Origin: Escherichia phage phiP4
Direction: 5' to 3' (one strand)
Sequence record: PP993145.1
DNA length: 64,000 bases
Positions within the stretch are counted from its first letter, which is position 1; each line of letters begins with the position of its first letter. This document shows positions 1 to 64,000 of this stretch, piece by piece. The position numbers were made by a program, and so were the translations under genes. A model generated the notes under the pieces. The model searched no databases, was not told where the DNA came from, and was given only the letters and a program-made list of their open reading frames with translations.

Positions 1-22
1 AGCGGCTAAAAAAGCACCGTTC

Positions 23-256
23 ATGATCAAAGGTTATATCGATACGCCGATTGGTCGCGTAGTAATCGCTAACCTGCTGAGTGTAGCGGTTGACCAGTAC
101 GCCCCGAGTAACCAGAAAGCGAAAGCGGTAGCGGGGGCGGCTATGGAAGCGGCAATGTTGGAAATGGTGCAAAGTTTTAACATCGCTGAGATGATCGATG
201 AAATGGTAAAAGGTATCGATATTTCTACTTTTACCAATAACACCGAAAACGAGTAA
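23..256 (+). CDS. hypothetical protein (77 aa)
   Basis: ORF track; upstream end of window, no recognisable motif. Confidence 0.4.
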   Translation: MIKGYIDTPIGRVVIANLLSVAVDQYAPSNQKAKAVAGAAMEAAMLEMVQSFNIAEMIDEMVKGIDISTFTNNTENE

Positions 257-376
257 TAACTAGCCCATTGTAAAGTTTTGTAAAGGCCGCCTTTTATGGT
301 GGCCTTTTTTGTTATAATGCCTTTACACCGTTTGAGGACGGTTGAAAATTTTCCCAAAAAATTTTGGAGGCTTAAA

Positions 377-607
377 ATGGTTGCTTTTTCTTCTTCTGAC
401 GCTCTTTTCACTGGAAAAGGCTGGGTATCAAATCGCTGGATTATTCAGGAAATGGTGCAAGAGTACGGCATTGCTAAAACTTATACTACCATTCAGGCGC
501 TTTATGATAATGATCAAATCGATCAGCAAACGGCGGGCTTTTTACTGGATACCCTGAAGGCGGAACACTGTACCAAAAAACAAGCCGCTAAAATTGTTTT
601 AATGTAA
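377..607 (+). CDS. hypothetical protein (about 76 aa; internal start of track ORF 296..607)
   Basis: GGAGG-type RBS a few nt upstream of ATG at 377. Confidence 0.4.
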   Translation: MVAFSSSDALFTGKGWVSNRWIIQEMVQEYGIAKTYTTIQALYDNDQIDQQTAGFLLDTLKAEHCTKKQAAKIVLM

Positions 608-656
608 TTAATAACGGGGCGAAAGTATCGCCCCACTAACTAGGGGAGTATCACAA

Positions 657-839
657 ATGATTATTTTTCGAGCTTTTTTAGCGGGTATCTTGGGAGCTAT
701 TTTGACCCTTTTCGCCACCGCTTACGGTATTCAGGATTCCTATTGCGGTTTGGTAAACACAAAACCTATGGTTACTATAGGCGCTGGTATCGCTGTATTT
801 TCTTATCTGCTGGGCTGCATGAATAGTAAAGGAGAATAA
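657..839 (+). CDS. small hydrophobic membrane protein (60 aa)
   Basis: ORF track; hydrophobic composition. Confidence 0.4.
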   Translation: MIIFRAFLAGILGAILTLFATAYGIQDSYCGLVNTKPMVTIGAGIAVFSYLLGCMNSKGE

Positions 840-841
840 AA

Positions 842-1054
842 ATGATCCGCAACGTTTCTCTTGCACGTTCGAAAGGTTTTAAGCTGGTGGACGCTAACAC
901 GTTCGAGCGTCCAGATTGCAAGATCGAATATGTAGCACGTAATAAAAATGCCTTTCGTGTTACCGAGAAAAAATTTGATAAGCGCGGCAACGTGATCCTT
1001 GAAACGGTTAGGCACTTTGCCACCTTTTACGCTGCATTTCGTGGGGTACTATGA
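842..1054 (+). CDS. hypothetical protein (70 aa)
   Basis: ORF track; tightly packed after previous ORF. Confidence 0.4.
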   Translation: MIRNVSLARSKGFKLVDANTFERPDCKIEYVARNKNAFRVTEKKFDKRGNVILETVRHFATFYAAFRGVL

Positions 1055-1290
1055 AAAGCGTTATTGTTGTTATCCTTGCAATGGCTGGCGGTTTTATCGC
1101 CACCTTATTTAAGAATGATCCCACTTCGTTGGGTATCTTTATGCTTTTATCGGGCTATCTGATCGGGAGGTTGTCAAATGATAGCGCAAATTAAAACGGC
1201 TTTTCGTTTTTGGGGCGTCCTGCCTTCAATTGGTTTTATTCTGATAATCATTAGTCAGCTAATGATTATCGTTGGCGTTATCTGGGAGCT

Positions 1291-1641
1291 ATGCAAATGA
1301 TCATTTACGAGGGCAATCGCTTTGTTGCTAATTGCCGCCCGGCATTGTTAGCAAACTATTTAAACCAGCTTTCACCAGCTTATAAGGGCGTTATTAATAT
1401 TTACGAGGGCAAGGCGCATTATAAAATCAATGCGGTCGTTGCCCGTGAACTAGCGTTTCAATTTTTAACCTTTGCATCTTGCGACGTTCAGGTTATGGGT
1501 GAGGCGTTAATTGCAGAAAATGAAGACGATTTTATTAATATTTTCCGTAAGGTATGCACCGAGCGCCTGATAATCAAAGGCGCATATATTCAATCCACGG
1601 CTGATAGTATTGAAACAGCGTTTCGAAAGGTGGCGCAATGA
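1291..1641 (+). CDS. hypothetical protein (116 aa)
   Basis: ORF track. Confidence 0.45.
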   Translation: MQMIIYEGNRFVANCRPALLANYLNQLSPAYKGVINIYEGKAHYKINAVVARELAFQFLTFASCDVQVMGEALIAENEDDFINIFRKVCTERLIIKGAYIQSTADSIETAFRKVAQ

Positions 1642-2017
1642 AACGATGGTTTAATCACTGGTACAAGCGGTTTTTAGTACGCCGTCGCAAGTCTAGGCAT
1701 CAAGATGAGTGGCGGGAGTGGGCAAAGCGTAACGGTTGCCCACTAATATAATAATCACGGGGCGCAACTATCAGGGAGTGCCCCCAATTTTCAAATGATA
1801 ATCATTCTCATTTGACCGCGCCCGCGATGGTTAGCCTGCTAATGGTTCGGGTGTTACGTGTCGCCTTGTGTGATCGTTAGCTCGCTAACTAATTTTCAAG
1901 CCTCCTCCAATTTTGCCCTTGTTTTAGTATCCCCACCAAAATTAAACGCGTTAGAATGCGTTTGAGAGCGTTTTAACGCTATATTAGAATTATTCGCTGC
2001 GTAGGAATACTGTATAT

Positions 2018-2117
2018 TTATCCAGTAGGATAAGCTGTGGATAAGTCTGTTAATAACGCCTCAAAATGGCTAGGGTTTTGTCAAGTCAAATCGTGCTGTT
2101 AATAAGTCTGTGGATAA
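2018..2117. promoter_or_regulatory. DnaA-box cluster: two perfect TGTGGATAA boxes (2036..2044, 2109..2117) plus a near-box TTATCCAGT (2018..2026)
   Basis: Exact 9-mer matches to the DnaA box consensus TTATCCACA (reverse complement) read directly. Confidence 0.6.
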
Positions 2118-2149
2118 CTTAAATAACAGTGTTTCTCACTTCCGTTCTT

Positions 2150-2350
2150 AAATGAGAATCATTATCATTTGTATTTCACTATCTAACTAATAATCATTCC
2201 ACTATCTAACTAATAATCATTCCACTTTCTAAATGAGAATCATTCCGCTTTTTAAATGAGAATCATTTCACTTTTTAAATGAGATTGATTCTCATTTCAC
2301 TTTCTAAATGCGAATTATTATCATTCTCATTCCGCTTTTTAAATGAGAAT
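2150..2350. repeat. cluster of palindromic iterons (AAATGAGAATCATT-type units, about 5 direct copies, plus tandem 24-bp units 2176..2223)
   Basis: Repeated units read directly; a related palindrome also at 1791..1813. Confidence 0.6.
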
Positions 2351-2400
2351 GATTCTTATTATCATTCGTATTTAGCGCAGAGCAATTGCTCTGCGCTTTT

Positions 2401-3000
2401 GTGCAAATCCGACATTGCTCCACGGGTGTTACGTGCGGGCGTGTATGTGCGAATCCGACAATTTTTGGTAGTGTGCAAATCCGACCCGAAAAATTTTTAT
2501 AGTGTGCAAATCCGACAATGAATTTTCCTAAAAACTCCAGCAATCCGATGCTGCGCATCAATCCTGTGGAATTAGCTAGAGTATGTGCAAATCCGACATG
2601 GGTTTATTTGTGCGAATCCGACAAGATTTTTGTGACTTCGATTGGAGGGTGTGTGATTGTGTGGGTTTGGGGAGAAGTTGAGAGAGCGAGAGAAAATAAG
2701 AGGAGAAGCTAGAGGGGCAGCAGTGGTGGCGTGCAACGCCTGATTTGCTGCGTTTTTGGGGAGAGTTGAAAAGATTTGGGTTAATTTGAGATTAGTGGAG
2801 ATAAAGTAAAATTTTATTAGCAAAATGGGGCAAAATAGCTTGACAAGTGAAAATTTCTGTGGCTCTAAAAACTCAGGCAATCACGGGCCTTCGGCCCGAA
2901 ATAATGCTGCCATTTTCAGGAGATTATATGTTCCTAAAAACTTAGGCAATTGTGCAAATCCGACCATAAATTTCTAGAAACACAATGTGCAAATCCGACA
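2401..3000 (+). repeat. eight same-orientation copies of the 14-bp motif GTGC(A/G)AATCCGACA at about 2401, 2448, 2474, 2504, 2585, 2600, 2953, 2987
   Basis: Motif copies read directly; irregular spacing of 15..350 bp; no ORF support. Confidence 0.6.
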
Positions 3001-3473
3001 GTAATTTCTGGAAATGTGTTTTCAAAAAATGTCTCCTAGAAATAACCGCCCTCCCCATAACCGCCCTGTATTAAACCGCCTAGTATATGTTCCTAGAAAC
3101 TTGGGAGAACCGCCCACTAGAAGCGTGAGATCTCGTGAGTATTTCGTGAGAACTCTGGAGTTTCTAGGAAAGTGTTGTGCCATCCTAGCAGATGAGCGGC
3201 AACCGGTGTATCATCTTGAATGTAAATTATGTGGTCAAAAGTTTTACCTTTAATTTAAGTATAAGATCCCCCAAGATTGGAAGAGATGCTCCACCCCTGG
3301 GATACGAATTGCGTGAGATGGTACAAAACTTCTTAAGATTTCCCTAGTCCTTCGACAAGCTACGGGGGAAATAGAAGTTTCCCATCCACCATCCGTATCC
3401 GGGTGGATCTCTTTATTCTATGTTATTTCATAGAGTTATTATAACATGCAGAAATCATAACGTCAAGTAGAGT

Positions 3474-4364
3474 TTATTCATCGAACATGAGATTTCCTTT
3501 CATCCCCATCTCCGCATACTCCATGAGTTCTTTGATGGATCTCACGGGGTAATCTACTTTACTAAAGTTATCATAGATCTTACATGAACTCTCATACAAC
3601 TCGTTAGGTATCTGCAATTTGTTATCTGTTAGCTTCTCATAACGTGCAGAAGAATTTGTACCGTCAAACAGAACTGCGATAACTGCGGCGATTTGTTTAG
3701 TAAGATCATCTGCTCCTAGAATTATTCTATTAATAGCAATCGTTACTTCATGCTTAGGTTTAGCAGGTGGAAGGATAGGTTTGAGATCCTTAGGTAAAGG
3801 TTCTGTTCCTAGGAATCCTTCTTTTGTGCGGAACCAATAATTATCTAGATCAGATATCGTCTTAGACTTATTCCAAATAGTGAAGCAGGGTTTATTTCCT
3901 TCACGATCTCTGTATTCACGAATTGGAAGGTAATGATCAGGGAATGAATTGAGTGCATCATGCATCGGTGAGCCTGTCTTTTTGAATGACAAACCATACA
4001 ACTCATTATAATTCATAACTTCATCTTCGTAAACATGGAAATCTTTATATGCTGGAAGATTAAACCATTCCTGAAGTGAATGAACTGCAAAACGTTGTGC
4101 CCAAGCATGCATCACTAGAACTCTGTATTCTTTTACTTCATCTTTTGGAGAAGTACCTTTAGCTGTTCTAGCTGAACGAATACAGAACATCTCAACAACA
4201 CGTTTCTCATTTAAAGAGAGTTCAGAATAACAACGTTCATGGCAACCTTCTAGCATTTCTAGAAGTTCACGTAGTTTCTCTACATCGACCGGTGGAAAAG
4301 GTCTTTCTTCAACTGCGAATTTACCAGTTACACCTTTTGGTTTTCTATTACTATAAAATCCCAT
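3474..4364 (-). CDS. hypothetical protein (296 aa)
   Basis: ORF track; first gene of the minus-strand block. Confidence 0.55.
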   Translation of the reverse strand: MGFYSNRKPKGVTGKFAVEERPFPPVDVEKLRELLEMLEGCHERCYSELSLNEKRVVEMFCIRSARTAKGTSPKDEVKEYRVLVMHAWAQRFAVHSLQEWFNLPAYKDFHVYEDEVMNYNELYGLSFKKTGSPMHDALNSFPDHYLPIREYRDREGNKPCFTIWNKSKTISDLDNYWFRTKEGFLGTEPLPKDLKPILPPAKPKHEVTIAINRIILGADDLTKQIAAVIAVLFDGTNSSARYEKLTDNKLQIPNELYESSCKIYDNFSKVDYPVRSIKELMEYAEMGMKGNLMFDE

Positions 4365-4966
4365 TAATTACCTCTCTTATCTTCATTAATAGCAGCTCCC
4401 AACGCTTCAAGGATAGCATCACTCATACTCCCAGGCTTAAGATTATTAAAGTGAGTAACATAAATGGGACTTCTAAAACCCTTAGCATCCGCAGGTGCTA
4501 CGCTTCGCATATCAGATTCAAAAGCTTCTTGAGTGTGTTTCAACTGTACAGAAGGGCCGTAATCTTCCCCAAACTTATATGACTGCGTACTACTTACCAC
4601 ACTCCCACAAGGAACATTGTGCAAATCCGGTGATTTATTTAGCATTGAGATTGTCCCTGACTGCCACGGATCTCTAATAGTCACTGGAGTACTAGGGCGG
4701 TTCACCTCAGTCTTCACAAGTTTATATCCTGCATCGATTAATACGTTAATTAGATTATCAGCTGGGATGCGAGCCTTACCAAAAATCTTACGAGCATCTT
4801 CGAGCTTATCCTCAAGATCTTTACACGCTCTAAGGTCAGTGTGTGCAAATGTTAGCTTCATGGATTTGAATTGTACAGTAGCAGTTAGATCTTTAAAGCT
4901 ATAATCCCATGTGTTCAGTTCATGGTCTGGTACTACTTGAATAGATTGTTGTACATTAAAAGTCAT
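4364..4966 (-). CDS. hypothetical protein (200 aa)
   Basis: ORF track; stop/start junction with neighbours. Confidence 0.55.
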   Translation of the reverse strand: MTFNVQQSIQVVPDHELNTWDYSFKDLTATVQFKSMKLTFAHTDLRACKDLEDKLEDARKIFGKARIPADNLINVLIDAGYKLVKTEVNRPSTPVTIRDPWQSGTISMLNKSPDLHNVPCGSVVSSTQSYKFGEDYGPSVQLKHTQEAFESDMRSVAPADAKGFRSPIYVTHFNNLKPGSMSDAILEALGAAINEDKRGN

Positions 4967-5151
4967 TATTTATTCTCCAGTTTGTCTAATAGCTTATGAG
5001 CTGCTAGATTATATTGTTTGAGTTCACGATTAAGGATTTGATTCTCACACTTTAGCTCTAGATTCTTATTATTAAGAATATTGCAGATTAGTAGAAGTGC
5101 TAATATTAGTAACAGAGAACCTACGAGCATTAAAAGAAAAAGAGTTTCCAT
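4966..5151 (-). CDS. small membrane protein (61 aa)
   Basis: ORF track; hydrophobic N-terminus. Confidence 0.45.
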   Translation of the reverse strand: METLFLLMLVGSLLLILALLLICNILNNKNLELKCENQILNRELKQYNLAAHKLLDKLENK

Positions 5152-5591
5152 TATTTTATCTCCATTCTTAACTTTGAAAACTTATTATACCAAACTATAT
5201 GATTATCGTCAATTACAAATTTATGATAACATGCTGGTACGGTATAAGTTCCATAATCTGTGACACGCTGCACAACCTTGTGTGCACACAGTCGACAACC
5301 ATGCCCTTCTAAATGAGATCTAGCAGTTTGCCAGTAATAACCATCATGATCTGGACAATAGATCTCGACTTGCTGTTGCATTGTTTTGTAATTTACACGC
5401 TCATATCCAAAGAAAGCTCCATGAACTGCAACAGCTTTCTTGATAAATATAAGGTTTAGTGCTTCTTGTTGAAAGTCGGGATGTAGCTGCTTAATCTTAG
5501 TTCTATTAATAGATCCATCCGATTTGATGAACCTATTTATTGGAAAGTTGTTAGCTTCCTCGATTAGTAATTCATTTACTTTTTCTCTCAT
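5151..5591 (-). CDS. hypothetical Cys/His-containing protein (track ORF 5151..5693; start moved to ATG at 5591)
   Basis: Track ORF overlaps the upstream ORF by 100 nt; internal ATG at 5589..5591 removes the overlap. Confidence 0.45.
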   Translation of the reverse strand: MREKVNELLIEEANNFPINRFIKSDGSINRTKIKQLHPDFQQEALNLIFIKKAVAVHGAFFGYERVNYKTMQQQVEIYCPDHDGYYWQTARSHLEGHGCRLCAHKVVQRVTDYGTYTVPACYHKFVIDDNHIVWYNKFSKLRMEIK

Positions 5592-5592
5592 A

Positions 5593-5817
5593 TTATATAC
5601 TCTCACAGCTAAGGTAAAAACATTCGTAAGCATCACCAGTAAACTCTTTATCTTGTAGTATACATTTAGCCTGGTCTTCTGGTACTCCGGCATCTAATAA
5701 TTGTTGTTTACTTGGCTTTTCAGCGAATACTTTTACAAAATATTCACCATCCTGATTATACTCATTTATATCTCTAGTAAGGACATATAATTGCATCTGA
5801 AGTTCCTTGAAACACAA
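5593..5817 (-). CDS. hypothetical protein (74 aa)
   Basis: ORF track. Confidence 0.4.
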   Translation of the reverse strand: MCFKELQMQLYVLTRDINEYNQDGEYFVKVFAEKPSKQQLLDAGVPEDQAKCILQDKEFTGDAYECFYLSCESI

Positions 5818-5850
5818 AAGGCCAGAACAATTAAGTCCTGGCCTCTAGAA

Positions 5851-6222
5851 TTAATGAAGTTGTTTACCACTTCTTAAAATAGTGGCCGTTTCCATAAGAT
5901 TTAACGTTGTATCACGCTTTTTGATTTGTTTGTCGAGTTCATCGGTACGTTTGCCAATGTAAGCGTTAATAGCCATATTCATAGCGGAGGCGAGATCTTC
6001 TTTGGTTATCTCTTCGTCATCTAAGGCTAATTTAGCCAAAGAATCGAAAGTACTAGAAAGTCCTATAAGATCAGAAGCTTCCCCAGCCAAAATAGGGTTA
6101 ACATTATCTATTGTTACTTCTAGCATAGAGTTAACAATATCTTCTCCGTCTACTAGACCAGATTCAATATTACTCTCCCATTCCTTCATCTGCTCCAGCA
6201 ATGGATTTTTCTTTTCTGTCAT
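5851..6222 (-). CDS. hypothetical acidic protein (123 aa)
   Basis: ORF track. Confidence 0.5.
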   Translation of the reverse strand: MTEKKNPLLEQMKEWESNIESGLVDGEDIVNSMLEVTIDNVNPILAGEASDLIGLSSTFDSLAKLALDDEEITKEDLASAMNMAINAYIGKRTDELDKQIKKRDTTLNLMETATILRSGKQLH

Positions 6223-6631
6223 GGTAGAGGTTTCCTGTGTCAGTTGGTAAGAAGGACGATTGAGCTTTAGGCGGATGTTGTTTAGTAATCCAGTTAAGAA
6301 TCAGTACACGACTAGGAACAATATCAGTGTTGCACCAAAAATCATGAACCCATTGACGAGCATCCTCAAACTTACCAAATTTATATGCTTTCTTAAATAA
6401 TTCAAACCCAAAACAATCTGGTGTAAAGTCTACTTCACGATATTGAATTACTTTAGAACCAGTTAGGTCTTGGATCGCTGCATTAATTTCTGTATGCGAG
6501 AATTTTGTTTCGTGAAACTTATTAAAGAATCGGTAGTTGAAGCGTCCGTTCGTTTCGACAAACAACTGGATGAAGAGATCGTTAAATTGGTTATCAAACC
6601 AGTAATTCTGTAGTTGTTGTAGTGCTGTCAT
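6170..6631 (-). CDS. hypothetical protein (153 aa)
   Basis: ORF track. Confidence 0.5.
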   Translation of the reverse strand: MTALQQLQNYWFDNQFNDLFIQLFVETNGRFNYRFFNKFHETKFSHTEINAAIQDLTGSKVIQYREVDFTPDCFGFELFKKAYKFGKFEDARQWVHDFWCNTDIVPSRVLILNWITKQHPPKAQSSFLPTDTGNLYHDRKEKSIAGADEGMGE

Positions 6632-6828
6632 TTACGAACTCCGTTAATTGCCACGATGATGCCTTCGTACATAAAAGGAAGTAGCCCAGAAGTATAGAAG
6701 ATATTTTCCGTTATTCCTAGATGTCGAAAAAGTATATTAAATAACGCTGTTAGAAATACAATCTGAGGCAGTAATACAAAATATTCAGTTACAATCTTTG
6801 GTGCCTGATAAACAAGACGTTTTATCAT
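6628..6828 (-). CDS. small membrane protein (66 aa)
   Basis: ORF track; hydrophobic. Confidence 0.4.
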   Translation of the reverse strand: MIKRLVYQAPKIVTEYFVLLPQIVFLTALFNILFRHLGITENIFYTSGLLPFMYEGIIVAINGVRK

Positions 6829-6927
6829 TGTTTTTAAGTCTCCTTATTACTTTGGCCTGCTCCACAATAATAAAAACTGCAAGCACTAATAGTGCTATTA
6901 GCCCAGCAGTAACTGGTACTAAATCAA

Positions 6928-7254
6928 TCATGGGAGACGCCACACGTAATTAGCTGTCTGTAGGATCTTAGTGGTATCATCATGGTACATTACTACAGAC
7001 TTTGGTGAATAGCTATCAGCTAGTTCTTTACGAATCATTTCACACTCTTCACCAGTATCAATATTTTTAACTATCACTTTCATATTAAGTGGTGTTAATA
7101 CAGAAAGTGGTTTCCAAGAGTCCTCAATTTCAATCCCTACCTTTTTCTCGATTAACATGAGGACTTCTAATGTATCGTCCGGAATACTAATATTATTATT
7201 CACAAACTGTAATATCTCATGTAAGGTATTTAATTCATTAAAATTAAGCTTCAT
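6928..7254 (-). CDS. hypothetical protein (108 aa)
   Basis: ORF track. Confidence 0.5.
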   Translation of the reverse strand: MKLNFNELNTLHEILQFVNNNISIPDDTLEVLMLIEKKVGIEIEDSWKPLSVLTPLNMKVIVKNIDTGEECEMIRKELADSYSPKSVVMYHDDTTKILQTANYVWRLP

Positions 7255-7489
7255 CTTTAAGAATATCCTCTACCATATCACAAGACTGTTGCAATTCATC
7301 CGCAATTCGTTTAATATCGGTTTTTGTTACTTTACCAACTAACATCACCAGTAACATAGAAAAGATAATAAGTGGAACTGGAATAACAAATAAAGCTACC
7401 TTAACAACATTCTTTGGTGCCCATGTGTGGTACTTAGTAACCAGTACACCAACCACAATTAGATAAAACGCTAGAATAAACATCATCAT
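7244..7489 (-). CDS. membrane protein (81 aa)
   Basis: ORF track; two hydrophobic segments. Confidence 0.45.
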   Translation of the reverse strand: MMMFILAFYLIVVGVLVTKYHTWAPKNVVKVALFVIPVPLIIFSMLLVMLVGKVTKTDIKRIADELQQSCDMVEDILKDEA

Positions 7490-7767
7490 TTTTTAATCTC
7501 CGTAATTATCTGTGCACGCATTACTTTATTAGGTAATTTTGTATTCCCAGCTATTGCTTCAATATTGTTTAGTTTTTCTTTTAGAATATCTGAGCGTCTT
7601 TGCGCTAGTTCAATATCTTGTTCTTGTTCTATTAAGCGACAGTGGAGTCCACTATTAGTAATAAGCATACTCTCCATGTTTTTTCGTATGCTTACAATAC
7701 CAATAACCCCACCAATCGCTGCTAGTGTCATAAGCACTAGCAATCCAATGAGAATTTCAATTAACAT
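7486..7767 (-). CDS. membrane protein with N-terminal TM segment (93 aa)
   Basis: ORF track. Confidence 0.45.
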   Translation of the reverse strand: MLIEILIGLLVLMTLAAIGGVIGIVSIRKNMESMLITNSGLHCRLIEQEQDIELAQRRSDILKEKLNNIEAIAGNTKLPNKVMRAQIITEIKK

Positions 7768-7930
7768 TAAATACCCCTACATTTTTCGTTATCCGGGACT
7801 AATTTACACATTTCTACATTTAACTCATGGAGAGATTTGTCTACCTCAGTTAAGTGTACGTTAAGAGCAACTATATTATATATTAGTGTTCCTATAAGGA
7901 ATGACAGTATTGAAATTGATACCCTTTCCA

Positions 7931-8200
7931 TTATTTCTTACCTTTCAGTTGCTTAACTTCACGCTCAAAAGATGCTGCACGACGTTCGGCAGTTGCCTGA
8001 TGTTCTTTCGCAAAACGTGCTTCCTGTTTTGCTAGGTTGAACGCCATAGCATTCTTATTCAGGGAATCATACATCTTTTTCATTGCCGGGATAGACATCT
8101 TCATGAGCTGGCCTTCAAAACCCTGCATGTCGAGGAGAATTGCCAGAACGTTAGCCATTTCATTTTTAGTCATGTTTTCCATTAGAATTTCCTCTCTCAT
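7931..8200 (-). CDS. hypothetical protein (89 aa)
   Basis: ORF track; promoter 8215..8243 immediately upstream. Confidence 0.5.
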   Translation of the reverse strand: MREEILMENMTKNEMANVLAILLDMQGFEGQLMKMSIPAMKKMYDSLNKNAMAFNLAKQEARFAKEHQATAERRAASFEREVKQLKGKK

Positions 8201-8214
8201 TAACTTATGAACTT

Positions 8215-8243
8215 ATTATACAGAATTTTAAGGCTTAAAGCAA
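8215..8243 (-). promoter_or_regulatory. sigma70-type early promoter (TTGCTT-N17-TATAAT on minus strand)
   Basis: -10 complement ATTATA at 8215..8220, -35 complement AAGCAA at 8238..8243, 17-nt spacer. Confidence 0.6.
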
Positions 8244-8260
8244 CTGAATTTTTTAATTAC

Positions 8261-8689
8261 TTACCAATCGTTAACGAAACCTGAGAACTCAGAAGCCAAT
8301 ACTTGCTCAAATTTTTCTGCAATTTCAGGATGATTTTTGCAAATCAGTTCAATGCACGCTTCTGGCGTCATCCCATCATCTTCAGGATTACCATAGTATT
8401 TATCCCAAAGATCATCAGGAATGATGCGTTCAGCGAGGTCTTGGAAATAAACTGCCTGATACCGTGGAGCCTCTTCAGCAAAAAGTTCTTCGATCTCTTC
8501 GTCTGCCTCACCTCTGTAATCTGCCATTAATAGGGCATCAGTTGCGTAACATTCCCAGACCATCAAGCGTTCAGAGATAGGGTTAGACTTATCCTGAACG
8601 TAGGACTGGAACAAGGTTCGGAAAGTTGCCTTAACTTGTTCAAACTTATCTGCTGCTGCGAAAACTAGAGCTTTATCAACTTTGTTCAT
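8261..8689 (-). CDS. hypothetical acidic protein (142 aa)
   Basis: ORF track; promoter 8720..8748 upstream. Confidence 0.5.
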   Translation of the reverse strand: MNKVDKALVFAAADKFEQVKATFRTLFQSYVQDKSNPISERLMVWECYATDALLMADYRGEADEEIEELFAEEAPRYQAVYFQDLAERIIPDDLWDKYYGNPEDDGMTPEACIELICKNHPEIAEKFEQVLASEFSGFVNDW

Positions 8690-8719
8690 TTTGATTCCTT
8701 CTAATCAATTTATAAAGTA

Positions 8720-8748
8720 ATTATACAGAAACTTAAGCATTTTAGCAA
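8720..8748 (-). promoter_or_regulatory. sigma70-type early promoter (TTGCTA-N17-TATAAT)
   Basis: Hexamers and 17-nt spacer read directly. Confidence 0.6.
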
Positions 8749-8856
8749 ATAAAACTTTTAATTAAAATGCCTAATCCCGTGCCAATAGCAATACAAATGA
8801 TTATAAGTATTGCTATCGCTTGTATGACTCGTTTAATAATAGCCTCAGCTATATAC

Positions 8857-9378
8857 TTAGACATTTAACATCCAGCTAGTTTTATCATGTGAGGTATACT
8901 TACCACTCATGATGTCTTCCAGACGTACTGGTGATTTTGCATATTCGACACAAACGTTAATATAACGAGGATCCCCCATTAGCTCAAAGTGAGTATGCCC
9001 ATGTAAATTCTTCTTACCTCTCAGCTCCCCATGGTGTATTGGAGCATGGGAAAGCCAGAAGTTTTTATACTTAACTAGTGATTGTACGTTATCTACAACC
9101 CCTATTAAGTCTTTGAAAGATAATCCTTCTCGTTCTAAGTCGTGGTTTCCCAAAACTAACGTAGTTCTAACATTGCCAAAGAGTTTTTCGAACTTTTCCA
9201 AACCATTTCTAGATACAAATGCGTCTCCTAAAATATAGAATACTGTACGCTTATCTTTCACGGATGTAATAGTATCCATAATAAATTCGTCATGCTCTTC
9301 CATAGTAGAGAAGATTGGTCTGAATTTAGTAATATTTGCATGCCCCAAGTGGAGATCACTCCAAAAACAAACTTTCAT
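8857..9378 (-). CDS. calcineurin-like metallophosphoesterase (173 aa)
   Basis: Motifs GDAF..., GNHD, GHTH typical of the metallophosphatase fold. Confidence 0.65.
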   Translation of the reverse strand: MKVCFWSDLHLGHANITKFRPIFSTMEEHDEFIMDTITSVKDKRTVFYILGDAFVSRNGLEKFEKLFGNVRTTLVLGNHDLEREGLSFKDLIGVVDNVQSLVKYKNFWLSHAPIHHGELRGKKNLHGHTHFELMGDPRYINVCVEYAKSPVRLEDIMSGKYTSHDKTSWMLNV

Positions 9379-10253
9379 TAAAGAACCCTCTGTACACCAC
9401 AGCTATCTTCCCGGAGTGTAGTAAATGTGGTGATTTTGCCCGTTTCATCGTTAACTTGCGCAACCGTCAACTGCCCGTTGAAAACACCGCCAGTATCAAG
9501 ATAAACACGGTTTTTATAGAGAAGTGGATAAGGAACCCCAGTATGTCCGTGAAACACGAAATCTACCCCTTTAACTTCTGGTACTTCTACCGTGTATTTT
9601 TCTTTAAATCCTGCGTAACGCTGGAAATATGGGTGTTCTTCTCCATTTTTGGACAAGTGGAAGCCTATTTCTTGGATTACATCTCGATCCCATAAATATG
9701 GCTCAACATGGTATCCAGGATGGTCATGTGGGTCTTCCTTAGCTGCTTCTACTTGCGCAATAAGATTATCCCATACTGGGGTTTCTACCTCATTACCACA
9801 TTCTTTGTATGTAAAAGGTACACCACCGTGAACAACACCAAATTTCTTACCACGATGTCTAACAGTTAGGAATATTGGCATTTTTTCAGCCATATCTTCG
9901 GCAATATTTTTAATGGTGTCTGCATCCAGCTCATTCATAGCCCACATACCACCGTTATACATCCAATTAGCCCAATCTCCCACAATCATAAATTGATCAT
10001 GATTACCACGGACACTGATAAAACGTGGATTATACAGGAATTTGGCTAAAACTTGTAGGTTTTGTGTGCCTCGGTCTATTAAGTCTCCGACACATACTAC
10101 GCAATCTTTTTTGCTATTATACCCAGCTAATTTCAACGCATCTTCTAGCAAATCATTGCATCCATGAATATCACCAACGAAAAACAAGTTGGCCTCATCC
10201 GGCACTACTAGAGTTTTATGTACATTAAATTCTTTTTTCATAATTATTCCCAA
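9378..10253 (-). CDS. serine/threonine protein phosphatase (PPP family, 291 aa)
   Basis: Motifs GDIHG, GDLIDRG, RGNHD match the PPP signature GDxHG / GDxxDRG / GNHE. Confidence 0.7.
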   Translation of the reverse strand: MGIIMKKEFNVHKTLVVPDEANLFFVGDIHGCNDLLEDALKLAGYNSKKDCVVCVGDLIDRGTQNLQVLAKFLYNPRFISVRGNHDQFMIVGDWANWMYNGGMWAMNELDADTIKNIAEDMAEKMPIFLTVRHRGKKFGVVHGGVPFTYKECGNEVETPVWDNLIAQVEAAKEDPHDHPGYHVEPYLWDRDVIQEIGFHLSKNGEEHPYFQRYAGFKEKYTVEVPEVKGVDFVFHGHTGVPYPLLYKNRVYLDTGGVFNGQLTVAQVNDETGKITTFTTLREDSCGVQRVL

Positions 10254-10517
10254 ATAACAGTTAAAATAGTTGTGCCATAGTCATTAGATAGTTGGAGAGT
10301 ATAACCCTCTTTATAGAGGGCTTTTATAGCTTCATAACTAATTTCATCACGATTAAACTGCACAAAAGAACCCCCCAATCCCCACAGAAGAAACTATTCT
10401 CTTTTTAACATACTTATATGGTTTCTTTCTGCTATTAAGAAGTGCAGCTCTATTTATCCTGGCTAAACGTTTTGCTTGTTCCGCTAACATTTAATCCTCC
10501 AATCAATTTATATAACT

Positions 10518-10546
10518 ATTATACCAAAATTTTTAGCAAAAAGCAA
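10518..10546 (-). promoter_or_regulatory. sigma70-type early promoter (TTGCTT-N17-TATAAT)
   Basis: Hexamers and spacer read directly; conserved leader element follows. Confidence 0.55.
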
Positions 10547-10587
10547 GTAAAATAAAAGCCTGATCAGCTAAGATCAGGCTTTGTTTA

Positions 10588-10878
10588 TTAGTCCTCTGGA
10601 TTATCATCCAGGAAATTTTTAATAGCTTCGTGCATAGTTTCTTTACGAAGCTGACGTCCAATCAGAATATGATTAGCTTCTACTCGACCATTGGGTAAAC
10701 GATCCGCCAGAACTACTACAGGAACTTGGCGCACACCAAATTTCTGCATTAATTCTGTATTATCAGTCTCTTTATGGATTTCCAAATTATAGTCACTGAC
10801 TACTTTATCAAATACTGGCTCAAACATTTTGCAAGGGTTGCAAGTGGAACCTTTCAATAGATATACTAATTTACTCAT
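10588..10878 (-). CDS. thioredoxin-fold protein with C-N-P-C motif (96 aa)
   Basis: CxxC motif near N-terminus in a thioredoxin/glutaredoxin-like context. Confidence 0.5.
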   Translation of the reverse strand: MSKLVYLLKGSTCNPCKMFEPVFDKVVSDYNLEIHKETDNTELMQKFGVRQVPVVVLADRLPNGRVEANHILIGRQLRKETMHEAIKNFLDDNPED

Positions 10879-11302
10879 AGTTATTAATGGCCTCTAAGAA
10901 GTTTTTCATAGTTTTTACGGTTGCGGTGCTTAGATCAAGATTTACACCCAAACACTCGGTTAATGCTTCCTGATAAGGAGCCTTCAATCTGCCTTCTGGG
11001 ACTTCTACCTTTTTATACTCTTTATTTTTGACCTTTTTAATCATAGTCTCTAGTACAAGAAGCGGTAATTTAGCACCTTCAATATCAGTACCCAAAAGTT
11101 CAGTTAAAATTTTATTAAGATCAAGACGAGTTAACTTTTTGCCCTTAGACATAGATGCACCTACCTTTGTATCAATAGATTTTTCCGCTTTCTTTTCGAG
11201 CTTTTTGTACTCAGGAGAGTCATGATCACGGAGTGCAATGTTTAGCTCGTAATGTGGTATACGAAAATGTTCCGCCATTTGAGTATAGAAACGATCAGAC
11301 AT
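10871..11302 (-). CDS. hypothetical protein (143 aa)
   Basis: ORF track. Confidence 0.5.
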   Translation of the reverse strand: MSDRFYTQMAEHFRIPHYELNIALRDHDSPEYKKLEKKAEKSIDTKVGASMSKGKKLTRLDLNKILTELLGTDIEGAKLPLLVLETMIKKVKNKEYKKVEVPEGRLKAPYQEALTECLGVNLDLSTATVKTMKNFLEAINNYE

Positions 11303-11377
11303 AATATATACCTCTCTTAACTAATTTATGTATATATTATATAATAACTAGGGCTAAAAGTCAACTACTTTTTTATC

Positions 11378-11794
11378 TTAATCTACTACATGTATAAATC
11401 TTTTCCTAACTAGATACATAGTTATTGGGTAAATTGAGTACATAAGTATCGGGGAGAAAAGGGTGAAATACGCTGTAACTCCCCCAGCTAACATCAAAGG
11501 TATTAATGCTAGAGTAAGGGCCATAAGAATCATGCCGAATGAAACAGCCAAAGCTATGGATATAGGATTCTCTAGTTCCATCCATAACCAACAATATTTC
11601 GTATCTCTATGGCAATTGCATTTACAAACGCCGAATGAACCCATAATTATATACTCTAGTCCGTGAATAACCTTTATTAATAAGCTATTTCGGGTAGTTA
11701 ATGCAAGGATAGTAAAGACTATCATTAAAACGAATACTACTAGACTTATTTTCCAGATACCTAGCAGCATCATAGTGAATAGTTCTGCAAACAT
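11378..11794 (-). CDS. integral membrane protein (138 aa)
   Basis: ORF track; multiple hydrophobic segments. Confidence 0.5.
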   Translation of the reverse strand: MFAELFTMMLLGIWKISLVVFVLMIVFTILALTTRNSLLIKVIHGLEYIIMGSFGVCKCNCHRDTKYCWLWMELENPISIALAVSFGMILMALTLALIPLMLAGGVTAYFTLFSPILMYSIYPITMYLVRKRFIHVVD

Positions 11795-11871
11795 GGCTTT
11801 CTCCTATCTTTAAAAATTATTAAAGCCCCCTTTGCCTAAAAAGGCGGGAATATTCCCGCCTCAGTTATTAA

Positions 11872-12285
11872 TTAAACTAGTTCGACATGACCGCCATCAT
11901 AGGTACCACGTTTTATTTCATCGTGGTAATCTCCCGAAGCATTCCAATCAGCACCAAAACGAAGTTTAATGCCTAGTTCTTTACCAGCTTGTTCAAAAGC
12001 CTTTTTAACTGCCCAAAATGCTTCTAAATCATTCCAATCAATTTTGCCATTAATGTATGGAGCAAAATCAAGGGCATCCCCAGTAATATGCTTGCTTTTA
12101 CTAGGATCTTTTAAAAATGAAGTACCATTAGCAATATTCTGGGCACTTTGTGCTACTGTACGAATACCCTGTACGATTGTGAAATCATATGGAGATAATT
12201 CTAAAGCTCTACGAGCTACTTTTTGTAGCTCTGGCTTAACGGTAGCTAATTGTTTTTCGCTATTTTTACCAAATTTAAAACTCAT
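11872..12285 (-). CDS. endolysin, L-alanyl-D-glutamate peptidase (M15-type zinc peptidase, 137 aa)
   Basis: His/Asp zinc-ligand motifs (HITGDALDF ... DGGHVE); size and position next to a holin-like gene. Confidence 0.65.
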   Translation of the reverse strand: MSFKFGKNSEKQLATVKPELQKVARRALELSPYDFTIVQGIRTVAQSAQNIANGTSFLKDPSKSKHITGDALDFAPYINGKIDWNDLEAFWAVKKAFEQAGKELGIKLRFGADWNASGDYHDEIKRGTYDGGHVELV

Positions 12286-12938
12286 ATTGATCTACCTAAA
12301 GATCTCTGTTGTGGGGAACAGAGCTTTGTTAAATACTCGTTAAATTTCTCAGAATCGGCTGCATCTACAGGATTATCTTTCCAAGCAATACCAATATATC
12401 CAGCATAGATATTGTTTAGATTGAAATACGGACAAGTGTATATGTAATTAAAAGTAACGTTCTTAAACGCAGGTATATTTAACCCCATATATTTATTTAC
12501 TTTTACACTTAAATCCGATGCGTAGTTAAAGCCTTCCAAGTGACGTCTATATAGCTCAGACGTTTTATTTACCGCTTTATCGGCCAAGTCAGCCCTATCT
12601 AATTGCGCATTGCTTTCCCATGCAATAATGTTAGAATAATCATTAATGGCATCGGGTTTATACTTGACGACAAAAACAGCATCCGCACCCGTTTGAGAAA
12701 AGAGTACCATGCTCTTTTCTCTAGCTACATTAGGAAAGTTATCTATCCTTTGAGTTTGAACATCCTGTAGAACCGCAGACGTGGAGAAAGTCTTTAAGAA
12801 TGACATCACCTCGCTAGTATTACTAACAAATAAGAAAATAATGACAGCAACTAAGATAGTTAGCAGACGTTTAAGAAGCGATGCTGGATCTTTCGCTTCT
12901 TGGAGCAGTACCGTTAATAATTGTAAGAACTTTTCCAA
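12282..12938 (-). CDS. holin-like membrane protein (218 aa)
   Basis: N-terminal TM segment; immediately upstream of endolysin, 4-nt overlap. Confidence 0.45.
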   Translation of the reverse strand: MEKFLQLLTVLLQEAKDPASLLKRLLTILVAVIIFLFVSNTSEVMSFLKTFSTSAVLQDVQTQRIDNFPNVAREKSMVLFSQTGADAVFVVKYKPDAINDYSNIIAWESNAQLDRADLADKAVNKTSELYRRHLEGFNYASDLSVKVNKYMGLNIPAFKNVTFNYIYTCPYFNLNNIYAGYIGIAWKDNPVDAADSEKFNEYLTKLCSPQQRSLGRSI

Positions 12939-13094
12939 TTGTAACCTCCTCTAACCAGTACCATTATACTAATTTTGGAGGAAAATTACAATGTGTTTTT
13001 AAAGATCACTTCTGGAGCATAAAATTTTGTCGTTGTCAAGAAGAATTTTAGATAAAAGAAAAGCCAGGGTCGTTAAACCCTGGCTTAAAACTAC

Positions 13095-13694
13095 TTACTC
13101 TTCTTTATGCTCCTCTGATTGAGGTAACTGGGCTTTATTATATTGCTCAGATCGATATTTTGCCAAGATTTCAATACGCTTATGGATTTCTTTGCTATCT
13201 AGATAGATATTTTTGTTGTCTTTTACCATCTCGTCGATTTCGTCTATTGAGAAGAACGGATAGTAGACATCTAGCATCATATCTTCTACGAACTTGTTGT
13301 AAGATTCATAGGCTTTCTTGATTTCTTGACCCTTCTCACAGAATCCGCCAGAGAACGTGTGTCCCATTAGCGTAGCATGTGGATGTACTACCCACCCATG
13401 GCAGGATAAGAAAATTGTGCAGTAAGCAGAAGCACTAGGACCAACCAGATGTCCTATAACTGTTCCACGGCAATTAGCAATTAAGTTAGATAACTGTGCA
13501 GCAGTATCAACATAACCACCCGGGCCATTAATCATCAGATTAATTTCGTCGTCCTCATGTGCCTGCATAAGTACCATTGATAAATCACGGTATTCATCAG
13601 GTGGACCTAATTCTTCATCAAAGAAAAAGGTATACTCATTAGATTGGCGAATGGAGTGAAACAGGTTAGTCTTTTCTTCTTTTTTATTAGTCAT
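13095..13694 (-). CDS. ClpP-like serine protease (199 aa)
   Basis: INGPGGYV and GPSASA motifs resemble ClpP INSPGG / catalytic Ser region. Confidence 0.55.
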   Translation of the reverse strand: MTNKKEEKTNLFHSIRQSNEYTFFFDEELGPPDEYRDLSMVLMQAHEDDEINLMINGPGGYVDTAAQLSNLIANCRGTVIGHLVGPSASAYCTIFLSCHGWVVHPHATLMGHTFSGGFCEKGQEIKKAYESYNKFVEDMMLDVYYPFFSIDEIDEMVKDNKNIYLDSKEIHKRIEILAKYRSEQYNKAQLPQSEEHKEE

Positions 13695-13706
13695 AGCGAT
13701 CCTTGA

Positions 13707-14459
13707 TTATCCAACTAGTGGTTCTAGCTCTAAGTCACAGAAGTTATAAACTTCTAGTTTAAGGTTATTGATACCATCGAATTTATTAACTAATTCGTGA
13801 GTAATATATTTTGCAGGAATACCACTTTCAGATGGATGATCTGATTTAATAGTGAACTTCTGCTCAGCGGGCACTACATTTACTATCAAAGAATCCATAT
13901 CTAAATGGTTTGTTTCTCTGAGTAACTCTCCTTCATTGGGGAATCTAACATCTGTTATTACGGCGACATCTGGGTCGTCTTTAGCGATGGATTGCTCCAG
14001 AATTATGAGCCAAATGCGTTCATGCACCAGCTGCCTTCCTAGCTCTGTCCCTACGAGCTGTAACATTTTTCTCGGAGAAATAAATAAACTATAAAGTCCG
14101 TCTTCTTTATTCTCTGAGATAAGTTGTTGAGGATTAAGGTATTTTTCCTCAAAAATAGGCCAAACGTACGAGAAGTCTTCAAACTTATCGATACCGTACT
14201 TAAACCATACATCTCTGGCTCGCTCCAATTGAGATTGTGTGACCGTAAACCATTGGTCAATCTCTTTTCCTCTGCGCTCTCCTAGAAACTCTGGAGTTAC
14301 ACCGAGGATTACGGATGCAAGTTCATAAACTGGCTTAGCAAAACTATAACGACGAGAAAAACACGTTGGATACGTGTCATTACACCAATCGATAATTAAT
14401 TTTGCAACGGTATCTTTTCCCGAACCAGCTTCACCATGTAAACCGACTAATACTGACAT
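13707..14459 (-). CDS. deoxynucleoside monophosphate kinase (P-loop, 250 aa)
   Basis: Walker A GEAGSGKDT at N-terminus; T5-like dNMP kinase size. Confidence 0.6.
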   Translation of the reverse strand: MSVLVGLHGEAGSGKDTVAKLIIDWCNDTYPTCFSRRYSFAKPVYELASVILGVTPEFLGERRGKEIDQWFTVTQSQLERARDVWFKYGIDKFEDFSYVWPIFEEKYLNPQQLISENKEDGLYSLFISPRKMLQLVGTELGRQLVHERIWLIILEQSIAKDDPDVAVITDVRFPNEGELLRETNHLDMDSLIVNVVPAEQKFTIKSDHPSESGIPAKYITHELVNKFDGINNLKLEVYNFCDLELEPLVG

Positions 14460-14812
14460 TAATCTTTCCTATTGTTAATTGGTGGATAATATACTAAACA
14501 ACGTTTTTCTTGCAAATCTTGACGATAGAAGCAAACCATACTTGTCAGTCGTGAAATATATGAATATTCTGCCTCACGGCATTTTGCCAACATATTCCAA
14601 TCTTTATATGGTACAACAACTACTACGCCATCTTCTCCATTTGTAGCTAATTTCTTTTCAAACTTAAAGTCAAAGCTACAAGGTTGAAGTCCTTTAGGCC
14701 AATCTACATGAGCTGTTGGTAACTCATGTGAGGGTTCTGACTCTATTTCTTGTGCACAGCCTGTGATTGTGATTGCGGCTGCGAGCAGTATTCCAAGTTT
14801 CCAGTTAAACAT
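14459..14812 (-). CDS. putative lipoprotein (117 aa)
   Basis: Signal peptide with lipobox-like ITGC. Confidence 0.5.
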   Translation of the reverse strand: MFNWKLGILLAAAITITGCAQEIESEPSHELPTAHVDWPKGLQPCSFDFKFEKKLATNGEDGVVVVVPYKDWNMLAKCREAEYSYISRLTSMVCFYRQDLQEKRCLVYYPPINNRKD

Positions 14813-15192
14813 GCTAATCTTTCCTCGAACTCTTTACTCTGCTTTTTAGCAATTAATGTTACCAATCCAGGCTTTGCAGCTATAATGTCTTGACGACTAA
14901 GTGCTTTATCAAGCTGACTAATTTTCTTATCTAAGTCTGCTTGAGAAATATTATTCATCGTGAAATACTGATTCATTCTAGTCTCACGAAGTTCACTTTC
15001 AGCTTTCACCTTATTAAGGGAAGTCTCTAGAGAAGAAATCTTTTTAGTAGCTACTGCAAGATCTCCCGCTAAAGTCTCCACTTTATCTACTAAGTGATAA
15101 GCACCGAATCCGATGCCTATCGCTAGACCTGCTCCCAGGATATACCACTTACCGTGCCATATTCCTGAAAGAAGTTTTTGTATCAAATCCAT
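14743..15192 (-). CDS. membrane-anchored coiled-coil protein (149 aa)
   Basis: ORF track; N-terminal TM segment. Confidence 0.4.
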   Translation of the reverse strand: MDLIQKLLSGIWHGKWYILGAGLAIGIGFGAYHLVDKVETLAGDLAVATKKISSLETSLNKVKAESELRETRMNQYFTMNNISQADLDKKISQLDKALSRQDIIAAKPGLVTLIAKKQSKEFEERLACLTGNLEYCSQPQSQSQAVHKK

Positions 15193-15847
15193 GCGCTGCT
15201 AACCTGTCTTTATCTGATACTTTAATCATATCAGGCTCACCAGTTCCTAGTACACCGAAGATATACTGTTCGAGAACTTGGTGTAAACGGTATAAGTTAC
15301 TTTCAATTTCCTGCCACGGAATACCTGACTGATGGAAACGAATGTTAGTCTGAATTACGAAGTTACGAACATCATCGTTATCGTTCTTTTTAATACCTTT
15401 CACATATGCAATCGGTACGCGCAGTTCGGATAAGATACGTTCTGCTTTAGGTTTTGCTTCAGCTAGCAGATCACGCATTGTTTCACGAACATCTCCACGA
15501 CTCTTATCCATTAAGTAAGAGCGAGCATGCAATCCCATCTCTTCCATTTTATCGAACATAGTGTCGAGATTAAACGTTTTGAAGCTAAATGCTGGATGCC
15601 AGCAGTACAGCTCGTGTAACCAGTAAACTTCACCTGCAACAAACAGTGGATTTACGAAGTATTCGAAATCACCACGGAAAGATAGTGAACCATCACGAAA
15701 TACCTGGCGAGTATGCACAATGTTCTTTTCTGCATCATCGGTTACTTTAACCAGCAACTCCTCAGTTTTACGTTCCCACACACGATCTGGGTCGAACAAA
15801 CTGTTCTGCAAATCATACACATCGGCGAACTTAGAAATAATCCTCAT
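15149..15847 (-). CDS. hypothetical protein (232 aa)
   Basis: ORF track; promoter 15879..15907 upstream. Confidence 0.55.
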   Translation of the reverse strand: MRIISKFADVYDLQNSLFDPDRVWERKTEELLVKVTDDAEKNIVHTRQVFRDGSLSFRGDFEYFVNPLFVAGEVYWLHELYCWHPAFSFKTFNLDTMFDKMEEMGLHARSYLMDKSRGDVRETMRDLLAEAKPKAERILSELRVPIAYVKGIKKNDNDDVRNFVIQTNIRFHQSGIPWQEIESNLYRLHQVLEQYIFGVLGTGEPDMIKVSDKDRLAAHGFDTKTSFRNMAR

Positions 15848-15878
15848 ATTTAATCCTCTTGCCTCAATCTATAAACAT

Positions 15879-15907
15879 ATTATACAAAAGTTTGGGCATC
15901 TAAGCAA
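15879..15907 (-). promoter_or_regulatory. sigma70-type early promoter (TTGCTT-N17-TATAAT)
   Basis: Hexamers and spacer read directly. Confidence 0.6.
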
Positions 15908-16001
15908 CTAAAATTTTATTATAAAAATAGCCCAGTCGCAAAAGTGCAGGCTGGGCTTTGTCATTATTTGCTTTTGCTAGTAAGTTGATTTAGTATCAAT
16001 C

Positions 16002-16382
16002 TTATGTAATATTAGTTTCTCTAGCTTTGCGTAGTACCCCTGCGTTTCTCCACAATTTGATGTCAGCAACTGTTTCTTTATATGGAGCAATGGTAGAACC
16101 AATTGGGCCAGCAACTAATAACCCAAAGAACCCTACAATACGCATGTAGAACAAGCATTCTTTGGCTGTCATATTATTTACTGCTTTTTTCTGCTTTTCA
16201 TCTTTAAACTTCTGTTCTTGATCATCAATACGTAGATACTTAATAAACCATTCAGCAGAATATTCGTCCAAATGTCTAATAATAGCTATCGCATATACAG
16301 CACCGATTAAAAACCAAGTTGTAACAAGAATTAGTAATATAGTCATATTATCTCCAGTTATGGCTAGCAGCCACCTCACCAC
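16002..16382 (-). CDS. membrane protein (126 aa)
   Basis: ORF track. Confidence 0.5.
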   Translation of the reverse strand: MVRWLLAITGDNMTILLILVTTWFLIGAVYAIAIIRHLDEYSAEWFIKYLRIDDQEQKFKDEKQKKAVNNMTAKECLFYMRIVGFFGLLVAGPIGSTIAPYKETVADIKLWRNAGVLRKARETNIT

Positions 16383-16456
16383 TTACCGCACTAAGGGGCA
16401 CGACTCCCTTATCCGTAACAGTTGCAGGTGACGCAACTCGGTCCTACGCGAGTTCT

Positions 16457-16741
16457 TTAAGTATTCTGCATTTCAGCTTTAAATTTTTTCATATTACGAG
16501 TTTTTCTATAAAAGAAAAACACAGATGTTGGGCCTAGAAGAATATCTACAATAAATATCATAGATCTAGCACATCTGAGTAATGTTTTATCATCAAGAGG
16601 TGGCAGATCTAACGGTCGAGTTTTATGTATAACGTATAATATTACATCTTTATTCTTAGAAATATACAGATCATCAACCAAGCTGTAAATAGCAACCACA
16701 GATCCAATGACGAACCAAAGAGCAAATGGAGAGATAATCAT
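16457..16741 (-). CDS. membrane protein (94 aa)
   Basis: ORF track. Confidence 0.45.
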   Translation of the reverse strand: MIISPFALWFVIGSVVAIYSLVDDLYISKNKDVILYVIHKTRPLDLPPLDDKTLLRCARSMIFIVDILLGPTSVFFFYRKTRNMKKFKAEMQNT

Positions 16742-17034
16742 TTCAGATCCTTTTCATTAATTAGAATATTAGTAAACAGTGGAGTAAATCCTAGACTCAT
16801 AGTGGGTCCAAAGGTTTTCATAGCTACCCATAACTGCAGGGTAATCATCCCATCTTTAATCTCTGGATCTTTATATTCACCAATACGTTTTTTGGCAAAG
16901 GCAACTACATCTGGGTTATTTTTATTTTCCTGAATATAGTCATGCCAAAACTGAGTATTCTCACTACGTAGGAATGTTAAAACATCCTTAGTTGCTGGGA
17001 TCTGCACTGTGCTGTTGATGTTTAGTCTTTTCAC
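16738..17034 (-). CDS. hypothetical protein (98 aa)
   Basis: ORF track. Confidence 0.5.
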   Translation of the reverse strand: MKRLNINSTVQIPATKDVLTFLRSENTQFWHDYIQENKNNPDVVAFAKKRIGEYKDPEIKDGMITLQLWVAMKTFGPTMSLGFTPLFTNILINEKDLK

Positions 17035-17431
17035 GTTCTTCTCTCCGACGTTTACTTTCTTTCATCATATGAGCTGCTACAACTTCATGGTAGTAGTCAT
17101 TAATGTTACCTTCTGGCAAGAAATGCTTAATAGTCTCTAACTGACAAATAACTCGATGAAGATGGTTATTTGGTAGACACAATTTTATACCTGCAACAAA
17201 TCCTGAGAAGCCTGGAATACTGAACATGGGTTTGGCTTCTACTCTACCTTCAGAGTTGATGTTAAGCTCAATTGAAATACCCATTTTCATGCTATAAAGC
17301 TGGCAATATTCTCCATTACCAGACCTTGACCAAACAGTGAAGTCCTCATCAATTTGATCTTGGATTTCTGTAATTGCAAATTTAATTCTAGGGTCTAAAT
17401 TATTCATCTTCACCTTCAAAGTCGCAATCAT
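16988..17431 (-). CDS. hypothetical protein (147 aa)
   Basis: ORF track. Confidence 0.5.
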   Translation of the reverse strand: MIATLKVKMNNLDPRIKFAITEIQDQIDEDFTVWSRSGNGEYCQLYSMKMGISIELNINSEGRVEAKPMFSIPGFSGFVAGIKLCLPNNHLHRVICQLETIKHFLPEGNINDYYHEVVAAHMMKESKRRREEREKTKHQQHSADPSN

Positions 17432-17786
17432 AACGACAAGTAAAAGAATCAGAACTATTAGTACGTTGAGTGGTTATTTCACCGCGTTTGCTAATAGTAA
17501 CGGCTGGAGTAGAGAAGTTTTTATTAGTATATATTTCTACTTTACCATTACGTTCCTTAACATCACGAACTTTACCATACTCGGTAATAATGCCGTTCTG
17601 TTGGACTTTAACATTACCATTTTTCATAGAAACTTTGGTAGACGCCAGAGAACCGAAACTAACTGCGGAGATCATCAGTGCAATAATAAACTTATTCATC
17701 TTCATCCTCCCCACTACAATCACGACATACATCATAATCGTTGAAAGAACGTTCGTGGGCTTCACACCACCAAGAACAAGAATCAC
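17400..17786 (-). CDS. secreted protein with signal peptide (128 aa)
   Basis: ORF track; signal-peptide-like N-terminus. Confidence 0.45.
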   Translation of the reverse strand: MILVLGGVKPTNVLSTIMMYVVIVVGRMKMNKFIIALMISAVSFGSLASTKVSMKNGNVKVQQNGIITEYGKVRDVKERNGKVEIYTNKNFSTPAVTISKRGEITTQRTNSSDSFTCRYDCDFEGEDE

Positions 17787-17973
17787 AGAGAAACATTTCG
17801 GTTTTCTCCAGTGCTTGACCTAAAAGATCATCAGCTTCCTCAGCAGTAATCTTCAATCCGCACACATCTGCCACACGTTCTTTAATTAAACGACCTGCTT
17901 CGTGGTAAGACATACAGGTTCCCGCAACATCATGTTCAAGAACATGAACAGCACAGTCTAGACGAGTTTTCAT
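17692..17973 (-). CDS. Cys-rich hypothetical protein (93 aa)
   Basis: ORF track; promoter 18004..18032 upstream. Confidence 0.5.
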   Translation of the reverse strand: MKTRLDCAVHVLEHDVAGTCMSYHEAGRLIKERVADVCGLKITAEEADDLLGQALEKTEMFLCDSCSWWCEAHERSFNDYDVCRDCSGEDEDE

Positions 17974-18003
17974 TTCAAACCTCTCTCATCAATTTATAAA
18001 CAT

Positions 18004-18032
18004 ATTATAGCAAGAAAAGAGAGGTTTAGCAA
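18004..18032 (-). promoter_or_regulatory. sigma70-type early promoter (TTGCTA-N17-TATAAT)
   Basis: Hexamers and spacer read directly. Confidence 0.6.
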
Positions 18033-18049
18033 ATGAATTATTTCAGAAT

Positions 18050-18397
18050 TTAGTCATAGCACCACCATAACCCACGTTTACGCATGTCATGATCGCGATT
18101 ATAATCATAATTTTCTGGATCTTTCATCACGCGGTGGAGTTCTTGACGATTCCCTTGACGAACCATTTTATTAGAATGCCACTTAACATTCTTACTAATA
18201 GAATTCCAGTTATAACCATCCTTTTTCTCATTACGAATGGTTGCTTCCTTCATTTCTTTTTTGATGTCGTCCCAGGATTTGGCATAAATAACACGAATCC
18301 AGTAGCCATTTTCTTTGAGGAAAGAATATTCTTGAGAGAATTGTTCTTTAGACTTCCACCACTGATCACCAGATTGTCTACGATAAGTACGGCTCAT
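18050..18397 (-). CDS. hypothetical protein (115 aa)
   Basis: ORF track. Confidence 0.5.
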   Translation of the reverse strand: MSRTYRRQSGDQWWKSKEQFSQEYSFLKENGYWIRVIYAKSWDDIKKEMKEATIRNEKKDGYNWNSISKNVKWHSNKMVRQGNRQELHRVMKDPENYDYNRDHDMRKRGLWWCYD

Positions 18398-18518
18398 ATT
18401 ACCTCCATTAAGTCTTTTAAATTAACCTAATGTGGATGAATTTTATTATACATATATTATGTACCTTTATACAGAAAAACCCCAGACTACTTATTCAATA
18501 GCTGGGGTTTGTTATTAA

Positions 18519-18824
18519 TTACAGATCGGGGCGTTCATCTTCGAACGCTACGAAGCCATCAAATTCATCATTTGAAATACCACCAGTATAGGTGATGTCC
18601 GCAATCATCGCTTCCATTTTCCTGATCTCCGAGGTTTTCATACCTGCTTTACTATTCTTATAATATTTGCGAGGGTTCCCACACATCCAACAAGAACAGA
18701 TGCAAGGAGTAGTAGTGATAATACCTAACCGCTTAGGGCTTTCTTCATGTGGAAAGACTGTCCAATACTTCTTACGGTTGTTCTTCACACGTTGCCGGTG
18801 ATGGCGTCTTAATGCTCGATCCAC
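18519..18824 (-). CDS. Cys-rich hypothetical protein (101 aa)
   Basis: ORF track. Confidence 0.5.
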   Translation of the reverse strand: MDRALRRHHRQRVKNNRKKYWTVFPHEESPKRLGIITTTPCICSCWMCGNPRKYYKNSKAGMKTSEIRKMEAMIADITYTGGISNDEFDGFVAFEDERPDL

Positions 18825-18905
18825 ACATTTCTCCTAAAACTTGGGAGATAAACGGAGTTTGCTCGACTACCTTGCGTAGCTGGGAGAAATCGTATCCAAA
18901 CCCCA

Positions 18906-19274
18906 TTACATCGCCTGAGTAAATGTACGACTAATAACGTCGTTCTGTTGTTCACGAGTCAGTGCATTAAATCGAACAGCGTAGCCAGAGACACGGATGG
19001 TCAACTGAGGATATTTTTCAGGATGTTTCTGCGCATCCAAAAGCTGATCACGGCTTAACACATTGACATTTAGGTGCTGACCACCTTCGATTTGAGGGAC
19101 GACTTCCACCTTAACTTCACGGAAGGATTCAGGATCGAATTGCGGTGTGATACCTTCTAGATCTTCAACTAGAACTTTCTGTTTAAGTTCACCGTTGTCG
19201 GAGTATAGCTGAATAATCTGATTTTCATGAACAAGGTTAATTACGCCAGATTTAAGATTTTGATATGCTTTCAT
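18906..19274 (-). CDS. GrcA/YfiD-like autonomous glycyl radical cofactor protein (122 aa)
   Basis: C-terminal half closely matches E. coli GrcA as recalled, including the glycyl radical motif RVSGYAV. Confidence 0.75.
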
Positions 19275-19316
19275 TAGATCTCCCCGATGTTAGAATTTGG
19301 CTCAGCTTTTTATTCT

Positions 19317-19511
19317 TTATACTTTTCCATAGTATACGGAAACTGTCTTACCAGTTTGGTTCATGACATATGCTACTTCATCTTCTTTTAAAAAGATGGC
19401 TTGGTCTACTCCAACTATAGCCAATCTTTTATTTCTAGGATTAAAGCTTACACTTTTGCCTGTATGAATCTGTTCCCCATTCTTGGCTGACATTATTTTA
19501 ATTGTTAACAT
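19317..19511 (-). CDS. hypothetical protein (64 aa)
   Basis: ORF track. Confidence 0.4.
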   Translation of the reverse strand: MLTIKIMSAKNGEQIHTGKSVSFNPRNKRLAIVGVDQAIFLKEDEVAYVMNQTGKTVSVYYGKV

Positions 19512-19548
19512 AGCTGCTCCTAAATTTAGCTATCTCTAGCTATTTTAA

Positions 19549-19624
19549 TGGTAGTTAGTAGTGGATTTGAACCACTGTAATCGCTCCGTATGAAGGAGGT
19601 GCATAACCGCTCTGCCAACTAACT
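19549..19624 (-). tRNA. tRNA-Met (anticodon CAT)
   Basis: Hand fold: 7-bp acceptor, T-arm, anticodon loop TTCATAC, encoded CCA. Confidence 0.65.
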
Positions 19625-19720
19625 ATTATGTTTTACTAGACTAAGTAAGTATTCTTTATACTCTTTAGTCCAATTAGCTTTTTTAAACTTTCCTGGACGC
19701 ATAGTCTTAATTCCTAAATT

Positions 19721-19797
19721 TGGTACTCCGGGAGGGATTTAAACCCCCGATCTCTCGGTTATCAGCCGAGTGCTTTAGATCGCTAAGCTACCGAAGT
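19721..19797 (-). tRNA. tRNA-Ile (anticodon GAT)
   Basis: Hand fold: acceptor with one G-U, anticodon loop CTGATAA, encoded CCA. Confidence 0.65.
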
Positions 19798-19798
19798 A

Positions 19799-20026
19799 TT
19801 AACATTTTACAGCAGAACGTTTGCCATTTCTAGGCGCACCTGGAAGTCGTGCACGTTCTGCCATTATTCGCTTAATCTTTGAGATATTTTCTAGTGTTTG
19901 TTTTTCAGGCTTAATACCTGAAACACTACACCACTGACTACCATCCCATGCGGTAATGATCATAACACCATTACTCATGATCTTTTCTGTGAAAGTAATC
20001 CTCATTATAGCAACTCGTCTAAGCAA
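19799..20026 (-). CDS. hypothetical protein (75 aa)
   Basis: ORF track. Confidence 0.4.
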   Translation of the reverse strand: MLRRVAIMRITFTEKIMSNGVMIITAWDGSQWCSVSGIKPEKQTLENISKIKRIMAERARLPGAPRNGKRSAVKC

Positions 20027-20298
20027 GAGGTATATTTAAGTTTACCATCTTTATCTACTTTGATTTCGACTTCCGCTCGTGGTACTTGACGAACTACACC
20101 ATGAATCATCTTATAGCGAATGCCTTTAGCTGGTTCATGCTCTTTTGGAAATACTTGCTTAACCGTTACTACCTTGAAACCCTCACGCGGTGTTAACACT
20201 ACTACTTGATCACCTTTTTTGATCTTCCAAGAGCTAGGAAATTCATAGGTATAGCGTTGACCACCAGTTTGGAACACAACAGAAAGATAACGTTTCAT
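20005..20298 (-). CDS. hypothetical protein (97 aa)
   Basis: ORF track; promoter 20329..20357 upstream. Confidence 0.5.
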   Translation of the reverse strand: MKRYLSVVFQTGGQRYTYEFPSSWKIKKGDQVVVLTPREGFKVVTVKQVFPKEHEPAKGIRYKMIHGVVRQVPRAEVEIKVDKDGKLKYTSCLDELL

Positions 20299-20328
20299 TT
20301 GGTTTCCCTCTCATTAATTTATATAAAT

Positions 20329-20357
20329 ATTATAACAAGAAATAAGAGAGAAAGCAA
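20329..20357 (-). promoter_or_regulatory. sigma70-type early promoter (TTGCTT-N17-TATAAT)
   Basis: Hexamers and spacer read directly. Confidence 0.6.
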
Positions 20358-20365
20358 ATGAATTT

Positions 20366-20533
20366 TTAATAGAGTTTAGTCACTTCATAAACTATACTAC
20401 GAGATTCTTTATTACGTTCTATTAAATTAGCGTATGCTTTTTCAGCTTCGTTTTTAGTATTAAAGTCTATAACGTGGGAGGTATTAGCTCTGTTTGATTG
20501 ACTATACCAGATAACTACTAGGAGTTTAAACAT
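20366..20533 (-). CDS. hypothetical small protein (track ORF 20366..20560 trimmed to an internal ATG)
   Basis: Track start would overlap the tRNA at 20548..20634. Confidence 0.35.
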   Translation of the reverse strand: MFKLLVVIWYSQSNRANTSHVIDFNTKNEAEKAYANLIERNKESRSIVYEVTKLY

Positions 20534-20547
20534 ACTAGTCCTTAAAT

Positions 20548-20634
20548 TGGTGCTGGGCACAGGATTCGAACCTGCAGTGGGATTACTCCTCCTGATTACA
20601 AATCAGGTGCATTCAACCATTCTGCCAACCCAGC
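20548..20634 (-). tRNA. tRNA with long variable arm; anticodon loop TTTGTAA, formally anticodon TGT (Thr)
   Basis: Hand fold: 7-bp acceptor, CCA, 3-bp D-stem, 15-nt variable arm; identity ambiguous. Confidence 0.5.
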
Positions 20635-20642
20635 AGAACCCG

Positions 20643-20807
20643 TTATTTCAACGGGATTTCTTTTTCAATAACAGGAGACTTATCAGTCATAACTGTCATT
20701 GCCATTTGTTGTAGAAATTCAAAGGTGAAGGCTACACGTTCTTCACCAATCTCTACTTCTACACGTTTCTTTTGTTTATCGATCTTGACTTTTAGGTTAT
20801 CAGCCAT
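20643..20807 (-). CDS. small hypothetical protein (about 54 aa, below track threshold)
   Basis: Hand-translated ORF between two tRNAs, overlapping the stop of 20800..21021. Confidence 0.35.
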   Translation of the reverse strand: MADNLKVKIDKQKKRVEVEIGEERVAFTFEFLQQMAMTVMTDKSPVIEKEIPLK

Positions 20808-21021
20808 CTTCGGGTTCTCGTTGCTGTGCTACTTCTAGCCAGTCTGGTAGAAGAAACTTTGTACGAAATTCTTCGTAAGTTTCTTTGGGATAAAAGCTAA
20901 AACCTCCTTTCTCATCATTCAGGATAACAGAGCCGTCCGTTTGTTCGTATGCTCGGTATGTTTCTCCAATAACAATAACTCGTTTATCGGTACTTTTATT
21001 ACGAAACTCAAAAACGTGCAT
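20800..21021 (-). CDS. hypothetical protein (73 aa)
   Basis: ORF track. Confidence 0.45.
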   Translation of the reverse strand: MHVFEFRNKSTDKRVIVIGETYRAYEQTDGSVILNDEKGGFSFYPKETYEEFRTKFLLPDWLEVAQQREPEDG

Positions 21022-21037
21022 AACGTTTCCTTAAAGT

Positions 21038-21113
21038 TGGAGCGGCTAGAGGGAATCGAACCCTACTCAGCGAGGCTTGGAAGGCCTGCGACACAACCCG
21101 TGTGCTTAACCGC
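21038..21113 (-). tRNA. tRNA-Gly (anticodon TCC)
   Basis: Hand fold: acceptor GCGGTTA/TAGCCGC, anticodon loop CTTCCAA, CCA. Confidence 0.6.
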
Positions 21114-21121
21114 TTATTATT

Positions 21122-21197
21122 TGGCTGGAGAAGGAGGAATCGAACCTACCATTAACGGAGTCAAAGGCCGTTGTGCTAACCGTTACACTACTCTCCA
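21122..21197 (-). tRNA. tRNA-Gln (anticodon TTG)
   Basis: Hand fold: anticodon loop CTTTGAC, CCA. Confidence 0.6.
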
Positions 21198-21203
21198 ATT
21201 GTT

Positions 21204-21279
21204 TGGCTGGGATGCCACGGATCGAACGTGGAACCTTCGGAGTCAGAGGCCGACGATCTGCCAATTGATCTACATCCCA
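21204..21279 (-). tRNA. tRNA-Gln (anticodon CTG)
   Basis: Hand fold: paralogous to previous tRNA, anticodon loop CTCTGAC, CCA. Confidence 0.6.
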
Positions 21280-21288
21280 AGAATGCTA

Positions 21289-21525
21289 TTAGCTAGATGC
21301 TGTTTCTACTGGCTGAGAAACAGCAGGCTGTTCTAACGTATCTGGTGCTGATACAGAGAAAAGAGCTTGTAATGCTGCAATATCACGCTCGTAAGTATCA
21401 ATACGAGTAGTAAGAGTATCTACCATCTGTTTATGGTAGGATAAGTTATTCTGAGATTCATCTCGAAGAGTTTGCAGTTCTGCAAGACGTGTTAACATAA
21501 TTTCACTAATTAAAGCATTACTCAT
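21289..21525 (-). CDS. hypothetical protein (78 aa)
   Basis: ORF track. Confidence 0.5.
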   Translation of the reverse strand: MSNALISEIMLTRLAELQTLRDESQNNLSYHKQMVDTLTTRIDTYERDIAALQALFSVSAPDTLEQPAVSQPVETASS

Positions 21526-21715
21526 TTGTTTCTCCTAAGTTTTCCTGTTCTTCTAAACGTTTGCCTTCATGATCTACTCGAATAACTCCGCATCCTTCGC
21601 AAATCACAACTGCACCATAACCTTCTTTGACCTCAGCTTCTGTAATCAAACCAGAAAGATCACCAGTATCTCTGCCCCACATATCAATGGAGCATTGTTT
21701 GCAGAAATCAGCCAT
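21518..21715 (-). CDS. hypothetical Cys-containing protein (65 aa)
   Basis: ORF track. Confidence 0.5.
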   Translation of the reverse strand: MADFCKQCSIDMWGRDTGDLSGLITEAEVKEGYGAVVICEGCGVIRVDHEGKRLEEQENLGETNE

Positions 21716-21740
21716 ATTTTATTTCCTATTTAAGTTAATT

Positions 21741-21817
21741 TGGGGTGGCTAGTGGAATTCGAATCCACATAGGCCTGATTCACAATCAGGATCATTAACC
21801 AATTATGATATAGCCAC
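21741..21817 (-). tRNA. tRNA-His (anticodon GTG)
   Basis: Hand fold: perfect acceptor GTGGCTA/TAGCCAC, anticodon loop TTGTGAA, CCA. Confidence 0.7.
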
Positions 21818-22186
21818 AATTGAAAACTCGCAGGGTTAGCGAAACCTTCCTCAATTAGCATGTTCTAGAATACTAATCAAGTTATCTCCTATTGCACGCA
21901 GCTCAAGACGAGTACGAATTTTCAATTGTGGCGGCTCTCAGAAACTCTTCTACTCTAGCTTTAGCAGCTTACTCCCGAACGCATGTCGGGGAAGTCTTAC
22001 CAAGAGCATCAAATAGCACCGTTACACTTTGAGCCATAGATGTATCAAGAAGCAGAAGGATTTGAACCTTCACGAGATAGACCAGTTATCTCAGCCGCTT
22101 TATGAGGTATGTTGCAGGGAGTGGATGTTCCCTATAAACCTTTTAGGCAGCCCCGTCTACCGATTCCGGCATACTTCAAGAATTTT

Positions 22187-22360
22187 TTATAAACCAGCAG
22201 AAGCCTCATTTAAAGCATCAACAATAGCTTCACGTTGGGTCATTCCATACCCGGTGGAATCTAGGTGTGGCAAATAAGCCATCCATCCCTTATCTGTTTC
22301 ATGAAGACATGCTTTAAATTTTTTACCATCCTTCATTGTTACAGTAACTGTTTTGCTCAT
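22187..22360 (-). CDS. small protein (57 aa) with HicB-like antitoxin fold signature
   Basis: Hand-translated MSKTVTVTMKDGKKFKACLHETDKGWMAYLPHLDSTGYGMTQREAIVDALNEASAGL; AAGGAA-type RBS. Confidence 0.4.
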   Translation of the reverse strand: MSKTVTVTMKDGKKFKACLHETDKGWMAYLPHLDSTGYGMTQREAIVDALNEASAGL

Positions 22361-22380
22361 AAGATTTCCTTATAGTTAAT

Positions 22381-22470
22381 TGGCAGAAGATAATGGAGTC
22401 GAACCATCACCGTATCGCTACAGCGGGCTGGTTTTCAAGACCAGTTACGTACCACTACGTCCTATCTTCT
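22381..22470 (-). tRNA. tRNA-Ser (anticodon TGA)
   Basis: Hand fold: class II, long variable arm, anticodon loop CTTGAAA, CCA. Confidence 0.65.
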
Positions 22471-22483
22471 AGTATTTATTATA

Positions 22484-22831
22484 CTAATAGTCACTCGTAC
22501 TAGTGAAGTTTTCTACTTTTCCACAGATTTTACAAGTCCTACGATGATAGTAGGTAATTTTTACTTTAGACCAGCCATCGTGATCATTACCTAGGTTTTC
22601 TGTTACTCCCCAAGTATGAGAACACTCATTTTCAATTTGCTTAGTAAGAGCGTTATAGCGAGTATAAAACTCCTCCTGAGCAATAGCAAATTCTTTCTGT
22701 AGTTTATCACGAGCAATAATAGCACGTTCCAGATATGTTAAATCAGGCATTCCAGCTTTTTCAGCAACATCTATAATCTTATCTTCATCTAAAGATGCTA
22801 AAAACTCTAGAGCTTTATCTTTTGTTAGCAT
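22484..22831 (-). CDS. hypothetical protein (115 aa)
   Basis: ORF track. Confidence 0.5.
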   Translation of the reverse strand: MLTKDKALEFLASLDEDKIIDVAEKAGMPDLTYLERAIIARDKLQKEFAIAQEEFYTRYNALTKQIENECSHTWGVTENLGNDHDGWSKVKITYYHRRTCKICGKVENFTSTSDY

Positions 22832-22850
22832 TATTATTACCTCAAGTGTT

Positions 22851-22941
22851 TGGCGGAAGAGGAGAGATTTGAACTCTCAAGCCGTTTTACCAGTCAGCCA
22901 CTTTCCAAGCGGTTTTCGTCACCAATTCGATTTGCTCTTCC
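22851..22941 (-). tRNA. tRNA-Ser (anticodon GGA)
   Basis: Hand fold: class II, long variable arm, anticodon loop TTGGAAA, CCA. Confidence 0.6.
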
Positions 22942-22974
22942 AATAATAAGATGATGCCTCTATCACACCAGGCA

Positions 22975-23053
22975 GTTACGCCTCGCTGGGATTCGAACCC
23001 ATTAAAACAGCTCAACCGAGATAGTAGGTTTAATTTACTCTGACCATCAAATT
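22975..23053 (-). pseudogene. tRNA-like remnant: T-arm (GGGTTCGAATCCC) with 3-prime acceptor half but no pairing 5-prime half
   Basis: The 13-mer GGGATTCGAACCC is duplicated 79 nt apart; no complementary acceptor strand found. Confidence 0.3.
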
Positions 23054-23130
23054 TGGTGCGTGACAAGGGATTCGAACCCTCAAAACCCGACTTCTAAGGA
23101 CGGTATGTATGCCAATTCCATCAATCACGC
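23054..23130 (-). tRNA. tRNA with Leu-type anticodon TAG but class I (short variable loop) architecture
   Basis: Hand fold: 7-bp acceptor GCGTGAT/GTCACGC, discriminator A, CCA, anticodon loop CTTAGAA, 5-nt variable loop. Confidence 0.5.
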
Positions 23131-23135
23131 ATATT

Positions 23136-23214
23136 TGGTGGAGAATAACGGAATCGAACCGTTCTGATGTCCTCGGTGCAAGCGAGGTGTCCACTCCATG
23201 CAGACCCATTCCCC
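23136..23214 (-). tRNA. tRNA-Ala (anticodon TGC)
   Basis: Hand fold: acceptor with G3:U70 pair, anticodon loop CTTGCAC, CCA. Confidence 0.65.
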
Positions 23215-23452
23215 AAATTCTTTAGTTTACTAAGGCTATTAGCTCGGCGTAACTACAGCACCTTCGCTTCGAGCGGAAGGAACTGCGTCATCTCGCAAAC
23301 CCAATACACTATTCAGTTGCCGCTGAATCTAGTGGACCAATCTAGAACTTCTCCCGAATCAGGGGGATCGTGCTTTTTGGCAGCCAGTCCTAGGTCGAGC
23401 TAATACCTTAGTGAACTATGATGAGGATTTCTCCTCATCAATTTATATAAAT

Positions 23453-23481
23453 ATTATAACAAGAAATTAAGCATCAAGCAA
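23453..23481 (-). promoter_or_regulatory. sigma70-type early promoter (TTGCTT-N17-TATAAT) upstream of a tRNA sub-cluster
   Basis: Hexamers and spacer read directly. Confidence 0.6.
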
Positions 23482-23500
23482 CTGCGTTTTTTCTTGAAAT

Positions 23501-23579
23501 TGGTAGATCGCCTGGGACTCGAACCCAGAACCTTCCGATTAAAAGTCGGATGCTACTAAACCTATTGAGCTAGCGATCT
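23501..23579 (-). tRNA. tRNA-Lys (anticodon TTT)
   Basis: Hand fold: perfect acceptor AGATCGC/GCGATCT, anticodon loop CTTTTAA, CCA. Confidence 0.7.
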
Positions 23580-23580
23580 A

Positions 23581-23748
23581 TTAGTAACCATTATACACTT
23601 CTTTAATAGAGTGGACTTTTAAGTAAGGGTGATTAGTACTAAACTCTACCATTACTTCATCCCAATTTTTACCATAATGAGCAAGTAAGGATTTTGATGT
23701 ATTCTTACCTAATCGTTTATCACTTACTACTAATCGAAATACTTTCAT
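23581..23748 (-). CDS. small hypothetical protein (about 55 aa, below track threshold)
   Basis: Hand-translated ORF between tRNA-Lys and the next tRNA. Confidence 0.35.
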   Translation of the reverse strand: MKVFRLVVSDKRLGKNTSKSLLAHYGKNWDEVMVEFSTNHPYLKVHSIKEVYNGY

Positions 23749-23768
23749 TTCGAAATCCTCTATTAAAA

Positions 23769-23846
23769 TGGAAGCGGGTGCAGGAATCGAACCTACCTCT
23801 TTCTAGCTTATGAGACTAGCGATCTCTACCAGAGATCTAACCCGCG
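23769..23846 (-). tRNA. tRNA with anticodon CAT (Met, initiator-like or Ile2)
   Basis: Hand fold: anticodon loop CTCATAA; position 1:72 unpaired (C/U), as in initiator tRNAs; CCA. Confidence 0.55.
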
Positions 23847-23852
23847 ATTATT

Positions 23853-23929
23853 TGGTCAGTGCGGCAGGACTCGAACCTGCGACCCGAAGCATCCAAGGCT
23901 CCCACGCTACCAACTGCGCTACGCACTGT
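23853..23929 (-). tRNA. tRNA-Pro (anticodon TGG)
   Basis: Hand fold: perfect acceptor CAGTGCG/CGCACTG, anticodon loop CTTGGAT, CCA. Confidence 0.7.
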
Positions 23930-24138
23930 TAATTTTTGTTAACTCACTTTATAAGATATATTATACAGAGAATTAAGCAGAATAGCAAATGAATTTTTAA
24001 TAAATTTACTTATTGTGTAGGCCACCTAGAGGCTATGAACCCCACGGCTGACAAAGAAGTTTGCGAGACTTCTCTTAAATGCCAGAATAGACCCGCCGAT
24101 CTATCGGAACCTACATAATAAGTAAACTTTATAGTGTC

Positions 24139-24258
24139 ATTCTAGACAGGACTCGAACCTGTTATCACTTGTGCGGACTTACGAGAACCATTCTTTCACT
24201 CGAATCGAACGAGCTTCTGCCCTCGCCAAGCTGGTTTCCCCATCAACCACGCTAGAAT
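24139..24258 (-). other. composite tRNA-like element (120 nt) with two T-arm hairpins and a D-arm-like hairpin
   Basis: Outer 7-bp acceptor-like pairing ATTCTAG/CTAGAAT spans 120 nt; no canonical anticodon arm found by hand. Confidence 0.3.
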
Positions 24259-24380
24259 GTTTGATTGTTTTCAGTGCAAGAGTCCGAGTCTTGGACACGA
24301 CCGCTTCGCAAGTACATAGGCAGCTTATCATGAGTCAGCACTTCCGAATTGCTAGCTCCGTGTTCTGCACTGAAATTTTA

Positions 24381-24728
24381 TTAGTTTAACCGTAAAGTAT
24401 TATCTACTTCACCATTAATTGTTCGGCATTCTTCTGGGATTGCCGGGGTAGCCTTATATTCCCACCACTCAGCACCATCATATTCCCCACGTTCTAACCA
24501 AGTTCCATCGGCAAACCATACATTACCATAAAGTAATTGTCCACCGTATCCAGAATCATATTCAAAGTCTAGGTTATTAAGAAAATCCTCAATATCTTCT
24601 TCTGTATAACCTAAAGGTAATACCCAAACTTTTTTATCCCCATAATACCCGAATTCTATTTTAATACACTTAACTTCAGAATTAGTATTTTTTAAGGCAA
24701 GTAACAACTCTTCTTTAGCATTACGCAT
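24381..24728 (-). CDS. hypothetical protein (115 aa)
   Basis: ORF track. Confidence 0.5.
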   Translation of the reverse strand: MRNAKEELLLALKNTNSEVKCIKIEFGYYGDKKVWVLPLGYTEEDIEDFLNNLDFEYDSGYGGQLLYGNVWFADGTWLERGEYDGAEWWEYKATPAIPEECRTINGEVDNTLRLN

Positions 24729-24753
24729 AATATATTCTCATACTGAATTAATT

Positions 24754-24830
24754 TGGCGCGACCGATGGGATTCGAACCCACATTCTCTCCCGTGACAGGG
24801 GAGTACCATTACCAAGCCAGCCCCGGTCGC
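24754..24830 (-). tRNA. tRNA-Asp (anticodon GTC)
   Basis: Hand fold: perfect acceptor GCGACCG/CGGTCGC, anticodon loop CTGTCAC, CCA. Confidence 0.7.
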
Positions 24831-24839
24831 ATGATCTGT

Positions 24840-25025
24840 TTATTCAGCTTTGAGTTTTTCAATAGCTGCATTAAGTTCTTTAAGAAACTCTTTTCGTACA
24901 TTAAGACGATTGAGACTTACTAGTATATCATGTTTAAGTTCTTCGATGTATTTCTTCTCAACTTCAATATTGTTGATAGTGCTATCACGATGAACTTCTA
25001 ACTGTGCAATTACATTCTTGGACAT
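24840..25025 (-). CDS. hypothetical coiled-coil protein (61 aa)
   Basis: ORF track. Confidence 0.4.
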   Translation of the reverse strand: MSKNVIAQLEVHRDSTINNIEVEKKYIEELKHDILVSLNRLNVRKEFLKELNAAIEKLKAE

Positions 25026-25052
25026 GCTTATTTCCTCAGTTATTAATGAAAA

Positions 25053-25125
25053 TGGTATCTGTGGCTGAATTCGATGTCAGCAATGATAGCTGGTTGGCTA
25101 CCGGTTTACTTAACTCTACACAGAA
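25053..25125 (-). other. non-canonical tRNA-like element (no U33 in candidate anticodon loop, 8-nt T-loop)
   Basis: 6-bp acceptor with encoded CCA; anticodon loop CAACCAG lacks U33. Confidence 0.3.
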
Positions 25126-25127
25126 TT

Positions 25128-25210
25128 TGGCGGGCCGTGTAGGATTCGAACCTACGTTGTCTTTCGACATGGATTAACAGTCCACCGCCAAACCGCTTGG
25201 CTAACGACCC
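25128..25210 (-). tRNA. tRNA with 13-nt variable arm and anticodon GTT (Asn as read; Tyr-like architecture)
   Basis: Hand fold: acceptor GGGTCGT/ACGGCCC, 3-bp D-stem, anticodon loop CTGTTAA, CCA. Confidence 0.5.
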
Positions 25211-25362
25211 TAAATTTATATTGCTGACTAGGATTTTCACCTAGACGGAGTTAGCACCGTAGCGTGTAGCGGCATACCTCTCCAAACCGTGCCTCATCTT
25301 TCAATTACGGAGACAGTGTTCCTACGCGTGCCTGAATTGATTTAACAATTCTTTCAGCAAAT

Positions 25363-25438
25363 TGGACGACCGCATGAGATTTGAACTCACATAAAAAGGA
25401 TTTGCAATCCTTCGCCTAAGCCATTCAGCCAACGGTCG
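25363..25438 (-). tRNA. tRNA-Cys (anticodon GCA)
   Basis: Hand fold: perfect anticodon stem AAGGA/TCCTT, loop TTGCAAA, CCA. Confidence 0.7.
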
Positions 25439-25505
25439 ATTTATTATCTTTCATAACGTGCAGCTACATGGTCGGAACCACAACACTTAAATCTAACTAA
25501 TCGTT

Positions 25506-25748
25506 TCATTTAACACGCTCCGGTAGATCTTCTAGTTTATATTCAGTAGCCACATTAGCAGCATCTAAAAGTAATCCCATGTGTTTAAGGATTTTAGTGA
25601 TAGATTCGCCTTTGGCTTCTTCTACGAAAGAACGTAGATGAACAAAGTCAATTCCACCGTCCATACCAGAGAAAATATTTAGTAAGCGAAGCATTACCAG
25701 CTTACGTTCATTCAATTCTTGTTCTGTCATGTTGCTTCTCCAGTTCAA
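25506..25748 (-). CDS. hypothetical protein (80 aa)
   Basis: ORF track; promoter 25760..25788 upstream. Confidence 0.5.
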   Translation of the reverse strand: MNWRSNMTEQELNERKLVMLRLLNIFSGMDGGIDFVHLRSFVEEAKGESITKILKHMGLLLDAANVATEYKLEDLPERVK

Positions 25749-25759
25749 TTTATATAATT

Positions 25760-25788
25760 ATTATACAGAACTTTTGGAAACTAAGCAA
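25760..25788 (-). promoter_or_regulatory. sigma70-type early promoter (TTGCTT-N17-TATAAT)
   Basis: Hexamers and spacer read directly. Confidence 0.6.
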
Positions 25789-26068
25789 CTACATTTTTTA
25801 AGAATTTGATGCCTTTCTTTTTCTTCTTATATTTCCACGTTAAGGGATTCTGTCGATTATGAACGCTTGAGATCTTCGTCTCGTCAAAGTTCTTCAATAT
25901 CATGTAATCACAAGATAATTGTTCTAGTGGAATGTGATCACCGTCAAAAGCGTATACATAAGGCTGTTGACTAGCACGATAATGATAGACTTTGTTAATT
26001 CTACGTTTCAGCGACTTATCCGCGCAGTAAATAAAGAAGTTTTCAGGATGCATCAGCAGCTCCTTCAA
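25781..26068 (-). CDS. hypothetical protein (95 aa)
   Basis: ORF track. Confidence 0.45.
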   Translation of the reverse strand: MKELLMHPENFFIYCADKSLKRRINKVYHYRASQQPYVYAFDGDHIPLEQLSCDYMILKNFDETKISSVHNRQNPLTWKYKKKKKGIKFLKNVVA

Positions 26069-26070
26069 TT

Positions 26071-26145
26071 TGGTGCACCCTGTTCGTATCGAACGAACCT
26101 CTCAAGCTCTTCAGGCAAGCGCTAATCCATCTCAGCTAAAGGTGC
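26071..26145 (-). tRNA. tRNA-Phe (anticodon GAA), weakly paired anticodon stem
   Basis: Hand fold: good acceptor and perfect T-arm; anticodon stem has two U-U mismatches; CCA. Confidence 0.45.
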
Positions 26146-26152
26146 AAATTTT

Positions 26153-26197
26153 TGGCAAACCTACTAGGACTCGAACCTAGACCGTACGGTTTTGGAG
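26153..26197 (-). other. minihelix-like element: T-arm plus acceptor-like stem with encoded CCA, no D or anticodon arm
   Basis: T-arm CTAGG-TTCGAGT-CCTAG followed by TAGGTTT-G-CCA; only a 5-bp partner 45 nt upstream. Confidence 0.25.
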
Positions 26198-26237
26198 ACC
26201 GACATGCTGTCCAGTAACACTCTAGGAATGCAGGAAT

Positions 26238-26314
26238 TGGCGTCCTGTGAGGGGATCGAACCCGCAAATCCTACCTTGAAAGGGTAGTGACTTTACCAGT
26301 TTGTCTAACAGGAC
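26238..26314 (-). tRNA. tRNA-Glu (anticodon TTC)
   Basis: Hand fold: perfect acceptor GTCCTGT/ACAGGAC, anticodon loop CTTTCAA, CCA. Confidence 0.65.
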
Positions 26315-26320
26315 TTAAAT

Positions 26321-26408
26321 TGGTGGGGAAAGATGGAGTCGAACCACCCGAGTCGCAATGACAACTGATTTACAGTCAGCTCTGCTACCACTTACAGAAT
26401 ATTTCCCC
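26321..26408 (-). tRNA. tRNA-Tyr (anticodon GTA)
   Basis: Hand fold: class II, acceptor GGGGAAA/TTTCCCC, anticodon loop CTGTAAA, CCA. Confidence 0.7.
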
Positions 26409-26487
26409 ATATTTAGAAGTATTCAAAAAATTCTCATTTAAACACTTTTAAATATGTTTCCAAATTAGATAAATATTATATCAAGTT

Positions 26488-26526
26488 TTATAGCACTGAG
26501 CAAGTCAAATTTTAAAGAACTTGCTC
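26488..26526 (-). terminator. 13-bp perfect hairpin (GCACTGAGCAAGT ... ACTTGCTCAGTGC), terminator-like, downstream of 26540..26815
   Basis: Perfect inverted repeat followed by A/U-rich sequence; overlaps a promoter-like -35. Confidence 0.4.
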
Positions 26527-26539
26527 AGTGCTGTATTAG

Positions 26540-26815
26540 TTAGTCGAACTTAGGAGTGACAGTTAAGGAGAATGGAAGTTCGAAAACTTCTTCACCCTCA
26601 TCACTAACAGTAATTACACGACCTTTAAGTTCAGACATTGAAATATCAATATCAGCTTTTGCATCTGGAGCCATGCCAGCTTCAACACATTTAGCTTTAA
26701 TTTCCGGTAGAAGTTCTACATCGTAGAAATAAAGCCATTCAATCTCACCTTCCCAGCCTTCCCAGGATTTACAGATTGCACTTTCAATACCAGCTGCTAT
26801 AACACGATTTTGCAT
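26540..26815 (-). CDS. hypothetical acidic protein (91 aa)
   Basis: ORF track. Confidence 0.5.
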   Translation of the reverse strand: MQNRVIAAGIESAICKSWEGWEGEIEWLYFYDVELLPEIKAKCVEAGMAPDAKADIDISMSELKGRVITVSDEGEEVFELPFSLTVTPKFD

Positions 26816-26905
26816 TCGTTAACTCCTCCATCAATTTATATAACTATTATACCAGAAATTTAAAGCAAAAGGCAAGTACATTTTTAAAAATTCTGTTTGG
26901 AAGAG

Positions 26906-27112
26906 CTAAACTCCAGACTCTTCAGCCAAGTCTAGACTAATAAGAGATATAGCCATAATTGCTGCTCCATGTTCTTTTTCTCCAGTTTCTTTAGCTAGAG
27001 TTATAATATCAAGAAATTGCTTATGAAAATCTGCAACCTCTTGAGTTAAACCCGCCTCAGCAATCATACCTTTAAGCATGAAACGTTGTGCGGTAATTTC
27101 AGGATTAGCCAT
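26906..27112 (-). CDS. hypothetical protein (68 aa)
   Basis: ORF track. Confidence 0.45.
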   Translation of the reverse strand: MANPEITAQRFMLKGMIAEAGLTQEVADFHKQFLDIITLAKETGEKEHGAAIMAISLISLDLAEESGV

Positions 27113-27272
27113 GTTGTTTCTCCAGTTTCATCTTTAATAGTCTACAAATAAAATCAATGTCTTCATCCGTGCCTAGATCTCTATCTTCAAGAGTTGCCTT
27201 GAAGTTTTTAGTCAATTCCATGAGAATAACTTCTCTAGAACGACGTGTTGGCGGAGGTGGATGTCTATACAT
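27105..27272 (-). CDS. small hypothetical protein (about 55 aa, below track threshold)
   Basis: Hand-translated ORF with 8-nt overlap onto the start of 26906..27112. Confidence 0.35.
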   Translation of the reverse strand: MYRHPPPPTRRSREVILMELTKNFKATLEDRDLGTDEDIDFICRLLKMKLEKQHG

Positions 27273-27287
27273 CTTATTTCCTTAATT

Positions 27288-27364
27288 TGGTAGGGGTGGT
27301 GGGATTCGAACCCACAAAACCTGAATTTTAAGTCCAGTACCTATGCCAATTCGATTACACCCCC
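27288..27364 (-). tRNA. tRNA with Leu-type anticodon TAA but class I (short variable loop) architecture
   Basis: Hand fold: acceptor GGGGGTG/CACCCCT with G1-U72, discriminator A, CCA, anticodon loop CTTAAAA. Confidence 0.5.
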
Positions 27365-27465
27365 ATGTAATCAGTTTATTAGTTGATACATATTATAGCC
27401 TAGTGAAAATCCTACTACTAATCCCACAAACCAACCAATATAATAATCTTTTAGTTTCACAGGTA

Positions 27466-27651
27466 TTATCCTCGTTCAATATCTAGGGAAATACCGCAGT
27501 TAGGATTAATACCTGTACCATTGCAATTTGCGCAAACCCAGATATTGCAAAAAGTATCTCCTGCTTCTGCATCAGAACTTTCACCAATTCCCCTACACTC
27601 AGGGCAGGCACATTCCTCTAGCTCTTGCTTGAGTTCTTGAAACTTGGACAT
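27466..27651 (-). CDS. Cys-rich zinc-ribbon-like small protein (61 aa)
   Basis: Paired CxxC motifs (CPEC ... CANC). Confidence 0.45.
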   Translation of the reverse strand: MSKFQELKQELEECACPECRGIGESSDAEAGDTFCNIWVCANCNGTGINPNCGISLDIERG

Positions 27652-27659
27652 ATAGTCTC

Positions 27660-27848
27660 CTAGTTAATTACTTTTGAGGCTTCTAAAGCATTGACGTAGT
27701 AAACATCTTCTACATTATACATATAGTCTACTACTTTGTCCATAGCATGGAGTTCAGATGTAGCCTTTACTAGTCTGTACCCTTGCTTAAACTCGTCCGA
27801 ATGTTCTCTATCTTGTGCAAATTTAACAGAAACTATGAATAATTCCAT
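27660..27848 (-). CDS. hypothetical protein (62 aa)
   Basis: ORF track. Confidence 0.4.
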   Translation of the reverse strand: MELFIVSVKFAQDREHSDEFKQGYRLVKATSELHAMDKVVDYMYNVEDVYYVNALEASKVIN

Positions 27849-27867
27849 TAGTTGTCCTTATTTAATT

Positions 27868-27945
27868 TGGTGGCTCCCCGAGGATTCGAACCTACGTACC
27901 TTCCGGTTATGAGCCGGGTGCTCATACCATATGAGCTTGAGAACC
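27868..27945 (-). tRNA. tRNA with anticodon CAT (third CAT tRNA; Met or Ile2), imperfect T-stem
   Basis: Hand fold: acceptor GGTTCTC/GGGAGCC, D-arm GCTC/GAGC, anticodon loop CTCATAA, CCA. Confidence 0.5.
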
Positions 27946-27951
27946 AAAATC

Positions 27952-28040
27952 TGGCGGAAGAAGTGGGAATCGAACCCACAAGGCTATATTTCAAGCCGAC
28001 AGATTAGCAATCTGCTGCAATACCGTTATGCTATTCTTCC
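27952..28040 (-). tRNA. tRNA-Ser (anticodon GCT)
   Basis: Hand fold: class II, perfect acceptor GGAAGAA/TTCTTCC, anticodon loop TTGCTAA, CCA. Confidence 0.65.
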
Positions 28041-28061
28041 GAATTTATAAGATATATTATA

Positions 28062-28580
28062 TTAGAAATTTAGCTTCATAGCAAGAAAATTTTTCAAGTT
28101 TTCGGTAGACATCTCATCCACATCTACAGGAGAAACAAAGCCGTTTAATTTTCTAGCAAATTTTTCACCTGCAGGGTCATTATCCCCGACAGCTACCAAT
28201 TTAAAAGGTAATAATTTCAGTTGCTTTAATAACGCTTTTCCTGGAGAAGAACCCAACATTGCCAGGGCTGGATAACCAGCGTTATGTAACGCAACTGCCT
28301 TAAATACAGATTCAGCAATCAATACTACTTTTTCATCTCCATTGAGAGTTTCTAGTCCCCATACACACTGGATAGTAGAATAAGTAAAATATTTAGCTTC
28401 AAATGGGCACTTACCATGACCTTTTGGAGCAGAAGGATTATACGTCTGATAGCCTCTCAACATCCCAGAGAAGTCATACAACGGGACTGTTAGCCATCCT
28501 TCCGGACTTAACCAGCAATGATATTTATCTGTATCAAATCCTCTAGATAAGAGGTGCTGTGTTAGCTCATCAACATTCAT
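28062..28580 (-). CDS. hypothetical protein (track ORF 28062..28631; start moved to ATG at 28580)
   Basis: Promoter -10 at 28611..28616 lies inside the track ORF; ATG at 28580 has a GAGAGG RBS. Confidence 0.5.
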   Translation of the reverse strand: MNVDELTQHLLSRGFDTDKYHCWLSPEGWLTVPLYDFSGMLRGYQTYNPSAPKGHGKCPFEAKYFTYSTIQCVWGLETLNGDEKVVLIAESVFKAVALHNAGYPALAMLGSSPGKALLKQLKLLPFKLVAVGDNDPAGEKFARKLNGFVSPVDVDEMSTENLKNFLAMKLNF

Positions 28581-28610
28581 ATTTGGTTCCTCTCTCAAAT
28601 TTATAGATAT

Positions 28611-28639
28611 ATTATACAGAGAATTTAGCATTCAAGCAA
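28611..28639 (-). promoter_or_regulatory. sigma70-type early promoter (TTGCTT-N17-TATAAT)
   Basis: Hexamers and spacer read directly. Confidence 0.6.
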
Positions 28640-28755
28640 TCAAATTTTTTAACTTTTTAGAGGAAAATCATATGGCACTTAAGGGTAGCAGATAAGTGGT
28701 GAGGACCAAAATTTGTGACCCCACTAAAAATCCGGGGGTAATTTTTAAAGACCCC

Positions 28756-28784
28756 TTGACATTTTCTCGGGGGTAGTGTAAAGT
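28756..28784 (+). promoter_or_regulatory. promoter-like element (TTGACA-N17-TAAAGT) for the + strand island
   Basis: Perfect -35 TTGACA, 17-nt spacer, weaker -10. Confidence 0.4.
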
Positions 28785-28846
28785 ATACGTTATGGATGAG
28801 TGATCAAAGAGACACACATTTTCTATATACTAGGAGGTGTCAAAAA

Positions 28847-29833
28847 ATGACAGAAGAAGTAGCTAAGAGTCCTGAGACCGTCGCTAGCGTTGCAGCAGAA
28901 CTGCACCGTCACGAGGAATCGGATAAGAAAAAGTGGGAGAAGGTCAGAGCCTACGAAGAGAAACATCGCGAACACGACGATGAAGAAGATGACGATGATG
29001 AACATTGTCATAAATATGGAAAACATAAAATGCAAGAACCAGTAAACGTATTCACTAGTGGCTTCCCTGGCCTACTGGGTGGTTACCCAGCAAACGCAGG
29101 TGCTTTCGGTGGTGAAGGTATGGGACTATTCGGAGCTATCCTAATCGGTGCTCTATTAACAGGCGGATTCGGTGGTTTCGGTGGATTCGGTGGACGTGGT
29201 GTAGTTGGTGATGGTACCGCAGTTGATGCAGTACTTCAGAACCAAGATACCGCTAGTATTCTAGCAGCTATTAACACTACTCGTACAGAAGCTAACCAGG
29301 GTACTGGAGCTGTTTTAAGCGCAGTTAACAATGGTTTTAGCCAGACATCCCAAAACCAGAGCCGTGATACTCAGTCTGTACTAACTACGATCTATGGTAC
29401 AGGTGCTAATCTGTCTAATCAGATCTGCCAGGAAACTCGCAACGTTATTCAGGGTCAGTTCGATCTTTCTCGCCAGATTGATCAATCTTTCGCAGCTAAC
29501 CAGATAGCTCGTGCACAAGATAAGTTTGATTCTGCACAGATCGCTTTCCAGCAGACTTTACAAACTAATAACCAGTTTGCCGCTGTTCAGGCTCAGATGT
29601 GTGCTAACCAGAACTCTCTGGAACGTCAGATCGCTGAATGTTGCTGTGAACTTCAGACTGCGATCGCTGGTGTAACTACTGCGCGTATCCAGGATGAGTT
29701 AGACGCATGTCGCCTACGTGAAGCAATCGCTGCTGGTAGCGGTGCTAACGGTCAGGTAATTAATCAAATCGCTTTAAGTCTTGGTGCTATCACTCAGACT
29801 CTGGCTGGTCTGCAGGCTAAACTGCCGGCTTAA
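28847..29833 (+). CDS. low-complexity protein: acidic N-terminus, Gly-Phe repeat hydrophobic segment, Gln/Asn-rich body, Cys cluster (track ORF 28796..29833)
   Basis: AGGAGG RBS before ATG at 28847; GGFGGFGGFGG and ECCCE motifs read directly. Confidence 0.5.
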   Translation: MTEEVAKSPETVASVAAELHRHEESDKKKWEKVRAYEEKHREHDDEEDDDDEHCHKYGKHKMQEPVNVFTSGFPGLLGGYPANAGAFGGEGMGLFGAILIGALLTGGFGGFGGFGGRGVVGDGTAVDAVLQNQDTASILAAINTTRTEANQGTGAVLSAVNNGFSQTSQNQSRDTQSVLTTIYGTGANLSNQICQETRNVIQGQFDLSRQIDQSFAANQIARAQDKFDSAQIAFQQTLQTNNQFAAVQAQMCANQNSLERQIAECCCELQTAIAGVTTARIQDELDACRLREAIAAGSGANGQVINQIALSLGAITQTLAGLQAKLPA

Positions 29834-29854
29834 TATTAAGGGGAGGAGCCCATT

Positions 29855-30259
29855 ATGAGTAAATATGGTTTTGTAAATAACGGACTTAATCAAAGTATGG
29901 GCTCCCAGCAGCCCATGCCGGGTCTGGATAACCCCTACTTACAACAGTTGCAACAGCGTTTAGCAGAAGCGCAACAGATGCAGCAACAACTCCAGCAAAA
30001 CCCTGGAAGTGTGAGTCCTATGCAAATGATGCAGCAAATGAGCGGGCAGTCGCAAATGCCTCAACAAATGCAGCAACAGGTGCCGCAGCAGCAAACCCAA
30101 CAACCGCAGGTTTCTGCGGAAGGACAGGCAGTACTAGCCCTTTTCGAAGACTTCGCAAAGACAGAGGATGGGAAACAGCTTGTATCACTTATGGGTAAGT
30201 TTAATAGCTTCTGCCAAAGCCAAGTTGCAAAAGCTCAAAATGGTGGTAATAACTCCTAA
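29855..30259 (+). CDS. Gln/Met-rich low-complexity protein (134 aa)
   Basis: GGAGG RBS; polyQ-like composition. Confidence 0.5.
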   Translation: MSKYGFVNNGLNQSMGSQQPMPGLDNPYLQQLQQRLAEAQQMQQQLQQNPGSVSPMQMMQQMSGQSQMPQQMQQQVPQQQTQQPQVSAEGQAVLALFEDFAKTEDGKQLVSLMGKFNSFCQSQVAKAQNGGNNS

Positions 30260-30268
30260 GGAGGAATT

Positions 30269-30463
30269 ATGTGTTGCAGAAAATCTGTTTCGTGCTGCCC
30301 AATGCCTGTAACACGTTGTTGCTCTCCAGCAATGTTTACGCAAATACCGGCGTTCAATCCGTTTGCCTTTAAACCTATTCTTATCCTGCCCCCTAGAGTA
30401 GATTTTCAGTCAAGATTGGCCTCCCGTATGGGTGGTTGCTGTACACCGAGAGTGTGGTTCTAA
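30269..30463 (+). CDS. Cys-rich small protein (64 aa)
   Basis: AGGAGG RBS upstream; multiple CC pairs. Confidence 0.45.
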   Translation: MCCRKSVSCCPMPVTRCCSPAMFTQIPAFNPFAFKPILILPPRVDFQSRLASRMGGCCTPRVWF

Positions 30464-30477
30464 ACCAAAAAACAAAA

Positions 30478-30510
30478 GCCCCTGCCGAAAGGTAAGGGGC
30501 TTTTTCTTTT
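30478..30510 (+). terminator. rho-independent terminator (GCCCCT ... AGGGGC + T-run)
   Basis: GC stem followed by TTTTTCTTTT. Confidence 0.6.
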
Positions 30511-30518
30511 GCCTTAAA

Positions 30519-30554
30519 TACAGAAAAGCCCGCGCTCTCGGAGGAAACGCGGGC
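30519..30554 (-). terminator. rho-independent terminator for the minus-strand SPFH gene (GCCCGCG ... CGCGGGC + U-run)
   Basis: GC stem followed on minus strand by TTTTCTG. Confidence 0.6.
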
Positions 30555-30579
30555 TTGGTTCGAAGATTACGTGTAACTA

Positions 30580-31527
30580 TTACTTGTTACGCATATCCAT
30601 GATCATTTGACCATCGTAGCCAGTACCTACCACAGTCTGAGGCACACCACCTTGATACTTCTGAGCACGAATCATTTCAACTTCCAGTTGCTTCCAGCGA
30701 ATCATCTCAGGAGTAATGGTACGTTGCAATGCGGCGTTAGCTTCAGCTTCTTTTTTAGCTGCGTACAGTTTAGCATCTGCGTCACGTTCGTTAGCAATAG
30801 CCTGGTTATTACGGGCTTCACGGTCTGCTTCTGCCTGTTTAACTTTTTGCTGTGCTTCTTGTTCAACACGAGCCAACTCAGCTTTTGCAGCATTAACTTG
30901 CTCTTCACGAACTTTGGTATTCTGTACCTGTTCCATGATTACTGGTGGCAGAGTAATATCCTGAAGGAATACCTGCTTAACTGTGTAACCATATGGGCGT
31001 GCATACTCTTCAACTTCTTGTTGAATTGCAGTTTGCAATTGAGCCTGAATTTTAGCATCAAACAAATCTTGTGCTTTAGGTACAGACTTACCAAACTCAC
31101 GAATAGTAGACAGTAATTTTTCAGTTACATATTTGTCTAACGCTTGATCCTGAGTACCCGCATTAATACGGTTAATCGGTGCCTTAGAACCATCAAACTG
31201 CAACATAACAGTCAGGTCAACAGTGGATTTAAACTTATCCTGGCTAGGAACCTGAAGTTTATCTAATTTTACAGCAATATCTTTTGTACTAAAAGTATCG
31301 AAAGATGCAAATGGGTTTACAAGATGGAAACCCGGTAATACTGGGTTAGGATCTACTTTACCCAGAAATGTTTGGGTTTTAACCGTACCATCAGAAACAA
31401 TAGTATATGAATTAAAGGCTAGAATCAAGCCTGCTAAACCAACTACAGCACCAATACCCCAACGTTTAATAGTACGAATTACTTTCTGCTCAGAAGTCAG
31501 TTCTTTCATATTTTTAGTATTAAACAT
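30580..31527 (-). CDS. SPFH/band-7 (stomatin/prohibitin/HflK-C-like) membrane protein (315 aa)
   Basis: N-terminal TM segment, SPFH-like core, C-terminal Ala/Glu/Gln-rich coiled coil. Confidence 0.65.
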   Translation of the reverse strand: MFNTKNMKELTSEQKVIRTIKRWGIGAVVGLAGLILAFNSYTIVSDGTVKTQTFLGKVDPNPVLPGFHLVNPFASFDTFSTKDIAVKLDKLQVPSQDKFKSTVDLTVMLQFDGSKAPINRINAGTQDQALDKYVTEKLLSTIREFGKSVPKAQDLFDAKIQAQLQTAIQQEVEEYARPYGYTVKQVFLQDITLPPVIMEQVQNTKVREEQVNAAKAELARVEQEAQQKVKQAEADREARNNQAIANERDADAKLYAAKKEAEANAALQRTITPEMIRWKQLEVEMIRAQKYQGGVPQTVVGTGYDGQMIMDMRNK

Positions 31528-31561
31528 ATATTTCCTTTGTTTTAGTTACAGTTAATAAAAT

Positions 31562-31636
31562 TGGCCGAGGTGACAGGATTCGAACCTGCATAAAGGAATT
31601 TAGAAGACTCCTGCCTCTCCCTTAGACTACACCCCG
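31562..31636 (-). tRNA. tRNA-Arg (anticodon TCT)
   Basis: Hand fold: acceptor CGGGGTG/CACCTCG, anticodon loop CTTCTAA, CCA. Confidence 0.65.
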
Positions 31637-32138
31637 TTTAAGTATTTTTAAGAACTCTCGTAAAAACTCTTAAAAATACAGACGATACCGGGAGAGTCAT
31701 AAGTCTCACTCATTAAGTATTTCAAGACAAAATACAGTAACGTCTATTATTTTCCAGTTTAAGTCAAGGTGACTTAGTGGTTATGTCCTGCGGTATATTG
31801 AGGACTCGGTTAGGCTTGGGGTCATGACTTCCCGCCTTTTGCTGCTACTCAACAGGAGTTATCGCGAATTACCTGTGCTATTGTGCACCATTAGTGACAT
31901 CTCTCATGTCAGCATTTCCCACTTTGTGGATAGCTTGAAAAACTACTCCGATATGGAGAAAGAACTTCACTATCCTAGAATACCTTCTAAAGTTCTTCTT
32001 TAGCCTGGACATAGTTAAATCGTAATAAAACTATTCAGCAGACTGGTTGGTTAGTCTGGAACCAACTACCGCGTGGTTTAGGCAGTGCGCAACTAACCTC
32101 GGAAGCTTTTACGTTAAAAGCATCAGTTATCCAGTTCT

Positions 32139-32210
32139 TACCGACCGTAGGATTCGAACCTACATCTTCCACCAGTTACGGCTTGATAATACCAATTATA
32201 CTAGGACGGC
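32139..32210 (-). other. tRNA-like element with acceptor and perfect T-arm but no recognisable anticodon arm
   Basis: T-arm GTAGG-TTCGAAT-CCTAC; acceptor 6/7 paired; no CCA. Confidence 0.3.
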
Positions 32211-32470
32211 AGTGTTACTACATAAGTGATTTCCACACCCCACTATTTATAAATTAGAGAAGAGTTTAAGGGAGAGGTTTCAGACGCCTCATTTTACACG
32301 TTCTAGCCACTAACCGGGATTGCCGCCCCCTGTGTACTAGTTTTACAACTAACCCACCGACTCTATTCAATGCGCTCCGGTTGGGATTCTGCACTCAGCG
32401 TAATCGGCTCGCTGTTCCCTAATTTATGAATATATTATACATAATTTATAAGCATTTAGCAAATGAATTT

Positions 32471-32905
32471 TTAGAAAAATTCACTAGCAATCAAAGCAGT
32501 TGTTTTACCGTCATAACGTCCAGGAAATTCTGCCTTAATAGTTTTCATTAAAAGAGCTTTGGTAATTCCTGGATTTAATTTAACCAGTTCTGCAAAATAC
32601 TCACGAATTTCAGTTTCAGTCAGTTGACTTGGCTGATACTCTTGCAGCATGGAATAAAGCAGTTGCTCATAGTCTACATCAGTAGGAACTTTCATACCAA
32701 CTTTAATAGCGCGCTGTTTTGCATTTTCTAGAGCCTTAATCTGAGCTTTCAGATAGGCTACGAACTCGGTTCGAGTAACAATGTCTTTATCAATACGTTG
32801 CAGATCACCAATCATGGTCTGAAGATTAAGTGCCCGCTCTTTATCACCGTGAGTACGTGCTAGACTAAGCAGTCCACGAAGGGTCATTAGGATATTTTCA
32901 CCCAT
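32471..32905 (-). CDS. hypothetical protein (144 aa)
   Basis: ORF track. Confidence 0.5.
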   Translation of the reverse strand: MGENILMTLRGLLSLARTHGDKERALNLQTMIGDLQRIDKDIVTRTEFVAYLKAQIKALENAKQRAIKVGMKVPTDVDYEQLLYSMLQEYQPSQLTETEIREYFAELVKLNPGITKALLMKTIKAEFPGRYDGKTTALIASEFF

Positions 32906-33075
32906 TATTTCATCCCCAATGCTTGGTTAAAAGATTGTTCTGTCATAACTGCTGAGACTTTGGCGAAATCAAACTTTTTAGGGTTCGTAGTGATTTCAGC
33001 AACGTTAGAAGTTTTAACAGTTTTCGTAGTACGAATACCGCGAGTGTTAACACCAATAATTACAACTGATTTCAT
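32905..33075 (-). CDS. small hypothetical protein (about 56 aa, below track threshold)
   Basis: Hand-translated ORF with GAGAGG RBS, promoter at 33107 upstream, ATGA overlap with next gene. Confidence 0.4.
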   Translation of the reverse strand: MKSVVIIGVNTRGIRTTKTVKTSNVAEITTNPKKFDFAKVSAVMTEQSFNQALGMK

Positions 33076-33143
33076 ATTTCGCTTCCTCTCATTAATTTAT
33101 GAAAGTATTATACAGAAATTTAAGTAGTTAAGCAAGTAAATTT

Positions 33144-33611
33144 TTAAGTTTTAGTGACAACAGGTTTATAGAATGTATGTCCCTTAATCTTAGTTGTTTT
33201 CTTAAATTTCTTTGTCCAGTAAGGTTTATCTTTACCACTATGGAAGTATAGTGCTCCATGTGTAGGATCTTGTGGTAAATCAACGTAGTATATCACTCTA
33301 GCTAAATTCTTAGCTGTTTGCCAAGCCTCATCAGTTTTATCAACTTTTGGTCTCTTAGATACCCAAGAGAACTGGTTAGACTGATATACTACTTTACAGT
33401 AGGAATCTGGGAATTTACCGGAGTTTACACGGTTTTTAGTAACATGTGCAATCGCCGTCATTCCCTTTATGCCCTCACCACGACTTTCGAAATAGATATT
33501 TTTAGCAATGCAATCTATTTCTTTTGCATCGTGCGATGCCTGACTACTAAAGCTGAAGGTAAGGGCAGCTACTAAAAGCAAAGCTGCCTTCATTCTTTTT
33601 ACTCCTGCCAA
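33144..33611 (-). CDS. secreted cell-wall hydrolase (SleB/CwlJ-like Hydrolase_2 domain) (155 aa)
   Basis: Signal peptide plus conserved block NIYFESRGEG ... AIAHVTKNR. Confidence 0.55.
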   Translation of the reverse strand: MAGVKRMKAALLLVAALTFSFSSQASHDAKEIDCIAKNIYFESRGEGIKGMTAIAHVTKNRVNSGKFPDSYCKVVYQSNQFSWVSKRPKVDKTDEAWQTAKNLARVIYYVDLPQDPTHGALYFHSGKDKPYWTKKFKKTTKIKGHTFYKPVVTKT

Positions 33612-33916
33612 TCATATTCAACACGATTGGGATTTTCTTTATACCCTAAGTCAAGCAAATCATTACGCATATTTTGCTTAGCTACTGGGTTCGAGGTTAC
33701 TAGTACCACTTTCTTTGGTCTCTGCCCAAATTCTAAGAGTAAACGAAGAATTTGATAACCTTCCATACCATCTACAGCCAAGTCATTATCCATATAAACG
33801 AAATGGCCTGTGGTATCAGTTTTATTCAGAAACTCTACAGCGGCTTCTGGGGTTCGAATGATAATGTCCATTCCGTGAAGATTACGCACATCATCAATCA
33901 AAATATGAAAAGTCAT
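33599..33916 (-). CDS. hypothetical protein (105 aa), possible receiver-like fold
   Basis: ORF track; weak resemblance only. Confidence 0.4.
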   Translation of the reverse strand: MTFHILIDDVRNLHGMDIIIRTPEAAVEFLNKTDTTGHFVYMDNDLAVDGMEGYQILRLLLEFGQRPKKVVLVTSNPVAKQNMRNDLLDLGYKENPNRVEYDWQE

Positions 33917-34358
33917 AATAGCCTCGTTTCATCAATTTAAAAATATATTATACAGATAACTTAGTAAATTAGCAAATACATTTTTAAATTGTGAAACTAG
34001 TAAACCGATAAACAGCCTAGAGGCGCCACAGGCCATATCTTATGAGCCATGTACCTTTGATCTAGGGTTTGAATCATCAACGAATACTTTGCATCTTTTA
34101 GCTTTAGAAGTTTAGAAGTTTGAGTTCTTTAAACTTTTCAGCTTTCATACTTAAATGTTGATCTTTGAAGTTGTGTCGGTAATATCAACGACGCTTTGTT
34201 TTTACGTGTCAGATTAAATGTCTGATGTAATAAACATAATCTCCAATAGATTATACTTTATAGTATGGTCAGCGGTCTTATTTAACCTCGTATTTCAACC
34301 GCTGCTGCGAGGTAAGATGCTTGGGCTTTCGTCTACCGATTTACTAGCTTTTAAATTA

Positions 34359-34997
34359 TTACTCTACTTCAATGAAGGTAGAGGCGTTAGACTCGGACAG
34401 AACAAAGTCAACATTTGTTGCAAAGTCCTGGTATTCCTCGTCATGCTGCTTAATCAGCTTCTCCAGTTCCAGCGGATCAATCAAGAATGGAGTATTCTTG
34501 AGTTCCAGCAGATTGAGCTGCATTTTAACTTCATCTTCGGAAGTTTTCTTATCGCGGGTAGCCATGCTATCCTGCAAACGCTCATATTTAGCATCAAACT
34601 GTGCTTTCTGCGTATTAAACTTAACCGTAGCGGCATGGAACTGCTTACGCATGTTAGCCAGCAGTTGAGCTTTAAGCTCCATAGAACGCTTAGCTTCAAT
34701 TGCTTCCGCAACAGTCATTTTACGAGAACCGATCTCAACGATTGTTTCTGCATTGCTCTTAATCAGAGCAGACTTGATACGATCACGCTGAGACATCATA
34801 TCCAGCAGAGATTGGAAATCAGTCTTAATACGAGTAGACAGGTCATCTACTTCGATTGCAGCTCCAACTACAACCTGGTTTTTATCCTTACCTTCACCAA
34901 CAGCAATCAGAAGCTGCTGTTCAGTAGCTTTACGGATTTTAGCTTCCAGAGATTTGATAGTTGCCAGAGCGCGAGTTTTAGAGATACGAGTAGTCAT
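34359..34997 (-). CDS. coiled-coil protein (212 aa)
   Basis: ORF track; the overlapping + strand ORF 34218..35030 is rejected. Confidence 0.5.
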   Translation of the reverse strand: MTTRISKTRALATIKSLEAKIRKATEQQLLIAVGEGKDKNQVVVGAAIEVDDLSTRIKTDFQSLLDMMSQRDRIKSALIKSNAETIVEIGSRKMTVAEAIEAKRSMELKAQLLANMRKQFHAATVKFNTQKAQFDAKYERLQDSMATRDKKTSEDEVKMQLNLLELKNTPFLIDPLELEKLIKQHDEEYQDFATNVDFVLSESNASTFIEVE

Positions 34998-35050
34998 TAT
35001 TTGCTTCCTTATATGAAGTTTGAGATTTGAATTTATTTAAAGTTGGTCTA

Positions 35051-35245
35051 TTACAGACCAATTGCCAGCAGAGTGCGCAGAACAGTATCGTTACTGTTAT
35101 CAATTTTAGGATTAGCACGATTTAGCAGATCAAAGATTTTCTGGACACCTGATTGACGTTCAGCCATACGACGGATACCCAGATTACGAGTAGCTTTCTT
35201 ACCATTTTTACGAACATTTTTACGAACATTTTTAGATACTGGCAT
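35051..35245 (-). CDS. small basic protein (64 aa)
   Basis: ORF track. Confidence 0.4.
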   Translation of the reverse strand: MPVSKNVRKNVRKNGKKATRNLGIRRMAERQSGVQKIFDLLNRANPKIDNSNDTVLRTLLAIGL

Positions 35246-35315
35246 ATTTGTTTTCCTTTTATTGTTTTCTCAAATTTATGAATATATTATACAGAATTTT
35301 GGAGCCGGAAGCAAA

Positions 35316-36017
35316 TCAAATTTTCATTTTTTCGATCATAGCTGCAACACAATAGCTCTCAACTAAGGCATCGAATGCTGGATCATGCTTAACTGGATAG
35401 ATTCCATAACGAATAGTGTCCATTTTCTCCATTTTAGCGGTTGCCCAGCTAATACCTTCAGCCTCTAGCTCTTTGTAACTATATCCAGCTTGCATCCAGA
35501 GATTACGAAGAGATCGAACATTGCCCAAATTCCAGAATTTCCACGGAACTACCTCTTCATTGGTTCCAGCATGGAAAGTGTTTGCAGAGTAGATAGTCAT
35601 ATCAAACTCTGGGCCATTGCCATAATACAAAGCATTATCGCCTAGAGCCAACTCCATAATATTTTGAGCCATAGAGTAGGCAGCATAGTTAGAGCCGAGT
35701 TTATTAGTACAATGATGTTTACCGTTTTGGAATGCAATCAGCTTTGGATTACGCTCGTTCATAGCTTGCATAATGTGGATAGCAGACGGGCTGTCTTTAG
35801 CTTGATCCATCCAGAATGCTAGAGTAGATGCTGTAACTTTAGCACCAGAGTTAAGCTGATCTTGTACATCCAAAGTAACAAATACTAGATCAGGGTCTTT
35901 ATCAATTCCATGCATAGCCACAAAAGCGAAAGAAGGCATTGCGATATGAGTAGTACCACAATCTCCTGGAGTTCCTAGAGATTCAATATCTAGCATACCA
36001 AATGGTTTTACTTTCAT
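35316..36017 (-). CDS. DEDDh-type 3-prime to 5-prime exonuclease-like protein (233 aa)
   Basis: Motif I LDIESLG, motif II GPEFD, motif III HDPAFDA resemble DnaQ-like Exo I/II/III. Confidence 0.45.
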   Translation of the reverse strand: MKVKPFGMLDIESLGTPGDCGTTHIAMPSFAFVAMHGIDKDPDLVFVTLDVQDQLNSGAKVTASTLAFWMDQAKDSPSAIHIMQAMNERNPKLIAFQNGKHHCTNKLGSNYAAYSMAQNIMELALGDNALYYGNGPEFDMTIYSANTFHAGTNEEVVPWKFWNLGNVRSLRNLWMQAGYSYKELEAEGISWATAKMEKMDTIRYGIYPVKHDPAFDALVESYCVAAMIEKMKI

Positions 36018-36045
36018 AACTTATCCTTTATTGTGTAGAAAACTA

Positions 36046-36282
36046 TTAAAGAGCTGTCTCTTTAATAGACTCCCACTTCTTGGGGTCTTTAAAACCAGGA
36101 AGCATATCCTCACTGACATCCCAGTTCTCTTCCATAGAGAAGTCGGGCCATTCATTCCAGCTACCTTCCAGCTCTTCATAACAGGTGTCCATTACCTCAT
36201 GACTAGAAAGTCGTGTATAATCCCTAGCTGACTTATGGGTGCTAGCACGGTTAAAATCATTCTTTGCCACAAAATTACGCAT
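36046..36282 (-). CDS. hypothetical acidic protein (78 aa)
   Basis: ORF track. Confidence 0.4.
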   Translation of the reverse strand: MRNFVAKNDFNRASTHKSARDYTRLSSHEVMDTCYEELEGSWNEWPDFSMEENWDVSEDMLPGFKDPKKWESIKETAL

Positions 36283-36288
36283 AGTTTC

Positions 36289-36313
36289 TCCAAATAAGAG
36301 GGGCTTTCGCCCC
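36289..36313 (-). terminator. hairpin GGGGC-TTTC-GCCCC with U-rich tail on minus strand
   Basis: Read directly; lies downstream of 36324..36539. Confidence 0.45.
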
Positions 36314-36323
36314 CTGATTTAAA

Positions 36324-36539
36324 TCACTTGCCCAGCAGTTTAAAGATATTTTCCATAATAGTTTGGGCAGATTTTTCACTCTTGTTGGTTTCAGCCAACT
36401 TTAAAGCGAGTTCTTCCTGCTGTTTCTGAATATCAGCTGCGATTTTTTGATCAGCCTCAATACGAGCTTGAAGCTCATCAGTGATAGTGGTAAAGGAAGC
36501 AACGATTTCAGTAACGGAACGTGGTTTCTTAGAGAACAT
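36324..36539 (-). CDS. hypothetical protein (71 aa)
   Basis: ORF track. Confidence 0.4.
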   Translation of the reverse strand: MFSKKPRSVTEIVASFTTITDELQARIEADQKIAADIQKQQEELALKLAETNKSEKSAQTIMENIFKLLGK

Positions 36540-36602
36540 AAAAATATCCTTGATTAGTTAGAGAATTAGTAGATTGTAGGGGCTTCTGCCCCTATTTATC
36601 TA

Positions 36603-37118
36603 TTACTTCGCTTTACGCTTGCTAGCTGGTTTAGCAGATTTACGAGCAGAATCACCCGTGAACTTAATGCCTACACCGTAACACAGAGCGCGAACGTTAT
36701 CTTTACTATACTCTACGCCAAAGATATTTGGCTTAACAGAACCAAACTGTCCACGAGCATCACGTAGTACGTCTGCCGTTGGTTTACGCTTCTGGTTAAC
36801 TGCTTTCTCATAGTCTTTCATAGCCATACCATTACGAGAGAACAATTCAGCCCCAGCGTTGAAGCTCAGGGAAACTGGGGCAGATTTGTGGCCGTAATTT
36901 TCTACATACATAACCATTTTGTAGGATTTACGGGTGGCATTTTTAGCTTTAGGCTTCTGACGAATCGGAGCCGGATTATTCAGTGCTTGTGCAGCCTGAG
37001 CATCGGTAGGATGCTTACGCAGGTGGCGTTCCAGACGAGCTTTGCGATTAGCTTCGGTCTGCGGGAAAGTTTTAACTGCCGGAGCTGCTTGAGTTTTTGC
37101 GTTTTTCTGTTTAGCCAT
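36603..37118 (-). CDS. Lys/Ala-rich basic protein, possible DNA-binding (171 aa)
   Basis: Strongly basic termini (AKQKNAKTQAAPAVK ... KPASKRKAK). Confidence 0.5.
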   Translation of the reverse strand: MAKQKNAKTQAAPAVKTFPQTEANRKARLERHLRKHPTDAQAAQALNNPAPIRQKPKAKNATRKSYKMVMYVENYGHKSAPVSLSFNAGAELFSRNGMAMKDYEKAVNQKRKPTADVLRDARGQFGSVKPNIFGVEYSKDNVRALCYGVGIKFTGDSARKSAKPASKRKAK

Positions 37119-37193
37119 TATTTGTTTTCCTTTTTGTTTATCAATTTATGAAGTATATTATACGAGAATTTGAAGCGTTTAGCAAATGAATTT

Positions 37194-37643
37194 TTAATTT
37201 ATTAACTGTAAGCTTCTTTTAATTTCAGACCTTACCTGCATCAAAAGAACTCCTAAAGTATTATCCCCGATGCCTCGGCAAACACCCCAATATGTATCTC
37301 CCCAGGTATTTCCTTCGATCAAAGTTGCATTTTTTGTTGCTAACAGTTTGTCTCTCAAATCAGGGATTGCAAACTTTAACCGTAAAAGCTCTAGCATTAC
37401 ATCATCTTTTACCTTATCCCAGTCAGAGCGCAGAGTTAATTTACGTCCTCTACGTTTGGCAACACCTGCATTTAGGGAGCGCAGTACATGAGCTACATCA
37501 TCTTTTTGGTCGGATTTCATAGCCTGAAAAGCGTGTTCTACAGTATCAGCATGCCATATTTCATTTAGATATTCGAAAGTAATTGGTGATAAATAAAAGT
37601 TTGATAAGAAACTATAAGCACCTTTAAATTCAGTAATCTTCAT
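37194..37643 (-). CDS. NADAR (YbiA-like, DUF1768) domain protein (149 aa)
   Basis: Motif FLSNFY ... EHAFQAMK typical of the NADAR family. Confidence 0.55.
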   Translation of the reverse strand: MKITEFKGAYSFLSNFYLSPITFEYLNEIWHADTVEHAFQAMKSDQKDDVAHVLRSLNAGVAKRRGRKLTLRSDWDKVKDDVMLELLRLKFAIPDLRDKLLATKNATLIEGNTWGDTYWGVCRGIGDNTLGVLLMQVRSEIKRSLQLIN

Positions 37644-37924
37644 TTTTTACGCCCCGCATCTTTAGCCTCTTCGGCTGTATAGATATACTGATAAGCCCCT
37701 TTGGAGTAGGCTGGAGCAGTACACATTTTCTTACGCTCAATCTCTTCTTGAGCTTTTCTTTCGCGTTCAGCTAATTCTTCGTCCAGATAAACTAAACGTT
37801 GTTCTGGAGGGGGTGGAAGACGTGTTTCTGGCTCACCAATATTAGCCTTTCTTATTTGACGAGGTGATTGTGCACGTTTTCTCAATGGTTTAAATCCTAA
37901 TGAATTTGAGTTATAAATCCGCAT
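37640..37924 (-). CDS. hypothetical protein (94 aa)
   Basis: ORF track. Confidence 0.45.
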   Translation of the reverse strand: MRIYNSNSLGFKPLRKRAQSPRQIRKANIGEPETRLPPPPEQRLVYLDEELAERERKAQEEIERKKMCTAPAYSKGAYQYIYTAEEAKDAGRKK

Positions 37925-38001
37925 AAAGCCCTCCTCACTTTCAATACGAATATTATACTAAATTAGAGGGCTTTAAGCAAGAGAATTTTTTAATTTATTT
38001 A

Positions 38002-38490
38002 TCACATCTCAGCCATTTCAGCTTCAGTAATAACTGTATTACATAAGGCATCTACAGCTTCATTACCACTAATACCAGAATGTCCTTTAACCTTAATAAA
38101 GGTAGGGTTAGTATTATGAAAGTTGATATACTGCTGTGTTAATTTAAATGCTTCCTGCCAAAGTTCTAGATTAAGAGGAACTTCACCATCTGCTTTCTTC
38201 CAGCCTTTCCTTTGCCAAGAAAACATCCAACTTTCCATGCCATTTTTGCAATAAGCAGAGTCAGTATAGATAGCAATTGGTCTATTATCTTTTTTAACAG
38301 ACCAACGTAGAGCTTCTACAATAGCTGTGAGTTCCATCTCATTATTTGTAGTTTTAGGACTATAACCAGATTTAGAGCCTAAACGATCGTCGTTATCATC
38401 ATAGACAATAAAACCCCAAGCACCTGGACCCGGGTTAGCCTTACAAGCACCATCTGTGTAAATGTGGAAAACCGACATTATACCTCCCAA
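38002..38490 (-). CDS. ribonuclease H (RNase HI-like, 162 aa)
   Basis: Catalytic signature IYTDGAC ... YTDS ... GHSG..GNEAVDAL. Confidence 0.7.
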   Translation of the reverse strand: MGGIMSVFHIYTDGACKANPGPGAWGFIVYDDNDDRLGSKSGYSPKTTNNEMELTAIVEALRWSVKKDNRPIAIYTDSAYCKNGMESWMFSWQRKGWKKADGEVPLNLELWQEAFKLTQQYINFHNTNPTFIKVKGHSGISGNEAVDALCNTVITEAEMAEM

Positions 38491-38759
38491 CTAATTTTAA
38501 GACCCATGTCTACAAAGGCGGCTTCTCGGTAGTATTGTGAGAGATGATACCCCTTATCCGATAAGGTTTTTAGTACCGATTTAGCTGCTCCTGGCATTTC
38601 TCTAGGATTATATAGCCACCTAGCGTAAGGATTATCTCGAATAATTACTTCTGTATTTCCAGACTTAGCAGCTTCTACAATCTTTTCTTCTATAAACTTT
38701 AGAAGTGCGGGGACTTCTGTTAATCCTGCAAGTTCTTGAGCTTCTTTGGCTGAAATCAT
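38478..38759 (-). CDS. hypothetical protein (93 aa)
   Basis: ORF track. Confidence 0.45.
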   Translation of the reverse strand: MISAKEAQELAGLTEVPALLKFIEEKIVEAAKSGNTEVIIRDNPYARWLYNPREMPGAAKSVLKTLSDKGYHLSQYYREAAFVDMGLKISWEV

Positions 38760-38775
38760 GGCTTTTCACCTTCTG

Positions 38776-38958
38776 CTACACTTCTAGTTTTTGATGGAAT
38801 GGGGGGTTAGGTTTTATAGCCTCTAATTCTCTATCTAAGAATTCCTCTATTGCTCTATCTACAAAGTAGTCATAGGGTAAATGATAATATTCTGATAGAG
38901 TAAGAAGTTTGTGTTCTTGCCCTTCTGTTAAATAAACTTTCTTTCTAAAGAGTCCCAT
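38776..38958 (-). CDS. hypothetical protein (60 aa)
   Basis: ORF track. Confidence 0.4.
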   Translation of the reverse strand: MGLFRKKVYLTEGQEHKLLTLSEYYHLPYDYFVDRAIEEFLDRELEAIKPNPPFHQKLEV

Positions 38959-39052
38959 ATGTGTATCTCCAATTTATAAAATATATTATATTTAAATTTC
39001 ACTAAATAAGCAAATGAAATTTAAATATAATAGCCCCGAAGGGCTACTTAAG

Positions 39053-39892
39053 TTAAGAGGACATTTTAGCTTTAAGAGCTGGATGTGGGTCATATCCTTC
39101 AAGGTGGAAGGACCAAGCCGCAGTATTATTCTCTAATAAATCATAGAGATCTACAAATTCTGGCATTACTAGAGTTGGCAAAGGACGTGGTTTACGTTTC
39201 ATTTGCTCCTCTACTTGCTCTATATGATCACTGTAAATATGTGTATCTCCACCACTAAAGATGAGATAACGAGGTTTTAATCCAGTCAATTTTGCTAGGA
39301 TATGTGTTAATAAAGCATAACTAGCAATATTGAAAGGTAGGCCTAGAAAACAGTCTACAGAACGTTGTGTCCATTTAAGATCTAAGTATCCATCATTACT
39401 TACGTAACACTGGAAACCATAGTGACATGGTGGTAATGCCATCTTATCTAGTTCGGCAACGTTCCATGCAGATACTAGGTGTCTACGACCATGTGGATTA
39501 TTCTTGAGACCCTCAATGAGTTCTAGGATCTGATCTCGTCCACCAAAGTTGCGCCATTGTTTACCATATACTGGTCCTAGATTACCGTTGTCATAGCCCA
39601 TACTTATAGCTTGGTCTTCATAATTTGGAGTCCAGATAGTCCACTGTCCTTCGTCACGCCCAAATGTGAATACTCGCAGATCATGGAGATTTGTAGATCC
39701 AGATAAAAACCACAGGAGTTCTCCAACTACTGATTTCCAAGCTAGACGTTTAGTGGTTACGGCGGGGAATCCCTCACGTAGGTCGAACTTAGCATAGGAA
39801 TCAAAAATTGAAACTGTGCCTGTTCCTGTACGATCGTTACGTGGTTCACCCAGTAAAATTACATCTGTTAGAATTTTTAAATATTGTTGCAT
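39053..39892 (-). CDS. thyA: thymidylate synthase (279 aa)
   Basis: Conserved ThyA blocks including active-site region PPCH and RR...W motifs. Confidence 0.8.
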   Translation of the reverse strand: MQQYLKILTDVILLGEPRNDRTGTGTVSIFDSYAKFDLREGFPAVTTKRLAWKSVVGELLWFLSGSTNLHDLRVFTFGRDEGQWTIWTPNYEDQAISMGYDNGNLGPVYGKQWRNFGGRDQILELIEGLKNNPHGRRHLVSAWNVAELDKMALPPCHYGFQCYVSNDGYLDLKWTQRSVDCFLGLPFNIASYALLTHILAKLTGLKPRYLIFSGGDTHIYSDHIEQVEEQMKRKPRPLPTLVMPEFVDLYDLLENNTAAWSFHLEGYDPHPALKAKMSS

Positions 39893-40425
39893 TAATAAGT
39901 AACCAATTCCTGTACAAATCGCAGGCTGTTATCACTGTTTGCGCCAGTTGCGTAAACTAAACGAGTAGATTCATAGTTGTAATCTAGAATCGTATTATCT
40001 AGATGTACATCTGCCTCTAGTTTTTGATCACTAAAGATTGTGGATACAAAAGCACTTTCAATATGTCCATGAATATACATTTCGTACAGTAATGTTGCAC
40101 CACCTAAAACCACTGTCTGTTGATCTTTCAGAAATGTAGGTAAAGCATCCCCAATCTTAGAAATTGGAGTGTAAATATCATGTGTAATATCGTCTGGTAG
40201 TGGACGATCAGCACGAATAAATAGGTCAGAAGCTCCAATCATACGTTCCCTAACGGCGTATGGAAGAGCTAAATAAGTACCCGCACCAATGATGATGTTA
40301 TCTGGATTCAACACGTCCAGTTGAGAATAGAAAGCATCTAGTTCTTCTTTGAAGGAACCCCATGGAAGTTTACCGCGGAGGCCGAACTCCCCATTCGGCC
40401 CAACTGCATACATTGCTGTAATCAT
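39892..40425 (-). CDS. dihydrofolate reductase (177 aa)
   Basis: N-terminal DHFR signature (GPNGEFG..GKLPW); adjacent to thymidylate synthase. Confidence 0.75.
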   Translation of the reverse strand: MITAMYAVGPNGEFGLRGKLPWGSFKEELDAFYSQLDVLNPDNIIIGAGTYLALPYAVRERMIGASDLFIRADRPLPDDITHDIYTPISKIGDALPTFLKDQQTVVLGGATLLYEMYIHGHIESAFVSTIFSDQKLEADVHLDNTILDYNYESTRLVYATGANSDNSLRFVQELVTY

Positions 40426-41567
40426 AAGAAATCTCCAAATTCATTACCCAGATCTTTCAGAGTATCAGTAGAGGTCTCAGTTACCTGACCTACACGGTAA
40501 GCTGCACCAATCTGGATTTCTTGCGGAGCAGGCTGTAGAGAAGTAGTATCCAACCAGTTCATGATCCACGGAATAGGGTTTTTGGTGATTACTGGTAAGT
40601 GACTAGGCCATTCTACACCGATGTGCATAAATGCATTACGCCCCACAAAGTACAGATATTCTTCTAGAAGTTCTGCATTCAAGCCAATCAGACTACGACC
40701 TTTGAAAATGAAATGACCCCATTCAATTTCAGTTTTCAGAGTTTTCAGGAGCTGTGCTGGTGCTTTAGCCACTGCTTCATCTACCAGATCTTTGTCAAAC
40801 TGCTGGAACATAATCTGGATGATTGCTTTAGACATCTGAGTGTGTAGAGCTTCATCTTTAGCAATTAATTGTAGGTTTTTAGCAATACCTTGCAGAATAT
40901 CGTTCTCTGCTAATGCAAAGGTACATGCAAAGGATGCATAAAACTGCATTGCTTCCAGACCATAGATCGCAAAGTAAGCGTCTAATAGTTTAGCCTGAGT
41001 TTCACGTTTAACTTCAGGGAACTCAGTTTCTGGATATGTATTGTCGCCACGATGATCGCGTACTGCGATGAAATACTGACCTAACTGGTACAGTTCATCG
41101 AATAGTTCAACAGAATCAGCGATGCGTGCGAATGCTTCTTGGTTTTTGGTTACAGAATCAATAAATTCTGCTGGATCAGTTAGCACATTACGAATAATAT
41201 TGCTATAAGCACGACTATGCAGATCTTCGAAGTAGCTCCACTGCTTGAGCATACCTTCCAATTCTGGACGACTTACAAGCGGCATAATAGCTGCTTCAGG
41301 AGCACGACTGATAAAGGAATCTGTTTGAGTTTGCCATGCTAAGTTCAGGAGTGTAATTTCCTGAATTTCCCGTGGGAGATTAGGCCATTGTTTCTTATCT
41401 GCTTCCAGACTGATTTCAGTTTCAGTCCAAAATTGAGAGCGTTGCAGAAGTGCCAGACGTTCTAGTTCTGGATGTGCTACACGTACATAATCTGCGATAC
41501 CGAGAGAATCGCCCAGGAAAAGATCAGCGTTAGTATGGTCCCAATTCAGGTTTAGTAAAGTAGTCAT
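40422..41567 (-). CDS. nrdB: ribonucleotide reductase class Ia small subunit (381 aa)
   Basis: Ferritin-like di-iron protein downstream of the large subunit; C-terminal FGDFL-type tail. Confidence 0.8.
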   Translation of the reverse strand: MTTLLNLNWDHTNADLFLGDSLGIADYVRVAHPELERLALLQRSQFWTETEISLEADKKQWPNLPREIQEITLLNLAWQTQTDSFISRAPEAAIMPLVSRPELEGMLKQWSYFEDLHSRAYSNIIRNVLTDPAEFIDSVTKNQEAFARIADSVELFDELYQLGQYFIAVRDHRGDNTYPETEFPEVKRETQAKLLDAYFAIYGLEAMQFYASFACTFALAENDILQGIAKNLQLIAKDEALHTQMSKAIIQIMFQQFDKDLVDEAVAKAPAQLLKTLKTEIEWGHFIFKGRSLIGLNAELLEEYLYFVGRNAFMHIGVEWPSHLPVITKNPIPWIMNWLDTTSLQPAPQEIQIGAAYRVGQVTETSTDTLKDLGNEFGDFL

Positions 41568-41673
41568 TGATTTTCCTCTTTCTCACTATTTCAGGAATAT
41601 TATAGCAAATCTGGTAGCGATTAGCAAGTAAAATTTCAAAGAAAAAGGAGACCCGAAGATCTCCTTGTTTTTA

Positions 41674-44003
41674 TTAAATAGTACAACCACCGGATGCACA
41701 ACCTGCTGCTTCTTCTCCAGCACCTCCACCATTTGCAGTATTGAAGTTAGCATAGTAGAAAGTTTTCCACCCATACTTAACAGCAGTCATGAAATCACGA
41801 ACTACTACTGGGCCAGGAATGATTTCATTCTCAAACTTGGTGTAGTCATAGTACATATTCGTACTGATAGACTGGCTGAAGAATTTCTGCATAGTTGCTA
41901 CCCACTTGATCCACTCGATACGATCTACATCATAAGCCAGTTTATAGCTCATTAACGTTTCCCAATCGGTTGCACCTGGAGCAATTGCAATTACTTTATT
42001 CACTGCACTACCCTTGATAGATACAATCTTACGAGGCGGTTCAATAGAGTTAGTAACACCTAACAGAACAGAAGAACTTTCTCCTGGCATCTGAGCAGTC
42101 AGAACAGAGTTACGCATACCATATTTCAGAATATCTGCACGCAGAGACTCCCAATCCATTTCTAGACCTACGGATACCAGTTCATCAACAGTTTTCTTGT
42201 AAGTGTCGATTACCAGAATTCCTTTAGATGGTTTAGTACGATCAAACCACTCACATGCACCCTGTTCTTTAGCTAGGCGTACAGAGGCTTTATGCAGAAA
42301 GTAAGACAGTTTTTCAGCCTCACGGTGAATCCAGTTACGGGCTTCAATACCTTCATAAGCCAGACCTTCTGCTGCCATTGCACCTGCTGCGTTCATCAGG
42401 CCAATACCAACATTACGACGTTTCTTAGCCGTATATTCCATAGTTGGGAACGGATAATCCTGAATTTCAATAATTGTATCAACGAATTTCAGGAGGATGT
42501 AGCAAGTTTTTTCCCACTCAGCCAGAGATTCCATGCGTCCAAGTACAACACCACCTAAGTTACACAGAGATACTTCACCAATATCCTCCGGCTTCATTTG
42601 ATCAAGCTGCTCTTTTGTCTTATACAGCTCTGTGATATGATGGAACGGGCGTGTAGGCTGAGTAATTTCAACACAAAGGTTTGTCATACGGATCGGATCA
42701 AGGAAGTTACCGTGACGGTTAGATTCCCCGATGTGATGAGCGTACATACGTCCTGTTTCCATTCGGATACGTAGCCAAGTATCTAGGATTTCTTTTGCAG
42801 AGACTTTAGGAGCTGCAGGAACTGTTTTTCCTTCGTGGTCGATCTTTGTAAGAGATGCCACACGTTTCTCCGCTGCCACGTAGATTTCTTCAAATTTAGC
42901 CTCGTCATCACTATAAAACGCTTCATGAACTTCTGGAGCATAGAAGTATGACATTAGCGTAATATCTTCGTTTTTAAGATAACGTTTTAACAAAAGATTG
43001 TTAAAGCTCAGAGAATAATCCATCTTATCGATTTTATTCTCATCTGTAGCACGTTGTTGCTTAACCTGCATCAATTGAATGATTTCAGGGTCGAAGTACG
43101 GATAAGACACTGTGGCAGAACCACCACGAGTTTGCTGAGTATTGGCCTTTACTGAGCGGTCAATGTGTCGATAATATGGCAGTTTTCCGGAATGCGGGAA
43201 TGCCCCATTTCGCACCGGATCAGCAATTGATCGGCTTTCAAGATGATACCCGATTCCCGCTCTGGCTGCGACCATTTTGAAGACGATGTGCTCGGCGGTG
43301 TCGATTGAATCCAACGTGTCAGTGGAATCCACGAGGCAGCAACTAGCAAATCCACGGTCACTAGAGCGCAGACCAACCAGTGGCGGCGTAGGAACGTTGA
43401 TTTTGTGGAGTGACATTGCATTGTAGAGGTCGATTGCATCTAGAATTGTCCAGTTAGGTTGAGATAACATCGCCATTGCCATACCCATGTAGGCAAACTG
43501 CGGGGTTTCATAAATTTCACCAGTGGCTATGTTACGACGGGAATACTTATCAAAGAACTGTTTCAGCCCACCACTAGTAAAAAGACGGTCACGATCGTGG
43601 TCTATAACCTGATTCAGAGCTTCAAATTGCTCATCGGTAATCCATGCACTCATGTCTTCCCATGCACCTACGCTAACCATATGGTCATGGAAGAAGCGTA
43701 GAGAGGGTGGTTCGAAAGAATCATAAAGGCGTTTACGCATTTGCGCAAGACGTAATTCCTTTGCTGGCACATCGTATGCTGGATTATCTTTGATAAGACT
43801 TTCAGCAGCTTTAATTAATGCATCCATCAGAGTGTCGGAATCTACAACCCCTTTAGGCAGAGTTTTTTGAGCAGCCATAGTAATGGCTGACCAACTTACA
43901 TCAACTGTTTTGCAACCATACTCTGCCCAACCATTGAGTTTTTCAGGAGCAAAGTCTTCTACAGTACCGTCACGTTTAATTACTTTTTCAATGCGATGGC
44001 TCA
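41674..44003 (-). CDS. nrdA: ribonucleotide reductase class Ia large subunit (track ORF 41674..44109; start moved to ATG at 44003)
   Basis: ATP-cone start (MSHRIEKVIKRDGT) preceded by AAAGGAA RBS; catalytic core; C-terminal Cys pair. Confidence 0.8.
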
Positions 44004-44146
44004 TTTGGCTTTCCTTTTTATAGTTATCAGGATTTAAGGAATATTCTACTTTATTATCGGTCATTAGGCAAATAAAATTTTCTGATAGAAAAGGCCCGAG
44101 TATTTTCATACCCAGGCCCTGTATATTACCAGTCTAGCTTTTTAGC

Positions 44147-44368
44147 TTATTCAATTACTTTAGCTCTAGCTACTTCTTTTAATAGAATATCTATGGAGGT
44201 GCTCAGCTCGTTATAGTTGAATGGTTTATTTGGATTTGAGGTTACAATTTTCCACGCTAGGGTTGTCTTAGGACTTTCTTCCCCTTCCTTACGTGTAATC
44301 ATATTAGCAGCACTCAGTGAAGTACGATGTATTTTAGTTTTACGGCTCAGATGAACGACGTTTCCCAT
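44147..44368 (-). CDS. hypothetical protein (track ORF 44147..44437 trimmed to an internal ATG)
   Basis: Trim removes overlap with the PhoH gene. Confidence 0.4.
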   Translation of the reverse strand: MGNVVHLSRKTKIHRTSLSAANMITRKEGEESPKTTLAWKIVTSNPNKPFNYNELSTSIDILLKEVARAKVIE

Positions 44369-44369
44369 A

Positions 44370-45131
44370 TTACACCTTCCCCATGTCTTTAAAAATATCA
44401 TAGAATGCTTTAGACTCAACAGAACGAACGTTATCAATCAATTCGATCATTGAGAATGGGGCATTTTCGTATTTTTCATAGACTTCCATAAGGAGTGCTA
44501 GACCTGAGTCACCTTTAATGTCTTTCTGAGCTATATCTCCGCAGATAATTAAACGGCAGTCTTGTCCTACACGAGTTAGGAGACAAATCATTGCCTCAAC
44601 GGAAATATTCTGAGCTTCATCGACAATTACATAGGAGTTGTTGAAAGTTCTGCCACGAGCATGTTCGATAGCCAAAAATTTAATTTTCTGACGTTCGACA
44701 TATCCTTTATATGCATGATCGCCGATGGCCCATTTCATACCATCAGCTATTGGCTCCAACCAAGGCTCTAGCTTTTCCGCTAGATCACCAGGAAGCATAC
44801 CAAGAGACTTACCTAGAGGTTCATTAGGACGTACGAGAATCACTTGCTCAATATCTGAGTGAATGTCTACGAGTTCCTGAGCTGCAAGAACGGACGGAAT
44901 AAAGGTTTTACCAGTACCTGGCTCGCCGATACCCACAGTCACTGTGTTGTTCTTGATCATATTGATATATGATTTTTGCTCGCGGTTTTTACCTACTAGG
45001 GATTTAGCAACTGGGTTAGCGTAATCATTAGAAAAATCAGCCTGAATTACGTTGTTCTCATATTTGTTGCCACGCTTTCTTGAACCATTGCGGTTCTCTC
45101 TTTTTTGACGTGCTTTTCCCATAAATAACAC
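44370..45131 (-). CDS. phoH: PhoH-like ATPase (253 aa)
   Basis: Walker A GEPGTGKTF and Walker B-like ICGD, characteristic PhoH layout. Confidence 0.75.
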   Translation of the reverse strand: MLFMGKARQKRENRNGSRKRGNKYENNVIQADFSNDYANPVAKSLVGKNREQKSYINMIKNNTVTVGIGEPGTGKTFIPSVLAAQELVDIHSDIEQVILVRPNEPLGKSLGMLPGDLAEKLEPWLEPIADGMKWAIGDHAYKGYVERQKIKFLAIEHARGRTFNNSYVIVDEAQNISVEAMICLLTRVGQDCRLIICGDIAQKDIKGDSGLALLMEVYEKYENAPFSMIELIDNVRSVESKAFYDIFKDMGKV

Positions 45132-45416
45132 TCCTATAGTGTACTTCGCTAACAGAGGATCAACAAAAAGATCTTGTTTATCAACTTACAAATATATTAT
45201 ACCAATATATACAGTAAAAAGCAACTACAATTTTAAATAAGCCTATGATATTGCATTTAAATAAAAAATTTGCTTGCTTTTAACGTGAGATGTGTGATAC
45301 TAGATAATCATTTTATATCGCGTGCACGAGTGCGTGATTATACAATTTTTAATAGAGATTGGCAAATAAAATTTTTTGACTCAGATCATGTTACAGAACT
45401 TTATAGTAAAATATTG

Positions 45417-45445
45417 TTGACATCCGCCCTCGAATGAGTTATAAT
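45417..45445 (+). promoter_or_regulatory. sigma70 promoter TTGACA-N17-TATAAT upstream of nrdD
   Basis: Perfect consensus hexamers with 17-nt spacer. Confidence 0.65.
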
Positions 45446-45474
45446 AGTAGTCTTAGTTAGAGAAGGAGAGTATA

Positions 45475-47349
45475 ATGAATCGCAATGAAGAACTAAAGTA
45501 TAAAGAAATGCAGGCGTTAATTAGAAACTGCAAAGAGATTATCGAAGGGTCAGCAGATGAAGAGCTGCTGTTTAATAATGCTAATAAACCCTCAGAACGT
45601 TTCCCTACACAAAGGGATATGCTTGCAGGTGAGTTGAGTAAGTATCTGATTCTAGAAGAAATGCCAATTCAGATTCGAAATGCTCATATGATTGGGGATA
45701 TTCATTTCCATGATGCTGATTATGCTGCATTAGGCATGACTAACTGTTGCCTGGTAGCTCTGGAAGATATGTTAAAGAATGGTATGAAGGTTGGTAATGC
45801 TGAAATTAGCACTCCAAACTCTATCACTACTGCGGCGGCTATCACTGCTCAGATTATCACTCAAGTTAGCTCCCATCAGTATGGTGGTACTTCTGTAGAT
45901 CGCCTTGATGAAGTATTAGCCCCTTATGTTCGTAAATCCTATGACAAAAATCATGCGTTTGCAAAACGTTGGACTAAGGATGAAGCCAAAGCATCTGTAA
46001 TGGCTACGGAGATGACTGAAAAAGAAGTCTATGACGCTTGTCAGGGTTTAGAATATGAAATCAATACCATGTTTAACTCTAATGGTCAGAGTCCATTTAT
46101 TACCTTTGGTTTTGGTCTAGGAACTTCCTGGGAAGCACGTCTAGTACAGAAAGCAATACTGAAAGTACGCATGGATGGTTTAGGTATCAATAAACGTACA
46201 GCTATCTTCCCAAAACTGGTATTTGTACTTCGTGATGGCGTAAATATGAAACCAGGAGATGTTAATTATGACATCAAGAAGTTAGCTATGAAATGTACTG
46301 CTGAACGTATGTATCCAGATTATATCAGCTATGACAAAGTTGTAGAAGTTACTGGAGACTACAAAGTTTCTATGGGCTGCCGTTCATTCCTAGCTGCTAC
46401 AGAAGATGGTGAAACTGCCGGTCGTAATAACTTAGGTGTTGTTTCTGTAAACTTGCCTAGAATTGCTATCGAAGCTGAAGGAAATATTGACCTATTCTTT
46501 GATTTGCTTGAGCTACGTGTGGATACAGCATTAAAAGCGTTGGAGTGGAGAGTTGATCGCTTAAAATATATCCAAGCTAAAGCTGCACCCATCCTCTATA
46601 TGTCAGGAGCTTTTGGGTTACGCTTGGAGCCTGATGAATATGTATTCGATCATTTCTATAACCGTGCTTCTGTATCCCTAGGGTATATTGGTTGCCATGA
46701 AATGCTACAGTTCATGTTTGGCAAAGATGTAGACACAATGTCCGAGACCTGCATCAAGTTTGTTCAGCGTGTATTGCAGTACATGCGAGATAGGGTAGAT
46801 CAGAAGAAGGAAGAAACTAAGTTAGGTTATAGCCTATATGCTACACCATCGGAATCCCTATGCGATCGTTTTTGTCGTCTAGACCGTGAGTATTTCCCGG
46901 AGCATGAAGATATTCTGTCCAAAGGATACTACACTAACTCGCACCACCTTGATGTAGAACGTAAAGTTGCTCCTAACGTCAAATTTGATTATGAATCTAA
47001 CTTTACTCCGATTGCTTCTGGTGGGTGCATTTCCTATGTAGAACTACCAGATATGAAACGATTCCCAGATGCACTGGAATGGGTTATTAATTATGCCGCT
47101 AGTAAAGTTCATTACTTCGGTATCAATACTCCAGTGGATTCTTGTGGTAAATGTGGATTCTTAGGTGAAACAATAGCATCCGAGGATGGATTTAAGTGCC
47201 CTATCTGTGGTAATCATGACCCCGAAACTCTTGAAGTAACTCGTCGAGTTTGTGGGTATCTTGGAAATCCGGGTGCTCGTCCCTTTAACCCCGGCAAACA
47301 GCACGAGGTGATGGGCAGAGTGAAACATCAGGATATTCGAGCTAAATAA
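45475..47349 (+). CDS. nrdD: anaerobic ribonucleoside-triphosphate reductase (class III RNR, 624 aa)
   Basis: C-terminal glycyl radical motif RVCGYLG and Cys-rich zinc site (CGKCG ... CPICG). Confidence 0.8.
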   Translation: MNRNEELKYKEMQALIRNCKEIIEGSADEELLFNNANKPSERFPTQRDMLAGELSKYLILEEMPIQIRNAHMIGDIHFHDADYAALGMTNCCLVALEDMLKNGMKVGNAEISTPNSITTAAAITAQIITQVSSHQYGGTSVDRLDEVLAPYVRKSYDKNHAFAKRWTKDEAKASVMATEMTEKEVYDACQGLEYEINTMFNSNGQSPFITFGFGLGTSWEARLVQKAILKVRMDGLGINKRTAIFPKLVFVLRDGVNMKPGDVNYDIKKLAMKCTAERMYPDYISYDKVVEVTGDYKVSMGCRSFLAATEDGETAGRNNLGVVSVNLPRIAIEAEGNIDLFFDLLELRVDTALKALEWRVDRLKYIQAKAAPILYMSGAFGLRLEPDEYVFDHFYNRASVSLGYIGCHEMLQFMFGKDVDTMSETCIKFVQRVLQYMRDRVDQKKEETKLGYSLYATPSESLCDRFCRLDREYFPEHEDILSKGYYTNSHHLDVERKVAPNVKFDYESNFTPIASGGCISYVELPDMKRFPDALEWVINYAASKVHYFGINTPVDSCGKCGFLGETIASEDGFKCPICGNHDPETLEVTRRVCGYLGNPGARPFNPGKQHEVMGRVKHQDIRAK

Positions 47350-47354
47350 GCTAA

Positions 47355-47400
47355 TCAGCCGGGTTGCTAGTCGACCTGGCTTTTATTTTATTTGCTTTCA
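47355..47400 (+). terminator. rho-independent terminator after nrdD (imperfect GC hairpin + TTTTATTTTATTT)
   Basis: Hairpin followed by T-run; overlaps the next promoter. Confidence 0.5.
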
Positions 47401-47420
47401 GCCAAAAATTTATATATAAT
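47392..47420 (+). promoter_or_regulatory. sigma70-type early promoter (TTGCTT-N17-TATAAT)
   Basis: Hexamers and spacer read directly; conserved leader follows. Confidence 0.6.
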
Positions 47421-47448
47421 AGATTTATAAATTTGATGAGAGAAAGAT

Positions 47449-47661
47449 ATGAGAGTTCACAAGGTAGATAAAGAACGTATCTATTTTATTATGGATTCTG
47501 GGGCGTATGGTTCCATTCTCCGTGGGGATATAACTAAATTATGTTTAGTAAATACTTGGATGAACGAAGGGAAGATTGATCCTAGGGTGGGATTGTGCTT
47601 ATCCGAACCCGCCCTTTCTATTGCTAATGCAGAAATTGAAATGTTTGAGGAACAAGAATGA
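47449..47661 (+). CDS. hypothetical protein (70 aa)
   Basis: ORF track. Confidence 0.5.
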   Translation: MRVHKVDKERIYFIMDSGAYGSILRGDITKLCLVNTWMNEGKIDPRVGLCLSEPALSIANAEIEMFEEQE

Positions 47662-47861
47662 AAAACGTAAAACATCTTAAATATCGCTTAATTTACAACG
47701 GACGTATGGAAACAGAAGATCTGGCCCAGTTAGCTATTAATTCTAATGAGGTTACAGTGCGTGCGCTGGCAATTGAAAAGTTGCGTGCCTCTTATGAAAA
47801 TCGTGTTATGGAACTAGAGGAGAAACTTTATGGCATTCTCGAAGCTGATGCTACCAGATAA
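47658..47861 (+). CDS. hypothetical protein (67 aa)
   Basis: ORF track; ATGA overlap with previous. Confidence 0.5.
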   Translation: MKNVKHLKYRLIYNGRMETEDLAQLAINSNEVTVRALAIEKLRASYENRVMELEEKLYGILEADATR

Positions 47862-48051
47862 GGGTTTAAACGACGCTTTGGAAAACGCATTAATGCAGCA
47901 GTGGGAAACTGGCTATAAGGATGGTGTTGAATCCTGTGCTACTATGCTAGAAGTTATTGCTAATACCTTAATGGAGAAAGGCAATAAAGAATTAGCTGAG
48001 CTATTAGACAGTATTGGGCAAAACTTCAGAGAACAGGTGAAAAATGCGTAG
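47830..48051 (+). CDS. hypothetical protein (73 aa)
   Basis: ORF track. Confidence 0.45.
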   Translation: MAFSKLMLPDKGLNDALENALMQQWETGYKDGVESCATMLEVIANTLMEKGNKELAELLDSIGQNFREQVKNA

Positions 48052-48859
48052 ATTAATTATTATTAGTGGTGCAGGTTTGAGTGTTGAAAGTGGTGTACGA
48101 GCTTTTCGTACTGATACTGCTAGTGGTAAAGCATTGTGGGATGATTATGATCTAGAAGAGGTATGTAATATTCATGCCTTTCGTGGTAATTTTTATCATA
48201 AAACCCATATGTTTTACAACAAGCGTCGTGAAGAGCTAAAAACTGTTGAACCCAATCTTGCGCATTTGCGTATTGGTGAATGGTATAAACAATATCCAGG
48301 CCAAGTAGTAAACTTGACTACCAACGTTGATGACCTTATTGAGCGTGCTGGCGTTCCACATAGTGACATTCTGCACATTCACGGATATTTAAAAGAGGTT
48401 GTTGTAGCTGATAGCTACAATAGTAGCAATAAACGGATTATTGATGTAGGGTACAATTCTATTGATCCAGACGATTATAAATGGGTTAAACCTAATGTAA
48501 TCTTTTTTGGGGAGCATGCTCCAGCGTACGCAGAAATGTACAATGTTTTTGATGGTATTACCAGTCAAGATATGATCGTTGTGGTTGGTTGCTCTAACCA
48601 AGTAATTAACTTCTACTGGGAATTATTTCCTGTTCTTAATTTGACTGCTGCCAAGCTAATGGTTGTTAACTACTATGATAGTGCCCTAGCGGCGGAACCG
48701 AGCTATCAAGGTATGACTCGTAGTGAGATGTACCAGCTGGAAGAACGCGGTATCCCTTACTGGAGTAAAGGTGCGGTAGATGCTTTCAGTGATCCTGATT
48801 TTATTGCTCGTGTAGAAGCTCATTTAGAGGGTAGACCTTATGTGTCAGGAAATAAGTAA
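48044..48859 (+). CDS. Sir2-family (sirtuin-like) NAD-dependent protein (271 aa)
   Basis: N-terminal GAGLSVESGVRAFR resembles the sirtuin NAD-binding motif GAGIS.ESGI..FR. Confidence 0.6.
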   Translation: MRRLIIISGAGLSVESGVRAFRTDTASGKALWDDYDLEEVCNIHAFRGNFYHKTHMFYNKRREELKTVEPNLAHLRIGEWYKQYPGQVVNLTTNVDDLIERAGVPHSDILHIHGYLKEVVVADSYNSSNKRIIDVGYNSIDPDDYKWVKPNVIFFGEHAPAYAEMYNVFDGITSQDMIVVVGCSNQVINFYWELFPVLNLTAAKLMVVNYYDSALAAEPSYQGMTRSEMYQLEERGIPYWSKGAVDAFSDPDFIARVEAHLEGRPYVSGNK

Positions 48860-49352
48860 TACTCCAATTATTTTTCTAGACATTGATGGGGTGCTCAATT
48901 CGAGCATCTCCCAATATCATGCGCCTGATGATGAAAAGATTTTCTTTGGAAGTGATTGGGTTTTCAAACCGCTTCTCAAGGCTTTTCAGGACTTTATTCG
49001 TCCTTCTCCAATAATGATTGTTGGAGTATCATCTTGGTTCTCTGTCAGAAATGAGATGGAGAACGTTCAGATTATGACCGGATTAGGTCTTATCGATCGT
49101 TTTCTTGGTACAACGGATTTTACTGGGGGTGGATTATCTAGGGGTAATTCTGTTCTTCGCTTCGTTGAAAAGCATAAGCTCAAACATTGGTGTGTGCTTG
49201 ATGATGCGGGTGCTATGATGTATCAGTATCCAACGGTTATAGTCAACGGTAGGACTGGAATAAATCTTCAAGATTTAAGAGCTGTTAGCTATATGTTAGA
49301 ATTTAGTCCGGATCTTGAAATGTGTAAATCCTTACAACAATTTAAGGTGTAA
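48840..49352 (+). CDS. HAD-superfamily phosphatase-like protein (170 aa)
   Basis: Motif I FLDIDGVLN near the N-terminus. Confidence 0.5.
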   Translation: MCQEISNTPIIFLDIDGVLNSSISQYHAPDDEKIFFGSDWVFKPLLKAFQDFIRPSPIMIVGVSSWFSVRNEMENVQIMTGLGLIDRFLGTTDFTGGGLSRGNSVLRFVEKHKLKHWCVLDDAGAMMYQYPTVIVNGRTGINLQDLRAVSYMLEFSPDLEMCKSLQQFKV

Positions 49353-49354
49353 AT

Positions 49355-49783
49355 ATGTTCAACAATGTATTCTCTAAAGAAGCTAACCCAATTTTGGTTA
49401 ACTTTTGGCGTACTCTCCCAGCTAGCCTGTATAATGAGACTATTAACTCTTTGAAAATATGGTGTGAGAATAACGAAATCTCCTTTGCTTTTAAAGATGA
49501 TATTGATGAGGCTCCCTGTATTGGTTTAATTGTTCAGGTAGAGGAGGGTCTTGAAGAGATTGTCGGCTGGAAAGAGTTAGATGAAATGGGCTTAGTTTTT
49601 GCATTAAACTATAAGCTGTTTATGCCTGCTAAGCATCGCCTCGTTGTTAACTATAAAACTAGTGAATCTCCTGGTTTTCAGGTTAATGAACGTTATGGTT
49701 GGTCTTACTCACCGGAAGAAGTAAATGAGGGGATTCAGAAACTTCGACGTTTCGGGTATATGATCCCAGGTTTAACTGCTTAA
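49355..49783 (+). CDS. hypothetical protein, tandem paralog A (142 aa)
   Basis: Shares blocks with the next ORF (DEAPCIG/DDPCVG, MGLVFALN/MGLIVALN, PGL C-terminus). Confidence 0.5.
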   Translation: MFNNVFSKEANPILVNFWRTLPASLYNETINSLKIWCENNEISFAFKDDIDEAPCIGLIVQVEEGLEEIVGWKELDEMGLVFALNYKLFMPAKHRLVVNYKTSESPGFQVNERYGWSYSPEEVNEGIQKLRRFGYMIPGLTA

Positions 49784-49792
49784 GGAGGCAGA

Positions 49793-50185
49793 ATGGAACA
49801 AGTATATTGGCGTCAGATTGATCCTAGTTTGGTGAAACGTGCGGAGAAGCTGCTACAACGTTGGTTGGGGGTAAGACAAGCCTCCTTCACTTTTCCGGAG
49901 CAGCAAATAGATGATCCCTGTGTTGGTGTTTTCCTATCCGGCTACGCGGGGGGATGGGAGTTGGATTGGAATGAATTGTCTGCTATGGGCTTGATTGTTG
50001 CCCTAAACTTCTCTTTGTTCCATCCACGTGGTTTGGCCATATGTCGTGTGCCGGATGATGGTTGTTCGCCATATCTTTTACAGGTGGAAGATGATATTTG
50101 GGAGTACACTCCAGATATTCTCGCAGAAGCTAAAGAACAATTAAATCGTGTTGGGATTTATGTTCCGGGCCTAAATGATGAATGA
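49793..50185 (+). CDS. hypothetical protein, tandem paralog B (130 aa)
   Basis: Paralogous to the previous ORF. Confidence 0.5.
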   Translation: MEQVYWRQIDPSLVKRAEKLLQRWLGVRQASFTFPEQQIDDPCVGVFLSGYAGGWELDWNELSAMGLIVALNFSLFHPRGLAICRVPDDGCSPYLLQVEDDIWEYTPDILAEAKEQLNRVGIYVPGLNDE

Positions 50186-50276
50186 TTTTTATTAGCTCAA
50201 CTCTGATTACCGAGTCATTTTGGCTCGGTTTTATCCGTACTCAAGACCAATGATAGCACCATCCGGAAAATTTTAC

Positions 50277-50305
50277 TTGCAGGATGCCCAAAATCTTGAT
50301 ATAAT
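50277..50305 (+). promoter_or_regulatory. sigma70-type promoter (TTGCAG-N17-TATAAT) about 500 nt upstream of the large ATPase gene
   Basis: Hexamers and spacer read directly. Confidence 0.5.
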
Positions 50306-50804
50306 ATTTATATTGAATTGAGAGACATTAGTAAAAATTGATTTTGCTAATTTTTCTTGTTTACAATCCGCGATACGGAACAGTTAGGCTGCCCCATTAA
50401 GGGTTGTTTTAACTGTTACGTGTTAGTTTTTAAACAAATAGTTAATAGAATACTTAGCGATCTACATCCCGTAGGAACCCTGGTAAGGCCTCGAAGCAAC
50501 CTAGTGTGAGGTGGTTGTGAAGTGAGACGGGAGGAGTGAAAAACTCCGAGAAGTGATGACGTAAGGTATACTGCATCTAGTATGAGCTAGTACATGAAGC
50601 ATTAGGTGAGCAAATCTGGCTTAGCGGCCATCCTCAAGGATTTGTGCGGTATAGTGAAGCGGCAGTGTAGCGTGAAAGTGGAAGTTGCCACCCCACTTCA
50701 GTATTTGCAATTAATTTGTTGAGAAATTGACAGTAACAGTTGTTCTATTCTTTCTGAATAGTCCTAAAGAAAACTTATTTCATTTCCAACACAGGAGTAT
50801 TGTT

Positions 50805-53594
50805 GTGTTCTCAATCCTACAAGGTCATGCAGGATTTCATCGCGACTTAGCCACAGGCATTTGGCGAGAAGTTAAAGCAGAAGACTATCTTTTTGCTAAA
50901 AGATTTTCCTCAAAGCATCCTGAAGGTAAACCAGCTTCAATGCCCTTCAAGTTTGATGTAATTGATGAAGTTGATCCTCAAACCCTAGTAGAAATGCTCC
51001 CTCTTATGAGACGTTTAACGTCTGACCCTCATATCGTTGCGGTACGAGGTCGATGTCTTGCACCTAAAAATAATGTGCGACGTAAGAAGGGCAACTTTAA
51101 TGTATCTAATCCAAGTCATATAATTGCAATGGATGTGGATGGTATTGTAGATACAGGTGGTTGTAACAAGTTTGATCTTGTTGGCATGGCTCGACATATT
51201 ATTAGAATGTTAAATAGTATTAGTGAGGATATGTTTCCTCTTGATGCAGGGTTTATCGCTCATGCATCGTCTTCGGCTGGGCTAAAACCAGGTATCCGAA
51301 TGCACTTAATACTAGAATCTAATGTTAAGGTAACTCAGGGTCAAATCAAGTTCTTATTTACATCTATCAACGAAAGTAGTAGACAAAAGTATGGCTTTGA
51401 TATTGCCGACTTAGCTTATTACTCTTCCGTACAGCTCCATTATTTCGCAGATCCGTTATTTACTGATGGTATAGTAGATCCGTTTAAAGCGGAGGGTGCT
51501 TCACGTCTGGTATTTGTTAAGGGTTCTAAAGTAAATTTACCAAATAATCTGGTTGACTATGAAACAACTAGAGGTGAGTTTAAGGAGGAGTTTTACTCTT
51601 TACTCGATCAAATTAAAGGTAAAAAAGCTGCCTCTGATAAAGTAGAGGAAACTATCAGCGAACTAGAAGAAGCTGAGGATGGAGTGTATCTACGTATCAT
51701 ACCTAAACTCTATCACAGAGCTTTAGAGGATGGTGTTGATTTTGCATGGCTAGAAAAAGAAATCCGTCCAGCCTTATCAGAATATATTGCAACTAAAGAT
51801 AATAGTCGTAATATTCAAGATTACTTTAATAATGGTCGTAAACAGGCTCTGAAGGCGTTTGTTAATAATTCTAAACGCGATATACCTGATGTTTTAAAAG
51901 GTATTCCACTTAAAAAGCTAGAAACTAATTCTCTAGAAACTGATAACTTCTTGAAATTAAATACTGTACCACCAGAAGGTTATATGACTTTTGTAAAAGC
52001 AAGTCTAGGTACAGGTAAAACTACGGCGGTTGTGCGTTGGTTAGATTCAGGAGTTATTAAAGGTAATTTCTTAGCAATTACCAACACTCGAGCACTGGTA
52101 TCTTCAAATGCTAAGAAATTTAGTGCAGGACAATATGATAAGTCTGTAGATATGCTTAATTTTAAGCGTGGCGCTATTGACCGTATGTCCACAACTATTC
52201 ACTCTTTGCATAAGTTCAAGAGTTTTATTGGTCAAATTGATGCAATCTTTATCGATGAATGTGATGCTGTAATGAATGACCTATTATTCGCCCCGGTTGT
52301 TAAACAACGTCGTGAATGTATTCAGGTTCTTCGGGATATTCTTGCAACTGCAAAAATTATTATATTATCTGATGGGGATATTAGTGCAGAAACAATTGAA
52401 GCATATGGTTCTTTGATTGAGTTCGATAAACCGGTTGCATTTTATAATCATCACCGTAAAATGCTATCAAAAGCTCATGCTTATGAGTTCCCGGATGAAT
52501 CCAGTATTTGGGTTGCACTTCAGACTTCTCTAGAAATGGGTGAGAAATCTATTCTGGTATCTGATTGTGGTCCTGATGAACTGAATGAGAAGGGTATGGC
52601 ACTGCGTCGTAATACGGGTGCATTAGTTAAGGAAATCCACTCAAACTCTACGTCTGATGTAGATATTCGACGTATTCTGGATTACACAACTAATGAGCTA
52701 ATTGACCAACAAATTGATTGCTTATTATGTAGTCCATCCGTAACGAGTGGTGTTGACTTCAACTACTTTGATAACGTATTCGTTATTACTAGAACTAGTA
52801 ATCAAGCGCCAAACATGCGTTTCCAAGCAATCAGGCGCGACCGTGGCGCTCAGAACATTTATTATTTTATTGATAAATCTACTAGTGGATTCTCTGCAGG
52901 TTCTGAACAATATAACATTGATGAAGGTTGGCTGGAGTTAGCACAGCAATTATACGCACGTCGTAGGGAGCTGGAGTCTAGGAACTATACTAGTACTTTA
53001 CGTTATTACTTGCTTGATCAGGGTGCAACTATTGATATTTTCAGTGAAAGCTGGGGAACTATCGAAGGTGCAGGAAAAGAGTATACGGAAGAGCGAATCA
53101 AAGCTATTTTGTATTCAACTCCTGATTATTGTGCTCCACGCCATGCAGATGCGTATGAAGCTAAACTACTTCTTGTTCGCTATTATCATCTTGAGTCTAT
53201 TAAAGATGTAACAGTTGAGCACGTTGAACAATATATCAAGGATAAACCGAATGATCGAGCGGCATTCTTCCATAAAATGCACGAGATGTTCTGGGAAGAT
53301 ATTAAGAAGTGTTCAAATGTCACTATCAAACCATTCATAGAAGCTCTGAAAGGTAAGAAGAAAGATTTCTTCCTTAAAACAGGCCAGAGTGCTAACCCAA
53401 AATATGCAAGAATGTATCTTGGTATGATGGGTATTGGTAAGGATATGAACACGGAGAATATTGTAGACTGGTACAGAACCTATTGTAAAATCGAGTGTAT
53501 GCCAATCCCGTATAAGTTTATGACTGATGAGGAGAAACATATGCATGATGAAGCAATGGCAGAGCTAGGTGCTAGAAATGACAGTGAAGAATAA
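50805..53594 (+). CDS. large P-loop NTPase, putative replication helicase or origin-binding protein (track ORF 50727..53594; GTG start at 50805)
   Basis: Walker A SLGTGKTT, Walker B-like FIDECD; AGGAG RBS before GTG. Confidence 0.6.
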   Translation: MFSILQGHAGFHRDLATGIWREVKAEDYLFAKRFSSKHPEGKPASMPFKFDVIDEVDPQTLVEMLPLMRRLTSDPHIVAVRGRCLAPKNNVRRKKGNFNVSNPSHIIAMDVDGIVDTGGCNKFDLVGMARHIIRMLNSISEDMFPLDAGFIAHASSSAGLKPGIRMHLILESNVKVTQGQIKFLFTSINESSRQKYGFDIADLAYYSSVQLHYFADPLFTDGIVDPFKAEGASRLVFVKGSKVNLPNNLVDYETTRGEFKEEFYSLLDQIKGKKAASDKVEETISELEEAEDGVYLRIIPKLYHRALEDGVDFAWLEKEIRPALSEYIATKDNSRNIQDYFNNGRKQALKAFVNNSKRDIPDVLKGIPLKKLETNSLETDNFLKLNTVPPEGYMTFVKASLGTGKTTAVVRWLDSGVIKGNFLAITNTRALVSSNAKKFSAGQYDKSVDMLNFKRGAIDRMSTTIHSLHKFKSFIGQIDAIFIDECDAVMNDLLFAPVVKQRRECIQVLRDILATAKIIILSDGDISAETIEAYGSLIEFDKPVAFYNHHRKMLSKAHAYEFPDESSIWVALQTSLEMGEKSILVSDCGPDELNEKGMALRRNTGALVKEIHSNSTSDVDIRRILDYTTNELIDQQIDCLLCSPSVTSGVDFNYFDNVFVITRTSNQAPNMRFQAIRRDRGAQNIYYFIDKSTSGFSAGSEQYNIDEGWLELAQQLYARRRELESRNYTSTLRYYLLDQGATIDIFSESWGTIEGAGKEYTEERIKAILYSTPDYCAPRHADAYEAKLLLVRYYHLESIKDVTVEHVEQYIKDKPNDRAAFFHKMHEMFWEDIKKCSNVTIKPFIEALKGKKKDFFLKTGQSANPKYARMYLGMMGIGKDMNTENIVDWYRTYCKIECMPIPYKFMTDEEKHMHDEAMAELGARNDSEE

Positions 53595-53811
53595 AAAATG
53601 GGAAACAAGGAAGTTCCCAGTAAAAGAGCGTAAAGTTCCTGTTTACGACACTTCGGAAAAGCTATGTAGGGTGGTACCACATAGATTAGCTGGCATCCCT
53701 AACATATCCGAGTGGTTACTTAAACAACGGAAAACAAACGTGTCTCTTCGCATCGGCTTTGAGTTAGATAAAGTCTATGCTGAACTTGCTTCTTTGCTCA
53801 AGGAATCGTAA
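53569..53811 (+). CDS. hypothetical basic protein (80 aa)
   Basis: ORF track; overlaps the 3-prime end of the ATPase gene. Confidence 0.35.
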   Translation: MLEMTVKNKKWETRKFPVKERKVPVYDTSEKLCRVVPHRLAGIPNISEWLLKQRKTNVSLRIGFELDKVYAELASLLKES

Positions 53812-53819
53812 AAATTTAT

Positions 53820-53848
53820 TTGCTTTCAGGAAAATTTTTCTGTATAAT
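53820..53848 (+). promoter_or_regulatory. PN25-like strong early promoter (TTGCTT-N17-TATAAT) with leader ATTCATAAATTTGAGAGAGGAGTT
   Basis: Near-exact match to the phage T5 PN25 promoter and leader as recalled. Confidence 0.75.
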
Positions 53849-53879
53849 AGATTCATAAATTTGAGAGAGGAGTTTAAAT

Positions 53880-54584
53880 ATGGCTGGTTCTCGTAGAAAG
53901 AAACACATTCATGAAATCCCGGATGAGGTCTTTAAAAAGGTTATAGAGCATCTGGAGAACGGGGGCACTAAGAAAGCAGCATGTGAAATGCTCGGCGTAT
54001 CATCCAATCCAACTATGGAAAGGATGATTGAAGAATGGCAAGACCGCCAGATTCAAGTTGCCGAAATGAAGAAAAAGAAACGTGGCACACTTATTGAGGG
54101 CATCGAGTTAGCTAACGTTATTGAGCAGTATTTATCTGGTGATTCTTTCGAAGAAATTGCCGATCGTAATTACCGCTCTGTAGCAATGGTTAAATCTGTT
54201 CTGGAACGATATGGTGCTCTACTTCGTTTGAACGATATTGTAGATCCATTGAATCCCCCAATTATTCCTGATGATGCTGTAGCAGAAGAATTTGCAGTTG
54301 GTGAGCTTGTTTGGGTTCCTGGATACCAGTGTATCGGTGAAATCAAAAAAGCAATGGATAATCCTGTTGGTTGTTACCGTGTATGGCTTCTATCGGAAGG
54401 CAAACAACAGAACGTCCATTATATGAATTACGAGCTGGCCTCTGTTAAACATCTGGAAAAGCTAGGGGTTGACGTAAAGTCTCTGGGATATAAATGGACT
54501 CGTGAAGAAATTATTACGTTGATTAACGAAGCTGTTAAGGCTGCCCTGAAACTTGATAAAGAAAAAGGAAAACGCCGTGAGTAG
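53880..54584 (+). CDS. early protein (234 aa) expressed from the PN25-like promoter
   Basis: ORF track; strong RBS GAGAGG. Confidence 0.6.
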   Translation: MAGSRRKKHIHEIPDEVFKKVIEHLENGGTKKAACEMLGVSSNPTMERMIEEWQDRQIQVAEMKKKKRGTLIEGIELANVIEQYLSGDSFEEIADRNYRSVAMVKSVLERYGALLRLNDIVDPLNPPIIPDDAVAEEFAVGELVWVPGYQCIGEIKKAMDNPVGCYRVWLLSEGKQQNVHYMNYELASVKHLEKLGVDVKSLGYKWTREEIITLINEAVKAALKLDKEKGKRRE

Positions 54585-54828
54585 GCTAACTGATTTGCTT
54601 AAAGATGGGGAAGTAAAAACTCTCTATCGTAGAAGCTGGGATAATGATAATAATGGCTTAGTATTACTAACTCTAGATGCTGACTCAGATGTAGTTACCC
54701 AACATACCTGGGTAGCTGGTAATTATCCCTATAGTGAGGTTGTTACGTTAACAGTATGCGAAGCTATTGCCGACGATTGGGAGGTTGCCAGCATCGATGA
54801 TATGCTCGCTGTTGGCCTGGTGGAGTAA
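54553..54828 (+). CDS. hypothetical protein (91 aa)
   Basis: ORF track. Confidence 0.5.
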   Translation: MIKKKENAVSRLTDLLKDGEVKTLYRRSWDNDNNGLVLLTLDADSDVVTQHTWVAGNYPYSEVVTLTVCEAIADDWEVASIDDMLAVGLVE

Positions 54829-54845
54829 CTACAGAAAAATTTCAG

Positions 54846-54874
54846 TTGCTTAATCCTATAATTCTTGATATAAT
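54846..54874 (+). promoter_or_regulatory. sigma70-type early promoter (TTGCTT-N17-TATAAT)
   Basis: Hexamers and spacer read directly. Confidence 0.55.
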
Positions 54875-54931
54875 ATTCTCATAGTTTGAAAGAACTATTC
54901 TGTTTAATTCTTAATTAAGGAAATATAAAAT

Positions 54932-55342
54932 ATGACTACTCCAACTCAGTGGACTGATGAACTGTTCGAAAAAATGTCTTCCGAATACGTTGCTCGTATG
55001 GAGCAATTCCCCGAGGATGAACGTCCGGGTGTTAGCATGGAAATTGTTAGCGAAATTGCCCAGGAAAATGGTGTAACTCCGAACGGTTTTCGTATGAAGC
55101 TGACTAAAGCAGGTTTGTATATCAAGAAAGCTGCTGGCTCCGCTTCTAAATCTAGCGCATCTACTGGAGAAAAAGCTTCTGGTGGTTCTCGTACTTCCAA
55201 AGCTCAAGCTCATGCCGATCTTCGTTCAGCATTCTCTGATGCTGGCCTAGCACCAGATTTTCTGGATGATGCAATTATCGACAAACTGACCGGTAAAGCG
55301 GCCGCTCATCTGGCAGAAGCAATCCGAGCTATCACTAAGTAA
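54932..55342 (+). CDS. hypothetical protein (136 aa)
   Basis: ORF track. Confidence 0.55.
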   Translation: MTTPTQWTDELFEKMSSEYVARMEQFPEDERPGVSMEIVSEIAQENGVTPNGFRMKLTKAGLYIKKAAGSASKSSASTGEKASGGSRTSKAQAHADLRSAFSDAGLAPDFLDDAIIDKLTGKAAAHLAEAIRAITK

Positions 55343-55379
55343 TTTTTAGATAAATCCACCAACAAAAGGAACTACAGTT

Positions 55380-55676
55380 ATGACCAAAGCTGAAATTATC
55401 GCACAATGTGAAAAATTTGGTGAGTTTTATCTTCATTACGAGAAACTTCGTCAGAAAGGAACCACGTACCTTCAGGGTACGATGGAATTTGATCCAGCCC
55501 AAGATAAATATCTGGCTGAGCGTATTAAACGTGAACGTATTCGTAAAGCGAAAGATGATGAGATCCTTGTCTTCTCTCGTACTAATGATAGCTTCCGTTT
55601 TATTCCTGTCGAGAAAGTCCGTCGTGTGACTAGCCTCCAATCAGAGTTAGATCGTGCTTCTCCAGTAGGCCGATAA
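55380..55676 (+). CDS. hypothetical protein (98 aa)
   Basis: ORF track. Confidence 0.5.
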   Translation: MTKAEIIAQCEKFGEFYLHYEKLRQKGTTYLQGTMEFDPAQDKYLAERIKRERIRKAKDDEILVFSRTNDSFRFIPVEKVRRVTSLQSELDRASPVGR

Positions 55677-55726
55677 GAAACCAATTAGCCCCTATATGGG
55701 GCTTTTTGTGTATTTGGGATATGTAA

Positions 55727-56035
55727 ATGAGCGAACAGGTAAATCAAAACTATGAAGGACACGTTGATGACCAGTCCATCATACTTTGGGAGAAGGAGGG
55801 AGAACAAGTAAGATTAACAGTATCTGAATTTCGTGGGAATCTATACATGGGTATTCGTTACTGGCTTCTTGATATTAATGATGAATGGTTTCCAACGAAA
55901 TCTGGCTTCTCTTTTCCTTACACCCTAGAAACAACATCACAGCTTTTCTACGCGTTTACACAGATTCTTAGCGAATCTGAGGTTTTGCATGAAGTACAGA
56001 AACGAGCTGAAGAACTCAAAGCCAAGAATGCCTAG
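55727..56035 (+). CDS. hypothetical protein (102 aa)
   Basis: ORF track. Confidence 0.5.
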   Translation: MSEQVNQNYEGHVDDQSIILWEKEGEQVRLTVSEFRGNLYMGIRYWLLDINDEWFPTKSGFSFPYTLETTSQLFYAFTQILSESEVLHEVQKRAEELKAKNA

Positions 56036-56062
56036 TTCTTGGCTTTTTCTTTATAAATGTAT

Positions 56063-56091
56063 TTGCTTTCAACTCAGTTTTGTTATATAAT
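56063..56091 (+). promoter_or_regulatory. sigma70-type early promoter (TTGCTT-N17-TATAAT)
   Basis: Hexamers and spacer read directly. Confidence 0.6.
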
Positions 56092-56122
56092 ATTTATATA
56101 AATTAATGAGAGATATAAATAA

Positions 56123-57094
56123 ATGACTAATGTAAAAGAATTTATTAAACGCTGTCAAGAAGCATATTATCAAGGCATGTCTTTAATCTCTGATGAAGAA
56201 TATGATCGTCTTATTAAAAGATTCCCACTAGAGGAAGAGATTGGGCCTAAGGGTGATATTCCACATCTGTATCGTATGTATTCTTTACAGAAAGTTTATT
56301 ATAATCGTGGAGATAAACCTCCGTTTAACCCATTAGGTCAGGTAGAAACTGATAAGTTAGATGGTTGTGCGATTTCTCTGCTATATATTAATGGAGAATT
56401 TGTTCAAGCATTAACTCGTGGTAATGGTATTCTAGGGAATGATGTCACAAGCAACGTAAGATTGCTGAACATCCCTAAAAAGATCTCCCAAAAAGTACCT
56501 ACTCAAATCACTGGTGAAGTTCTAATTACAAAAGAAGTAGAAAATAAACGTAACTTTGCCTCTGGTGCTATTAACCTCAAAGATAGTGATGATTTCGTAC
56601 AACGTATCGGAGAAGGTGGTTTAATCTTCGTTGCATACGGTATCCAGTGTTCTGCTGAATCTGTAGGTATTACAGAAGCATATTTAAAAGATATGCTTTG
56701 GCTGGAGAATGAGAACTTCTTAACAGTTGTTAATGTGCGTTCCTTCTTTAAATGGATTCCGACGGACGGTAAAGTTGTTCGTATTAATGATAACAACAAA
56801 TTCTTTCGTGAAGGCTGGACTAATAAATTTCCTCGTGGCGCATTCGCTATTAAAGAAGATGAAGAAGGCGAAATTACAACTCTTACTAAAGTTGAATGGC
56901 AGGTAGGGGCTTCTGGTAAAGTAACTCCAGTTGGTTATTTCGAACCGGTAATTATTGATGATGCTACAATTGTTAAAGCGACTCTTAATAACGTTGATTA
57001 TATTAACTCTCTTGATCTAGAGATCGGTTGCCAGATTCGAGTAATTCGTGCTGGTGGTGTAATCCCGTGTATAGTAGAGCGAGTATACGATTAA
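56123..57094 (+). CDS. NAD-dependent DNA ligase, N-terminal adenylation/OB part of a split enzyme (323 aa)
   Basis: LigA-like Ia domain and KxDG adenylation motif (DKLDG). Confidence 0.75.
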   Translation: MTNVKEFIKRCQEAYYQGMSLISDEEYDRLIKRFPLEEEIGPKGDIPHLYRMYSLQKVYYNRGDKPPFNPLGQVETDKLDGCAISLLYINGEFVQALTRGNGILGNDVTSNVRLLNIPKKISQKVPTQITGEVLITKEVENKRNFASGAINLKDSDDFVQRIGEGGLIFVAYGIQCSAESVGITEAYLKDMLWLENENFLTVVNVRSFFKWIPTDGKVVRINDNNKFFREGWTNKFPRGAFAIKEDEEGEITTLTKVEWQVGASGKVTPVGYFEPVIIDDATIVKATLNNVDYINSLDLEIGCQIRVIRAGGVIPCIVERVYD

Positions 57095-57237
57095 TACATA
57101 ACCCTTTGCTACCCATCTACCATATCGGAATTATAAAGTGGTTATTGACATTTTCGCCGCTTAGGTATATACTATTATCATTCAGTTGAGGGATAGAAAG
57201 TTATGGCGAGGGTAAGCAAAGTTAGTTAAAATTGTAG

Positions 57238-57266
57238 TTGCTAAATGCTTAAATACTTGCTATAAT
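57238..57266 (+). promoter_or_regulatory. sigma70-type early promoter (TTGCTA-N17-TATAAT) between the two ligase halves
   Basis: Hexamers and spacer read directly. Confidence 0.6.
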
Positions 57267-57293
57267 ATTTATATAAATTGATAAGGAAGAAAT

Positions 57294-58067
57294 TTGATGA
57301 AAATCGAAATTCCAACACAATGTCCCTCTTGTGGTTCTAAGCTAGATCTTGTCAACGGACAATTATTCTGTCGGAATAAGTCCAACTGTCCAGCGCAATC
57401 AAGTAAGTTAATTGAGAACTTCTGTACAAAAATGAAGTTAAAGGGCTTTGGTCCGAAAACTATTGAGAAGCTGGAGCTGACGAAGATTTCAGAACTATTT
57501 TACCTAACCGAAGAAGATTTGGTTAGAGCCGTGGGTAGCAAGGTTGCCGCTAAGTTAATTAGCGAATTAAATACTAAAGTTCGCGGAGACATTGACTTTG
57601 GTTCAGTTCTCGGTTCTTTAGGAATCCCTCTAATCGGAGAGGTTGCAGCAAAGAAATTATCCCAAAATTGCACTAGCTTCCACGATGTGAAGGCTGACGG
57701 CAAGGCTGGAGAAAACTACAAAGCCTGGCTAAATTCCCCACAAGGCAAGGATGTTATCGAACTACCGTGGAAATTCTCAACTGGTGCTAAAGCTAAAACC
57801 GTCGTTACTGATGATTTAGTTGCCCAGCCAAATGGAATCGTGGTATGTATTACCGGATCTTTGCAAGATTTTGCAAATCGAACGGATGCAACAAACTATT
57901 TAGAAAGTCTAGGATATACGGTTAAGAAATCCGTTACCAAAGACGTCAAATACCTAATCTGTGAGGATGAATCAAAACGTTCCTCCTCATCTTATAAGAA
58001 AGCCGAAACGAATGGGATAGAAATCCTGTCGATTAAAGAACTATTGGAGAAAAATAATAATGTCTAA
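57294..58067 (+). CDS. NAD-dependent DNA ligase, C-terminal zinc-finger/HhH/BRCT part of a split enzyme (257 aa)
   Basis: Cys4 zinc finger CPSCGSKL ... CRNKSNCPAQ followed by HhH-like and BRCT-like regions. Confidence 0.7.
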   Translation: MMKIEIPTQCPSCGSKLDLVNGQLFCRNKSNCPAQSSKLIENFCTKMKLKGFGPKTIEKLELTKISELFYLTEEDLVRAVGSKVAAKLISELNTKVRGDIDFGSVLGSLGIPLIGEVAAKKLSQNCTSFHDVKADGKAGENYKAWLNSPQGKDVIELPWKFSTGAKAKTVVTDDLVAQPNGIVVCITGSLQDFANRTDATNYLESLGYTVKKSVTKDVKYLICEDESKRSSSSYKKAETNGIEILSIKELLEKNNNV

Positions 58068-58827
58068 ACTGAACTGGAACGTAGAAGGTGTAACCGAGTC
58101 TCTGAAAGCAAAAGCCACTGCTCTGGGTGTTGCTGTAATCTCTCAAGAACAAGTAGCTGCTATCGCTGCTGAACTGGCCGCTGAAACTGGCAAAGATGTT
58201 ACCGCTCGCTCTGTTGGCTCTAAACTGCGTAAAGAAGGTTTTGAAGTACAGAAAGCTAATGAAGTACAGAAATCTCCGTGGACTCCTGAGCAGGAAGCTG
58301 AACTGGTTGATTTCCTGAACGCTCATGCTGGTCAGTATACCTATGCTGAAATCGCTGCTGCTGTAGCTGGTGGTCAGTTCGGTGCTAAGCAGGTACAGGG
58401 TAAGATCCTGAGTCTGGAAATGACCGCTTCTGTTAAGCCAACCGAAAAAGCTGCTGCTGTTCGTTCCTTCACTCCGGATGAAGAAACTGATTTTGTTAAT
58501 CAGGTTGTTGCCGGTGCTACTATTGAAGCTATCGCTGCTCACTTCGGTCGCAATATTAAGCAGATCCGTGGTAAAGCTCTGAGCCTGCTTCGTGAAGGTC
58601 GTATCGCTGCTATGCCGGTACAGGAAACTTCAAGTGCTAAAACTCGTGAAGATCTGTTAGAAGGTCTGGATCTGGTTAACATGACTGTTGCTGAGATCGC
58701 TGAGAAAACTGGTAAGTCTGAGCGTGGTGTTAAATCTATGCTGTCTCGTCGTGGTCTGGTTGCTAAGGACTATGATGGTGCCGCTAAGCGTGCTAAACTG
58801 GATGCAAAAGCTGCGGCTGCTGAATAA
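58060..58827 (+). CDS. Ala-rich abundant early protein, possible DNA-binding protein (255 aa)
   Basis: Codon usage shifts to high-expression codons (GCT, CGT, CTG, GAA). Confidence 0.5.
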   Translation: MSKLNWNVEGVTESLKAKATALGVAVISQEQVAAIAAELAAETGKDVTARSVGSKLRKEGFEVQKANEVQKSPWTPEQEAELVDFLNAHAGQYTYAEIAAAVAGGQFGAKQVQGKILSLEMTASVKPTEKAAAVRSFTPDEETDFVNQVVAGATIEAIAAHFGRNIKQIRGKALSLLREGRIAAMPVQETSSAKTREDLLEGLDLVNMTVAEIAEKTGKSERGVKSMLSRRGLVAKDYDGAAKRAKLDAKAAAAE

Positions 58828-58858
58828 TCTGGTAAATTAAACCTAAGGGGAGGGGGCT

Positions 58859-60382
58859 ATGCTCCTTCCCCTTTTTGCATTTAGAAGGCACGAAAGCGTG
58901 CAAAGGAGAATGACCTTGTTTAACGTGCAAGCTGTAGTGTTGAAGATGCTTCTAGCTTCCGAACAGAAGCAAATAGCATTGGAAACATTCTCAAAACTGC
59001 ATAAAGATCATTTTAATGACGCTTTCTCCTCAATTTACCAAGCCGTCCAGAATTATTATAAAAAATATAACACAATGCCGTCCATTGACGCACTTATGCT
59101 TGAAGCTAATAGGAACGCCCGCCTTTCTCAAGCCCTAGTCGTCTTAGCTAACACTCAAATTCCAGAAGTGAGCATGGAACAGGCACTTGAAGTCCTAGAG
59201 GCCGAATATACACAGGATTTATTCCTGAAGCTTCTAGAAACAGACGTGCTTCAAGATTTAACAATGCTGGATCAGGGAGAAATTCTCAACCGAGTTGCCT
59301 CCCTTCACTTAAAATTAGAAGAGAAAGTAACGAATACTGGAAAAGTATTCAACGCAGATAACATGCGTATTTTCCAGAGAGAAGAAGATACCAAACTGAA
59401 CTTAATCGCTCTTGGTATTTGTAATGAGTTCGACGCTCAAATTGGTTTAGCTCGCACAGAAACGTTACTGCTTGGTGGTTGGCGTGGTACTGGTAAATCC
59501 ATTATCTGTTCAAACATACAGGTTCAGCAATATTTGAATGGGGATATTGCTCCATACTTCTCAATTGAGATGAAAGAACATGAAGTATTTAGACGTAATC
59601 TAGCCATGTTAGCTGGTGTATCAGCATTAGCAATGCGTAATAATACTCTAGAAGGTGCAGCTCTATTGAGATTAGCCAGAACTAGAGCTAGAATGTTTAA
59701 TGGGGGTGAAGAGCTTTTCGATAACTTCGTTAAACAGTATACAATGGCTAAGATGAGTGATTTCTACGATATGGAGAGTAAGCTAATAGAAGGGTATGAG
59801 CTACATACTCCTATGATTATTGTTTATGACCCTGAGCTGTCTATTACAACAGTTGACGTAGAATTAAATAAATTAGTTGCTAGATATGGAGATAAAGTTA
59901 CAGTAGCTTTACTGGACTATATTAACCAAACCCGACTTCCAGACTCTAAAACCATTGATATGTATGACTGGAAAGAACAGATGGTTGTTAGCTCGTCTTT
60001 CAAATCTATCTGCCAGAAACATAACGTGGCTGGTGTAGCTCCTTACCAGATCGATCAAGATGGTAGAACACGTATGTCAAAGGGGATTCTTGATTCCGCA
60101 GACATGGCTGCTAATCTTAATGCTGCAAAAGCTGATAATGGTCAAGGTGCCATTATGTTTGACTTCGTTAAGACTCGTTCTTCTGATAGCGTGAAGTTTA
60201 TGCCTAAAATGAACTGGGAAACTCTGCGAATGGATAACACTACCAACCTAGCAATGGAAGATATATCTCAAATGGAAGCTGAGTTCGTTATCCCTATTGA
60301 GAAGGATAAGCCGGCTCAACCTAAACGTGCTAAGAAAGACAAAACTGAAAATTCAACAGGTGAACAGGCCAGCGATATATGA
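58859..60382 (+). CDS. DnaB-like replicative helicase (507 aa)
   Basis: Walker A GWRGTGKS; GGAGG RBS; position upstream of primase. Confidence 0.6.
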   Translation: MLLPLFAFRRHESVQRRMTLFNVQAVVLKMLLASEQKQIALETFSKLHKDHFNDAFSSIYQAVQNYYKKYNTMPSIDALMLEANRNARLSQALVVLANTQIPEVSMEQALEVLEAEYTQDLFLKLLETDVLQDLTMLDQGEILNRVASLHLKLEEKVTNTGKVFNADNMRIFQREEDTKLNLIALGICNEFDAQIGLARTETLLLGGWRGTGKSIICSNIQVQQYLNGDIAPYFSIEMKEHEVFRRNLAMLAGVSALAMRNNTLEGAALLRLARTRARMFNGGEELFDNFVKQYTMAKMSDFYDMESKLIEGYELHTPMIIVYDPELSITTVDVELNKLVARYGDKVTVALLDYINQTRLPDSKTIDMYDWKEQMVVSSSFKSICQKHNVAGVAPYQIDQDGRTRMSKGILDSADMAANLNAAKADNGQGAIMFDFVKTRSSDSVKFMPKMNWETLRMDNTTNLAMEDISQMEAEFVIPIEKDKPAQPKRAKKDKTENSTGEQASDI

Positions 60383-61269
60383 GTAGAATAACAGAACTAC
60401 TTGATCTGAAAGGCATTGAATATAAAGACACAGGTGGGGACATCCTCATCTGTTGTCTCAATCCAGATCATGACGATAAACACCCAAGTTTGCGTATTGA
60501 TCCTGAAACAGGTATTATGCACTGCTTGAGTTGTGGCTTCGGTAAAGGTATACCGAGCATTTACCATTATTTTAATGAGACTCAGTACCGACAGTCTCCA
60601 AGACTATCGCAGGTACGTAAAAAGATTTCAGAGATTAGGAATGGATCTACGAATCTTGCAATTCCTGAATCTGCTTACCTTTTCGAAGGTGATTTCCGAG
60701 GTATAAGTTCTAAGACCTTGAAGAAATATTTTGCTTTCCAACATCAAGCAGACTGGGAAGGCAGAATTGTATTCCCAATCACAGATGCTGTTGGACGCAA
60801 TATCCTATTTTTGGGTCGTTCTATAAACAGTTCTGCCCCTCCTAAATACTTAGTAAAACCAAAACAAGTTTCACCACCGATTTTCCCTGTACGATATAAT
60901 ACTCCAGTTCTTATTCTAGTTGAAGGTATCTTTGATATGCTGAACCTAGAGGATAATGGTATAGACTATGCTTCTTGCTGCTTTGGTACACATCAGTTTA
61001 CTTCGGATAACATTGCAGATAAGTTCAGTCCTTATATTATTGCTGGTGTAAAAGTTGTTGTTATCTTACTAGATAATGATGCTTCTGGTAATAAAGCTGC
61101 ACAAGCATTGGCCAAGTTAATTCGTACAAAAACGCGTTTAACACCTGTAGTTGCTAACTTTCTTCTGCCCGAAGGCAAAGATCCTGGTGATTTAAACAAA
61201 GATGAAATTGATATGTTAGCAAAACGTATTGAAATTTTAGTTGCTGAATCGCTTAAAGATTTGGTATAA
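60379..61269 (+). CDS. DNA primase (zinc-binding + TOPRIM, 296 aa)
   Basis: Zinc motif CCLNPDHDDKHPS...CLSCG and TOPRIM-like LVEG ... LLDNDASG. Confidence 0.7.
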   Translation: MSRITELLDLKGIEYKDTGGDILICCLNPDHDDKHPSLRIDPETGIMHCLSCGFGKGIPSIYHYFNETQYRQSPRLSQVRKKISEIRNGSTNLAIPESAYLFEGDFRGISSKTLKKYFAFQHQADWEGRIVFPITDAVGRNILFLGRSINSSAPPKYLVKPKQVSPPIFPVRYNTPVLILVEGIFDMLNLEDNGIDYASCCFGTHQFTSDNIADKFSPYIIAGVKVVVILLDNDASGNKAAQALAKLIRTKTRLTPVVANFLLPEGKDPGDLNKDEIDMLAKRIEILVAESLKDLV

Positions 61270-61331
61270 TATATTGGTAAGTTAGAGAAGAAACACTGAA
61301 GTTATACTTACTTACCAAGAGGAGATTAAAT

Positions 61332-63899
61332 TTGAAAATCGCAGTAGTTGATAAAGCTCTAAATAACACTCGTTACGATAAACATTTCCAGCTATACGGC
61401 GAGGAAGTTGATGTATTCCATATGTGTAATGAGAAGTTATCCGGTCGTTTGCTCAAAAAGCATATTACTATCGGGACTCCGGAAAACCCATTTGATCCGA
61501 ATGATTATGATTTTGTTATACTGGTAGGTGCCGAACCTTTCCTGTACTTTGCTGGTAAGAAAGGCATTGGTGACTATACTGGTAAACGTGTAGAGTATAA
61601 TGGATATGCTAACTGGATTGCGAGCATCAGCCCAGCCCAGTTACACTTCAAACCTGAAATGAAACCAGTTTTCGATGCAACAGTAGAGAATATCCACGAT
61701 ATTATCAATGGTCGTGAGAAGATTGCAAAAGCTGGTGATTACCGTCCTATTACTGACCCTGACGAGGCGGAAGAATATATCAAGATGGTGTATAATATGG
61801 TTATCGGACCTGTAGCATTTGACTCCGAAACCTCAGCACTATACTGTCGAGATGGTTATCTGCTTGGTGTTTCTATGTCTCACCAAGAATATCAGGGTGT
61901 ATATATCGATTCTGATTGTCTCACAGAGGTTGCAGTATATTATCTCCAGAAAATTCTGGATAGTGAAAACCACACTATTGTTTTTCACAACCTGAAGTTT
62001 GATATGCACTTTTATAAGTACCATCTGGGACTTACTTTTGATAAAGCACATAAAGAACGCAGGCTCCATGATACAATGTTGCAGCATTATGTTCTAGATG
62101 AGCGTCGTGGTACTCATGGCTTGAAATCTCTAGCAATGAAGTATACCGATATGGGTGACTATGATTTTGAACTAGATAAGTTCAAGGAGGATTATTGCAA
62201 AGCACATAAAATCAAGAAAGAAGATTTCACCTATGATTTAATTCCGTTTGATATTATGTGGCCTTACGCTGCAAAAGATACCGATGCCACCATACGTTTG
62301 CACAACTTCTTCTTACCAAAAATTGAGAAGAATGAAAAACTTTGCAGTCTGTATTATGATGTTCTAATGCCTGGTTGCGTGTTCCTGCAACGTGTTGAGG
62401 ATCGTGGTGTACCTATTTCTATTGATCGTTTAAAAGAAGCTCAGTACCAGTTAACCCATAATCTGAATAAAGCTCGTGAGAAACTGTATACTTATCCAGA
62501 AGTCGTTCAGCTAGAGAAAGACCAGAACGAAGCGTTTAACCCAAACTCTGTTAAGCAGCTACGTGTTCTTCTGTTTGATTATGTTGGGTTAACTCCAACA
62601 GGTAAATTGACAGATACTGGAGCGGACTCTACAGATGCAGAAGCTCTGAACGAATTGTCTACGCAGCATCCAATTGCTAAGACCCTACTAGAGATTCGTA
62701 AGCTGACTAAGCTGATCTCTACTTACGTTGAGAAGATTCTTCTGAGCATTGATGCTGATGGTTGCATTCGTACTGGCTTCCATGAGCATATGACTACTTC
62801 TGGTCGTCTGAGTTCTTCTGGTAAACTGAACCTGCAACAGTTACCTCGTGATGAATCCATTATCAAGGGTTGTGTAGTAGCCCCTGTAGGATACCGTGTA
62901 ATTGCATGGGACTTAACAACTGCGGAAGTTTATTATGCTGCTGTTCTATCTGGTGATAGAAATATGCAACAGGTATTTATCAACATGAGAAATGAACCTG
63001 ATAAATACCCTGACTTCCACTCTAACATCGCACACATGGTGTTTAAACTCCAATGCGAGCCTCGTGATGTTAAAAAGTTATTCCCAGCTCTGCGTCAGGC
63101 TGCTAAGGCAATTACCTTCGGTATTTTGTATGGTTCTGGCCCGGCTAAAGTAGCTCATTCTGTTAATGAAGCTCTTCTGGAACAAGCTGCTAAGACAGGT
63201 GAACCGTTTGTAGAGTGTACTGTTGCAGATGCTAAAGAGTACATTGAAACTTACTTCGGTCAGTTCCCGCAGCTTAAGCGTTGGATTGATAAATGTCATG
63301 ACCAGATCAAGAATCATGGGTTTATCTATAGTCACTTTGGTCGTAAACGTCGTCTGCATAATATCCATTCCGAAGACCGTGGTGTTCAGGGTGAAGAAAT
63401 CCGTTCTGGATTTAACGCAATCATTCAGTCTGCTTCTTCTGACAGTCTCCTTTTAGGTGCTGTAGATGCAGATAATGAGATCATTTCTCTTGGCCTAGAA
63501 CAAGAGATGAAGATTGTTATGCTGGTTCATGACTCCGTAGTTGCTATTGTTCGTGAGGATTTGATCGACCAATACAATGAAATCCTGATTCGTAATATCC
63601 AAAAAGACCGTGGTATCAGTATTCCTGGCTGTCCGATTGGTATTGATTCAGATTCTGAAGCCGGAGGTTCTCGTGACTATTCTTGTGGTAAGATGAAGAA
63701 ACAGCACCCATCAATCGCTTGTATTGATGATGATGAATATACTCGTTATGTCAAGGGTGTATTACTTGATGCAGAGTTCGAGTATAAGAAACTAGCTGCA
63801 ATGGATAAAGAGCATCCAGATCATAGCAAATACAAGGATGATAAGTTTATTGCTGTATGTAAAGATTTGGATAACGTGAGAAGGATTCTCGGTGCTTGA
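61332..63899 (+). CDS. DNA polymerase, family A, with 3-prime to 5-prime exonuclease domain (855 aa)
   Basis: Exo motifs (FDSETSALY, YAAKD) and Pol A motifs (FGILYG, VHDS); length matches T5 DNA polymerase. Confidence 0.85.
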   Translation: MKIAVVDKALNNTRYDKHFQLYGEEVDVFHMCNEKLSGRLLKKHITIGTPENPFDPNDYDFVILVGAEPFLYFAGKKGIGDYTGKRVEYNGYANWIASISPAQLHFKPEMKPVFDATVENIHDIINGREKIAKAGDYRPITDPDEAEEYIKMVYNMVIGPVAFDSETSALYCRDGYLLGVSMSHQEYQGVYIDSDCLTEVAVYYLQKILDSENHTIVFHNLKFDMHFYKYHLGLTFDKAHKERRLHDTMLQHYVLDERRGTHGLKSLAMKYTDMGDYDFELDKFKEDYCKAHKIKKEDFTYDLIPFDIMWPYAAKDTDATIRLHNFFLPKIEKNEKLCSLYYDVLMPGCVFLQRVEDRGVPISIDRLKEAQYQLTHNLNKAREKLYTYPEVVQLEKDQNEAFNPNSVKQLRVLLFDYVGLTPTGKLTDTGADSTDAEALNELSTQHPIAKTLLEIRKLTKLISTYVEKILLSIDADGCIRTGFHEHMTTSGRLSSSGKLNLQQLPRDESIIKGCVVAPVGYRVIAWDLTTAEVYYAAVLSGDRNMQQVFINMRNEPDKYPDFHSNIAHMVFKLQCEPRDVKKLFPALRQAAKAITFGILYGSGPAKVAHSVNEALLEQAAKTGEPFVECTVADAKEYIETYFGQFPQLKRWIDKCHDQIKNHGFIYSHFGRKRRLHNIHSEDRGVQGEEIRSGFNAIIQSASSDSLLLGAVDADNEIISLGLEQEMKIVMLVHDSVVAIVREDLIDQYNEILIRNIQKDRGISIPGCPIGIDSDSEAGGSRDYSCGKMKKQHPSIACIDDDEYTRYVKGVLLDAEFEYKKLAAMDKEHPDHSKYKDDKFIAVCKDLDNVRRILGA

Positions 63900-64000
63900 T
63901 TTCAAATTGCCCGTATATGCTTTACGGGCGTTTGTATCAATTGAGCAAGAAGGTGATTATTCCGTAATTACAACAAGGTATAATAAATATGTGCTAGATA

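What the first reader, a model, noticed from the sequence alone, without database searches (positions are those of the whole stretch)
8857..10253. Adjacent Ser/Thr protein phosphatase and metallophosphoesterase
Two different metallophosphatase-fold enzymes are encoded back to back in one transcription unit. This suggests early dephosphorylation of host proteins or nucleotide signals.
Basis: partly seen in the sequence, partly recalled or inferred. Interest (0 to 1): 0.45.

Follow-up and report, generated by a model that had tools for sequence, protein, structure and literature searches.

The report
T5-type phage phosphatase and phosphoesterase genes
These are the two long-annotated early genes of T5-like phages (T5.035, a lambda-phosphatase-like enzyme, and T5.034, a small metallophosphoesterase); they are real and intact, but they are ordinary and their substrates are still unknown.

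Summary
The minus strand carries two intact metallophosphoesterase-fold genes whose stop and start codons overlap (TAATG). PP is 10241..9378 (287 aa from the ATG; the 10253 limit is an upstream TTG). PE is 9378..8857 (173 aa).

The window is a Tequintavirus, about 97% nt identical to several E. coli and Salmonella T5-like phages. The genes are orthologues of T5.035 "NinI-like serine-threonine phosphatase" (93% aa) and T5.034 "phosphoesterase" (94% aa).

PP belongs to the lambda-phosphatase branch of the PPP family: PHROG 246 at 5.5e-93, PDB 1G5B at 2e-33, TM 0.82, all catalytic motifs present. It carries extra, mostly helical sequence that short lambda-like forms lack.

PE is a minimal aq_1665/PHROG 547-type enzyme with all metal ligands. 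Its nearest folds are 1XM7, then the P. putida MPE nuclease and Mre11.

The two are not recent paralogues. They lie behind one mapped early promoter with no terminator-like site between them.

PE occurs without PP in about 70 of 73 other phage loci, so the pairing is largely lineage-specific. A published T5 knock-down screen scored both as "Not Fit". The substrates ("host proteins or nucleotide signals") are untested. Verdict: already known, low interest.

The parts
10555..10582 (-). Rho-independent terminator-like hairpin that ends the upstream thioredoxin unit. It marks the 5' boundary of the unit holding the two genes.
   Evidence: The terminator scan gives an 11-bp stem followed by a T-run. 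T5's annotated terminator (record 18607-18637) maps to window 10549-10579.
10518..10546 (-). Sigma-70 type early promoter: TTGCTT, 17 nt, then TGgTATAAT (extended -10).
   Evidence: This is the homologue of T5's annotated promoter (record 18550-18624), which maps to window 10492-10566. The generic scan missed it because the -35 hexamer matches only 3 of 6 positions.
10244..10490 (-). Homologue of T5.036 (81 aa, function unknown, PHROG 7354 mislabelled 'major head protein'). Here it is split into two ORFs, 10490..10353 and 10378..10244, by one extra G in a G-run.
   Evidence: The two ORFs match the N- and C-terminal halves of phrog_7354 (5.2e-22 and 2e-27). The window has G6 where close relatives have G5 or GGAGG.
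9378..10241 (-). PP: lambda-phosphatase (NinI)-like PPP-family phosphatase, 287 aa, orthologue of T5.035. It has extra, mostly helical sequence between about residues 155 and 219.
   Evidence: PHROG 246 at 5.5e-93. PDB 1G5B at 2.2e-33 by sequence, and Foldseek E 7.6e-20 with target-normalised TM 0.82. It is 93% identical to T5. The motifs GDIHG, GDLIDRG and GNHD, plus H138, W184-x-R186 and H233, are invariant in the family alignment. The AF2 model has pLDDT 92.
8857..9378 (-). PE: minimal binuclear metallophosphoesterase, 173 aa, orthologue of T5.034, of the aq_1665 / PHROG 547 type.
   Evidence: PHROG 547 at 2.2e-54 and Pfam PF00149 above its cut-off. It is 94% identical to T5. Invariant residues are D8, H10, H13, D52, G77-N78-H79, H111, P113, H115, R120, H126-G127-H128, H130 and Y139. 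The AF2 model has pLDDT 95. Nearest structures are 1XM7 (E 1.7e-10), then 6NVO (P. putida nuclease MPE) and Mre11.
8742..8864 (-). Conserved 40-aa ORF with a long hydrophobic stretch (read by eye as one transmembrane segment). It overlaps the PE stop by 8 nt and is probably the last gene of the unit.
   Evidence: ORF list and sequence. It matches phrog_21849 over its full length (2.7e-26). It is intact in T5, where NC_005859 does not annotate it, and in six other Tequintavirus loci at 87-100% aa identity.
8720..8748 (-). Next promoter (TTGCTA, 17 nt, TATAAT), at the position of T5 promoter P-F30, driving the T5.033 homologue. It marks the 3' boundary of the unit, although read-through is likely.
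   Evidence: The promoter scan matches 10 of 12 positions. T5's P-F30 annotation maps to window 8720-8725.

Best explanation
The finding is the T5.035/T5.034 gene pair of a Tequintavirus (T5-like phage).

Shown: two intact genes are translationally coupled. They lie behind one promoter mapped from the T5 annotation, together with a small upstream ORF (the T5.036 homologue) and a 40-aa hydrophobic micro-ORF.

Shown by sequence and fold: PP is a lambda-phosphatase-type PPP enzyme with a complete binuclear-metal active site. It has roughly 50 extra residues relative to lambda phosphatase, predicted to be mostly helical, on either side of the phosphate-binding W-x-R motif, plus a C-terminal extension. 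PE is a minimal metallophosphoesterase of about 170 aa with all canonical metal ligands. It belongs to a very widespread phage family (PHROG 547, aq_1665-like) whose nearest characterised structural relatives are DNA nucleases (P. putida MPE/PdeM, Mre11), not protein phosphatases.

Inferred: both are metal-dependent hydrolases, probably Mn2+-dependent by analogy with lambda phosphatase and P. putida MPE. They are made early in infection as dispensable accessory, host-takeover functions. My commitments are as follows. PP acts mainly as a broad phosphomonoesterase on phosphoproteins, reversing host or defence-kinase Ser/Thr/Tyr/His phosphorylation (about 0.5). PE is a phosphodiesterase acting on nucleic-acid ends or nucleotide-derived molecules rather than on proteins (about 0.6). 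The two act independently, and their adjacency reflects shared early timing and lineage history rather than an obligate two-enzyme pathway (about 0.7).
For: Identity:
- The region is 95-97% nt identical to many T5-like phages; 441 phage records match.
- The T5 record annotates T5.035 as 'NinI-like serine-threonine phosphatase' and T5.034 as 'phosphoesterase' in the same arrangement. Amino-acid identities to T5 are 93% and 94%.

PP class:
- PHROG 246 at 5.5e-93.
- Lambda phosphatase 1G5B at 2.2e-33 by sequence and TM 0.82 by fold.
- The PPP motifs are invariant in the family alignment.

PE class:
- PHROG 547 at 2.2e-54.
- All metal-ligand motifs are invariant in 39 diverse homologues.
- The model is confident (pLDDT 95).
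- Nearest folds are 1XM7, 6NVO (nuclease MPE) and Mre11. Lambda phosphatase ranks only 46th (E 0.1).
- The weak NCBIfam hits are to PdeM and SbcD.

Operon:
- Stop and start overlap, and the T5 promoter and terminator map onto the window.

Dispensability:
- T5.034 and T5.035 were both 'Not Fit' in the CRISPRi-ART screen.

Independence of the two genes:
- PE homologues lack a PP neighbour in about 70 of 73 loci outside Tequintavirus.
- Elsewhere PE sits among replication and nucleotide-metabolism genes such as ThyX, RNR, PhoH, endonuclease I, primase-helicase and DNA polymerase, with no fixed partner.
- The two genes are about 370 nt apart in locus L008, and chee130_1-type T5-like phages list an ORF between them.
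Against: No expression or biochemical data were available for this phage or for T5's two genes. The substrates are therefore entirely inferred.

Lambda-type phosphatases are promiscuous in vitro. The PP profile also touches ApaH and the Pnkp phosphatase domain, so a nucleotide or RNA-end substrate is not excluded.

The stop/start overlap argues for some selective value in co-expression. So does the recurrence of a PE-PP neighbourhood in the more distant My1-like locus L019 and in a phage outside Demerecviridae, Aeromonas phage 4_4572, a Lahexavirus.

'Early' timing is taken from genome position and T5's annotated promoters, not measured here.
Confidence: 0.8

Rival explanations
1. The two enzymes form a functionally coupled two-step module. 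PE cleaves a phosphodiester, for example in a cyclic or linear nucleotide immune signal, an NAD-derived signal or a damaged nucleic-acid end. PP then removes the exposed phosphomonoester. The pair would thus inactivate a host defence signal or heal ends.
For: The stop and start codons overlap, and both genes share one promoter. The PP-PE neighbourhood is kept in the distant T5 relative L019 (PP 49%, PE 38% identity). It recurs in reversed order in the Lahexavirus Aeromonas phage 4_4572 / L011, next to Nampt and PRPP-synthetase genes. L031 has a weak PP-type ORF about 540 nt upstream of PE (34 bits).
Against: PE occurs without PP within 6 kb in about 70 of 73 other phage loci. PP (lambda NinI type) is common in lambdoid phages, and none of the listed lambdoid records appears among the PE matches. 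The two genes are about 370 nt apart in T5-like locus L008, and an extra ORF lies between them in chee130_1-type phages. There is no PADLOC or anti-defence family match. No phenotype appeared in the T5 knock-down screen.
Confidence: 0.12
2. PP is not primarily a protein phosphatase. It would act on nucleic-acid or nucleotide substrates, as a 2',3'-cyclic phosphodiesterase / 3'-phosphatase for RNA end healing (like the Pnkp phosphatase domain) or as an ApaH-like Np4N hydrolase / RNA decapping enzyme.
For: The PP profile hits ApaH (NF001204, 2.1e-16), bacterial Pnkp (TIGR04075, 6.3e-10) and a phage 'RNA ligase' PHROG that carries this domain (phrog_8238, 1.4e-11). Structural neighbours after lambda phosphatase include a putative Ap4A hydrolase (2QJC) and the C. 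thermocellum Pnkp phosphatase domain (4J6O). From my own knowledge, unverified here: lambda phosphatase itself has 2',3'-cyclic phosphodiesterase activity in vitro (Keppetipola and Shuman, NAR 2007).
Against: All these hits are far below the families' curated cut-offs: 60 against 176, 38 against 750 and 36 against 223 bits. No kinase or ligase partner lies next to PP. The best matches by a wide margin are lambda phosphatase and PrpA/PrpB-type protein phosphatases.
Confidence: 0.25
3. PE is a DNA nuclease that takes part in host-DNA breakdown or in phage replication and recombination. This would be analogous to the mycobacteriophage metallophosphoesterase Gp48, to T5 A1, or to P. putida MPE, rather than to a small-molecule phosphodiesterase.
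For: After aq_1665, the nearest folds are the ssDNA endonuclease MPE (6NVO, E 3.2e-5), Mre11 and the PolD DP1 exonuclease. The weak NCBIfam hits are to PdeM (4.2e-8) and SbcD. In other phages the gene sits among replication and nucleotide-metabolism genes. A mycobacteriophage metallophosphoesterase expressed early damages host DNA and silences defence genes (PMC12287305).
Against: In T5, A1 alone is necessary and sufficient for host DNA degradation (bioRxiv 10.64898/2026.04.02.716235). PE fails the PdeM and SbcD score cut-offs, and at 173 aa it lacks any capping or DNA-binding domain. T5.034 knock-down has no fitness effect. Whether Gp48 belongs to the same subfamily was not tested.
Confidence: 0.3
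4. One or both genes are decaying or inactive passengers: catalytically dead remnants kept only by linkage.
For: Both are dispensable in the T5 screen. The upstream gene of the same unit carries a frameshift in this window.
Against: Both ORFs are full length. Every catalytic motif is intact and invariant across homologues down to 30-40% identity. Both are kept in hundreds of T5-like genomes at 75-99% aa identity.
Confidence: 0.03

Closest known systems
Bacteriophage T5 genes T5.035 (NinI-like Ser/Thr phosphatase, 'orf5c') and T5.034 (phosphoesterase)
   Same: These are orthologues, at 93% and 94% aa identity. They have the same order, the same strand, the same one-base stop/start overlap, and the same flanking genes: T5.033, the T5.036 homologue, thioredoxin, endolysin and holin. 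T5.035 has even been used as a phylogenetic marker for T5-like phages (PMC5816814).
   Different: Only minor points differ. There are point differences, and a +1 G frameshift in the upstream T5.036 homologue. The 40-aa downstream ORF is present in T5 but is not annotated in NC_005859.
Bacteriophage lambda Ser/Thr protein phosphatase (NinI, lambda-PP; PDB 1G5B) and E. coli PrpA/PrpB
   Same: PP shares the PPP signature motifs (GDxHG, GDxxDRG, GNH[ED]), the downstream His ligands and the W-x-R phosphate-binding motif. The fold is the same, with target-normalised TM 0.82 and about 30% identity.
   Different: PP is 287 aa against 221. About 65 residues (155-219), predicted mostly helical, replace about 17 residues of lambda-PP around the W-x-R motif, and there is a C-terminal extension of about 20 residues. 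PP scores far below the PrpA and PrpB equivalog cut-offs (99 against 326 and 80 against 332 bits). The genomic setting is the T5 early region, not a lambdoid nin region.
Aquifex aeolicus aq_1665 (PDB 1XM7) and the PHROG 547 phage 'phosphoesterase' family
   Same: PE matches PHROG 547 over its full length (2.2e-54). It is the best structural match to 1XM7 (E 1.7e-10, TMq 0.69, 23% identity). It has the same minimal single-domain metallophosphoesterase architecture.
   Different: The function of this family is unknown, so the comparison adds no mechanism. The phage clade has additional invariant residues (H13, H115, R120, H130, Y139) whose roles are unassigned.
Pseudomonas putida MPE / PdeM (PDB 6NVO) and Mre11/SbcD nucleases
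   Same: They share the binuclear metallophosphoesterase core and are the second and third best structural neighbours. There are weak profile hits to PdeM (4.2e-8) and SbcD (0.0099).
   Different: PE scores 32.8 against the 150-bit PdeM cut-off and 15.7 against the 77.65-bit SbcD cut-off. There is no Lhr helicase, ligase or SbcC/Rad50 neighbour and no capping domain. It resembles these enzymes in fold only.
Mycobacteriophage A10ZJ24 Gp48 metallophosphoesterase (EMBO Rep 2025, PMC12287305)
   Same: It is an early-expressed, small phage metallophosphoesterase with the five canonical motifs and phosphodiesterase activity. It is dispensable on one host and needed on another.
   Different: Subfamily relationship to PE was not tested. 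Its role in damaging host DNA is already filled in T5 by A1. I use it as an analogy only.

Membership tests
PPP family, lambda-phosphatase (NinI) branch - for PP | Signature motifs GDxHG, GDxxDRG and GNH[ED] | tested here: met
   The motifs read G23-D24-I25-H26-G27, G52-D53-L54-I55-D56-R57-G58 and G79-N80-H81-D82. G23, D24, H26, G27, G52, D53, L54, D56, R57, G58, G79, N80 and H81 are invariant across 26 homologues.
PPP family, lambda-phosphatase (NinI) branch - for PP | C-terminal metal and phosphate ligands (His after motif III, the W-x-R arginine, His of GH[TS]) | tested here: met
   H138, W184, R186 and H233 are invariant. They align with the corresponding segments of lambda-PP in the phmmer alignment.
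PPP family, lambda-phosphatase (NinI) branch - for PP | Significant full-length profile and structural match to lambda-PP | tested here: met
   PHROG 246 at 5.5e-93. 1G5B at 2.2e-33. Foldseek E 7.6e-20 with target-normalised TM 0.82.
PPP family, lambda-phosphatase (NinI) branch - for PP | Mn2+-dependent phosphoprotein phosphatase activity | not testable with these tools
   This needs a biochemical assay.
E. coli PrpA/PrpB equivalogs (NF008516 / NF007425) - for PP | Score at or above the curated equivalog cut-off | tested here: not met
   The scores are 99 against 326 bits and 80.2 against 332 bits. PP is a relative, not an equivalog.
ApaH (Np4N hydrolase) - for PP | Score at or above the curated cut-off of NF001204 / TIGR00668 | tested here: not met
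   The scores are 60.1 against 176 bits and 35.8 against 222.85 bits.
Bacterial Pnkp (kinase-phosphatase-ligase) - for PP | Three-domain architecture and score at or above the cut-off | tested here: not met
   The score is 37.9 against 750 bits, and only the phosphatase motifs match. PP is a single domain of 287 aa with no kinase or ligase gene beside it.
Calcineurin-like metallophosphoesterase superfamily (PF00149) - for PE | Motifs DxH, GD, GNH[DE], H and GHxH, and Pfam score above the gathering threshold | tested here: met
   The motif residues are D8-x-H10, G51-D52, G77-N78-H79-D80, H111 and H126-G127-H128 (G51 is conserved in at least 90% of sequences, the others invariant apart from D80). 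Pfam gives 31.2 bits against a 21.5 cut-off.
PHROG 547 / aq_1665-like minimal metallophosphoesterases - for PE | Full-length profile match and closest fold | tested here: met
   phrog_547 at 2.2e-54 over residues 1-171. 1XM7 is the top hit by sequence (0.0024) and by fold (E 1.7e-10).
PdeM / P. putida MPE (TIGR04123) - for PE | Score at or above the cut-off, and association with Lhr-ligase repair genes | tested here: not met
   The score is 32.8 against 150 bits. The neighbours are small ORFs of unknown function, PP and thioredoxin.
Mre11/SbcD - for PE | Score at or above the cut-off, a capping domain and a Rad50/SbcC partner | tested here: not met
   The score is 15.7 against 77.65 bits. PE is a single domain of 173 aa with no SbcC-like neighbour.
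Known anti-phage defence system proteins (PADLOC-DB) - both | Match to any PADLOC model | tested here: not met
   There were no hits at E <= 0.01 for PP, PE or the three small ORFs.

The most novel reading that the evidence does not exclude
PP and PE could be a cooperating counter-defence pair, kept together by selection in T5-like phages and reassembled independently in Lahexavirus next to NAD-salvage genes. PE would open a phosphodiester in a nucleotide-derived immune signal or a defence-modified nucleic acid. The insert-bearing PP would remove the resulting phosphate, or would reverse defence-kinase phosphorylation. That would explain why both are dispensable on a laboratory E. coli strain.
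Probability: 0.07. Interest if true: 0.6.

Novelty: already known. Interest (0 to 1): 0.12.

Why it matters
As it stands this matters little. The pair has been annotated in the T5 reference record and in hundreds of T5-like genomes, and nothing in this copy is unusual.

The residual value is that neither enzyme has a known substrate or biological role, although both families are very widespread in phages. PE-type matches occur in 1028 phage records and PP-type matches in 1324. Even the in-vivo role of lambda phosphatase, a standard laboratory reagent, does not appear to be established (my recollection; I did not search for this specifically).

A host-range or defence-panel phenotype for either gene would assign a function to a large block of 'phosphoesterase' annotations.

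Tried and rejected
1. Membership of PE in PdeM, SbcD/Mre11 or acc_ester, and of PP in PrpA/B, ApaH, PrpE, Pnkp or YfcE. All scores are far below the curated cut-offs, so these are resemblances only.

2. A conserved partner gene for PE across phages. I clustered the three genes on each side of PE in 73 non-Tequintavirus loci. This gave only small clusters (at most 6 loci): an AAA_33 P-loop protein, ThyX, RNR, PhoH, endonuclease I, primase-helicase and DNA polymerase. That describes a general replication and nucleotide-metabolism setting, not a fixed partner.

3. PP next to PE outside T5-like phages, tested by tblastn and by profile HMMs of both families on all ORFs. Only L019 (My1-like), L011 (Lahexavirus-like) and a weak case in L031 were found.

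4. Defence or anti-defence family match (PADLOC): none.

5. Literature searches in the held library for direct work on T5.034 or T5.035, or for phage phosphatases countering kinase-based defence. Nothing specific turned up. The relevant finds were the CRISPRi-ART 'Not Fit' calls, the T5 A1 host-DNA-degradation preprint and the mycobacteriophage Gp48 paper. The T7-kinase and NARP3 papers contained nothing on these genes.

6. Recent duplication as the origin of the pair: rejected (BLASTP E = 0.17).

7. The TTG at 10253 as the start of PP: rejected in favour of the ATG at 10241.
Full report
**What is there.** The minus strand between 10253 and 8857 holds two ORFs.
- The first ORF is listed from a TTG at 10253 (291 aa). 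The ATG at 10241 follows the stop of the upstream ORF by 3 nt. It is also the start used for the orthologous 864-nt CDS in phage T5 and Salmonella phage SE11. I therefore take PP as 10241..9378, 287 aa.
- The second gene, PE, is 9378..8857, 173 aa.
- The PP stop and the PE start share a base (cttTAATGaaa).
- A 40-aa ORF with a long hydrophobic stretch (8864..8742) overlaps the PE stop by 8 nt.

**Where the window comes from.** The region is 95-97% identical at the nucleotide level to many T5-like phages of E. coli and Salmonella. In all, 441 phage records match, and 113 of them match over at least 80% of the query. Gene order matches the T5 reference (NC_005859): T5.033, then T5.034 'phosphoesterase', T5.035 'NinI-like serine-threonine phosphatase', T5.036, thioredoxin T5.037, then endolysin and holin. 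PP is 93% and PE 94% identical to the T5 proteins. The finding is therefore the orthologue of a gene pair that the T5 record itself annotates. T5.035 ('orf5c') has even been used as a phylogenetic marker for T5-like phages (PMC5816814).

**Classification of PP.**
- Pfam Metallophos gives 62.6 bits, and PHROG 246 'NinI-like serine-threonine phosphatase' gives 5.5e-93.
- The best NCBIfam hits are the E. coli PrpA and PrpB models, but far below their equivalog cut-offs. Weaker hits go to ApaH, Pnkp and PrpE.
- Against PDB sequences, lambda phosphatase 1G5B is the clear best match (2.2e-33). It is followed by ApaH-type enzymes and eukaryotic PP1.
- An alignment of 26 homologues shows the PPP signature motifs (GDIHG, GDLIDRG, GNHD). 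The alignment also shows H138, W184-x-R186 and H233 as invariant.
- The AlphaFold model is confident (pLDDT 92). Its best structural match is 1G5B (E 7.6e-20, target-normalised TM 0.82, 30% identity), ahead of a putative Ap4A hydrolase, PP5, the Pnkp phosphatase domain, PP2A and PP1.
- Relative to lambda phosphatase and the 215-225-aa bacterial forms, about 65 residues (155-219) replace about 17. These residues are predicted to form four helices on either side of the W-x-R motif. There is also a C-terminal extension of about 20 residues.
- This long form is shared by T5-like phages and their relatives; the short forms in the alignment lack the extra sequence.

**Classification of PE.**
- Pfam Metallophos gives 31.2 bits, above the cut-off. 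PHROG 547 'phosphoesterase' gives 2.2e-54 over the full length.
- NCBIfam gives only weak, sub-threshold hits to PdeM and SbcD. The only PDB sequence hit of note is Aquifex aq_1665 (1XM7, 0.0024).
- The family is large: 976 database clusters at E <= 0.001, at least 531 viral-contig loci and 1028 phage records. The hosts include Salmonella, Escherichia, Staphylococcus, Vibrio, Acinetobacter and Bacillus, and some of the phages are jumbo phages.
- In 39 diverse members the canonical ligand residues D8, H10, D52, N78, H79, H111, H126 and H128 are invariant. So are the clade-specific H13, H115, R120, H130 and Y139.
- The model is very confident (pLDDT 95). Its nearest structures are 1XM7 (E 1.7e-10), then the P. 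putida ssDNA endonuclease MPE (6NVO), Mre11, LpxH, Rv0805 and PolD DP1. Lambda phosphatase ranks only 46th (E 0.1).
- PE is therefore a non-PPP enzyme on the diesterase/nuclease side of the superfamily.

**Are the two genes related to each other?** Only at superfamily level. Pairwise BLASTP gives E = 0.17. Profile-profile comparison aligns just motifs I-III (probability 59%).

**Transcription unit.**
- Aligning the T5 region to the window (89.5% identity) places T5's annotated terminator at 10549-10579. A terminator-like hairpin is independently found at 10582..10555.
- T5's annotated promoter maps to 10492-10566. There the window reads TTGCTT, 17 nt, TGgTATAAT at 10546..10518.
- T5 promoter P-F30 maps to 8720-8725, inside a TTGCTA, 17 nt, TATAAT match at 8748..8720.
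- No terminator-like site lies between 10555 and 8000 on the minus strand.
- The inferred unit is promoter, T5.036 homologue, PP, PE, 40-aa ORF, with probable read-through into the next promoter's genes.
- 'Early' timing follows from the position at about 14% of the T5 map, in the classical early region, and from the sigma-70 type promoters. That is established knowledge about T5 and was not measured here.

**Is the pairing meaningful?**
- I tested all 82 fetched loci for a PP-type gene near the PE-type gene, by tblastn and by profile HMMs of both families.
- All Tequintavirus loci have the pair. Outside them only three cases turned up: L019 (My1-like; PP 49%, PE 38% identity), L011 (order reversed, about 0.5 kb apart) and a weak case in L031.
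- L011 resembles Aeromonas phage 4_4572, a Lahexavirus outside Demerecviridae. There PE (gp037) and a NinI-like phosphatase (gp034) lie two small ORFs apart, beside Nampt and PRPP-synthetase genes.
- In the remaining roughly 70 loci PE stands alone among replication and nucleotide-metabolism genes, with no recurrent partner.
- In T5-like locus L008 about 370 nt separate the two genes. Chee130_1-type T5-like phages list an extra ORF between them.
- Adjacency is therefore largely lineage-specific. The Lahexavirus recurrence is the only hint of more.

**Function.**
- My searches of the held library found no direct experimental work on T5.034 or T5.035.
- The genome-wide CRISPRi-ART screen of T5 lists both as 'Not Fit', meaning knock-down caused no detectable fitness loss on the laboratory host (PMC11879866, supplementary file 16). 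This fits accessory, host-dependent genes.
- Host DNA degradation in T5 is accounted for by the pre-early metallophosphatase A1, reported as necessary and sufficient. That weakens a host-DNA-degradation role for PE.
- A mycobacteriophage early metallophosphoesterase (Gp48) has phosphodiesterase activity and is needed on M. tuberculosis but not on M. smegmatis. This shows that small phage metallophosphoesterases can be host-specific counter-defence factors. I did not test whether Gp48 belongs to PE's subfamily.
- Neither protein matches any PADLOC model.

**What I commit to.**
- PP is a metal-dependent, broad-specificity phosphomonoesterase of the lambda-phosphatase type, most likely acting on phosphoproteins (about 0.5). 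A nucleotide or RNA-end role is the main alternative (about 0.25).
- PE is a metal-dependent phosphodiesterase acting on nucleic-acid or nucleotide-derived substrates (about 0.6). A nuclease role is one sub-option (about 0.3).
- The two most likely work independently (about 0.7).
- All substrate statements are inference.

**Novelty and interest.** This is an already known, routinely annotated gene pair. Nothing about this copy is unusual apart from a frameshift in the gene upstream. Interest is low. The one non-excluded novel reading is a cooperating counter-defence pair, to which I give a probability of about 0.07.

Noticed in passing
window 10244-10490 (- strand); G-run at about 10362-10367: The T5.036 homologue (PHROG 7354, 81 aa, function unknown, widely mislabelled 'major head protein') is split into two overlapping ORFs (45 and 44 aa). 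The cause is one extra G: the window has TTGGGGGGTTC, close relatives (L001, L003) have G5, and T5 has GGAGG. This is either a real frameshift or a homopolymer sequencing error.
   Followed up: partly
window 8742-8864 (- strand): A conserved 40-aa ORF with a long hydrophobic stretch (MSKYIAEAIIKRVIQAIAILIIICIAIGTGLGILIKSFIC) overlaps the PE stop by 8 nt. It matches phrog_21849 over its full length. It is intact in T5, where NC_005859 does not annotate it, and in six other Tequintavirus loci. In L006 it is interrupted by a stop.
   Followed up: partly
L083 (Aeromonas phage 4_4572, NC_048773, record 97927-102915) and L011: In a Lahexavirus, outside Demerecviridae, a PE homologue (44% identity) and a NinI-like phosphatase (33% identity) lie two small ORFs apart in the opposite order. 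They sit directly downstream of nicotinamide phosphoribosyltransferase and PRPP synthetase genes and upstream of the primase/helicase gene.
   Followed up: partly
L034-L037 and two further loci; the ORF immediately downstream of the PE homologue (e.g. L035 3924-4334): A 136-aa P-loop protein lies next to the PE homologue in six viral-contig loci (weak Pfam AAA_33 hit, 24.2 bits, below the 27-bit cut-off). Four or five of these loci appear to be near-identical contigs. It could hint at a split kinase plus phosphoesterase end-healing pair, but the signal is small.
   Followed up: no
window 11872-12938 (- strand): The ORFs at 11872..12285 and 12282..12938 have the sizes and relative positions of the genes annotated as endolysin (T5.040) and holin (T5.041) in T5 and SE11. 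They lie about 1.6 kb upstream of the PP/PE unit on the same strand. This again shows that several annotated 'major head protein', 'tail sheath monomer' and 'capsid and scaffold protein' labels on small ORFs in this early region of RefSeq T5-like records are probably mis-transfers.
   Followed up: no
PP residues about 155-219 (window about 9585-9779, - strand): The T5-type PP has extra sequence, predicted as four helices, around the phosphate-binding W-x-R motif. The 215-225-aa short forms in the alignment lack it. The part after W-x-R (QEIGFHLSKNGEEHPYFQRYAGFKEKY) appears only in the T5-like phage sequences of the alignment, including My1, DU_PP_V and several unnamed contigs. Its role, for example substrate selection or partner binding, is unknown.
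   Followed up: partly

What the first reader, a model, noticed from the sequence alone, without database searches (positions are those of the whole stretch)
18906..19274. Phage-encoded GrcA-like glycyl radical spare-part protein
The C-terminal 60 residues are nearly identical to E. coli GrcA as I recall it, including the glycyl radical motif RVSGYAV. GrcA replaces the oxygen-cleaved C-terminus of pyruvate formate-lyase, so a phage copy suggests maintaining host anaerobic metabolism during infection.
Basis: partly seen in the sequence, partly recalled or inferred. Interest (0 to 1): 0.65.

Follow-up and report, generated by a model that had tools for sequence, protein, structure and literature searches.

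The report
T5-like phage GrcA spare-part protein
This is a small phage gene that copies the oxygen-sensitive tail end of the host enzyme pyruvate formate-lyase, so a damaged enzyme can be repaired during infection; a homologous phage T4 protein was shown to do this in 2001, so the finding is correct but ordinary.

Summary
Window 18906-19274 (minus strand) is a 122-aa ORF. Residues 61-122 are a PFL-type glycyl radical domain (Pfam PF01228, E=4e-18) with the motif RVSGYAV (radical glycine = Gly97). This domain aligns without gaps to E. coli PflB 698-759. "Nearly identical to GrcA" overstates it: the last 60 residues are 80% identical to GrcA, 80% to PflB and 85% to TdcE.

The window is a T5-like phage (Tequintavirus), 99.9% identical here to Escherichia phage Lindwurm. 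The gene is the ortholog of T5.056. Homologs occur in about 1,580 deposited phage genomes, including T4 vs.6 (Y06I). Papers read here credit Wagner et al. 2001 with showing that Y06I restores oxygen-cleaved PFL.

The T5-like orthologs are under strong purifying selection (dN/dS 0.07). Neither this window nor the Lindwurm genome, its closest sequenced relative, encodes an activase, so the host PflA must install the radical.

Verdict: interpretation supported, already known, low interest.

One side lead is worth noting. In two other phage lineages the homolog lies within or beside the nrdD-nrdG genes for anaerobic ribonucleotide reductase, and this phage also carries nrdD. That hints that PFL repair serves to supply formate for phage dNTP synthesis.

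The parts
18906..19274 (-). CDS of the GrcA-like protein (122 aa plus stop); ortholog of T5.056 and Lindwurm_ID115
   Evidence: ORF list. The protein is 100% identical to the Lindwurm protein and 95% identical to T5.056.
18909..19094 (-). Glycyl radical domain, residues 61-122, collinear with PflB 698-759 and GrcA 66-127
   Evidence: Pfam PF01228. Gap-free HMMER alignment to PflB and GrcA. The AF2 model of this part matches 6OWR and 2PFL. dN/dS is 0.017.
18975..18995 (-). RVSGYAV motif; Gly97 (codon 18984-18986) corresponds to PflB Gly734 and GrcA Gly102, the radical site
   Evidence: Read directly from the sequence. The columns are invariant in alignments A1 and A3.
19095..19274 (-). Divergent N-terminal half, residues 1-60. 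It corresponds in position to the GrcA region that binds cleaved PFL and aids activation.
   Evidence: Only residues 50-61 align to bacterial GrcA. Residues 31-61 align to phage-type N-termini (hhalign E=4e-5). dN/dS is 0.11. AF2 predicts beta strands with pLDDT about 85.
19280..19283 (-). Ribosome-binding site GGAG
   Evidence: Sequence; annotated as an RBS in Lindwurm.
20329..20357 (-). Probable early promoter of the transcription unit (TTGCTT, 17-nt spacer, TGnTATAAT), homologous to T5 promoter P11
   Evidence: Alignment to the annotated P11 region of T5 is almost invariant across the promoter. The assignment rests on homology only.
19549..19797 (-). tRNA-Met (19549-19624) and tRNA-Ile (19721-19797), upstream in the same inferred transcript
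   Evidence: ARAGORN; the same gene order is found in T5.
18477..18510 (-). Intrinsic terminator hairpin followed by a U run, ending the unit after the next ORF (18519-18824)
   Evidence: Homologous to the annotated terminator of T5. Folds at -19 kcal/mol, z = -4.7.
45475..47349 (+). Context only, not part of the gene: phage nrdD (anaerobic class III ribonucleotide reductase, motif RRVCGYLG), the phage's second glycyl radical protein
   Evidence: ORF; annotation in Lindwurm; tblastn against phages.

Best explanation
[quoted passage not shown] It is a spare part for the host's pyruvate formate-lyase (PflB, possibly also TdcE).

Proposed mechanism:
- Oxygen cleaves active PFL at the Gly734 radical.
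- The phage protein's C-terminal domain (residues 61-122) duplicates the lost beta strand, glycine loop and C-terminal helix, and docks into the damaged enzyme.
- The host activase PflA installs a radical on Gly97 within RVSGYAV.
- The radical passes to PFL Cys419, and pyruvate is again split into acetyl-CoA and formate.

The gene is transcribed early, together with phage tRNAs. T5 degrades host DNA, so the host can no longer induce its own stress-inducible grcA, and a phage copy keeps fermentative energy and formate production running in micro-oxic conditions.

Shown here: homology, domain layout, conservation, purifying selection and the absence of a phage activase. Shown by others for T4 Y06I and E. 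coli YfiD: activation by PFL activase and rescue of cleaved PFL. Inferred: that the T5-like protein does the same, and the physiological rationale.
For: - Glycyl radical domain: PF01228 E=4e-18; GrcA/PflB hits E=1.6e-30 and 6e-27, gap-free against PflB 698-759.
- The [10 protein letters not shown] block is invariant across 41 diverse homologs.
- The AF2 C-terminal domain matches 6OWR and 2PFL.
- Full-length match to phrog_1209 (E=1.2e-47), the family of T4 vs.6/Y06I.
- Y06I and YfiD are the two biochemically validated spare parts (PMC8683613, citing Wagner 2001).
- A GrcA-specific segment, REVxVEVxP, precedes the domain and is absent from PflB and TdcE.
- Purifying selection across 29 distinct T5-like alleles: dN/dS 0.069 overall, 0.017 in the C-terminal half, 0.11 in the N-terminal half.
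- The gene is present at 80% identity or more in 436 phage records and in 1,584 phage records overall.
- There is no PFL body and no PflA or NrdG homolog in the window or in the whole Lindwurm genome, so the protein must act on and be activated by host proteins.
- Host DNA degradation early in T5 infection is stated in the abstract of bioRxiv 10.64898/2026.04.02.716235.
Against: - No biochemical or genetic test exists for any T5-like member. Two literature searches combining formate-lyase with T5 terms found nothing, and in a third no listed paper mentioned formate-lyase.
- The protein scores below the curated NCBIfam GrcA equivalog cut-off (121 against 170 bits), and that model matches only residues 50-122.
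- The N-terminal roughly 50 residues, which in YfiD matter for binding cleaved PFL and for activation, are not detectably similar to bacterial GrcA.
- The benefit during a short lytic cycle has not been demonstrated.
Confidence: 0.8

Rival explanations
1. Same biochemistry, different purpose: the protein belongs to the phage's anaerobic dNTP-supply module. Keeping PFL alive supplies formate, which is the reductant for the phage class III ribonucleotide reductase NrdD. General energy metabolism would then be secondary.
For: - In the jumbo Klebsiella phage K64-1 the homolog lies between nrdD and nrdG.
- The same adjacency occurs in RaK2, Serratia phage BF and Yersinia phage fHe-Yen9-04 (loci L072-L074).
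- In Aeromonas phage AsFcp_4 the order is nrdD-nrdG-vs.6-nrdC-nrdH, with the vs.6 start overlapping the nrdG stop. A 235-kb viral contig (L095) has nrdD-nrdG immediately upstream of the homolog.
- This window also encodes NrdD (45475-47349).
- Most characterised class III RNRs use formate as reductant, and a formate-binding site has been proposed for T4 NrdD (PMC4493059, citing Mulliez 1995).
Against: - In T5-like and T4-like phages the gene is not near nrdD (26 kb away here; no nrdD or nrdG within 6 kb in 28 T5-like and about 25 T4-like loci).
- Genome-wide co-occurrence could not be counted with these tools. NrdD is in 2,924 phage records and the GrcA-like gene in 1,584, so many NrdD phages lack it.
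- No experiment links the two.
Confidence: 0.35
2. The protein is a spare part or radical donor for the phage's own NrdD, another glycyl radical enzyme that oxygen cleaves, rather than for host PFL.
For: Operon linkage with nrdD and nrdG in two phage lineages. The phage carries NrdD.
Against: - The domain is PFL-type throughout: 80-85% identical to PflB/TdcE/GrcA.
- The NrdD of this same phage has a different C-terminus (RRVCGYLG after a CxxC...CxxC zinc-site-like segment).
- NCBIfam and PDB hits are all to the PFL clade and none to NrdD.
- T4 Y06I is reported to complement PFL.
Confidence: 0.04
3. The protein is a decoy. It soaks up host PflA or caps PFL to shut down or redirect host fermentation rather than to repair it.
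For: It carries the PflA recognition loop RVSGYAV but has a divergent N-terminal half, and it is expressed early. No direct evidence.
Against: - The whole domain is nearly frozen (dN/dS 0.017; invariant columns). This includes the C-terminal helix and beta strand that fit into the PFL barrel, which is more than a PflA decoy would need.
- The T4 homolog restores activity rather than inhibiting it.
Confidence: 0.05
4. The gene is a recently captured, functionless fragment of a host pflB, tdcE or grcA gene.
For: The best E. coli DNA match is the 3' end of pflB, at 77-78%. Exchange between phage and host does happen: the last 180 nt of T4 vs.6 are 177/180 identical to E. coli grcA.
Against: - DNA identity to any E. 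coli paralog is only 72-77%, and third codon positions are near saturation at 47-57%.
- Purifying selection is strong in both halves.
- The gene holds a conserved syntenic position in T5 and its relatives.
- It shares a phage-lineage signature, Gln82 ('DAQ'), seen in 33/33 T5-like and 35/44 other phage-type sequences but 0/43 bacterial-type GrcA.
Confidence: 0.02

Closest known systems
Bacteriophage T4 Y06I (gene vs.6), autonomous glycyl radical cofactor
   Same: - A phage-encoded protein of about 120 aa in the same PHROG family (phrog_1209).
- 52.7% identical over the full length.
- Both start MKAYQ and have the same layout: a variable N-terminal half, then REVxVE, then a PFL-type glycyl radical domain.
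- Y06I is reported to be activated by PFL activase and to restore oxygen-cleaved PFL.
   Different: - The C-terminal 60 residues of T4 are 100% identical in protein and 98% in DNA to E. coli grcA, with sharp boundaries, which indicates a gene-conversion tract from the host.
- The T5-like domain is an independent, older lineage: 80% protein and 72% DNA identity to grcA.
- T4 carries its own nrdG activase. The T5-like phage has no activase at all.
- The N-terminal halves show no significant pairwise similarity.
E. coli GrcA (YfiD), TIGR04365 / PDB 6OWR
   Same: - A stand-alone glycyl radical domain with the same radical loop [10 protein letters not shown].
- 80% identical over the last 60 residues.
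- Shares the REVxVEVxP segment before the domain.
- The structural model matches 6OWR.
   Different: - Scores below the equivalog cut-off (121 against 170 bits), and residues 1-49 do not match the model.
- The last 30 residues resemble TdcE/PflB more than GrcA ([18 protein letters not shown]).
- It is phage-borne and expressed early with tRNAs, not stress-regulated from the host chromosome.
C-terminal glycyl radical domain of E. coli PflB and TdcE
   Same: Gap-free alignment to PflB 698-759. 80% identical to PflB and 85% to TdcE over the last 60 residues. The best E. coli DNA hit is the 3' end of pflB.
   Different: The roughly 700-residue catalytic barrel is absent (TIGR01255: 85 bits against a cut-off of 994; no PflB N-terminal homology anywhere in the phage). 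The protein cannot be an enzyme by itself.
GrcA-like genes embedded in nrdD-nrdG operons of jumbo phages (K64-1, RaK2) and Aeromonas Aeh1-like phages
   Same: Same protein family, about 56-70% identical.
   Different: Those copies lie within or right next to the anaerobic RNR genes. Their N-terminal halves align full-length to bacterial GrcA (hhalign E=4.6e-9). Here the gene sits at the edge of the tRNA cluster, 26 kb from nrdD.

Membership tests
Autonomous glycyl radical cofactor GrcA/YfiD (TIGR04365, IPR011140) | Small stand-alone protein (about 120-130 aa) without the PFL catalytic barrel | tested here: met
   122 aa ORF. No PflB-body homology in the window or in the Lindwurm genome.
Autonomous glycyl radical cofactor GrcA/YfiD (TIGR04365, IPR011140) | C-terminal PFL-type glycyl radical domain with RVSGYAV and the radical glycine | tested here: met
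   PF01228 E=4e-18. Gly97 aligns with PflB Gly734 and GrcA Gly102.
Autonomous glycyl radical cofactor GrcA/YfiD (TIGR04365, IPR011140) | Score above the curated equivalog cut-off (170 bits) with a full-length match | tested here: not met
   121.1 bits; only residues 50-122 match.
Autonomous glycyl radical cofactor GrcA/YfiD (TIGR04365, IPR011140) | GrcA-type N-terminal half of about 60 residues (binds cleaved PFL, aids activation) | tested here: inconclusive
   Direct similarity to bacterial GrcA is limited to residues 50-61. Residues 31-61 match phage-type N-termini (E=4e-5), and those in turn match bacterial GrcA N-termini over their full length (E=4.6e-9).
Autonomous glycyl radical cofactor GrcA/YfiD (TIGR04365, IPR011140) | Radical installed by PFL activase; restores activity to oxygen-cleaved PFL | not testable with these tools
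   Reported only for E. coli YfiD and T4 Y06I (PMC8683613).
Phage Y06I/vs.6 family (PHROG phrog_1209) | Full-length profile match | tested here: met
   E=1.2e-47; residues 1-122 against profile positions 1-121 of 121. T4 vs.6 is labelled phrog 1209 in record OZ209057.
Phage Y06I/vs.6 family (PHROG phrog_1209) | Full-length homology to T4 Y06I itself | tested here: met
   tblastn gives 52.7% identity over 100% of the query. However, the N-terminal halves alone give no significant BLASTP alignment.
Formate C-acetyltransferase (PflB/TdcE, TIGR01255) | Catalytic ten-stranded barrel of about 750 aa with the Cys418/Cys419 pair | tested here: not met
   85.5 bits against a cut-off of 994; only the last 62 positions of the profile match. 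Database labels such as 'pyruvate formate-lyase' for this gene are therefore over-annotations.
Class III ribonucleotide reductase NrdD glycyl radical domain | RVCGY-type motif after a zinc-binding Cys cluster | tested here: not met
   The phage's own NrdD has CGKCG...CPICG...RRVCGYLG. The finding has no Cys cluster and has RVSGYAV. No NrdD hit appeared.

The most novel reading that the evidence does not exclude
Phage GrcA-like proteins may be selected mainly as part of an anaerobic or micro-oxic dNTP-supply circuit. By repairing host PFL after the phage has destroyed the host's ability to express grcA, they keep formate flowing to the phage class III ribonucleotide reductase. The homolog's position within or beside the nrdD-nrdG genes in two unrelated phage lineages supports this, as does the presence of nrdD in this T5-like phage. 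This phage carries two glycyl radical proteins but no activase, so it would depend fully on host PflA and NrdG. A more radical variant, in which phage NrdG activates the GrcA-like protein in the operon-linked lineages, is also not excluded.
Probability: 0.3. Interest if true: 0.5.

Novelty: already known. Interest (0 to 1): 0.2.

Why it matters
It matters little as a discovery. Phage-encoded PFL spare parts have been known since the 2001 work on T4 Y06I. This exact protein is already in GenBank, and relatives are annotated as grcA.

It is still a good example of a virulent phage carrying a repair part for a host enzyme. The annotation mess around it ('pyruvate formate-lyase', 'acetyltransferase-related', 'ribonucleotide reductase subunit', 'hypothetical') could be cleaned up.

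The operon link to anaerobic ribonucleotide reductase suggests a testable reason why gut phages keep this gene. It may matter for phage performance in low-oxygen settings such as the intestine, which is relevant to phage therapy and biocontrol with T5-like phages.

Tried and rejected
- Searched for a phage-encoded activase. The only CxxxCxxC motif in a window ORF of at least 60 aa is in the 101-aa downstream ORF (18519-18824). That ORF is too short, has no Pfam hit and falls in phrog_4499 of unknown function. tblastn with two phage NrdG proteins and E. coli PflA found nothing in the window or the whole Lindwurm genome.
- Pairwise BLASTP of the N-terminal halves gave nothing against T4 and only 11 residues against GrcA. 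Profile comparison was needed.
- The consensus promoter/terminator scan missed both the promoter and the terminator of the unit because of a weak -35 element and a long hairpin. Both were recovered by homology to T5 annotation and by folding.
- Three literature searches for work on the T5-like gene found nothing relevant. One search failed on term length. Mulliez 1995 could not be read.
It was rerun on alignment A3.
- Fold search found no structural match for the N-terminal half.
- Genome-wide co-occurrence of the GrcA-like gene with nrdD could not be computed, because the search tool lists at most 60 records.
- The first regex for the signature residue was off by one and was corrected.

Full report
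**Observation.** The coordinates given match an ORF exactly: 18906-19274 on the minus strand, 122 aa plus stop. A GGAG ribosome-binding site precedes it at 19280-19283. The protein ends ...[33 protein letters not shown].
- Pfam finds the glycine radical domain PF01228 (E=4e-18, residues 62-103).
- NCBIfam's top hits are all GrcA-type or PFL-clade glycyl radical models.
- Against solved structures the best hits are E. coli GrcA/YfiD (6OWR, E=1.6e-30) and E. coli PflB (E=6e-27).
- Residues 61-122 align to PflB 698-759 without a gap, so Gly97 falls on the radical glycine Gly734.

The one correction concerns "nearly identical". The last 60 residues are 80% identical to GrcA, 80% to PflB and 85% to TdcE. 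The best E. coli DNA match is the 3' end of pflB at 77-78%.

**What the window is.** The 2.5 kb around the gene is 99.9% identical to Escherichia phage Lindwurm (Demerecviridae, Tequintavirus), and 95-98% identical to many T5-like Escherichia and Salmonella phages.
- The protein is 100% identical to Lindwurm_ID115, annotated 'putative acetyltransferase-related protein'.
- It is 95% identical to T5.056 of the reference T5 genome, which is annotated through InterPro IPR001150.
- Other records call the same gene pyruvate formate-lyase, 2-ketobutyrate formate-lyase, formate-lyase, glycyl radical cofactor or grcA.
- tblastn finds a homolog in 1,584 of 50,697 phage records. Of these, 436 are at 80% identity or more (T5-like). 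Most of the rest are T4-like phages, in which the gene is vs.6.

**Anatomy.**
- *C-terminal half (residues 61-122).* This is the glycyl radical domain.
  - In an alignment of 41 diverse homologs the block [13 protein letters not shown] is invariant, and most of the rest of the domain is invariant too.
  - An AlphaFold2 model (mean pLDDT 78) gives a strand, the glycine loop as a hairpin, and a C-terminal helix.
  - Foldseek matches that part to 6OWR and to PFL structures (2PFL, rmsd 2.6 Å over 50 residues).
- *N-terminal half (residues 1-60).* This half is divergent.
  - The GrcA equivalog model covers only residues 50-122, and the total score (121 bits) is below its 170-bit cut-off.
  - BLASTP of the N-terminal halves finds only the 11-residue segment [11 protein letters not shown] / YREVPVEVKPE shared with GrcA, and nothing shared with T4. 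PflB and TdcE lack that segment, so it marks the GrcA type.
  - Profile comparison links residues 31-61 to the N-termini of other phage homologs (E=4e-5). Those in turn align full-length to bacterial GrcA N-termini (E=4.6e-9).
  - The T5-like N-terminal half is therefore a strongly diverged version of the GrcA N-terminal region.
  - In YfiD that region is disordered in solution but is needed for measurable binding to cleaved PFL and for efficient radical installation (PMC8683613).
- *Whole protein.* It matches PHROG phrog_1209 end to end (E=1.2e-47). T4 vs.6 carries the same PHROG label.

**Selection and history.** I compared 29 distinct T5-like alleles from IMG/VR plus the window.
- dN/dS is 0.069 overall, 0.017 for the domain and 0.11 for the N-terminal half. 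Both halves are maintained by selection.
- Third-codon-position identity to any E. coli paralog is only 47-57%, so this is not a recent capture.
- The domain has Gln82 ('DAQ'). This is present in 33/33 T5-like and 35/44 other phage-type sequences but in 0/43 sequences with a bacterial-type GrcA N-terminus. That sample is the top 120 hits to this query and is biased accordingly.
- T4 differs. The last 180 nt of vs.6 are 177/180 identical to E. coli K-12 grcA. Identity drops to about 50% immediately upstream and to background after the stop. This is a clean gene-conversion tract from the host.

**Expression context.** The transcription unit is inferred by homology to the annotated T5 genome. In order along the minus strand it contains:
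- a P11-like promoter at 20329-20357 (TTGCTT, 17-nt spacer, TGnTATAAT; almost invariant between T5 and the window);
- ORF 20005-20298;
- tRNA-Ile;
- tRNA-Met;
- ORF 19317-19511;
- the GrcA-like gene;
- ORF 18519-18824;
- a terminator hairpin at 18477-18510 (-19 kcal/mol, z = -4.7).

It lies in the T5 early region, at the edge of a cluster of 22 tRNA genes.

**Mechanism.** The established model for this family comes from the papers read here.
- Oxygen cleaves active PFL at the glycyl radical.
- The spare part binds the cleaved enzyme.
- PFL activase (PflA) installs a radical on the spare part's glycine.
- That radical is passed to Cys419 of PFL, restoring pyruvate cleavage to acetyl-CoA and formate.

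Everything the sequence can show agrees with the T5-like protein doing the same. It has the identical radical loop, a gap-free PFL-type domain and the GrcA-specific linker.

The phage has no PFL body and no activase. tblastn with E. coli PflA and two phage NrdG proteins finds nothing in the window or in the complete Lindwurm genome. The only CxxxCxxC motif in a window ORF of at least 60 aa lies in a 101-aa ORF of unknown function. The protein must therefore work on host PFL (or TdcE) and be activated by host PflA.

A likely reason for a phage copy, which is my inference, is as follows. T5 degrades host DNA early in infection (abstract of bioRxiv 10.64898/2026.04.02.716235). The host can then no longer induce its own grcA, which the K-12 record annotates as stress-induced.

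**Rivals.**
- *Decoy for PflA, or inhibitor of PFL.* This is unlikely because the whole domain is frozen, not just the loop, and because T4 Y06I restores activity.
- *Spare part for the phage's own NrdD.* This is unlikely because NrdD has a different C-terminus (zinc-site-like cysteines followed by RRVCGYLG), while the finding is 80-85% identical to PFL-clade domains.
- *Dead host fragment.* This is excluded by the selection and synteny data.

**A lead found on the way.** In Aeromonas phage AsFcp_4 the gene order is nrdA-nrdB-x-nrdD-nrdG-vs.6-nrdC-nrdH, with the vs.6 start overlapping the nrdG stop. In the jumbo Klebsiella phage K64-1 the homolog lies between nrdD and nrdG.
- Among 80 viral loci, four have nrdD and nrdG within 6 kb of the homolog: the RaK2, Serratia BF and Yersinia fHe-Yen9-04 types and a 235-kb contig.
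- None of the T5-like or T4-like loci do.
- This window nevertheless also encodes NrdD (45475-47349).
- Most characterised class III reductases use formate as reductant, and a formate-binding site has been proposed for T4 NrdD (PMC4493059). PFL produces formate.
- The phage spare part may therefore be kept chiefly to secure formate for anaerobic dNTP synthesis.

This is an inference from gene neighbourhood in two lineages. I could not compute genome-wide co-occurrence.

**Comparison and novelty.** The closest known entity is T4 Y06I/vs.6: same PHROG family, 52.7% identity, reported function. The differences are three:
- an independent, non-host-converted radical domain;
- a more diverged N-terminal half;
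- no phage activase.

As a member of the strict NCBIfam GrcA equivalog it fails the score cut-off. As a member of the phage Y06I family it passes. It is not a pyruvate formate-lyase, despite many database labels.

The phenomenon, the family and this exact sequence are all already in the literature or the databases, so I rate it 'already known' with low interest (0.2). The formate-NrdD reading is the most novel option left open. I give it a probability of about 0.3 and moderate interest if true.

Noticed in passing
L002:4001-4363 (T4 vs.6) compared with L004:567-950 (E. coli grcA): The last 180 nt of T4 vs.6 are 177/180 identical to E. coli K-12 grcA. Identity falls to about 50% just upstream and to background after the stop. 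This is a sharp host-to-phage (or phage-to-host) gene-conversion tract covering exactly the glycyl radical domain.
   Followed up: partly
L043:10185-13163 (Klebsiella phage K64-1); L042:2365-5384 (Aeromonas phage AsFcp_4); L072-L074, L095: In jumbo RaK2/K64-1-like phages and Aeromonas Aeh1-like phages the GrcA-like gene sits within or directly beside the nrdD-nrdG genes for anaerobic ribonucleotide reductase. This suggests a functional link, possibly formate supply.
   Followed up: partly
window 45475-47349 (+): The phage encodes a 624-aa class III ribonucleotide reductase NrdD (RRVCGYLG). No NrdG or PflA activase is found in the window or in the whole genome of its closest relative, Lindwurm. 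This NrdD is 100% identical to that of Shigella phage SSP1 and 99.7% to Lindwurm's, so the window appears to be a mosaic among T5-like phages.
   Followed up: partly
window 18519-18824 (-): The ORF immediately downstream in the same transcription unit (101 aa, ortholog of T5.055) has a Cys cluster, CICSCWMCGNPRKY, after a basic N-terminus. It has no Pfam hit and falls in phrog_4499 of unknown function.
   Followed up: partly
proteins P0069, P0086, P0087, P0094, P0098, P0101, P0110: Several database proteins combine a bacterial GrcA N-terminal half with a C-terminal domain identical or nearly identical to PflB's (VMNREMLLDAMENPEKYPQ...TKEQQQDVITRTFTQSM). They could reflect grcA/pflB gene conversion in enterobacteria or assembly chimeras from short contigs.
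   Followed up: no
window 19549-31636 (-): There is a cluster of 22 tRNA genes interspersed with small ORFs. It includes a tRNA-Trp (26153-26229) that is not listed at the corresponding place in the Lindwurm annotation, so the window differs from Lindwurm in this region.
   Followed up: no
window 18050-18397 (-); 48044-48859 (+); 48840-49352 (+): Neighbouring genes of unclear role: a DUF7295 protein (E=3e-53), an ORF whose Lindwurm counterpart is annotated as a Sir2-like protein, and a HAD_SAK_2 domain protein (HAD domain of 'Swiss Army Knife' RNA repair proteins, E=1e-19) just downstream of nrdD.
   Followed up: no
proteins P0033 and P0093: P0033 is a 67-aa N-terminally truncated gene call of the T5-like protein in Citrobacter phage YZU-L1, labelled 'ribonucleotide reductase subunit'. 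P0093 is a GrcA with the segment [10 protein letters not shown] duplicated, probably a sequencing or assembly artefact.
   Followed up: no
L098-L110, L113 (IMG/VR 'viral' contigs): Several IMG/VR contigs recovered by the glycyl radical pattern carry full-length bacterial pflB at 94-100% identity to E. coli. These are host DNA or prophage flanks in the viral collection, not phage spare-part genes.
   Followed up: no

What the first reader, a model, noticed from the sequence alone, without database searches (positions are those of the whole stretch)
19549..31636. Cluster of 24 tRNA genes, all on the minus strand, interleaved with small ORFs
Hand folding gives 24 tRNAs with anticodons CAT (x3), GAT, TGT, TCC, TTG, CTG, GTG, TGA, GGA, TAG, TGC, TTT, TGG, GTC, GTT, GCA, GAA, TTC, GTA, TAA, GCT, TCT. 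Nearly all encode their own CCA. No Val or Trp tRNA was recognised, and several have unusual architectures.
Basis: partly seen in the sequence, partly recalled or inferred. Interest (0 to 1): 0.6.

Follow-up and report, generated by a model that had tools for sequence, protein, structure and literature searches.

The report
T5-type phage tRNA gene cluster
This is the well-known tRNA-rich region of a T5-like bacteriophage (25 working tRNA genes plus small genes), ordinary for this phage family, although a few of its tRNAs have odd shapes that turn out to be common in phages and rare in cells.

Summary
ARAGORN at default settings finds 21 of them. Gly-UCC, Ser-GGA and the third CAU need a relaxed threshold, but are backed by Rfam, by identity to phage T5 genes or by covariation. 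tRNA-Val is genuinely absent. All 25 encode CCA, and shuffled sequence gives no predictions.

The window is 96-97% identical to Tequintavirus phages. The locus is the T5 "tRNA-rich region", already annotated in T5 and shown experimentally to counter the tRNA-cleaving defences PARIS and retron-Eco7/Septu. It is therefore already known and of low interest.

The "unusual architectures" are real:
- Two tRNA-Leu lack the long variable arm.

In a survey of 1,834 phage tRNAs made here, both features were widespread and specific to certain isoacceptors. Long-arm Thr(UGU) was about 10 times commoner in viral contigs than in cellular genomes. I found no description of this in the held literature. Whether it reflects escape from nucleases is untested.

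The parts
19549..19624 (-). tRNA-Met(CAU), elongator, 76 nt
   Evidence: ARAGORN default; Rfam 51.2 bits; 97.4% identical to T5 T5t01
19721..19797 (-). tRNA-Ile(GAU), 77 nt
   Evidence: Rfam 65.5 bits; 100% identical to T5t02
20548..20634 (-). tRNA-Thr(UGU), 87 nt. Class-II-like shape: 3-bp D-stem, 11-nt D-loop and a 15-nt variable region containing the hairpin GGA-GUAA-UCC
   Evidence: Rfam 58.6 bits; structure; not the T5 allele; covariation; about 100 phage records carry it
21038..21113 (-). tRNA-Gly(UCC), 76 nt
   Evidence: ARAGORN -ps90 only; Rfam below threshold (30.9 bits, matched as tRNA-Sec); 100% identical to T5t04, which the T5 record notes as convertible to an effective suppressor
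21122..21197 (-). tRNA-Gln(UUG), 76 nt
   Evidence: Rfam 50.0 bits
21204..21279 (-). tRNA-Gln(CUG), 76 nt
   Evidence: Rfam 56.4 bits
21741..21817 (-). tRNA-His(GUG), 77 nt
   Evidence: Rfam 59.9 bits; 100% identical to T5t07
21819..22035 (-). Homologues of the T5 stable RNAs RNAIII (21819-21924) and RNAI (21929-22035)
   Evidence: 99% and 92% identity to the T5 features annotated in NC_005859
22043..22178 (-). tRNA-like element, homologue of T5 'RNA1 tRNA-like stable RNA'. It has acceptor, D and T arms with an insertion of about 55 nt
   Evidence: 85% identical to T5 RNA1; Rfam tRNA 26.5 bits, below the gathering score; sequence
22381..22470 (-). tRNA-Ser(UGA), 90 nt, class II
   Evidence: ARAGORN default; Rfam only as tRNA-Sec, 40.3 bits, below the gathering score; 80 of 90 positions identical to T5t08
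22851..22941 (-). tRNA-Ser(GGA), 91 nt, class II
   Evidence: ARAGORN -ps90; not found by Rfam; conserved in 7 phages with compensatory changes in the T, anticodon and variable stems
23054..23130 (-). tRNA-Leu(UAG), 77 nt, with only a 5-nt variable loop (no long arm)
   Evidence: Rfam 47.5 bits; structure; the T5 allele at this position is an 85-nt class II tRNA; A73, A14, A15-U48, G18G19 and A20a are present (read from the sequence, compared)
23136..23214 (-). tRNA-Ala(UGC), 79 nt, with a 7-nt variable loop and an irregular D arm
   Evidence: ARAGORN default; Rfam only 23.6 bits; identical allele in Seafire, 84% in a Klebsiella phage
23234..23405 (-). Homologue of T5 stable RNA 'RNA2H'
   Evidence: 96% identity over 172 nt
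23501..23579 (-). tRNA-Lys(UUU), 79 nt, with an enlarged D-loop; positions 36-41 read UAAUCG
   Evidence: Rfam 60.9 bits; not the T5 allele; anticodon stem-loop
23769..23846 (-). tRNA-fMet(CAU), initiator type, 78 nt, with a C1/U72 mismatch
   Evidence: Rfam 42.1 bits; 100% identical to T5t14, which is annotated as the initiator
23853..23928 (-). tRNA-Pro(UGG), 76 nt
   Evidence: Rfam 62.7 bits
24014..24259 (-). Homologues of T5 RNAIV (24014-24116) and 'RNA2 tRNA-like stable RNA' (24135-24259). The second contains the pseudo-tRNA that ARAGORN -ps90 calls 'Arg-GCG' at 24190-24257 (no CCA)
   Evidence: 96-97% identity to the T5 features
24754..24830 (-). tRNA-Asp(GUC), 77 nt
   Evidence: Rfam 49.0 bits; 98.7% identical to T5t16
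25053..25125 (-). Homologue of T5 'RNA3 putative tRNA-like RNA'
   Evidence: 100% identity over 73 nt; not called by ARAGORN or Rfam
25128..25210 (-). tRNA-Asn(GUU), 83 nt, with a 13-nt variable region containing the hairpin GTC-GAAA-GAC
   Evidence: Rfam 59.0 bits; not the T5 allele; a related 86-nt allele has ATCC-GCAA-GGAT instead
25363..25438 (-). tRNA-Cys(GCA), 76 nt
   Evidence: Rfam 48.5 bits; 100% identical to T5t18
26071..26145 (-). tRNA-Phe(GAA), 75 nt
   Evidence: Rfam 42.4 bits; 97% identical to T5t19
A1-U72 and G73 are present; U2/U71 and U3/U70 are conserved mismatches
   Evidence: ARAGORN default; Rfam 36.3 bits; compensatory changes against the Klebsiella phage homologue
26238..26314 (-). 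tRNA-Glu(UUC), 77 nt
   Evidence: Rfam 53.7 bits
26321..26407 (-). tRNA-Tyr(GUA), 87 nt, class II, with the same variable arm as T5 tRNA-Tyr
   Evidence: Rfam 33.0 bits; alignments
27288..27364 (-). tRNA-Leu(UAA), 77 nt, with a 5-nt variable loop (no long arm); absent from T5 itself
   Evidence: Rfam 57.4 bits; at least 325 phage records at 95% identity or more; all stems covary against the Klebsiella phage version while the LeuRS identity elements stay fixed
27868..27945 (-). tRNA-Ile2(CAU), presumed lysidine type that reads AUA, 78 nt
   Evidence: ARAGORN -ps90; Rfam 40.3 bits; 97.4% identical to T5t23, annotated as tRNA-Ile2
27952..28040 (-). tRNA-Ser(GCU), 89 nt, class II
   Evidence: Rfam 60.5 bits; 98.9% identical to T5t24
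31562..31636 (-). tRNA-Arg(UCU), 75 nt
   Evidence: Rfam 49.3 bits; 100% identical to T5t25
31637..32263 (-). Homologue of T5 stable RNA 'RNAX'. It contains a tRNA-like element at 32138-32211 that has no CCA and no canonical anticodon loop
   Evidence: 92-99% identical to T5 RNAX; Rfam tRNA 35.5 bits at 32139-32210; alignment across 7 phages supports a hairpin with a 6-nt loop
19317..27848 (-). Twenty small ORFs (54-115 aa) interleaved with the tRNAs, including a Q-like antiterminator homologue at 27466-27651
   Evidence: ORF list; each matches a PHROG family over its full length, E = 1e-33 to 1e-80, 19 of 20 of unknown function
28062..31527 (.). Non-tRNA module that splits the cluster: Toprim-domain ORF (28062-28631, minus strand), plus-strand ORFs (28796-30602), a strong bidirectional terminator-like hairpin (30526-30556) and an SPFH/Band-7 ORF (30580-31527, minus strand)
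   Evidence: Pfam; terminator scan; same layout as T5.076-T5.080

Best explanation
The locus is the tRNA-rich region of a T5-like phage (Tequintavirus). It holds 25 functional tRNA genes that serve 19 amino acids plus initiation; Val is missing. All lie on one strand and are interleaved with conserved small early ORFs and with homologues of the T5 stable and tRNA-like RNAs.

By analogy with T5 (inferred, not shown here), the genes are transcribed leftward from several sigma-70 promoters as mixed tRNA-mRNA transcripts. Host RNases then cut out the tRNAs, whose CCA ends are already encoded, and host aminoacyl-tRNA synthetases charge them.

The set does two things. First, it supplies decoders for A-ending codons that the AT-rich phage uses far more than the host does. 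Second, it keeps phage translation running when host tRNAs are destroyed by tRNA-targeting defences. The second role is shown experimentally for T5: its tRNA-Lys, Thr and Asn counter PARIS AriB, and its tRNA-Tyr counters retron-Eco7/Septu PtuAB. That this particular phage's alleles do the same is inferred.
For: Identity of the locus: 96-97% nucleotide identity over 90-96% of the region to many Tequintavirus genomes. Gene order is the same as in T5 NC_005859, and 12 tRNAs are at least 97% identical to annotated T5 tRNAs.

Functionality of the tRNAs: high Rfam scores, 25 of 25 with encoded CCA, compensatory changes in Thr, Trp, Leu and Ser-GGA, and no predictions in shuffles.

Codon match (phage relative use divided by host relative use): AGA 9.3, CUA 4.7, GGA 2.9, AUA 2.7, ACA 2.5, CCA 2.5, UUA 2.3, each with a cognate phage tRNA. 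GC at third codon positions is 0.32 in the phage against 0.57 in the host.

Counter-defence role in T5: PMC11464382 and PMC12409363, PMC11555353 and PMC13096335. The window's tRNA-Tyr has the same variable arm as T5's. Phage Bas33 carries the same 87-nt Thr allele and needs only T5 tRNA-Lys to be rescued on PARIS-positive cells.
Against: Nothing here shows expression, processing or charging in this particular phage. The sigma-70 pattern scan does not exceed chance overall (29 sites against 33.8 in shuffles).

Codon compensation is incomplete. GUA is 2.25 times enriched, yet there is no tRNA-Val, and for two-fold NNY boxes the Watson-Crick codon is the less used one.

The window's Thr and Asn keep the exact AriB recognition sequence U36AAUC|A/C41, and its Lys keeps U39. 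Their resistance to PARIS therefore cannot be assumed from the T5 results.

T5 deletion mutants that lack most of the region grow on laboratory hosts, so the region is conditionally dispensable.
Confidence: 0.88

Rival explanations
1. Codon compensation only. The tRNAs exist solely to match the phage's AT-rich codon usage to a GC-richer host and have no role against defence systems.
For: Every phage tRNA with U at position 34 matches an A-ending codon that the phage uses 1.2-9.3 times more than the host.
Against: Across all codons, those with a Watson-Crick phage tRNA are not significantly more enriched than the rest (Mann-Whitney p = 0.20). There is no tRNA-Val despite GUA enrichment. Experiments in T5 show specific rescue from PARIS and retron-Eco7 by single tRNAs. 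Isoacceptors are swapped as cassettes between closely related phages, with 2-4 allele classes among 7 phages, which codon usage alone does not predict.
Confidence: 0.2
2. General replenishment. The near-complete tRNA set replaces the host pool as it decays after T5-type host shut-off and DNA degradation, without regard to specific nucleases.
For: The set could read about 87-90% of the sense codons in the window's ORFs. This is my arithmetic on the frequencies, assuming E. coli wobble rules. The region is expressed early in T5 (annotation).
Against: This idea does not explain why particular isoacceptors are hyper-variable or carry altered architecture while others (Arg-UCU, His, Asp) are nearly invariant. 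Depletion of host tRNA during T5 infection was not examined here.
Confidence: 0.25
3. Recoding or mischarging. The odd tRNAs are charged with a non-cognate amino acid, for example the class-II-shaped tRNA with a Thr anticodon is charged with Ser or Leu, and so alter the meaning of codons.
For: The 87-nt Thr tRNA has a class-II type D arm, A73 and A15-U48, which are also LeuRS features. tRNAs with long arms and non-Ser anticodons are known to be serylated in some bacteria (my own knowledge: the allo-tRNAs of Mukai et al. 2017).
Against: The ThrRS identity set is intact: G1-C72, C2-G71, G35 and U36. C2-G71 is listed as an antideterminant for SerRS (review table). The variable stem is only 3 bp. 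In the survey, 21 of 22 long-arm Thr(UGU) begin with G1 C2. The short-arm Leu tRNAs keep every known LeuRS element.
Confidence: 0.04
4. Decaying or selfish cassettes. Many of the tRNAs are non-functional relics kept only by linkage or by homing-endonuclease traffic.
For: The region is dispensable in the laboratory. It contains tRNA-like remnants: RNA1, RNA2, RNA3 and the element at 32138. T5 has one tRNA gene interrupted by an HNH endonuclease gene.
Against: All 25 tRNAs keep intact cloverleaves and CCA. Extensive compensatory evolution is seen. Identical alleles are kept across genera.
Confidence: 0.03

Closest known systems
tRNA gene region of Escherichia phage T5 (NC_005859 / AY543070), called the 'tRNA-rich region (TRR)' in recent papers
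   Same: Same position and gene order. 12 tRNAs are at least 97% identical. Homologues of the stable RNAs RNAI, RNAIII, RNAIV, RNA2H, RNAX and of the tRNA-like RNA1-3 are present. The flanking genes are the same: GrcA-like, Toprim, SPFH and the gene annotated 'tRNA amidotransferase'.
   Different: Ten isoacceptors (Thr, Gln x2, Ser-GGA, Leu-UAG, Ala, Lys, Pro, Asn, Trp) are different alleles, only 55-72% identical. tRNA-Val is absent and tRNA-Leu(UAA) is present. There are no HNH homing-endonuclease genes inside the cluster. The exact allele combination matches other sequenced Tequintaviruses such as Stokescottia, T5_ev212 and slur09 at 96-97%.
T5 tRNA-Lys/Thr/Asn variants that escape PARIS AriB (PMC11464382, PMC12409363)
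   Same: Same isoacceptors in the same locus. Phage Bas33, which carries the window-type 87-nt Thr allele, needs only T5 tRNA-Lys for rescue.
   Different: The T5 variants escape through substitutions at positions 39 and 41. The window's Thr and Asn keep the host-like UAAUC|A/C sequence and instead carry an extra variable-region hairpin, and its Lys has U39 and G41. Whether they resist AriB was not tested.
T5 tRNA-Tyr escape from retron-Eco7/Septu PtuAB through a distinctive variable loop (PMC11555353, PMC13096335)
   Same: The window's tRNA-Tyr has the same variable arm as T5's. This is a precedent that the variable region can determine sensitivity to a nuclease.
   Different: That case concerns a tRNA that is class II in bacteria anyway. 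Here normally class-I tRNAs (Thr, Asn) have gained an arm, and a class-II tRNA (Leu) has lost one.
Animal mitochondrial tRNA-Leu, the only setting in which the review PMC9976931 says tRNA-Leu lacks the long arm
   Same: A tRNA-Leu with a short variable loop that is still expected to be charged through A73 and core elements.
   Different: The phage versions keep a full bacterial-type D arm, T arm and the LeuRS elements A15-U48, G18G19 and A20a, and would be charged by the bacterial LeuRS. They are not reduced, AT-biased mitochondrial tRNAs.
Phage T4 tRNA cluster (8 tRNAs plus stable RNA species 1 and 2)
   Same: A same-strand cluster of tRNAs with small stable RNAs and nearby homing endonucleases in a virulent coliphage. 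Its tRNA-Tyr is related: 83-89% matches to T4-like phages.
   Different: It is much smaller, not a near-complete decoding set, and sits in a different genomic context.

Membership tests
Tequintavirus / T5-like tRNA-rich region | Nucleotide similarity and shared gene order with the T5 tRNA region | tested here: met
   96-97% identity over 90-96% of 19000-32500 to many Tequintavirus genomes. T5 features map in the same order.
Tequintavirus / T5-like tRNA-rich region | More than 20 same-strand tRNA genes with encoded CCA, interleaved with small ORFs | tested here: met
   25 tRNAs, all on the minus strand, 25 of 25 with CCA. 20 small ORFs match PHROG families.
Tequintavirus / T5-like tRNA-rich region | Homologues of the T5 stable RNAs (RNAI, III, IV, 2H, X) and tRNA-like RNAs (RNA1-3) | tested here: met
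   85-100% identity to each T5 feature.
Tequintavirus / T5-like tRNA-rich region | HNH homing-endonuclease genes inside the cluster (hegA, hegC, hegD in T5). This is a variable feature, not a strictly defining one | tested here: not met
   No minus-strand ORF longer than 115 aa lies between 19.5 and 28.0 kb. T5_ev212 and Stokescottia also lack them.
Canonical tRNA (Rfam RF00005 / ARAGORN cloverleaf) | Score above the curated threshold in at least one of the two tools | tested here: met
   23 of 25 pass ARAGORN default or the Rfam gathering score. Gly-UCC and Ser-GGA pass only ARAGORN -ps90 but are supported by 100% identity to T5 and by covariation.
Canonical tRNA (applied to the element at 32138-32211) | 7-nt anticodon loop with U33, and a 3' CCA | tested here: not met
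   A at position 33 in the ARAGORN fold and no CCA. The cross-phage alignment supports a 6-nt loop. It is a tRNA-like RNA, not a decoder, even though Rfam scores it at 35.5 bits.
Class II (long-arm) tRNA, applied to Thr(UGU) at 20548-20634 | Variable region of at least 10 nt that forms a stem-loop, with a 3-bp D-stem and a long D-loop | tested here: met
   15-nt variable region with GGA-GUAA-UCC, a 3-bp D-stem and an 11-nt D-loop. One compensatory change in the variable stem.
Class II (long-arm) tRNA, applied to Thr(UGU) at 20548-20634 | Isotype is Leu, Ser, Tyr or Sec | tested here: not met
   The anticodon is UGU and the ThrRS elements G1-C72 and C2-G71 are present. It is class-II-shaped but is not a member of the classical class II set.
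Bacterial tRNA-Leu, applied to 23054-23130 and 27288-27364 | E. coli LeuRS identity set: A73, A15-U48, G18G19, A20a (A14) | tested here: met
   Read from the sequences against the review. The elements are conserved in the Klebsiella phage homologue while the stems covary.
Bacterial tRNA-Leu, applied to 23054-23130 and 27288-27364 | Long variable arm | tested here: not met
   5-nt variable loop in both. The T5 allele of Leu(UAG) is 85 nt with a long arm.
Bacterial initiator tRNA, applied to 23769-23846 | Mismatch at positions 1-72 | tested here: met
   C1/U72. 100% identical to the T5 gene annotated as initiator.
Bacterial initiator tRNA, applied to 23769-23846 | Three consecutive G-C pairs at the bottom of the anticodon stem | tested here: not met
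   The stem pairs are C-G, U-A, A-U, G-C and U/G. The requirement itself is from my own knowledge of E. coli tRNA-fMet.
AriB (PARIS)-resistant phage tRNA variants of the T5 type | Substitution at U39 and/or A41 relative to the host tRNA | tested here: not met
   Thr reads UAAUCA and Asn reads UAAUCC, identical to E. coli. Lys reads UAAUCG, changed only at position 41.
AriB (PARIS)-resistant phage tRNA variants of the T5 type | Not cleaved by activated AriB | not testable with these tools
   Only indirect evidence: Bas33, with the same Thr allele and a related Asn allele, is rescued by T5 tRNA-Lys alone.

The most novel reading that the evidence does not exclude
The odd shapes in this cluster are examples of a general, phage-specific remodelling of the tRNA variable region. 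About a third of phage tRNA-Leu have lost the long arm while keeping every LeuRS identity element. [quoted passage not shown] Arg(UCU), Pro, Asp, Ala and Phe never do. The most novel reading is that changing the tRNA's shape, rather than its anticodon stem-loop sequence, is a second route by which phage tRNAs escape host nucleases that read tRNA architecture, while the tRNAs stay chargeable by host synthetases.
Probability: 0.3. Interest if true: 0.6.

Novelty: already known. Interest (0 to 1): 0.27.

Why it matters
The cluster itself adds nothing new. It is one more copy of the T5-type tRNA-rich region, whose gene content has been annotated for decades and whose counter-defence role has been shown experimentally since 2024.

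What may matter is the side observation. Textbook rules say that tRNA-Leu always has a long variable arm outside animal mitochondria and that tRNA-Thr and tRNA-Asn never do. In phage genomes both rules are broken often, and only for particular isoacceptors. If these shape changes protect phage tRNAs from defence nucleases, they would extend the current picture of escape through anticodon-loop mutation. They would also help predict which phages evade which tRNA-targeting systems, which is useful when choosing therapeutic phages. The arm-less Leu tRNAs are also a natural demonstration that bacterial LeuRS does not need the long arm.

Tried and rejected
1. ARAGORN with introns at -ps80 gave 46 calls, many with implausible 100-2900-nt introns on both strands. 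I treated these as noise.

2. The -ps90 call 'Arg-GCG' at 24190-24257 (68 nt, no CCA) is not a tRNA gene. It lies inside the homologue of T5 tRNA-like RNA2. The -ps90 'Gly-TCC' at 38408-38499 (92 nt, no CCA) is probably a false positive and was not followed up.

3. I asked whether the tRNA-like elements RNA1, RNA2 and RNA3 are decayed copies of tRNAs that other T5-like phages keep at those positions (Gly-GCC, Lys-CUU, Arg-ACG). Local alignments found only T-arm similarity, so there is no support.

4. Three ORFs of exactly 115 aa (18050-18397, 22484-22831, 24381-24728) looked like paralogues. BLASTP finds no similarity and they fall in different families.

5. In the T5-like panel, long-variable-region Thr and Asn alleles keep a host-like anticodon stem while normal-length alleles have G39. 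This did not generalise: in the IMG/VR sample U39 occurs in 10 of 20 long-arm Thr, no more than in normal ones. The hosts there are unknown, so the test is weak.

6. The sigma-70 promoter scan did not exceed the shuffled expectation (29 against 33.8). Individual strong sites coincide with promoters annotated in T5, but the scan alone proves nothing.

7. Four literature searches for prior descriptions of arm-less phage tRNA-Leu or long-arm phage tRNA-Thr/Asn found none in the held library. This does not prove that none exists.

Full report
**1. Checking the observation**

ARAGORN at default settings reports 22 tRNA genes in the 64-kb window. All are on the minus strand, all lie between 19549 and 31636, and there are none elsewhere. 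Rfam's tRNA model also reports 22 above its gathering score, but the sets differ. Rfam adds 27871-27945 and 32139-32210 and omits Ser-UGA and Ala-UGC.

Running ARAGORN locally at 90% of its thresholds gives 27 calls. These include the three reader anticodons that were missing: Gly-TCC 21038-21113, Ser-GGA 22851-22941 and a third CAT at 27868-27945. Each has independent support:
- Gly-TCC is 100% identical to T5's tRNA-Gly(UCC). The T5 record notes that this tRNA can be converted into an effective suppressor.
- The third CAT scores 40.3 bits in Rfam and is 97% identical to T5 tRNA-Ile2(CAU).
- Ser-GGA is present in seven T5-like phages, with compensatory changes in three stems.

There is indeed no tRNA-Val. 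All 25 encode their CCA end.

As a chance control I resampled the 14-kb region 30 times with a first-order Markov model. ARAGORN default gave 0 predictions in every resample. The relaxed setting gave one prediction in each of 2 resamples. The remaining 50 kb of the window gave one weak relaxed hit.

**2. What the locus is**

The region is 96-97% identical over 90-96% of its length to many Tequintavirus genomes, including Stokescottia, slur09, SE11 and T5_ev212. The reference T5 record annotates the same region with 25 tRNAs, several stable RNAs (RNAI, III, IV, 2H, X), three "tRNA-like stable RNAs" (RNA1-3), promoters and a bidirectional terminator. All of these map onto the window in the same order.

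The 20 small ORFs between the tRNAs each match a PHROG family over its full length, and 19 of the 20 are of unknown function. The flanking and intervening genes are:
- a GrcA-like glycyl-radical protein
- a Toprim-domain protein
- an SPFH protein
- a weak YqeY-like protein that T5 annotates as "tRNA amidotransferase"

Recent papers call this locus the "tRNA-rich region".

Four further tRNA-like elements are not decoders:
- 22043-22178 is the RNA1 homologue.
- 24135-24259 is the RNA2 homologue and contains the spurious "Arg-GCG" call.
- 25053-25125 is the RNA3 homologue.
- 32138-32211 lies inside the RNAX homologue. It has no CCA, and a cross-genus alignment supports a 6-nt loop rather than a 7-nt one.

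**3. How it most likely works**

Shown elsewhere for T5:
- Deletion mutants that lack much of the region grow on laboratory hosts but become sensitive to PARIS.
- T5 tRNA-Lys(UUU), Thr(UGU) and Asn(GUU) together neutralise the AriB nuclease. AriB cuts the host versions between positions 40 and 41, next to the sequence U36AAUC.
- T5 tRNA-Tyr rescues infection from retron-Eco7, and its distinctive variable loop is credited with resistance.

Shown here for codon usage: in 69 window ORFs compared with 40 E. coli K-12 genes, the A-ending codons matched by the phage's U34 tRNAs are used more by the phage than by the host.

| Codon | Phage relative use / host relative use |
|---|---|
| AGA | 9.3 |
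| CUA | 4.7 |
| GGA | 2.9 |
| AUA | 2.7 |
| ACA | 2.5 |
| CCA | 2.5 |
| UUA | 2.3 |

GC at third codon positions is 0.32 in the phage and 0.57 in the host. The match is imperfect. GUA is 2.25 times enriched without a tRNA-Val, and the overall test is not significant (p = 0.20). Assuming E. coli wobble rules, the phage set could read roughly 87-90% of the phage's sense codons. This is my arithmetic on the frequencies.

Inferred: transcription from multiple leftward promoters as in T5, processing by host RNases and charging by host synthetases. The pattern scan finds strong sites where T5 annotates promoters and finds the bidirectional terminator at 30526-30556, but the number of promoter-like sites does not exceed chance.

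**4. Differences from T5 and the unusual architectures**

Twelve tRNAs are at least 97% identical to T5's. Ten are different alleles with only 55-72% identity: Thr, both Gln, Ser-GGA, Leu-UAG, Ala, Lys, Pro, Asn and Trp. Across seven closely related phages, most isoacceptors exist as 2-4 allele classes, and identical cassettes are shared between genera. Arg-UCU, His, Asp, Val and Leu-UAA are nearly invariant.

(a) Both Leu tRNAs are 77 nt with a 5-nt variable loop. The T5 allele of Leu(UAG) is an 85-nt long-arm tRNA. Both short forms keep A73, A14, A15-U48, G18G19 and A20a. According to the identity review, this is the set E. coli LeuRS needs, and the long arm is dispensable. The Klebsiella-phage Leu(UAA) differs in almost every stem pair but keeps these elements and the short loop.

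(b) tRNA-Thr(UGU) is 87 nt, with a class-II type D arm and a variable hairpin GGA-GUAA-UCC. tRNA-Asn is 83 nt, with the hairpin GTC-GAAA-GAC. Related alleles have GCAA or GAAA loops and covarying stems. On six variants, including one from an Aeromonas T4-like phage, the cloverleaf is 98.5% paired with 5 doubly compensated pairs. None of 500 shuffles reached these values.

(c) tRNA-Trp keeps A1-U72 and G73 and has two conserved U/U mismatches.

The Thr and Asn alleles keep anticodon stem-loops almost identical to E. coli's, including the AriB motif. The T5-type alleles have G39 instead. Phage Bas33 (HildyBeyeler) carries the same Thr allele and an 86-nt Asn allele but no Lys(UUU). The PARIS paper reports that T5 tRNA-Lys alone rescues Bas33. 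This indirectly suggests that these long-arm alleles hold up under PARIS.

**5. Survey beyond the window**

Three pattern scans of IMG/VR searched for the anticodon loops of Thr-UGU, Asn-GUU and Arg-UCU, placed 10-30 nt upstream of a canonical T-loop. They returned 346 loci containing 1,834 distinct ARAGORN tRNAs.

| tRNA group | With variable region of 10 nt or more |
|---|---|
| Thr(UGU) | 22 of 154 |
| Asn(GUU) | 17 of 151 |
| Arg(UCU) | 0 of 143 |
| Pro(UGG) | 0 of 66 |
| Asp | 0 of 61 |
| Ala(UGC) | 0 of 57 |
| Phe | 0 of 47 |
| Other class-I tRNAs found as bystanders | 50 of 1,063 (4.7%) |

Fisher's exact tests give p = 3e-7 for Thr against Arg(UCU) and p = 1e-5 for Asn against Arg(UCU). 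The insertions almost always form hairpins of 3-5 bp. GNRA tetraloops cap 16 of 39, against about 3% expected by chance. Of the long-arm Thr, 21 of 22 begin with G1 C2.

Conversely, 48 of 145 phage tRNA-Leu (33%) have a variable region of 6 nt or fewer, against 2 of 100 Ser and 3 of 69 Tyr (p = 3e-13). These short-arm Leu tRNAs keep the following features:
- a 3-bp D-stem (35 of 48)
- a 10-11-nt D-loop (42 of 48)
- A15-U48 (45 of 48)
- A73 (21 of 21 where CCA is encoded)

The same Thr pattern run on cellular genomes gave 2 long-arm forms among 83 Thr(UGU), against 20 of 96 in the like-for-like viral scan (odds ratio 10.7, p = 1.4e-4).

Caveats:
- The samples are the first 120 matches of each scan.
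- They require one particular T-loop sequence.
- They rest on ARAGORN folds alone.
- IMG/VR hosts are unknown.
- Some of the genome hits may be prophages.

The panel-level link between a long arm and a host-like anticodon stem did not generalise. Four literature searches found no description of these architectures in phages.

**6. Verdict**

The finding is real and correctly interpreted, with one omission (Trp). It is the already known tRNA-rich region of T5-like phages, in an allele combination also present in about a hundred sequenced relatives, so interest is low.

The part worth keeping is the side observation that the window's odd tRNAs belong to widespread, isoacceptor-specific and phage-enriched architectural classes. 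Shape-based escape from tRNA-targeting nucleases is a plausible explanation (about 0.3) but is untested. The main alternative for the arm-less Leu tRNAs is simple tolerance, because LeuRS, unlike SerRS and TyrRS, does not need the arm.

Noticed in passing
window 23054-23130 and 27288-27364; IMG/VR loci L016-L361: Both tRNA-Leu lack the long variable arm but keep all E. coli LeuRS identity elements. In a survey of 1,834 phage tRNAs, 48 of 145 tRNA-Leu (33%) were arm-less, against 2% of Ser and 4% of Tyr. This contradicts the review's statement that tRNA-Leu has a long arm everywhere except animal mitochondria.
   Followed up: yes
window 20548-20634 and 25128-25210; L008 301-385; L015 8777-8862 and 14001-14087; IMG/VR loci: [quoted passage not shown] Such forms make up 14% and 11% of sampled phage Thr(UGU) and Asn(GUU), none of 143 Arg(UCU), and 2 of 83 Thr(UGU) in cellular genomes.
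   Followed up: yes
window 20548-20634, 23501-23579, 25128-25210: The three isoacceptors targeted by PARIS AriB are all non-T5 alleles here. Thr and Asn keep the host-like cleavage-site sequence U36AAUC|A/C41, and Lys has U39 and G41. Bas33 carries the same Thr allele, and the literature reports that it needs only T5 tRNA-Lys for rescue on PARIS-positive cells.
   Followed up: partly
window 32138-32211 (inside the RNAX homologue 31637-32263); L004 18107-18180: A conserved tRNA-like element without CCA scores 35.5 bits in Rfam. GenBank records annotate it as 'tRNA-OTHER', 'tRNA' or, in STP-SP9, 'tRNA-Sec'. The cross-genus alignment shows one double compensatory change that supports a 6-nt loop. 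Its function is unknown.
   Followed up: partly
window 22043-22178 and 24135-24259: The homologues of T5 RNA1 and RNA2 look like tRNAs with large internal insertions. RNA2 has an 8-bp acceptor-like stem, two T-arm-like hairpins and ends in ACA rather than CCA. JLBYU43 annotates its RNA1 homologue as an intron-containing tRNA-Phe(AAA).
   Followed up: partly
panel loci L001-L007 compared with the window: tRNA genes behave as exchangeable cassettes. Among 7 closely related phages most isoacceptors have 2-4 allele classes below 85% identity (4 for Ala; 3 each for Asn, Lys, Tyr, Leu-UAG, Pro, Glu, Ile and Gln-CUG), and identical alleles are shared between Tequintavirus and Epseptimavirus. Arg-UCU, His, Asp, Val, Trp and Leu-UAA are nearly invariant.
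   Followed up: partly
window 26153-26229: tRNA-Trp has two U/U mismatches in the acceptor stem (positions 2-71 and 3-70). They are conserved in the Klebsiella phage homologue even though neighbouring pairs change in a compensatory way, so the mismatches appear to be selected.
   Followed up: partly
window 23769-23846: The initiator-type tRNA, 100% identical to T5's annotated tRNA-fMet, has the 1-72 mismatch but only one of the three G-C pairs that characterise the anticodon stem of bacterial initiators.
   Followed up: no
window 26321-26407: tRNA-Tyr matches at 83-89% in hundreds of unrelated large coliphages (T4-like and others). These matches account for most of the 916 'hits' at 80-90% identity in the phage database search.
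   Followed up: no
window 32471-32905: The ORF next to the cluster, annotated in T5-like phages as 'tRNA amidotransferase' or 'recombination-related exonuclease', gives only a weak YqeY-domain match (20.8 bits, below the Pfam cut-off of 27). The annotation looks poorly founded.
   Followed up: no
genome locus L469: In a cellular genome contig, ARAGORN calls an 86-nt tRNA with a UGU (Thr) anticodon whose D-loop (GAATTGGCATA) and long arm look like a tRNA-Leu body. It may be a prophage tRNA or an identity-switched tRNA.
   Followed up: no
window 38408-38499: ARAGORN at the relaxed threshold calls a 92-nt 'tRNA-Gly(TCC)' without CCA, far from the cluster. It is probably a false positive.
   Followed up: no
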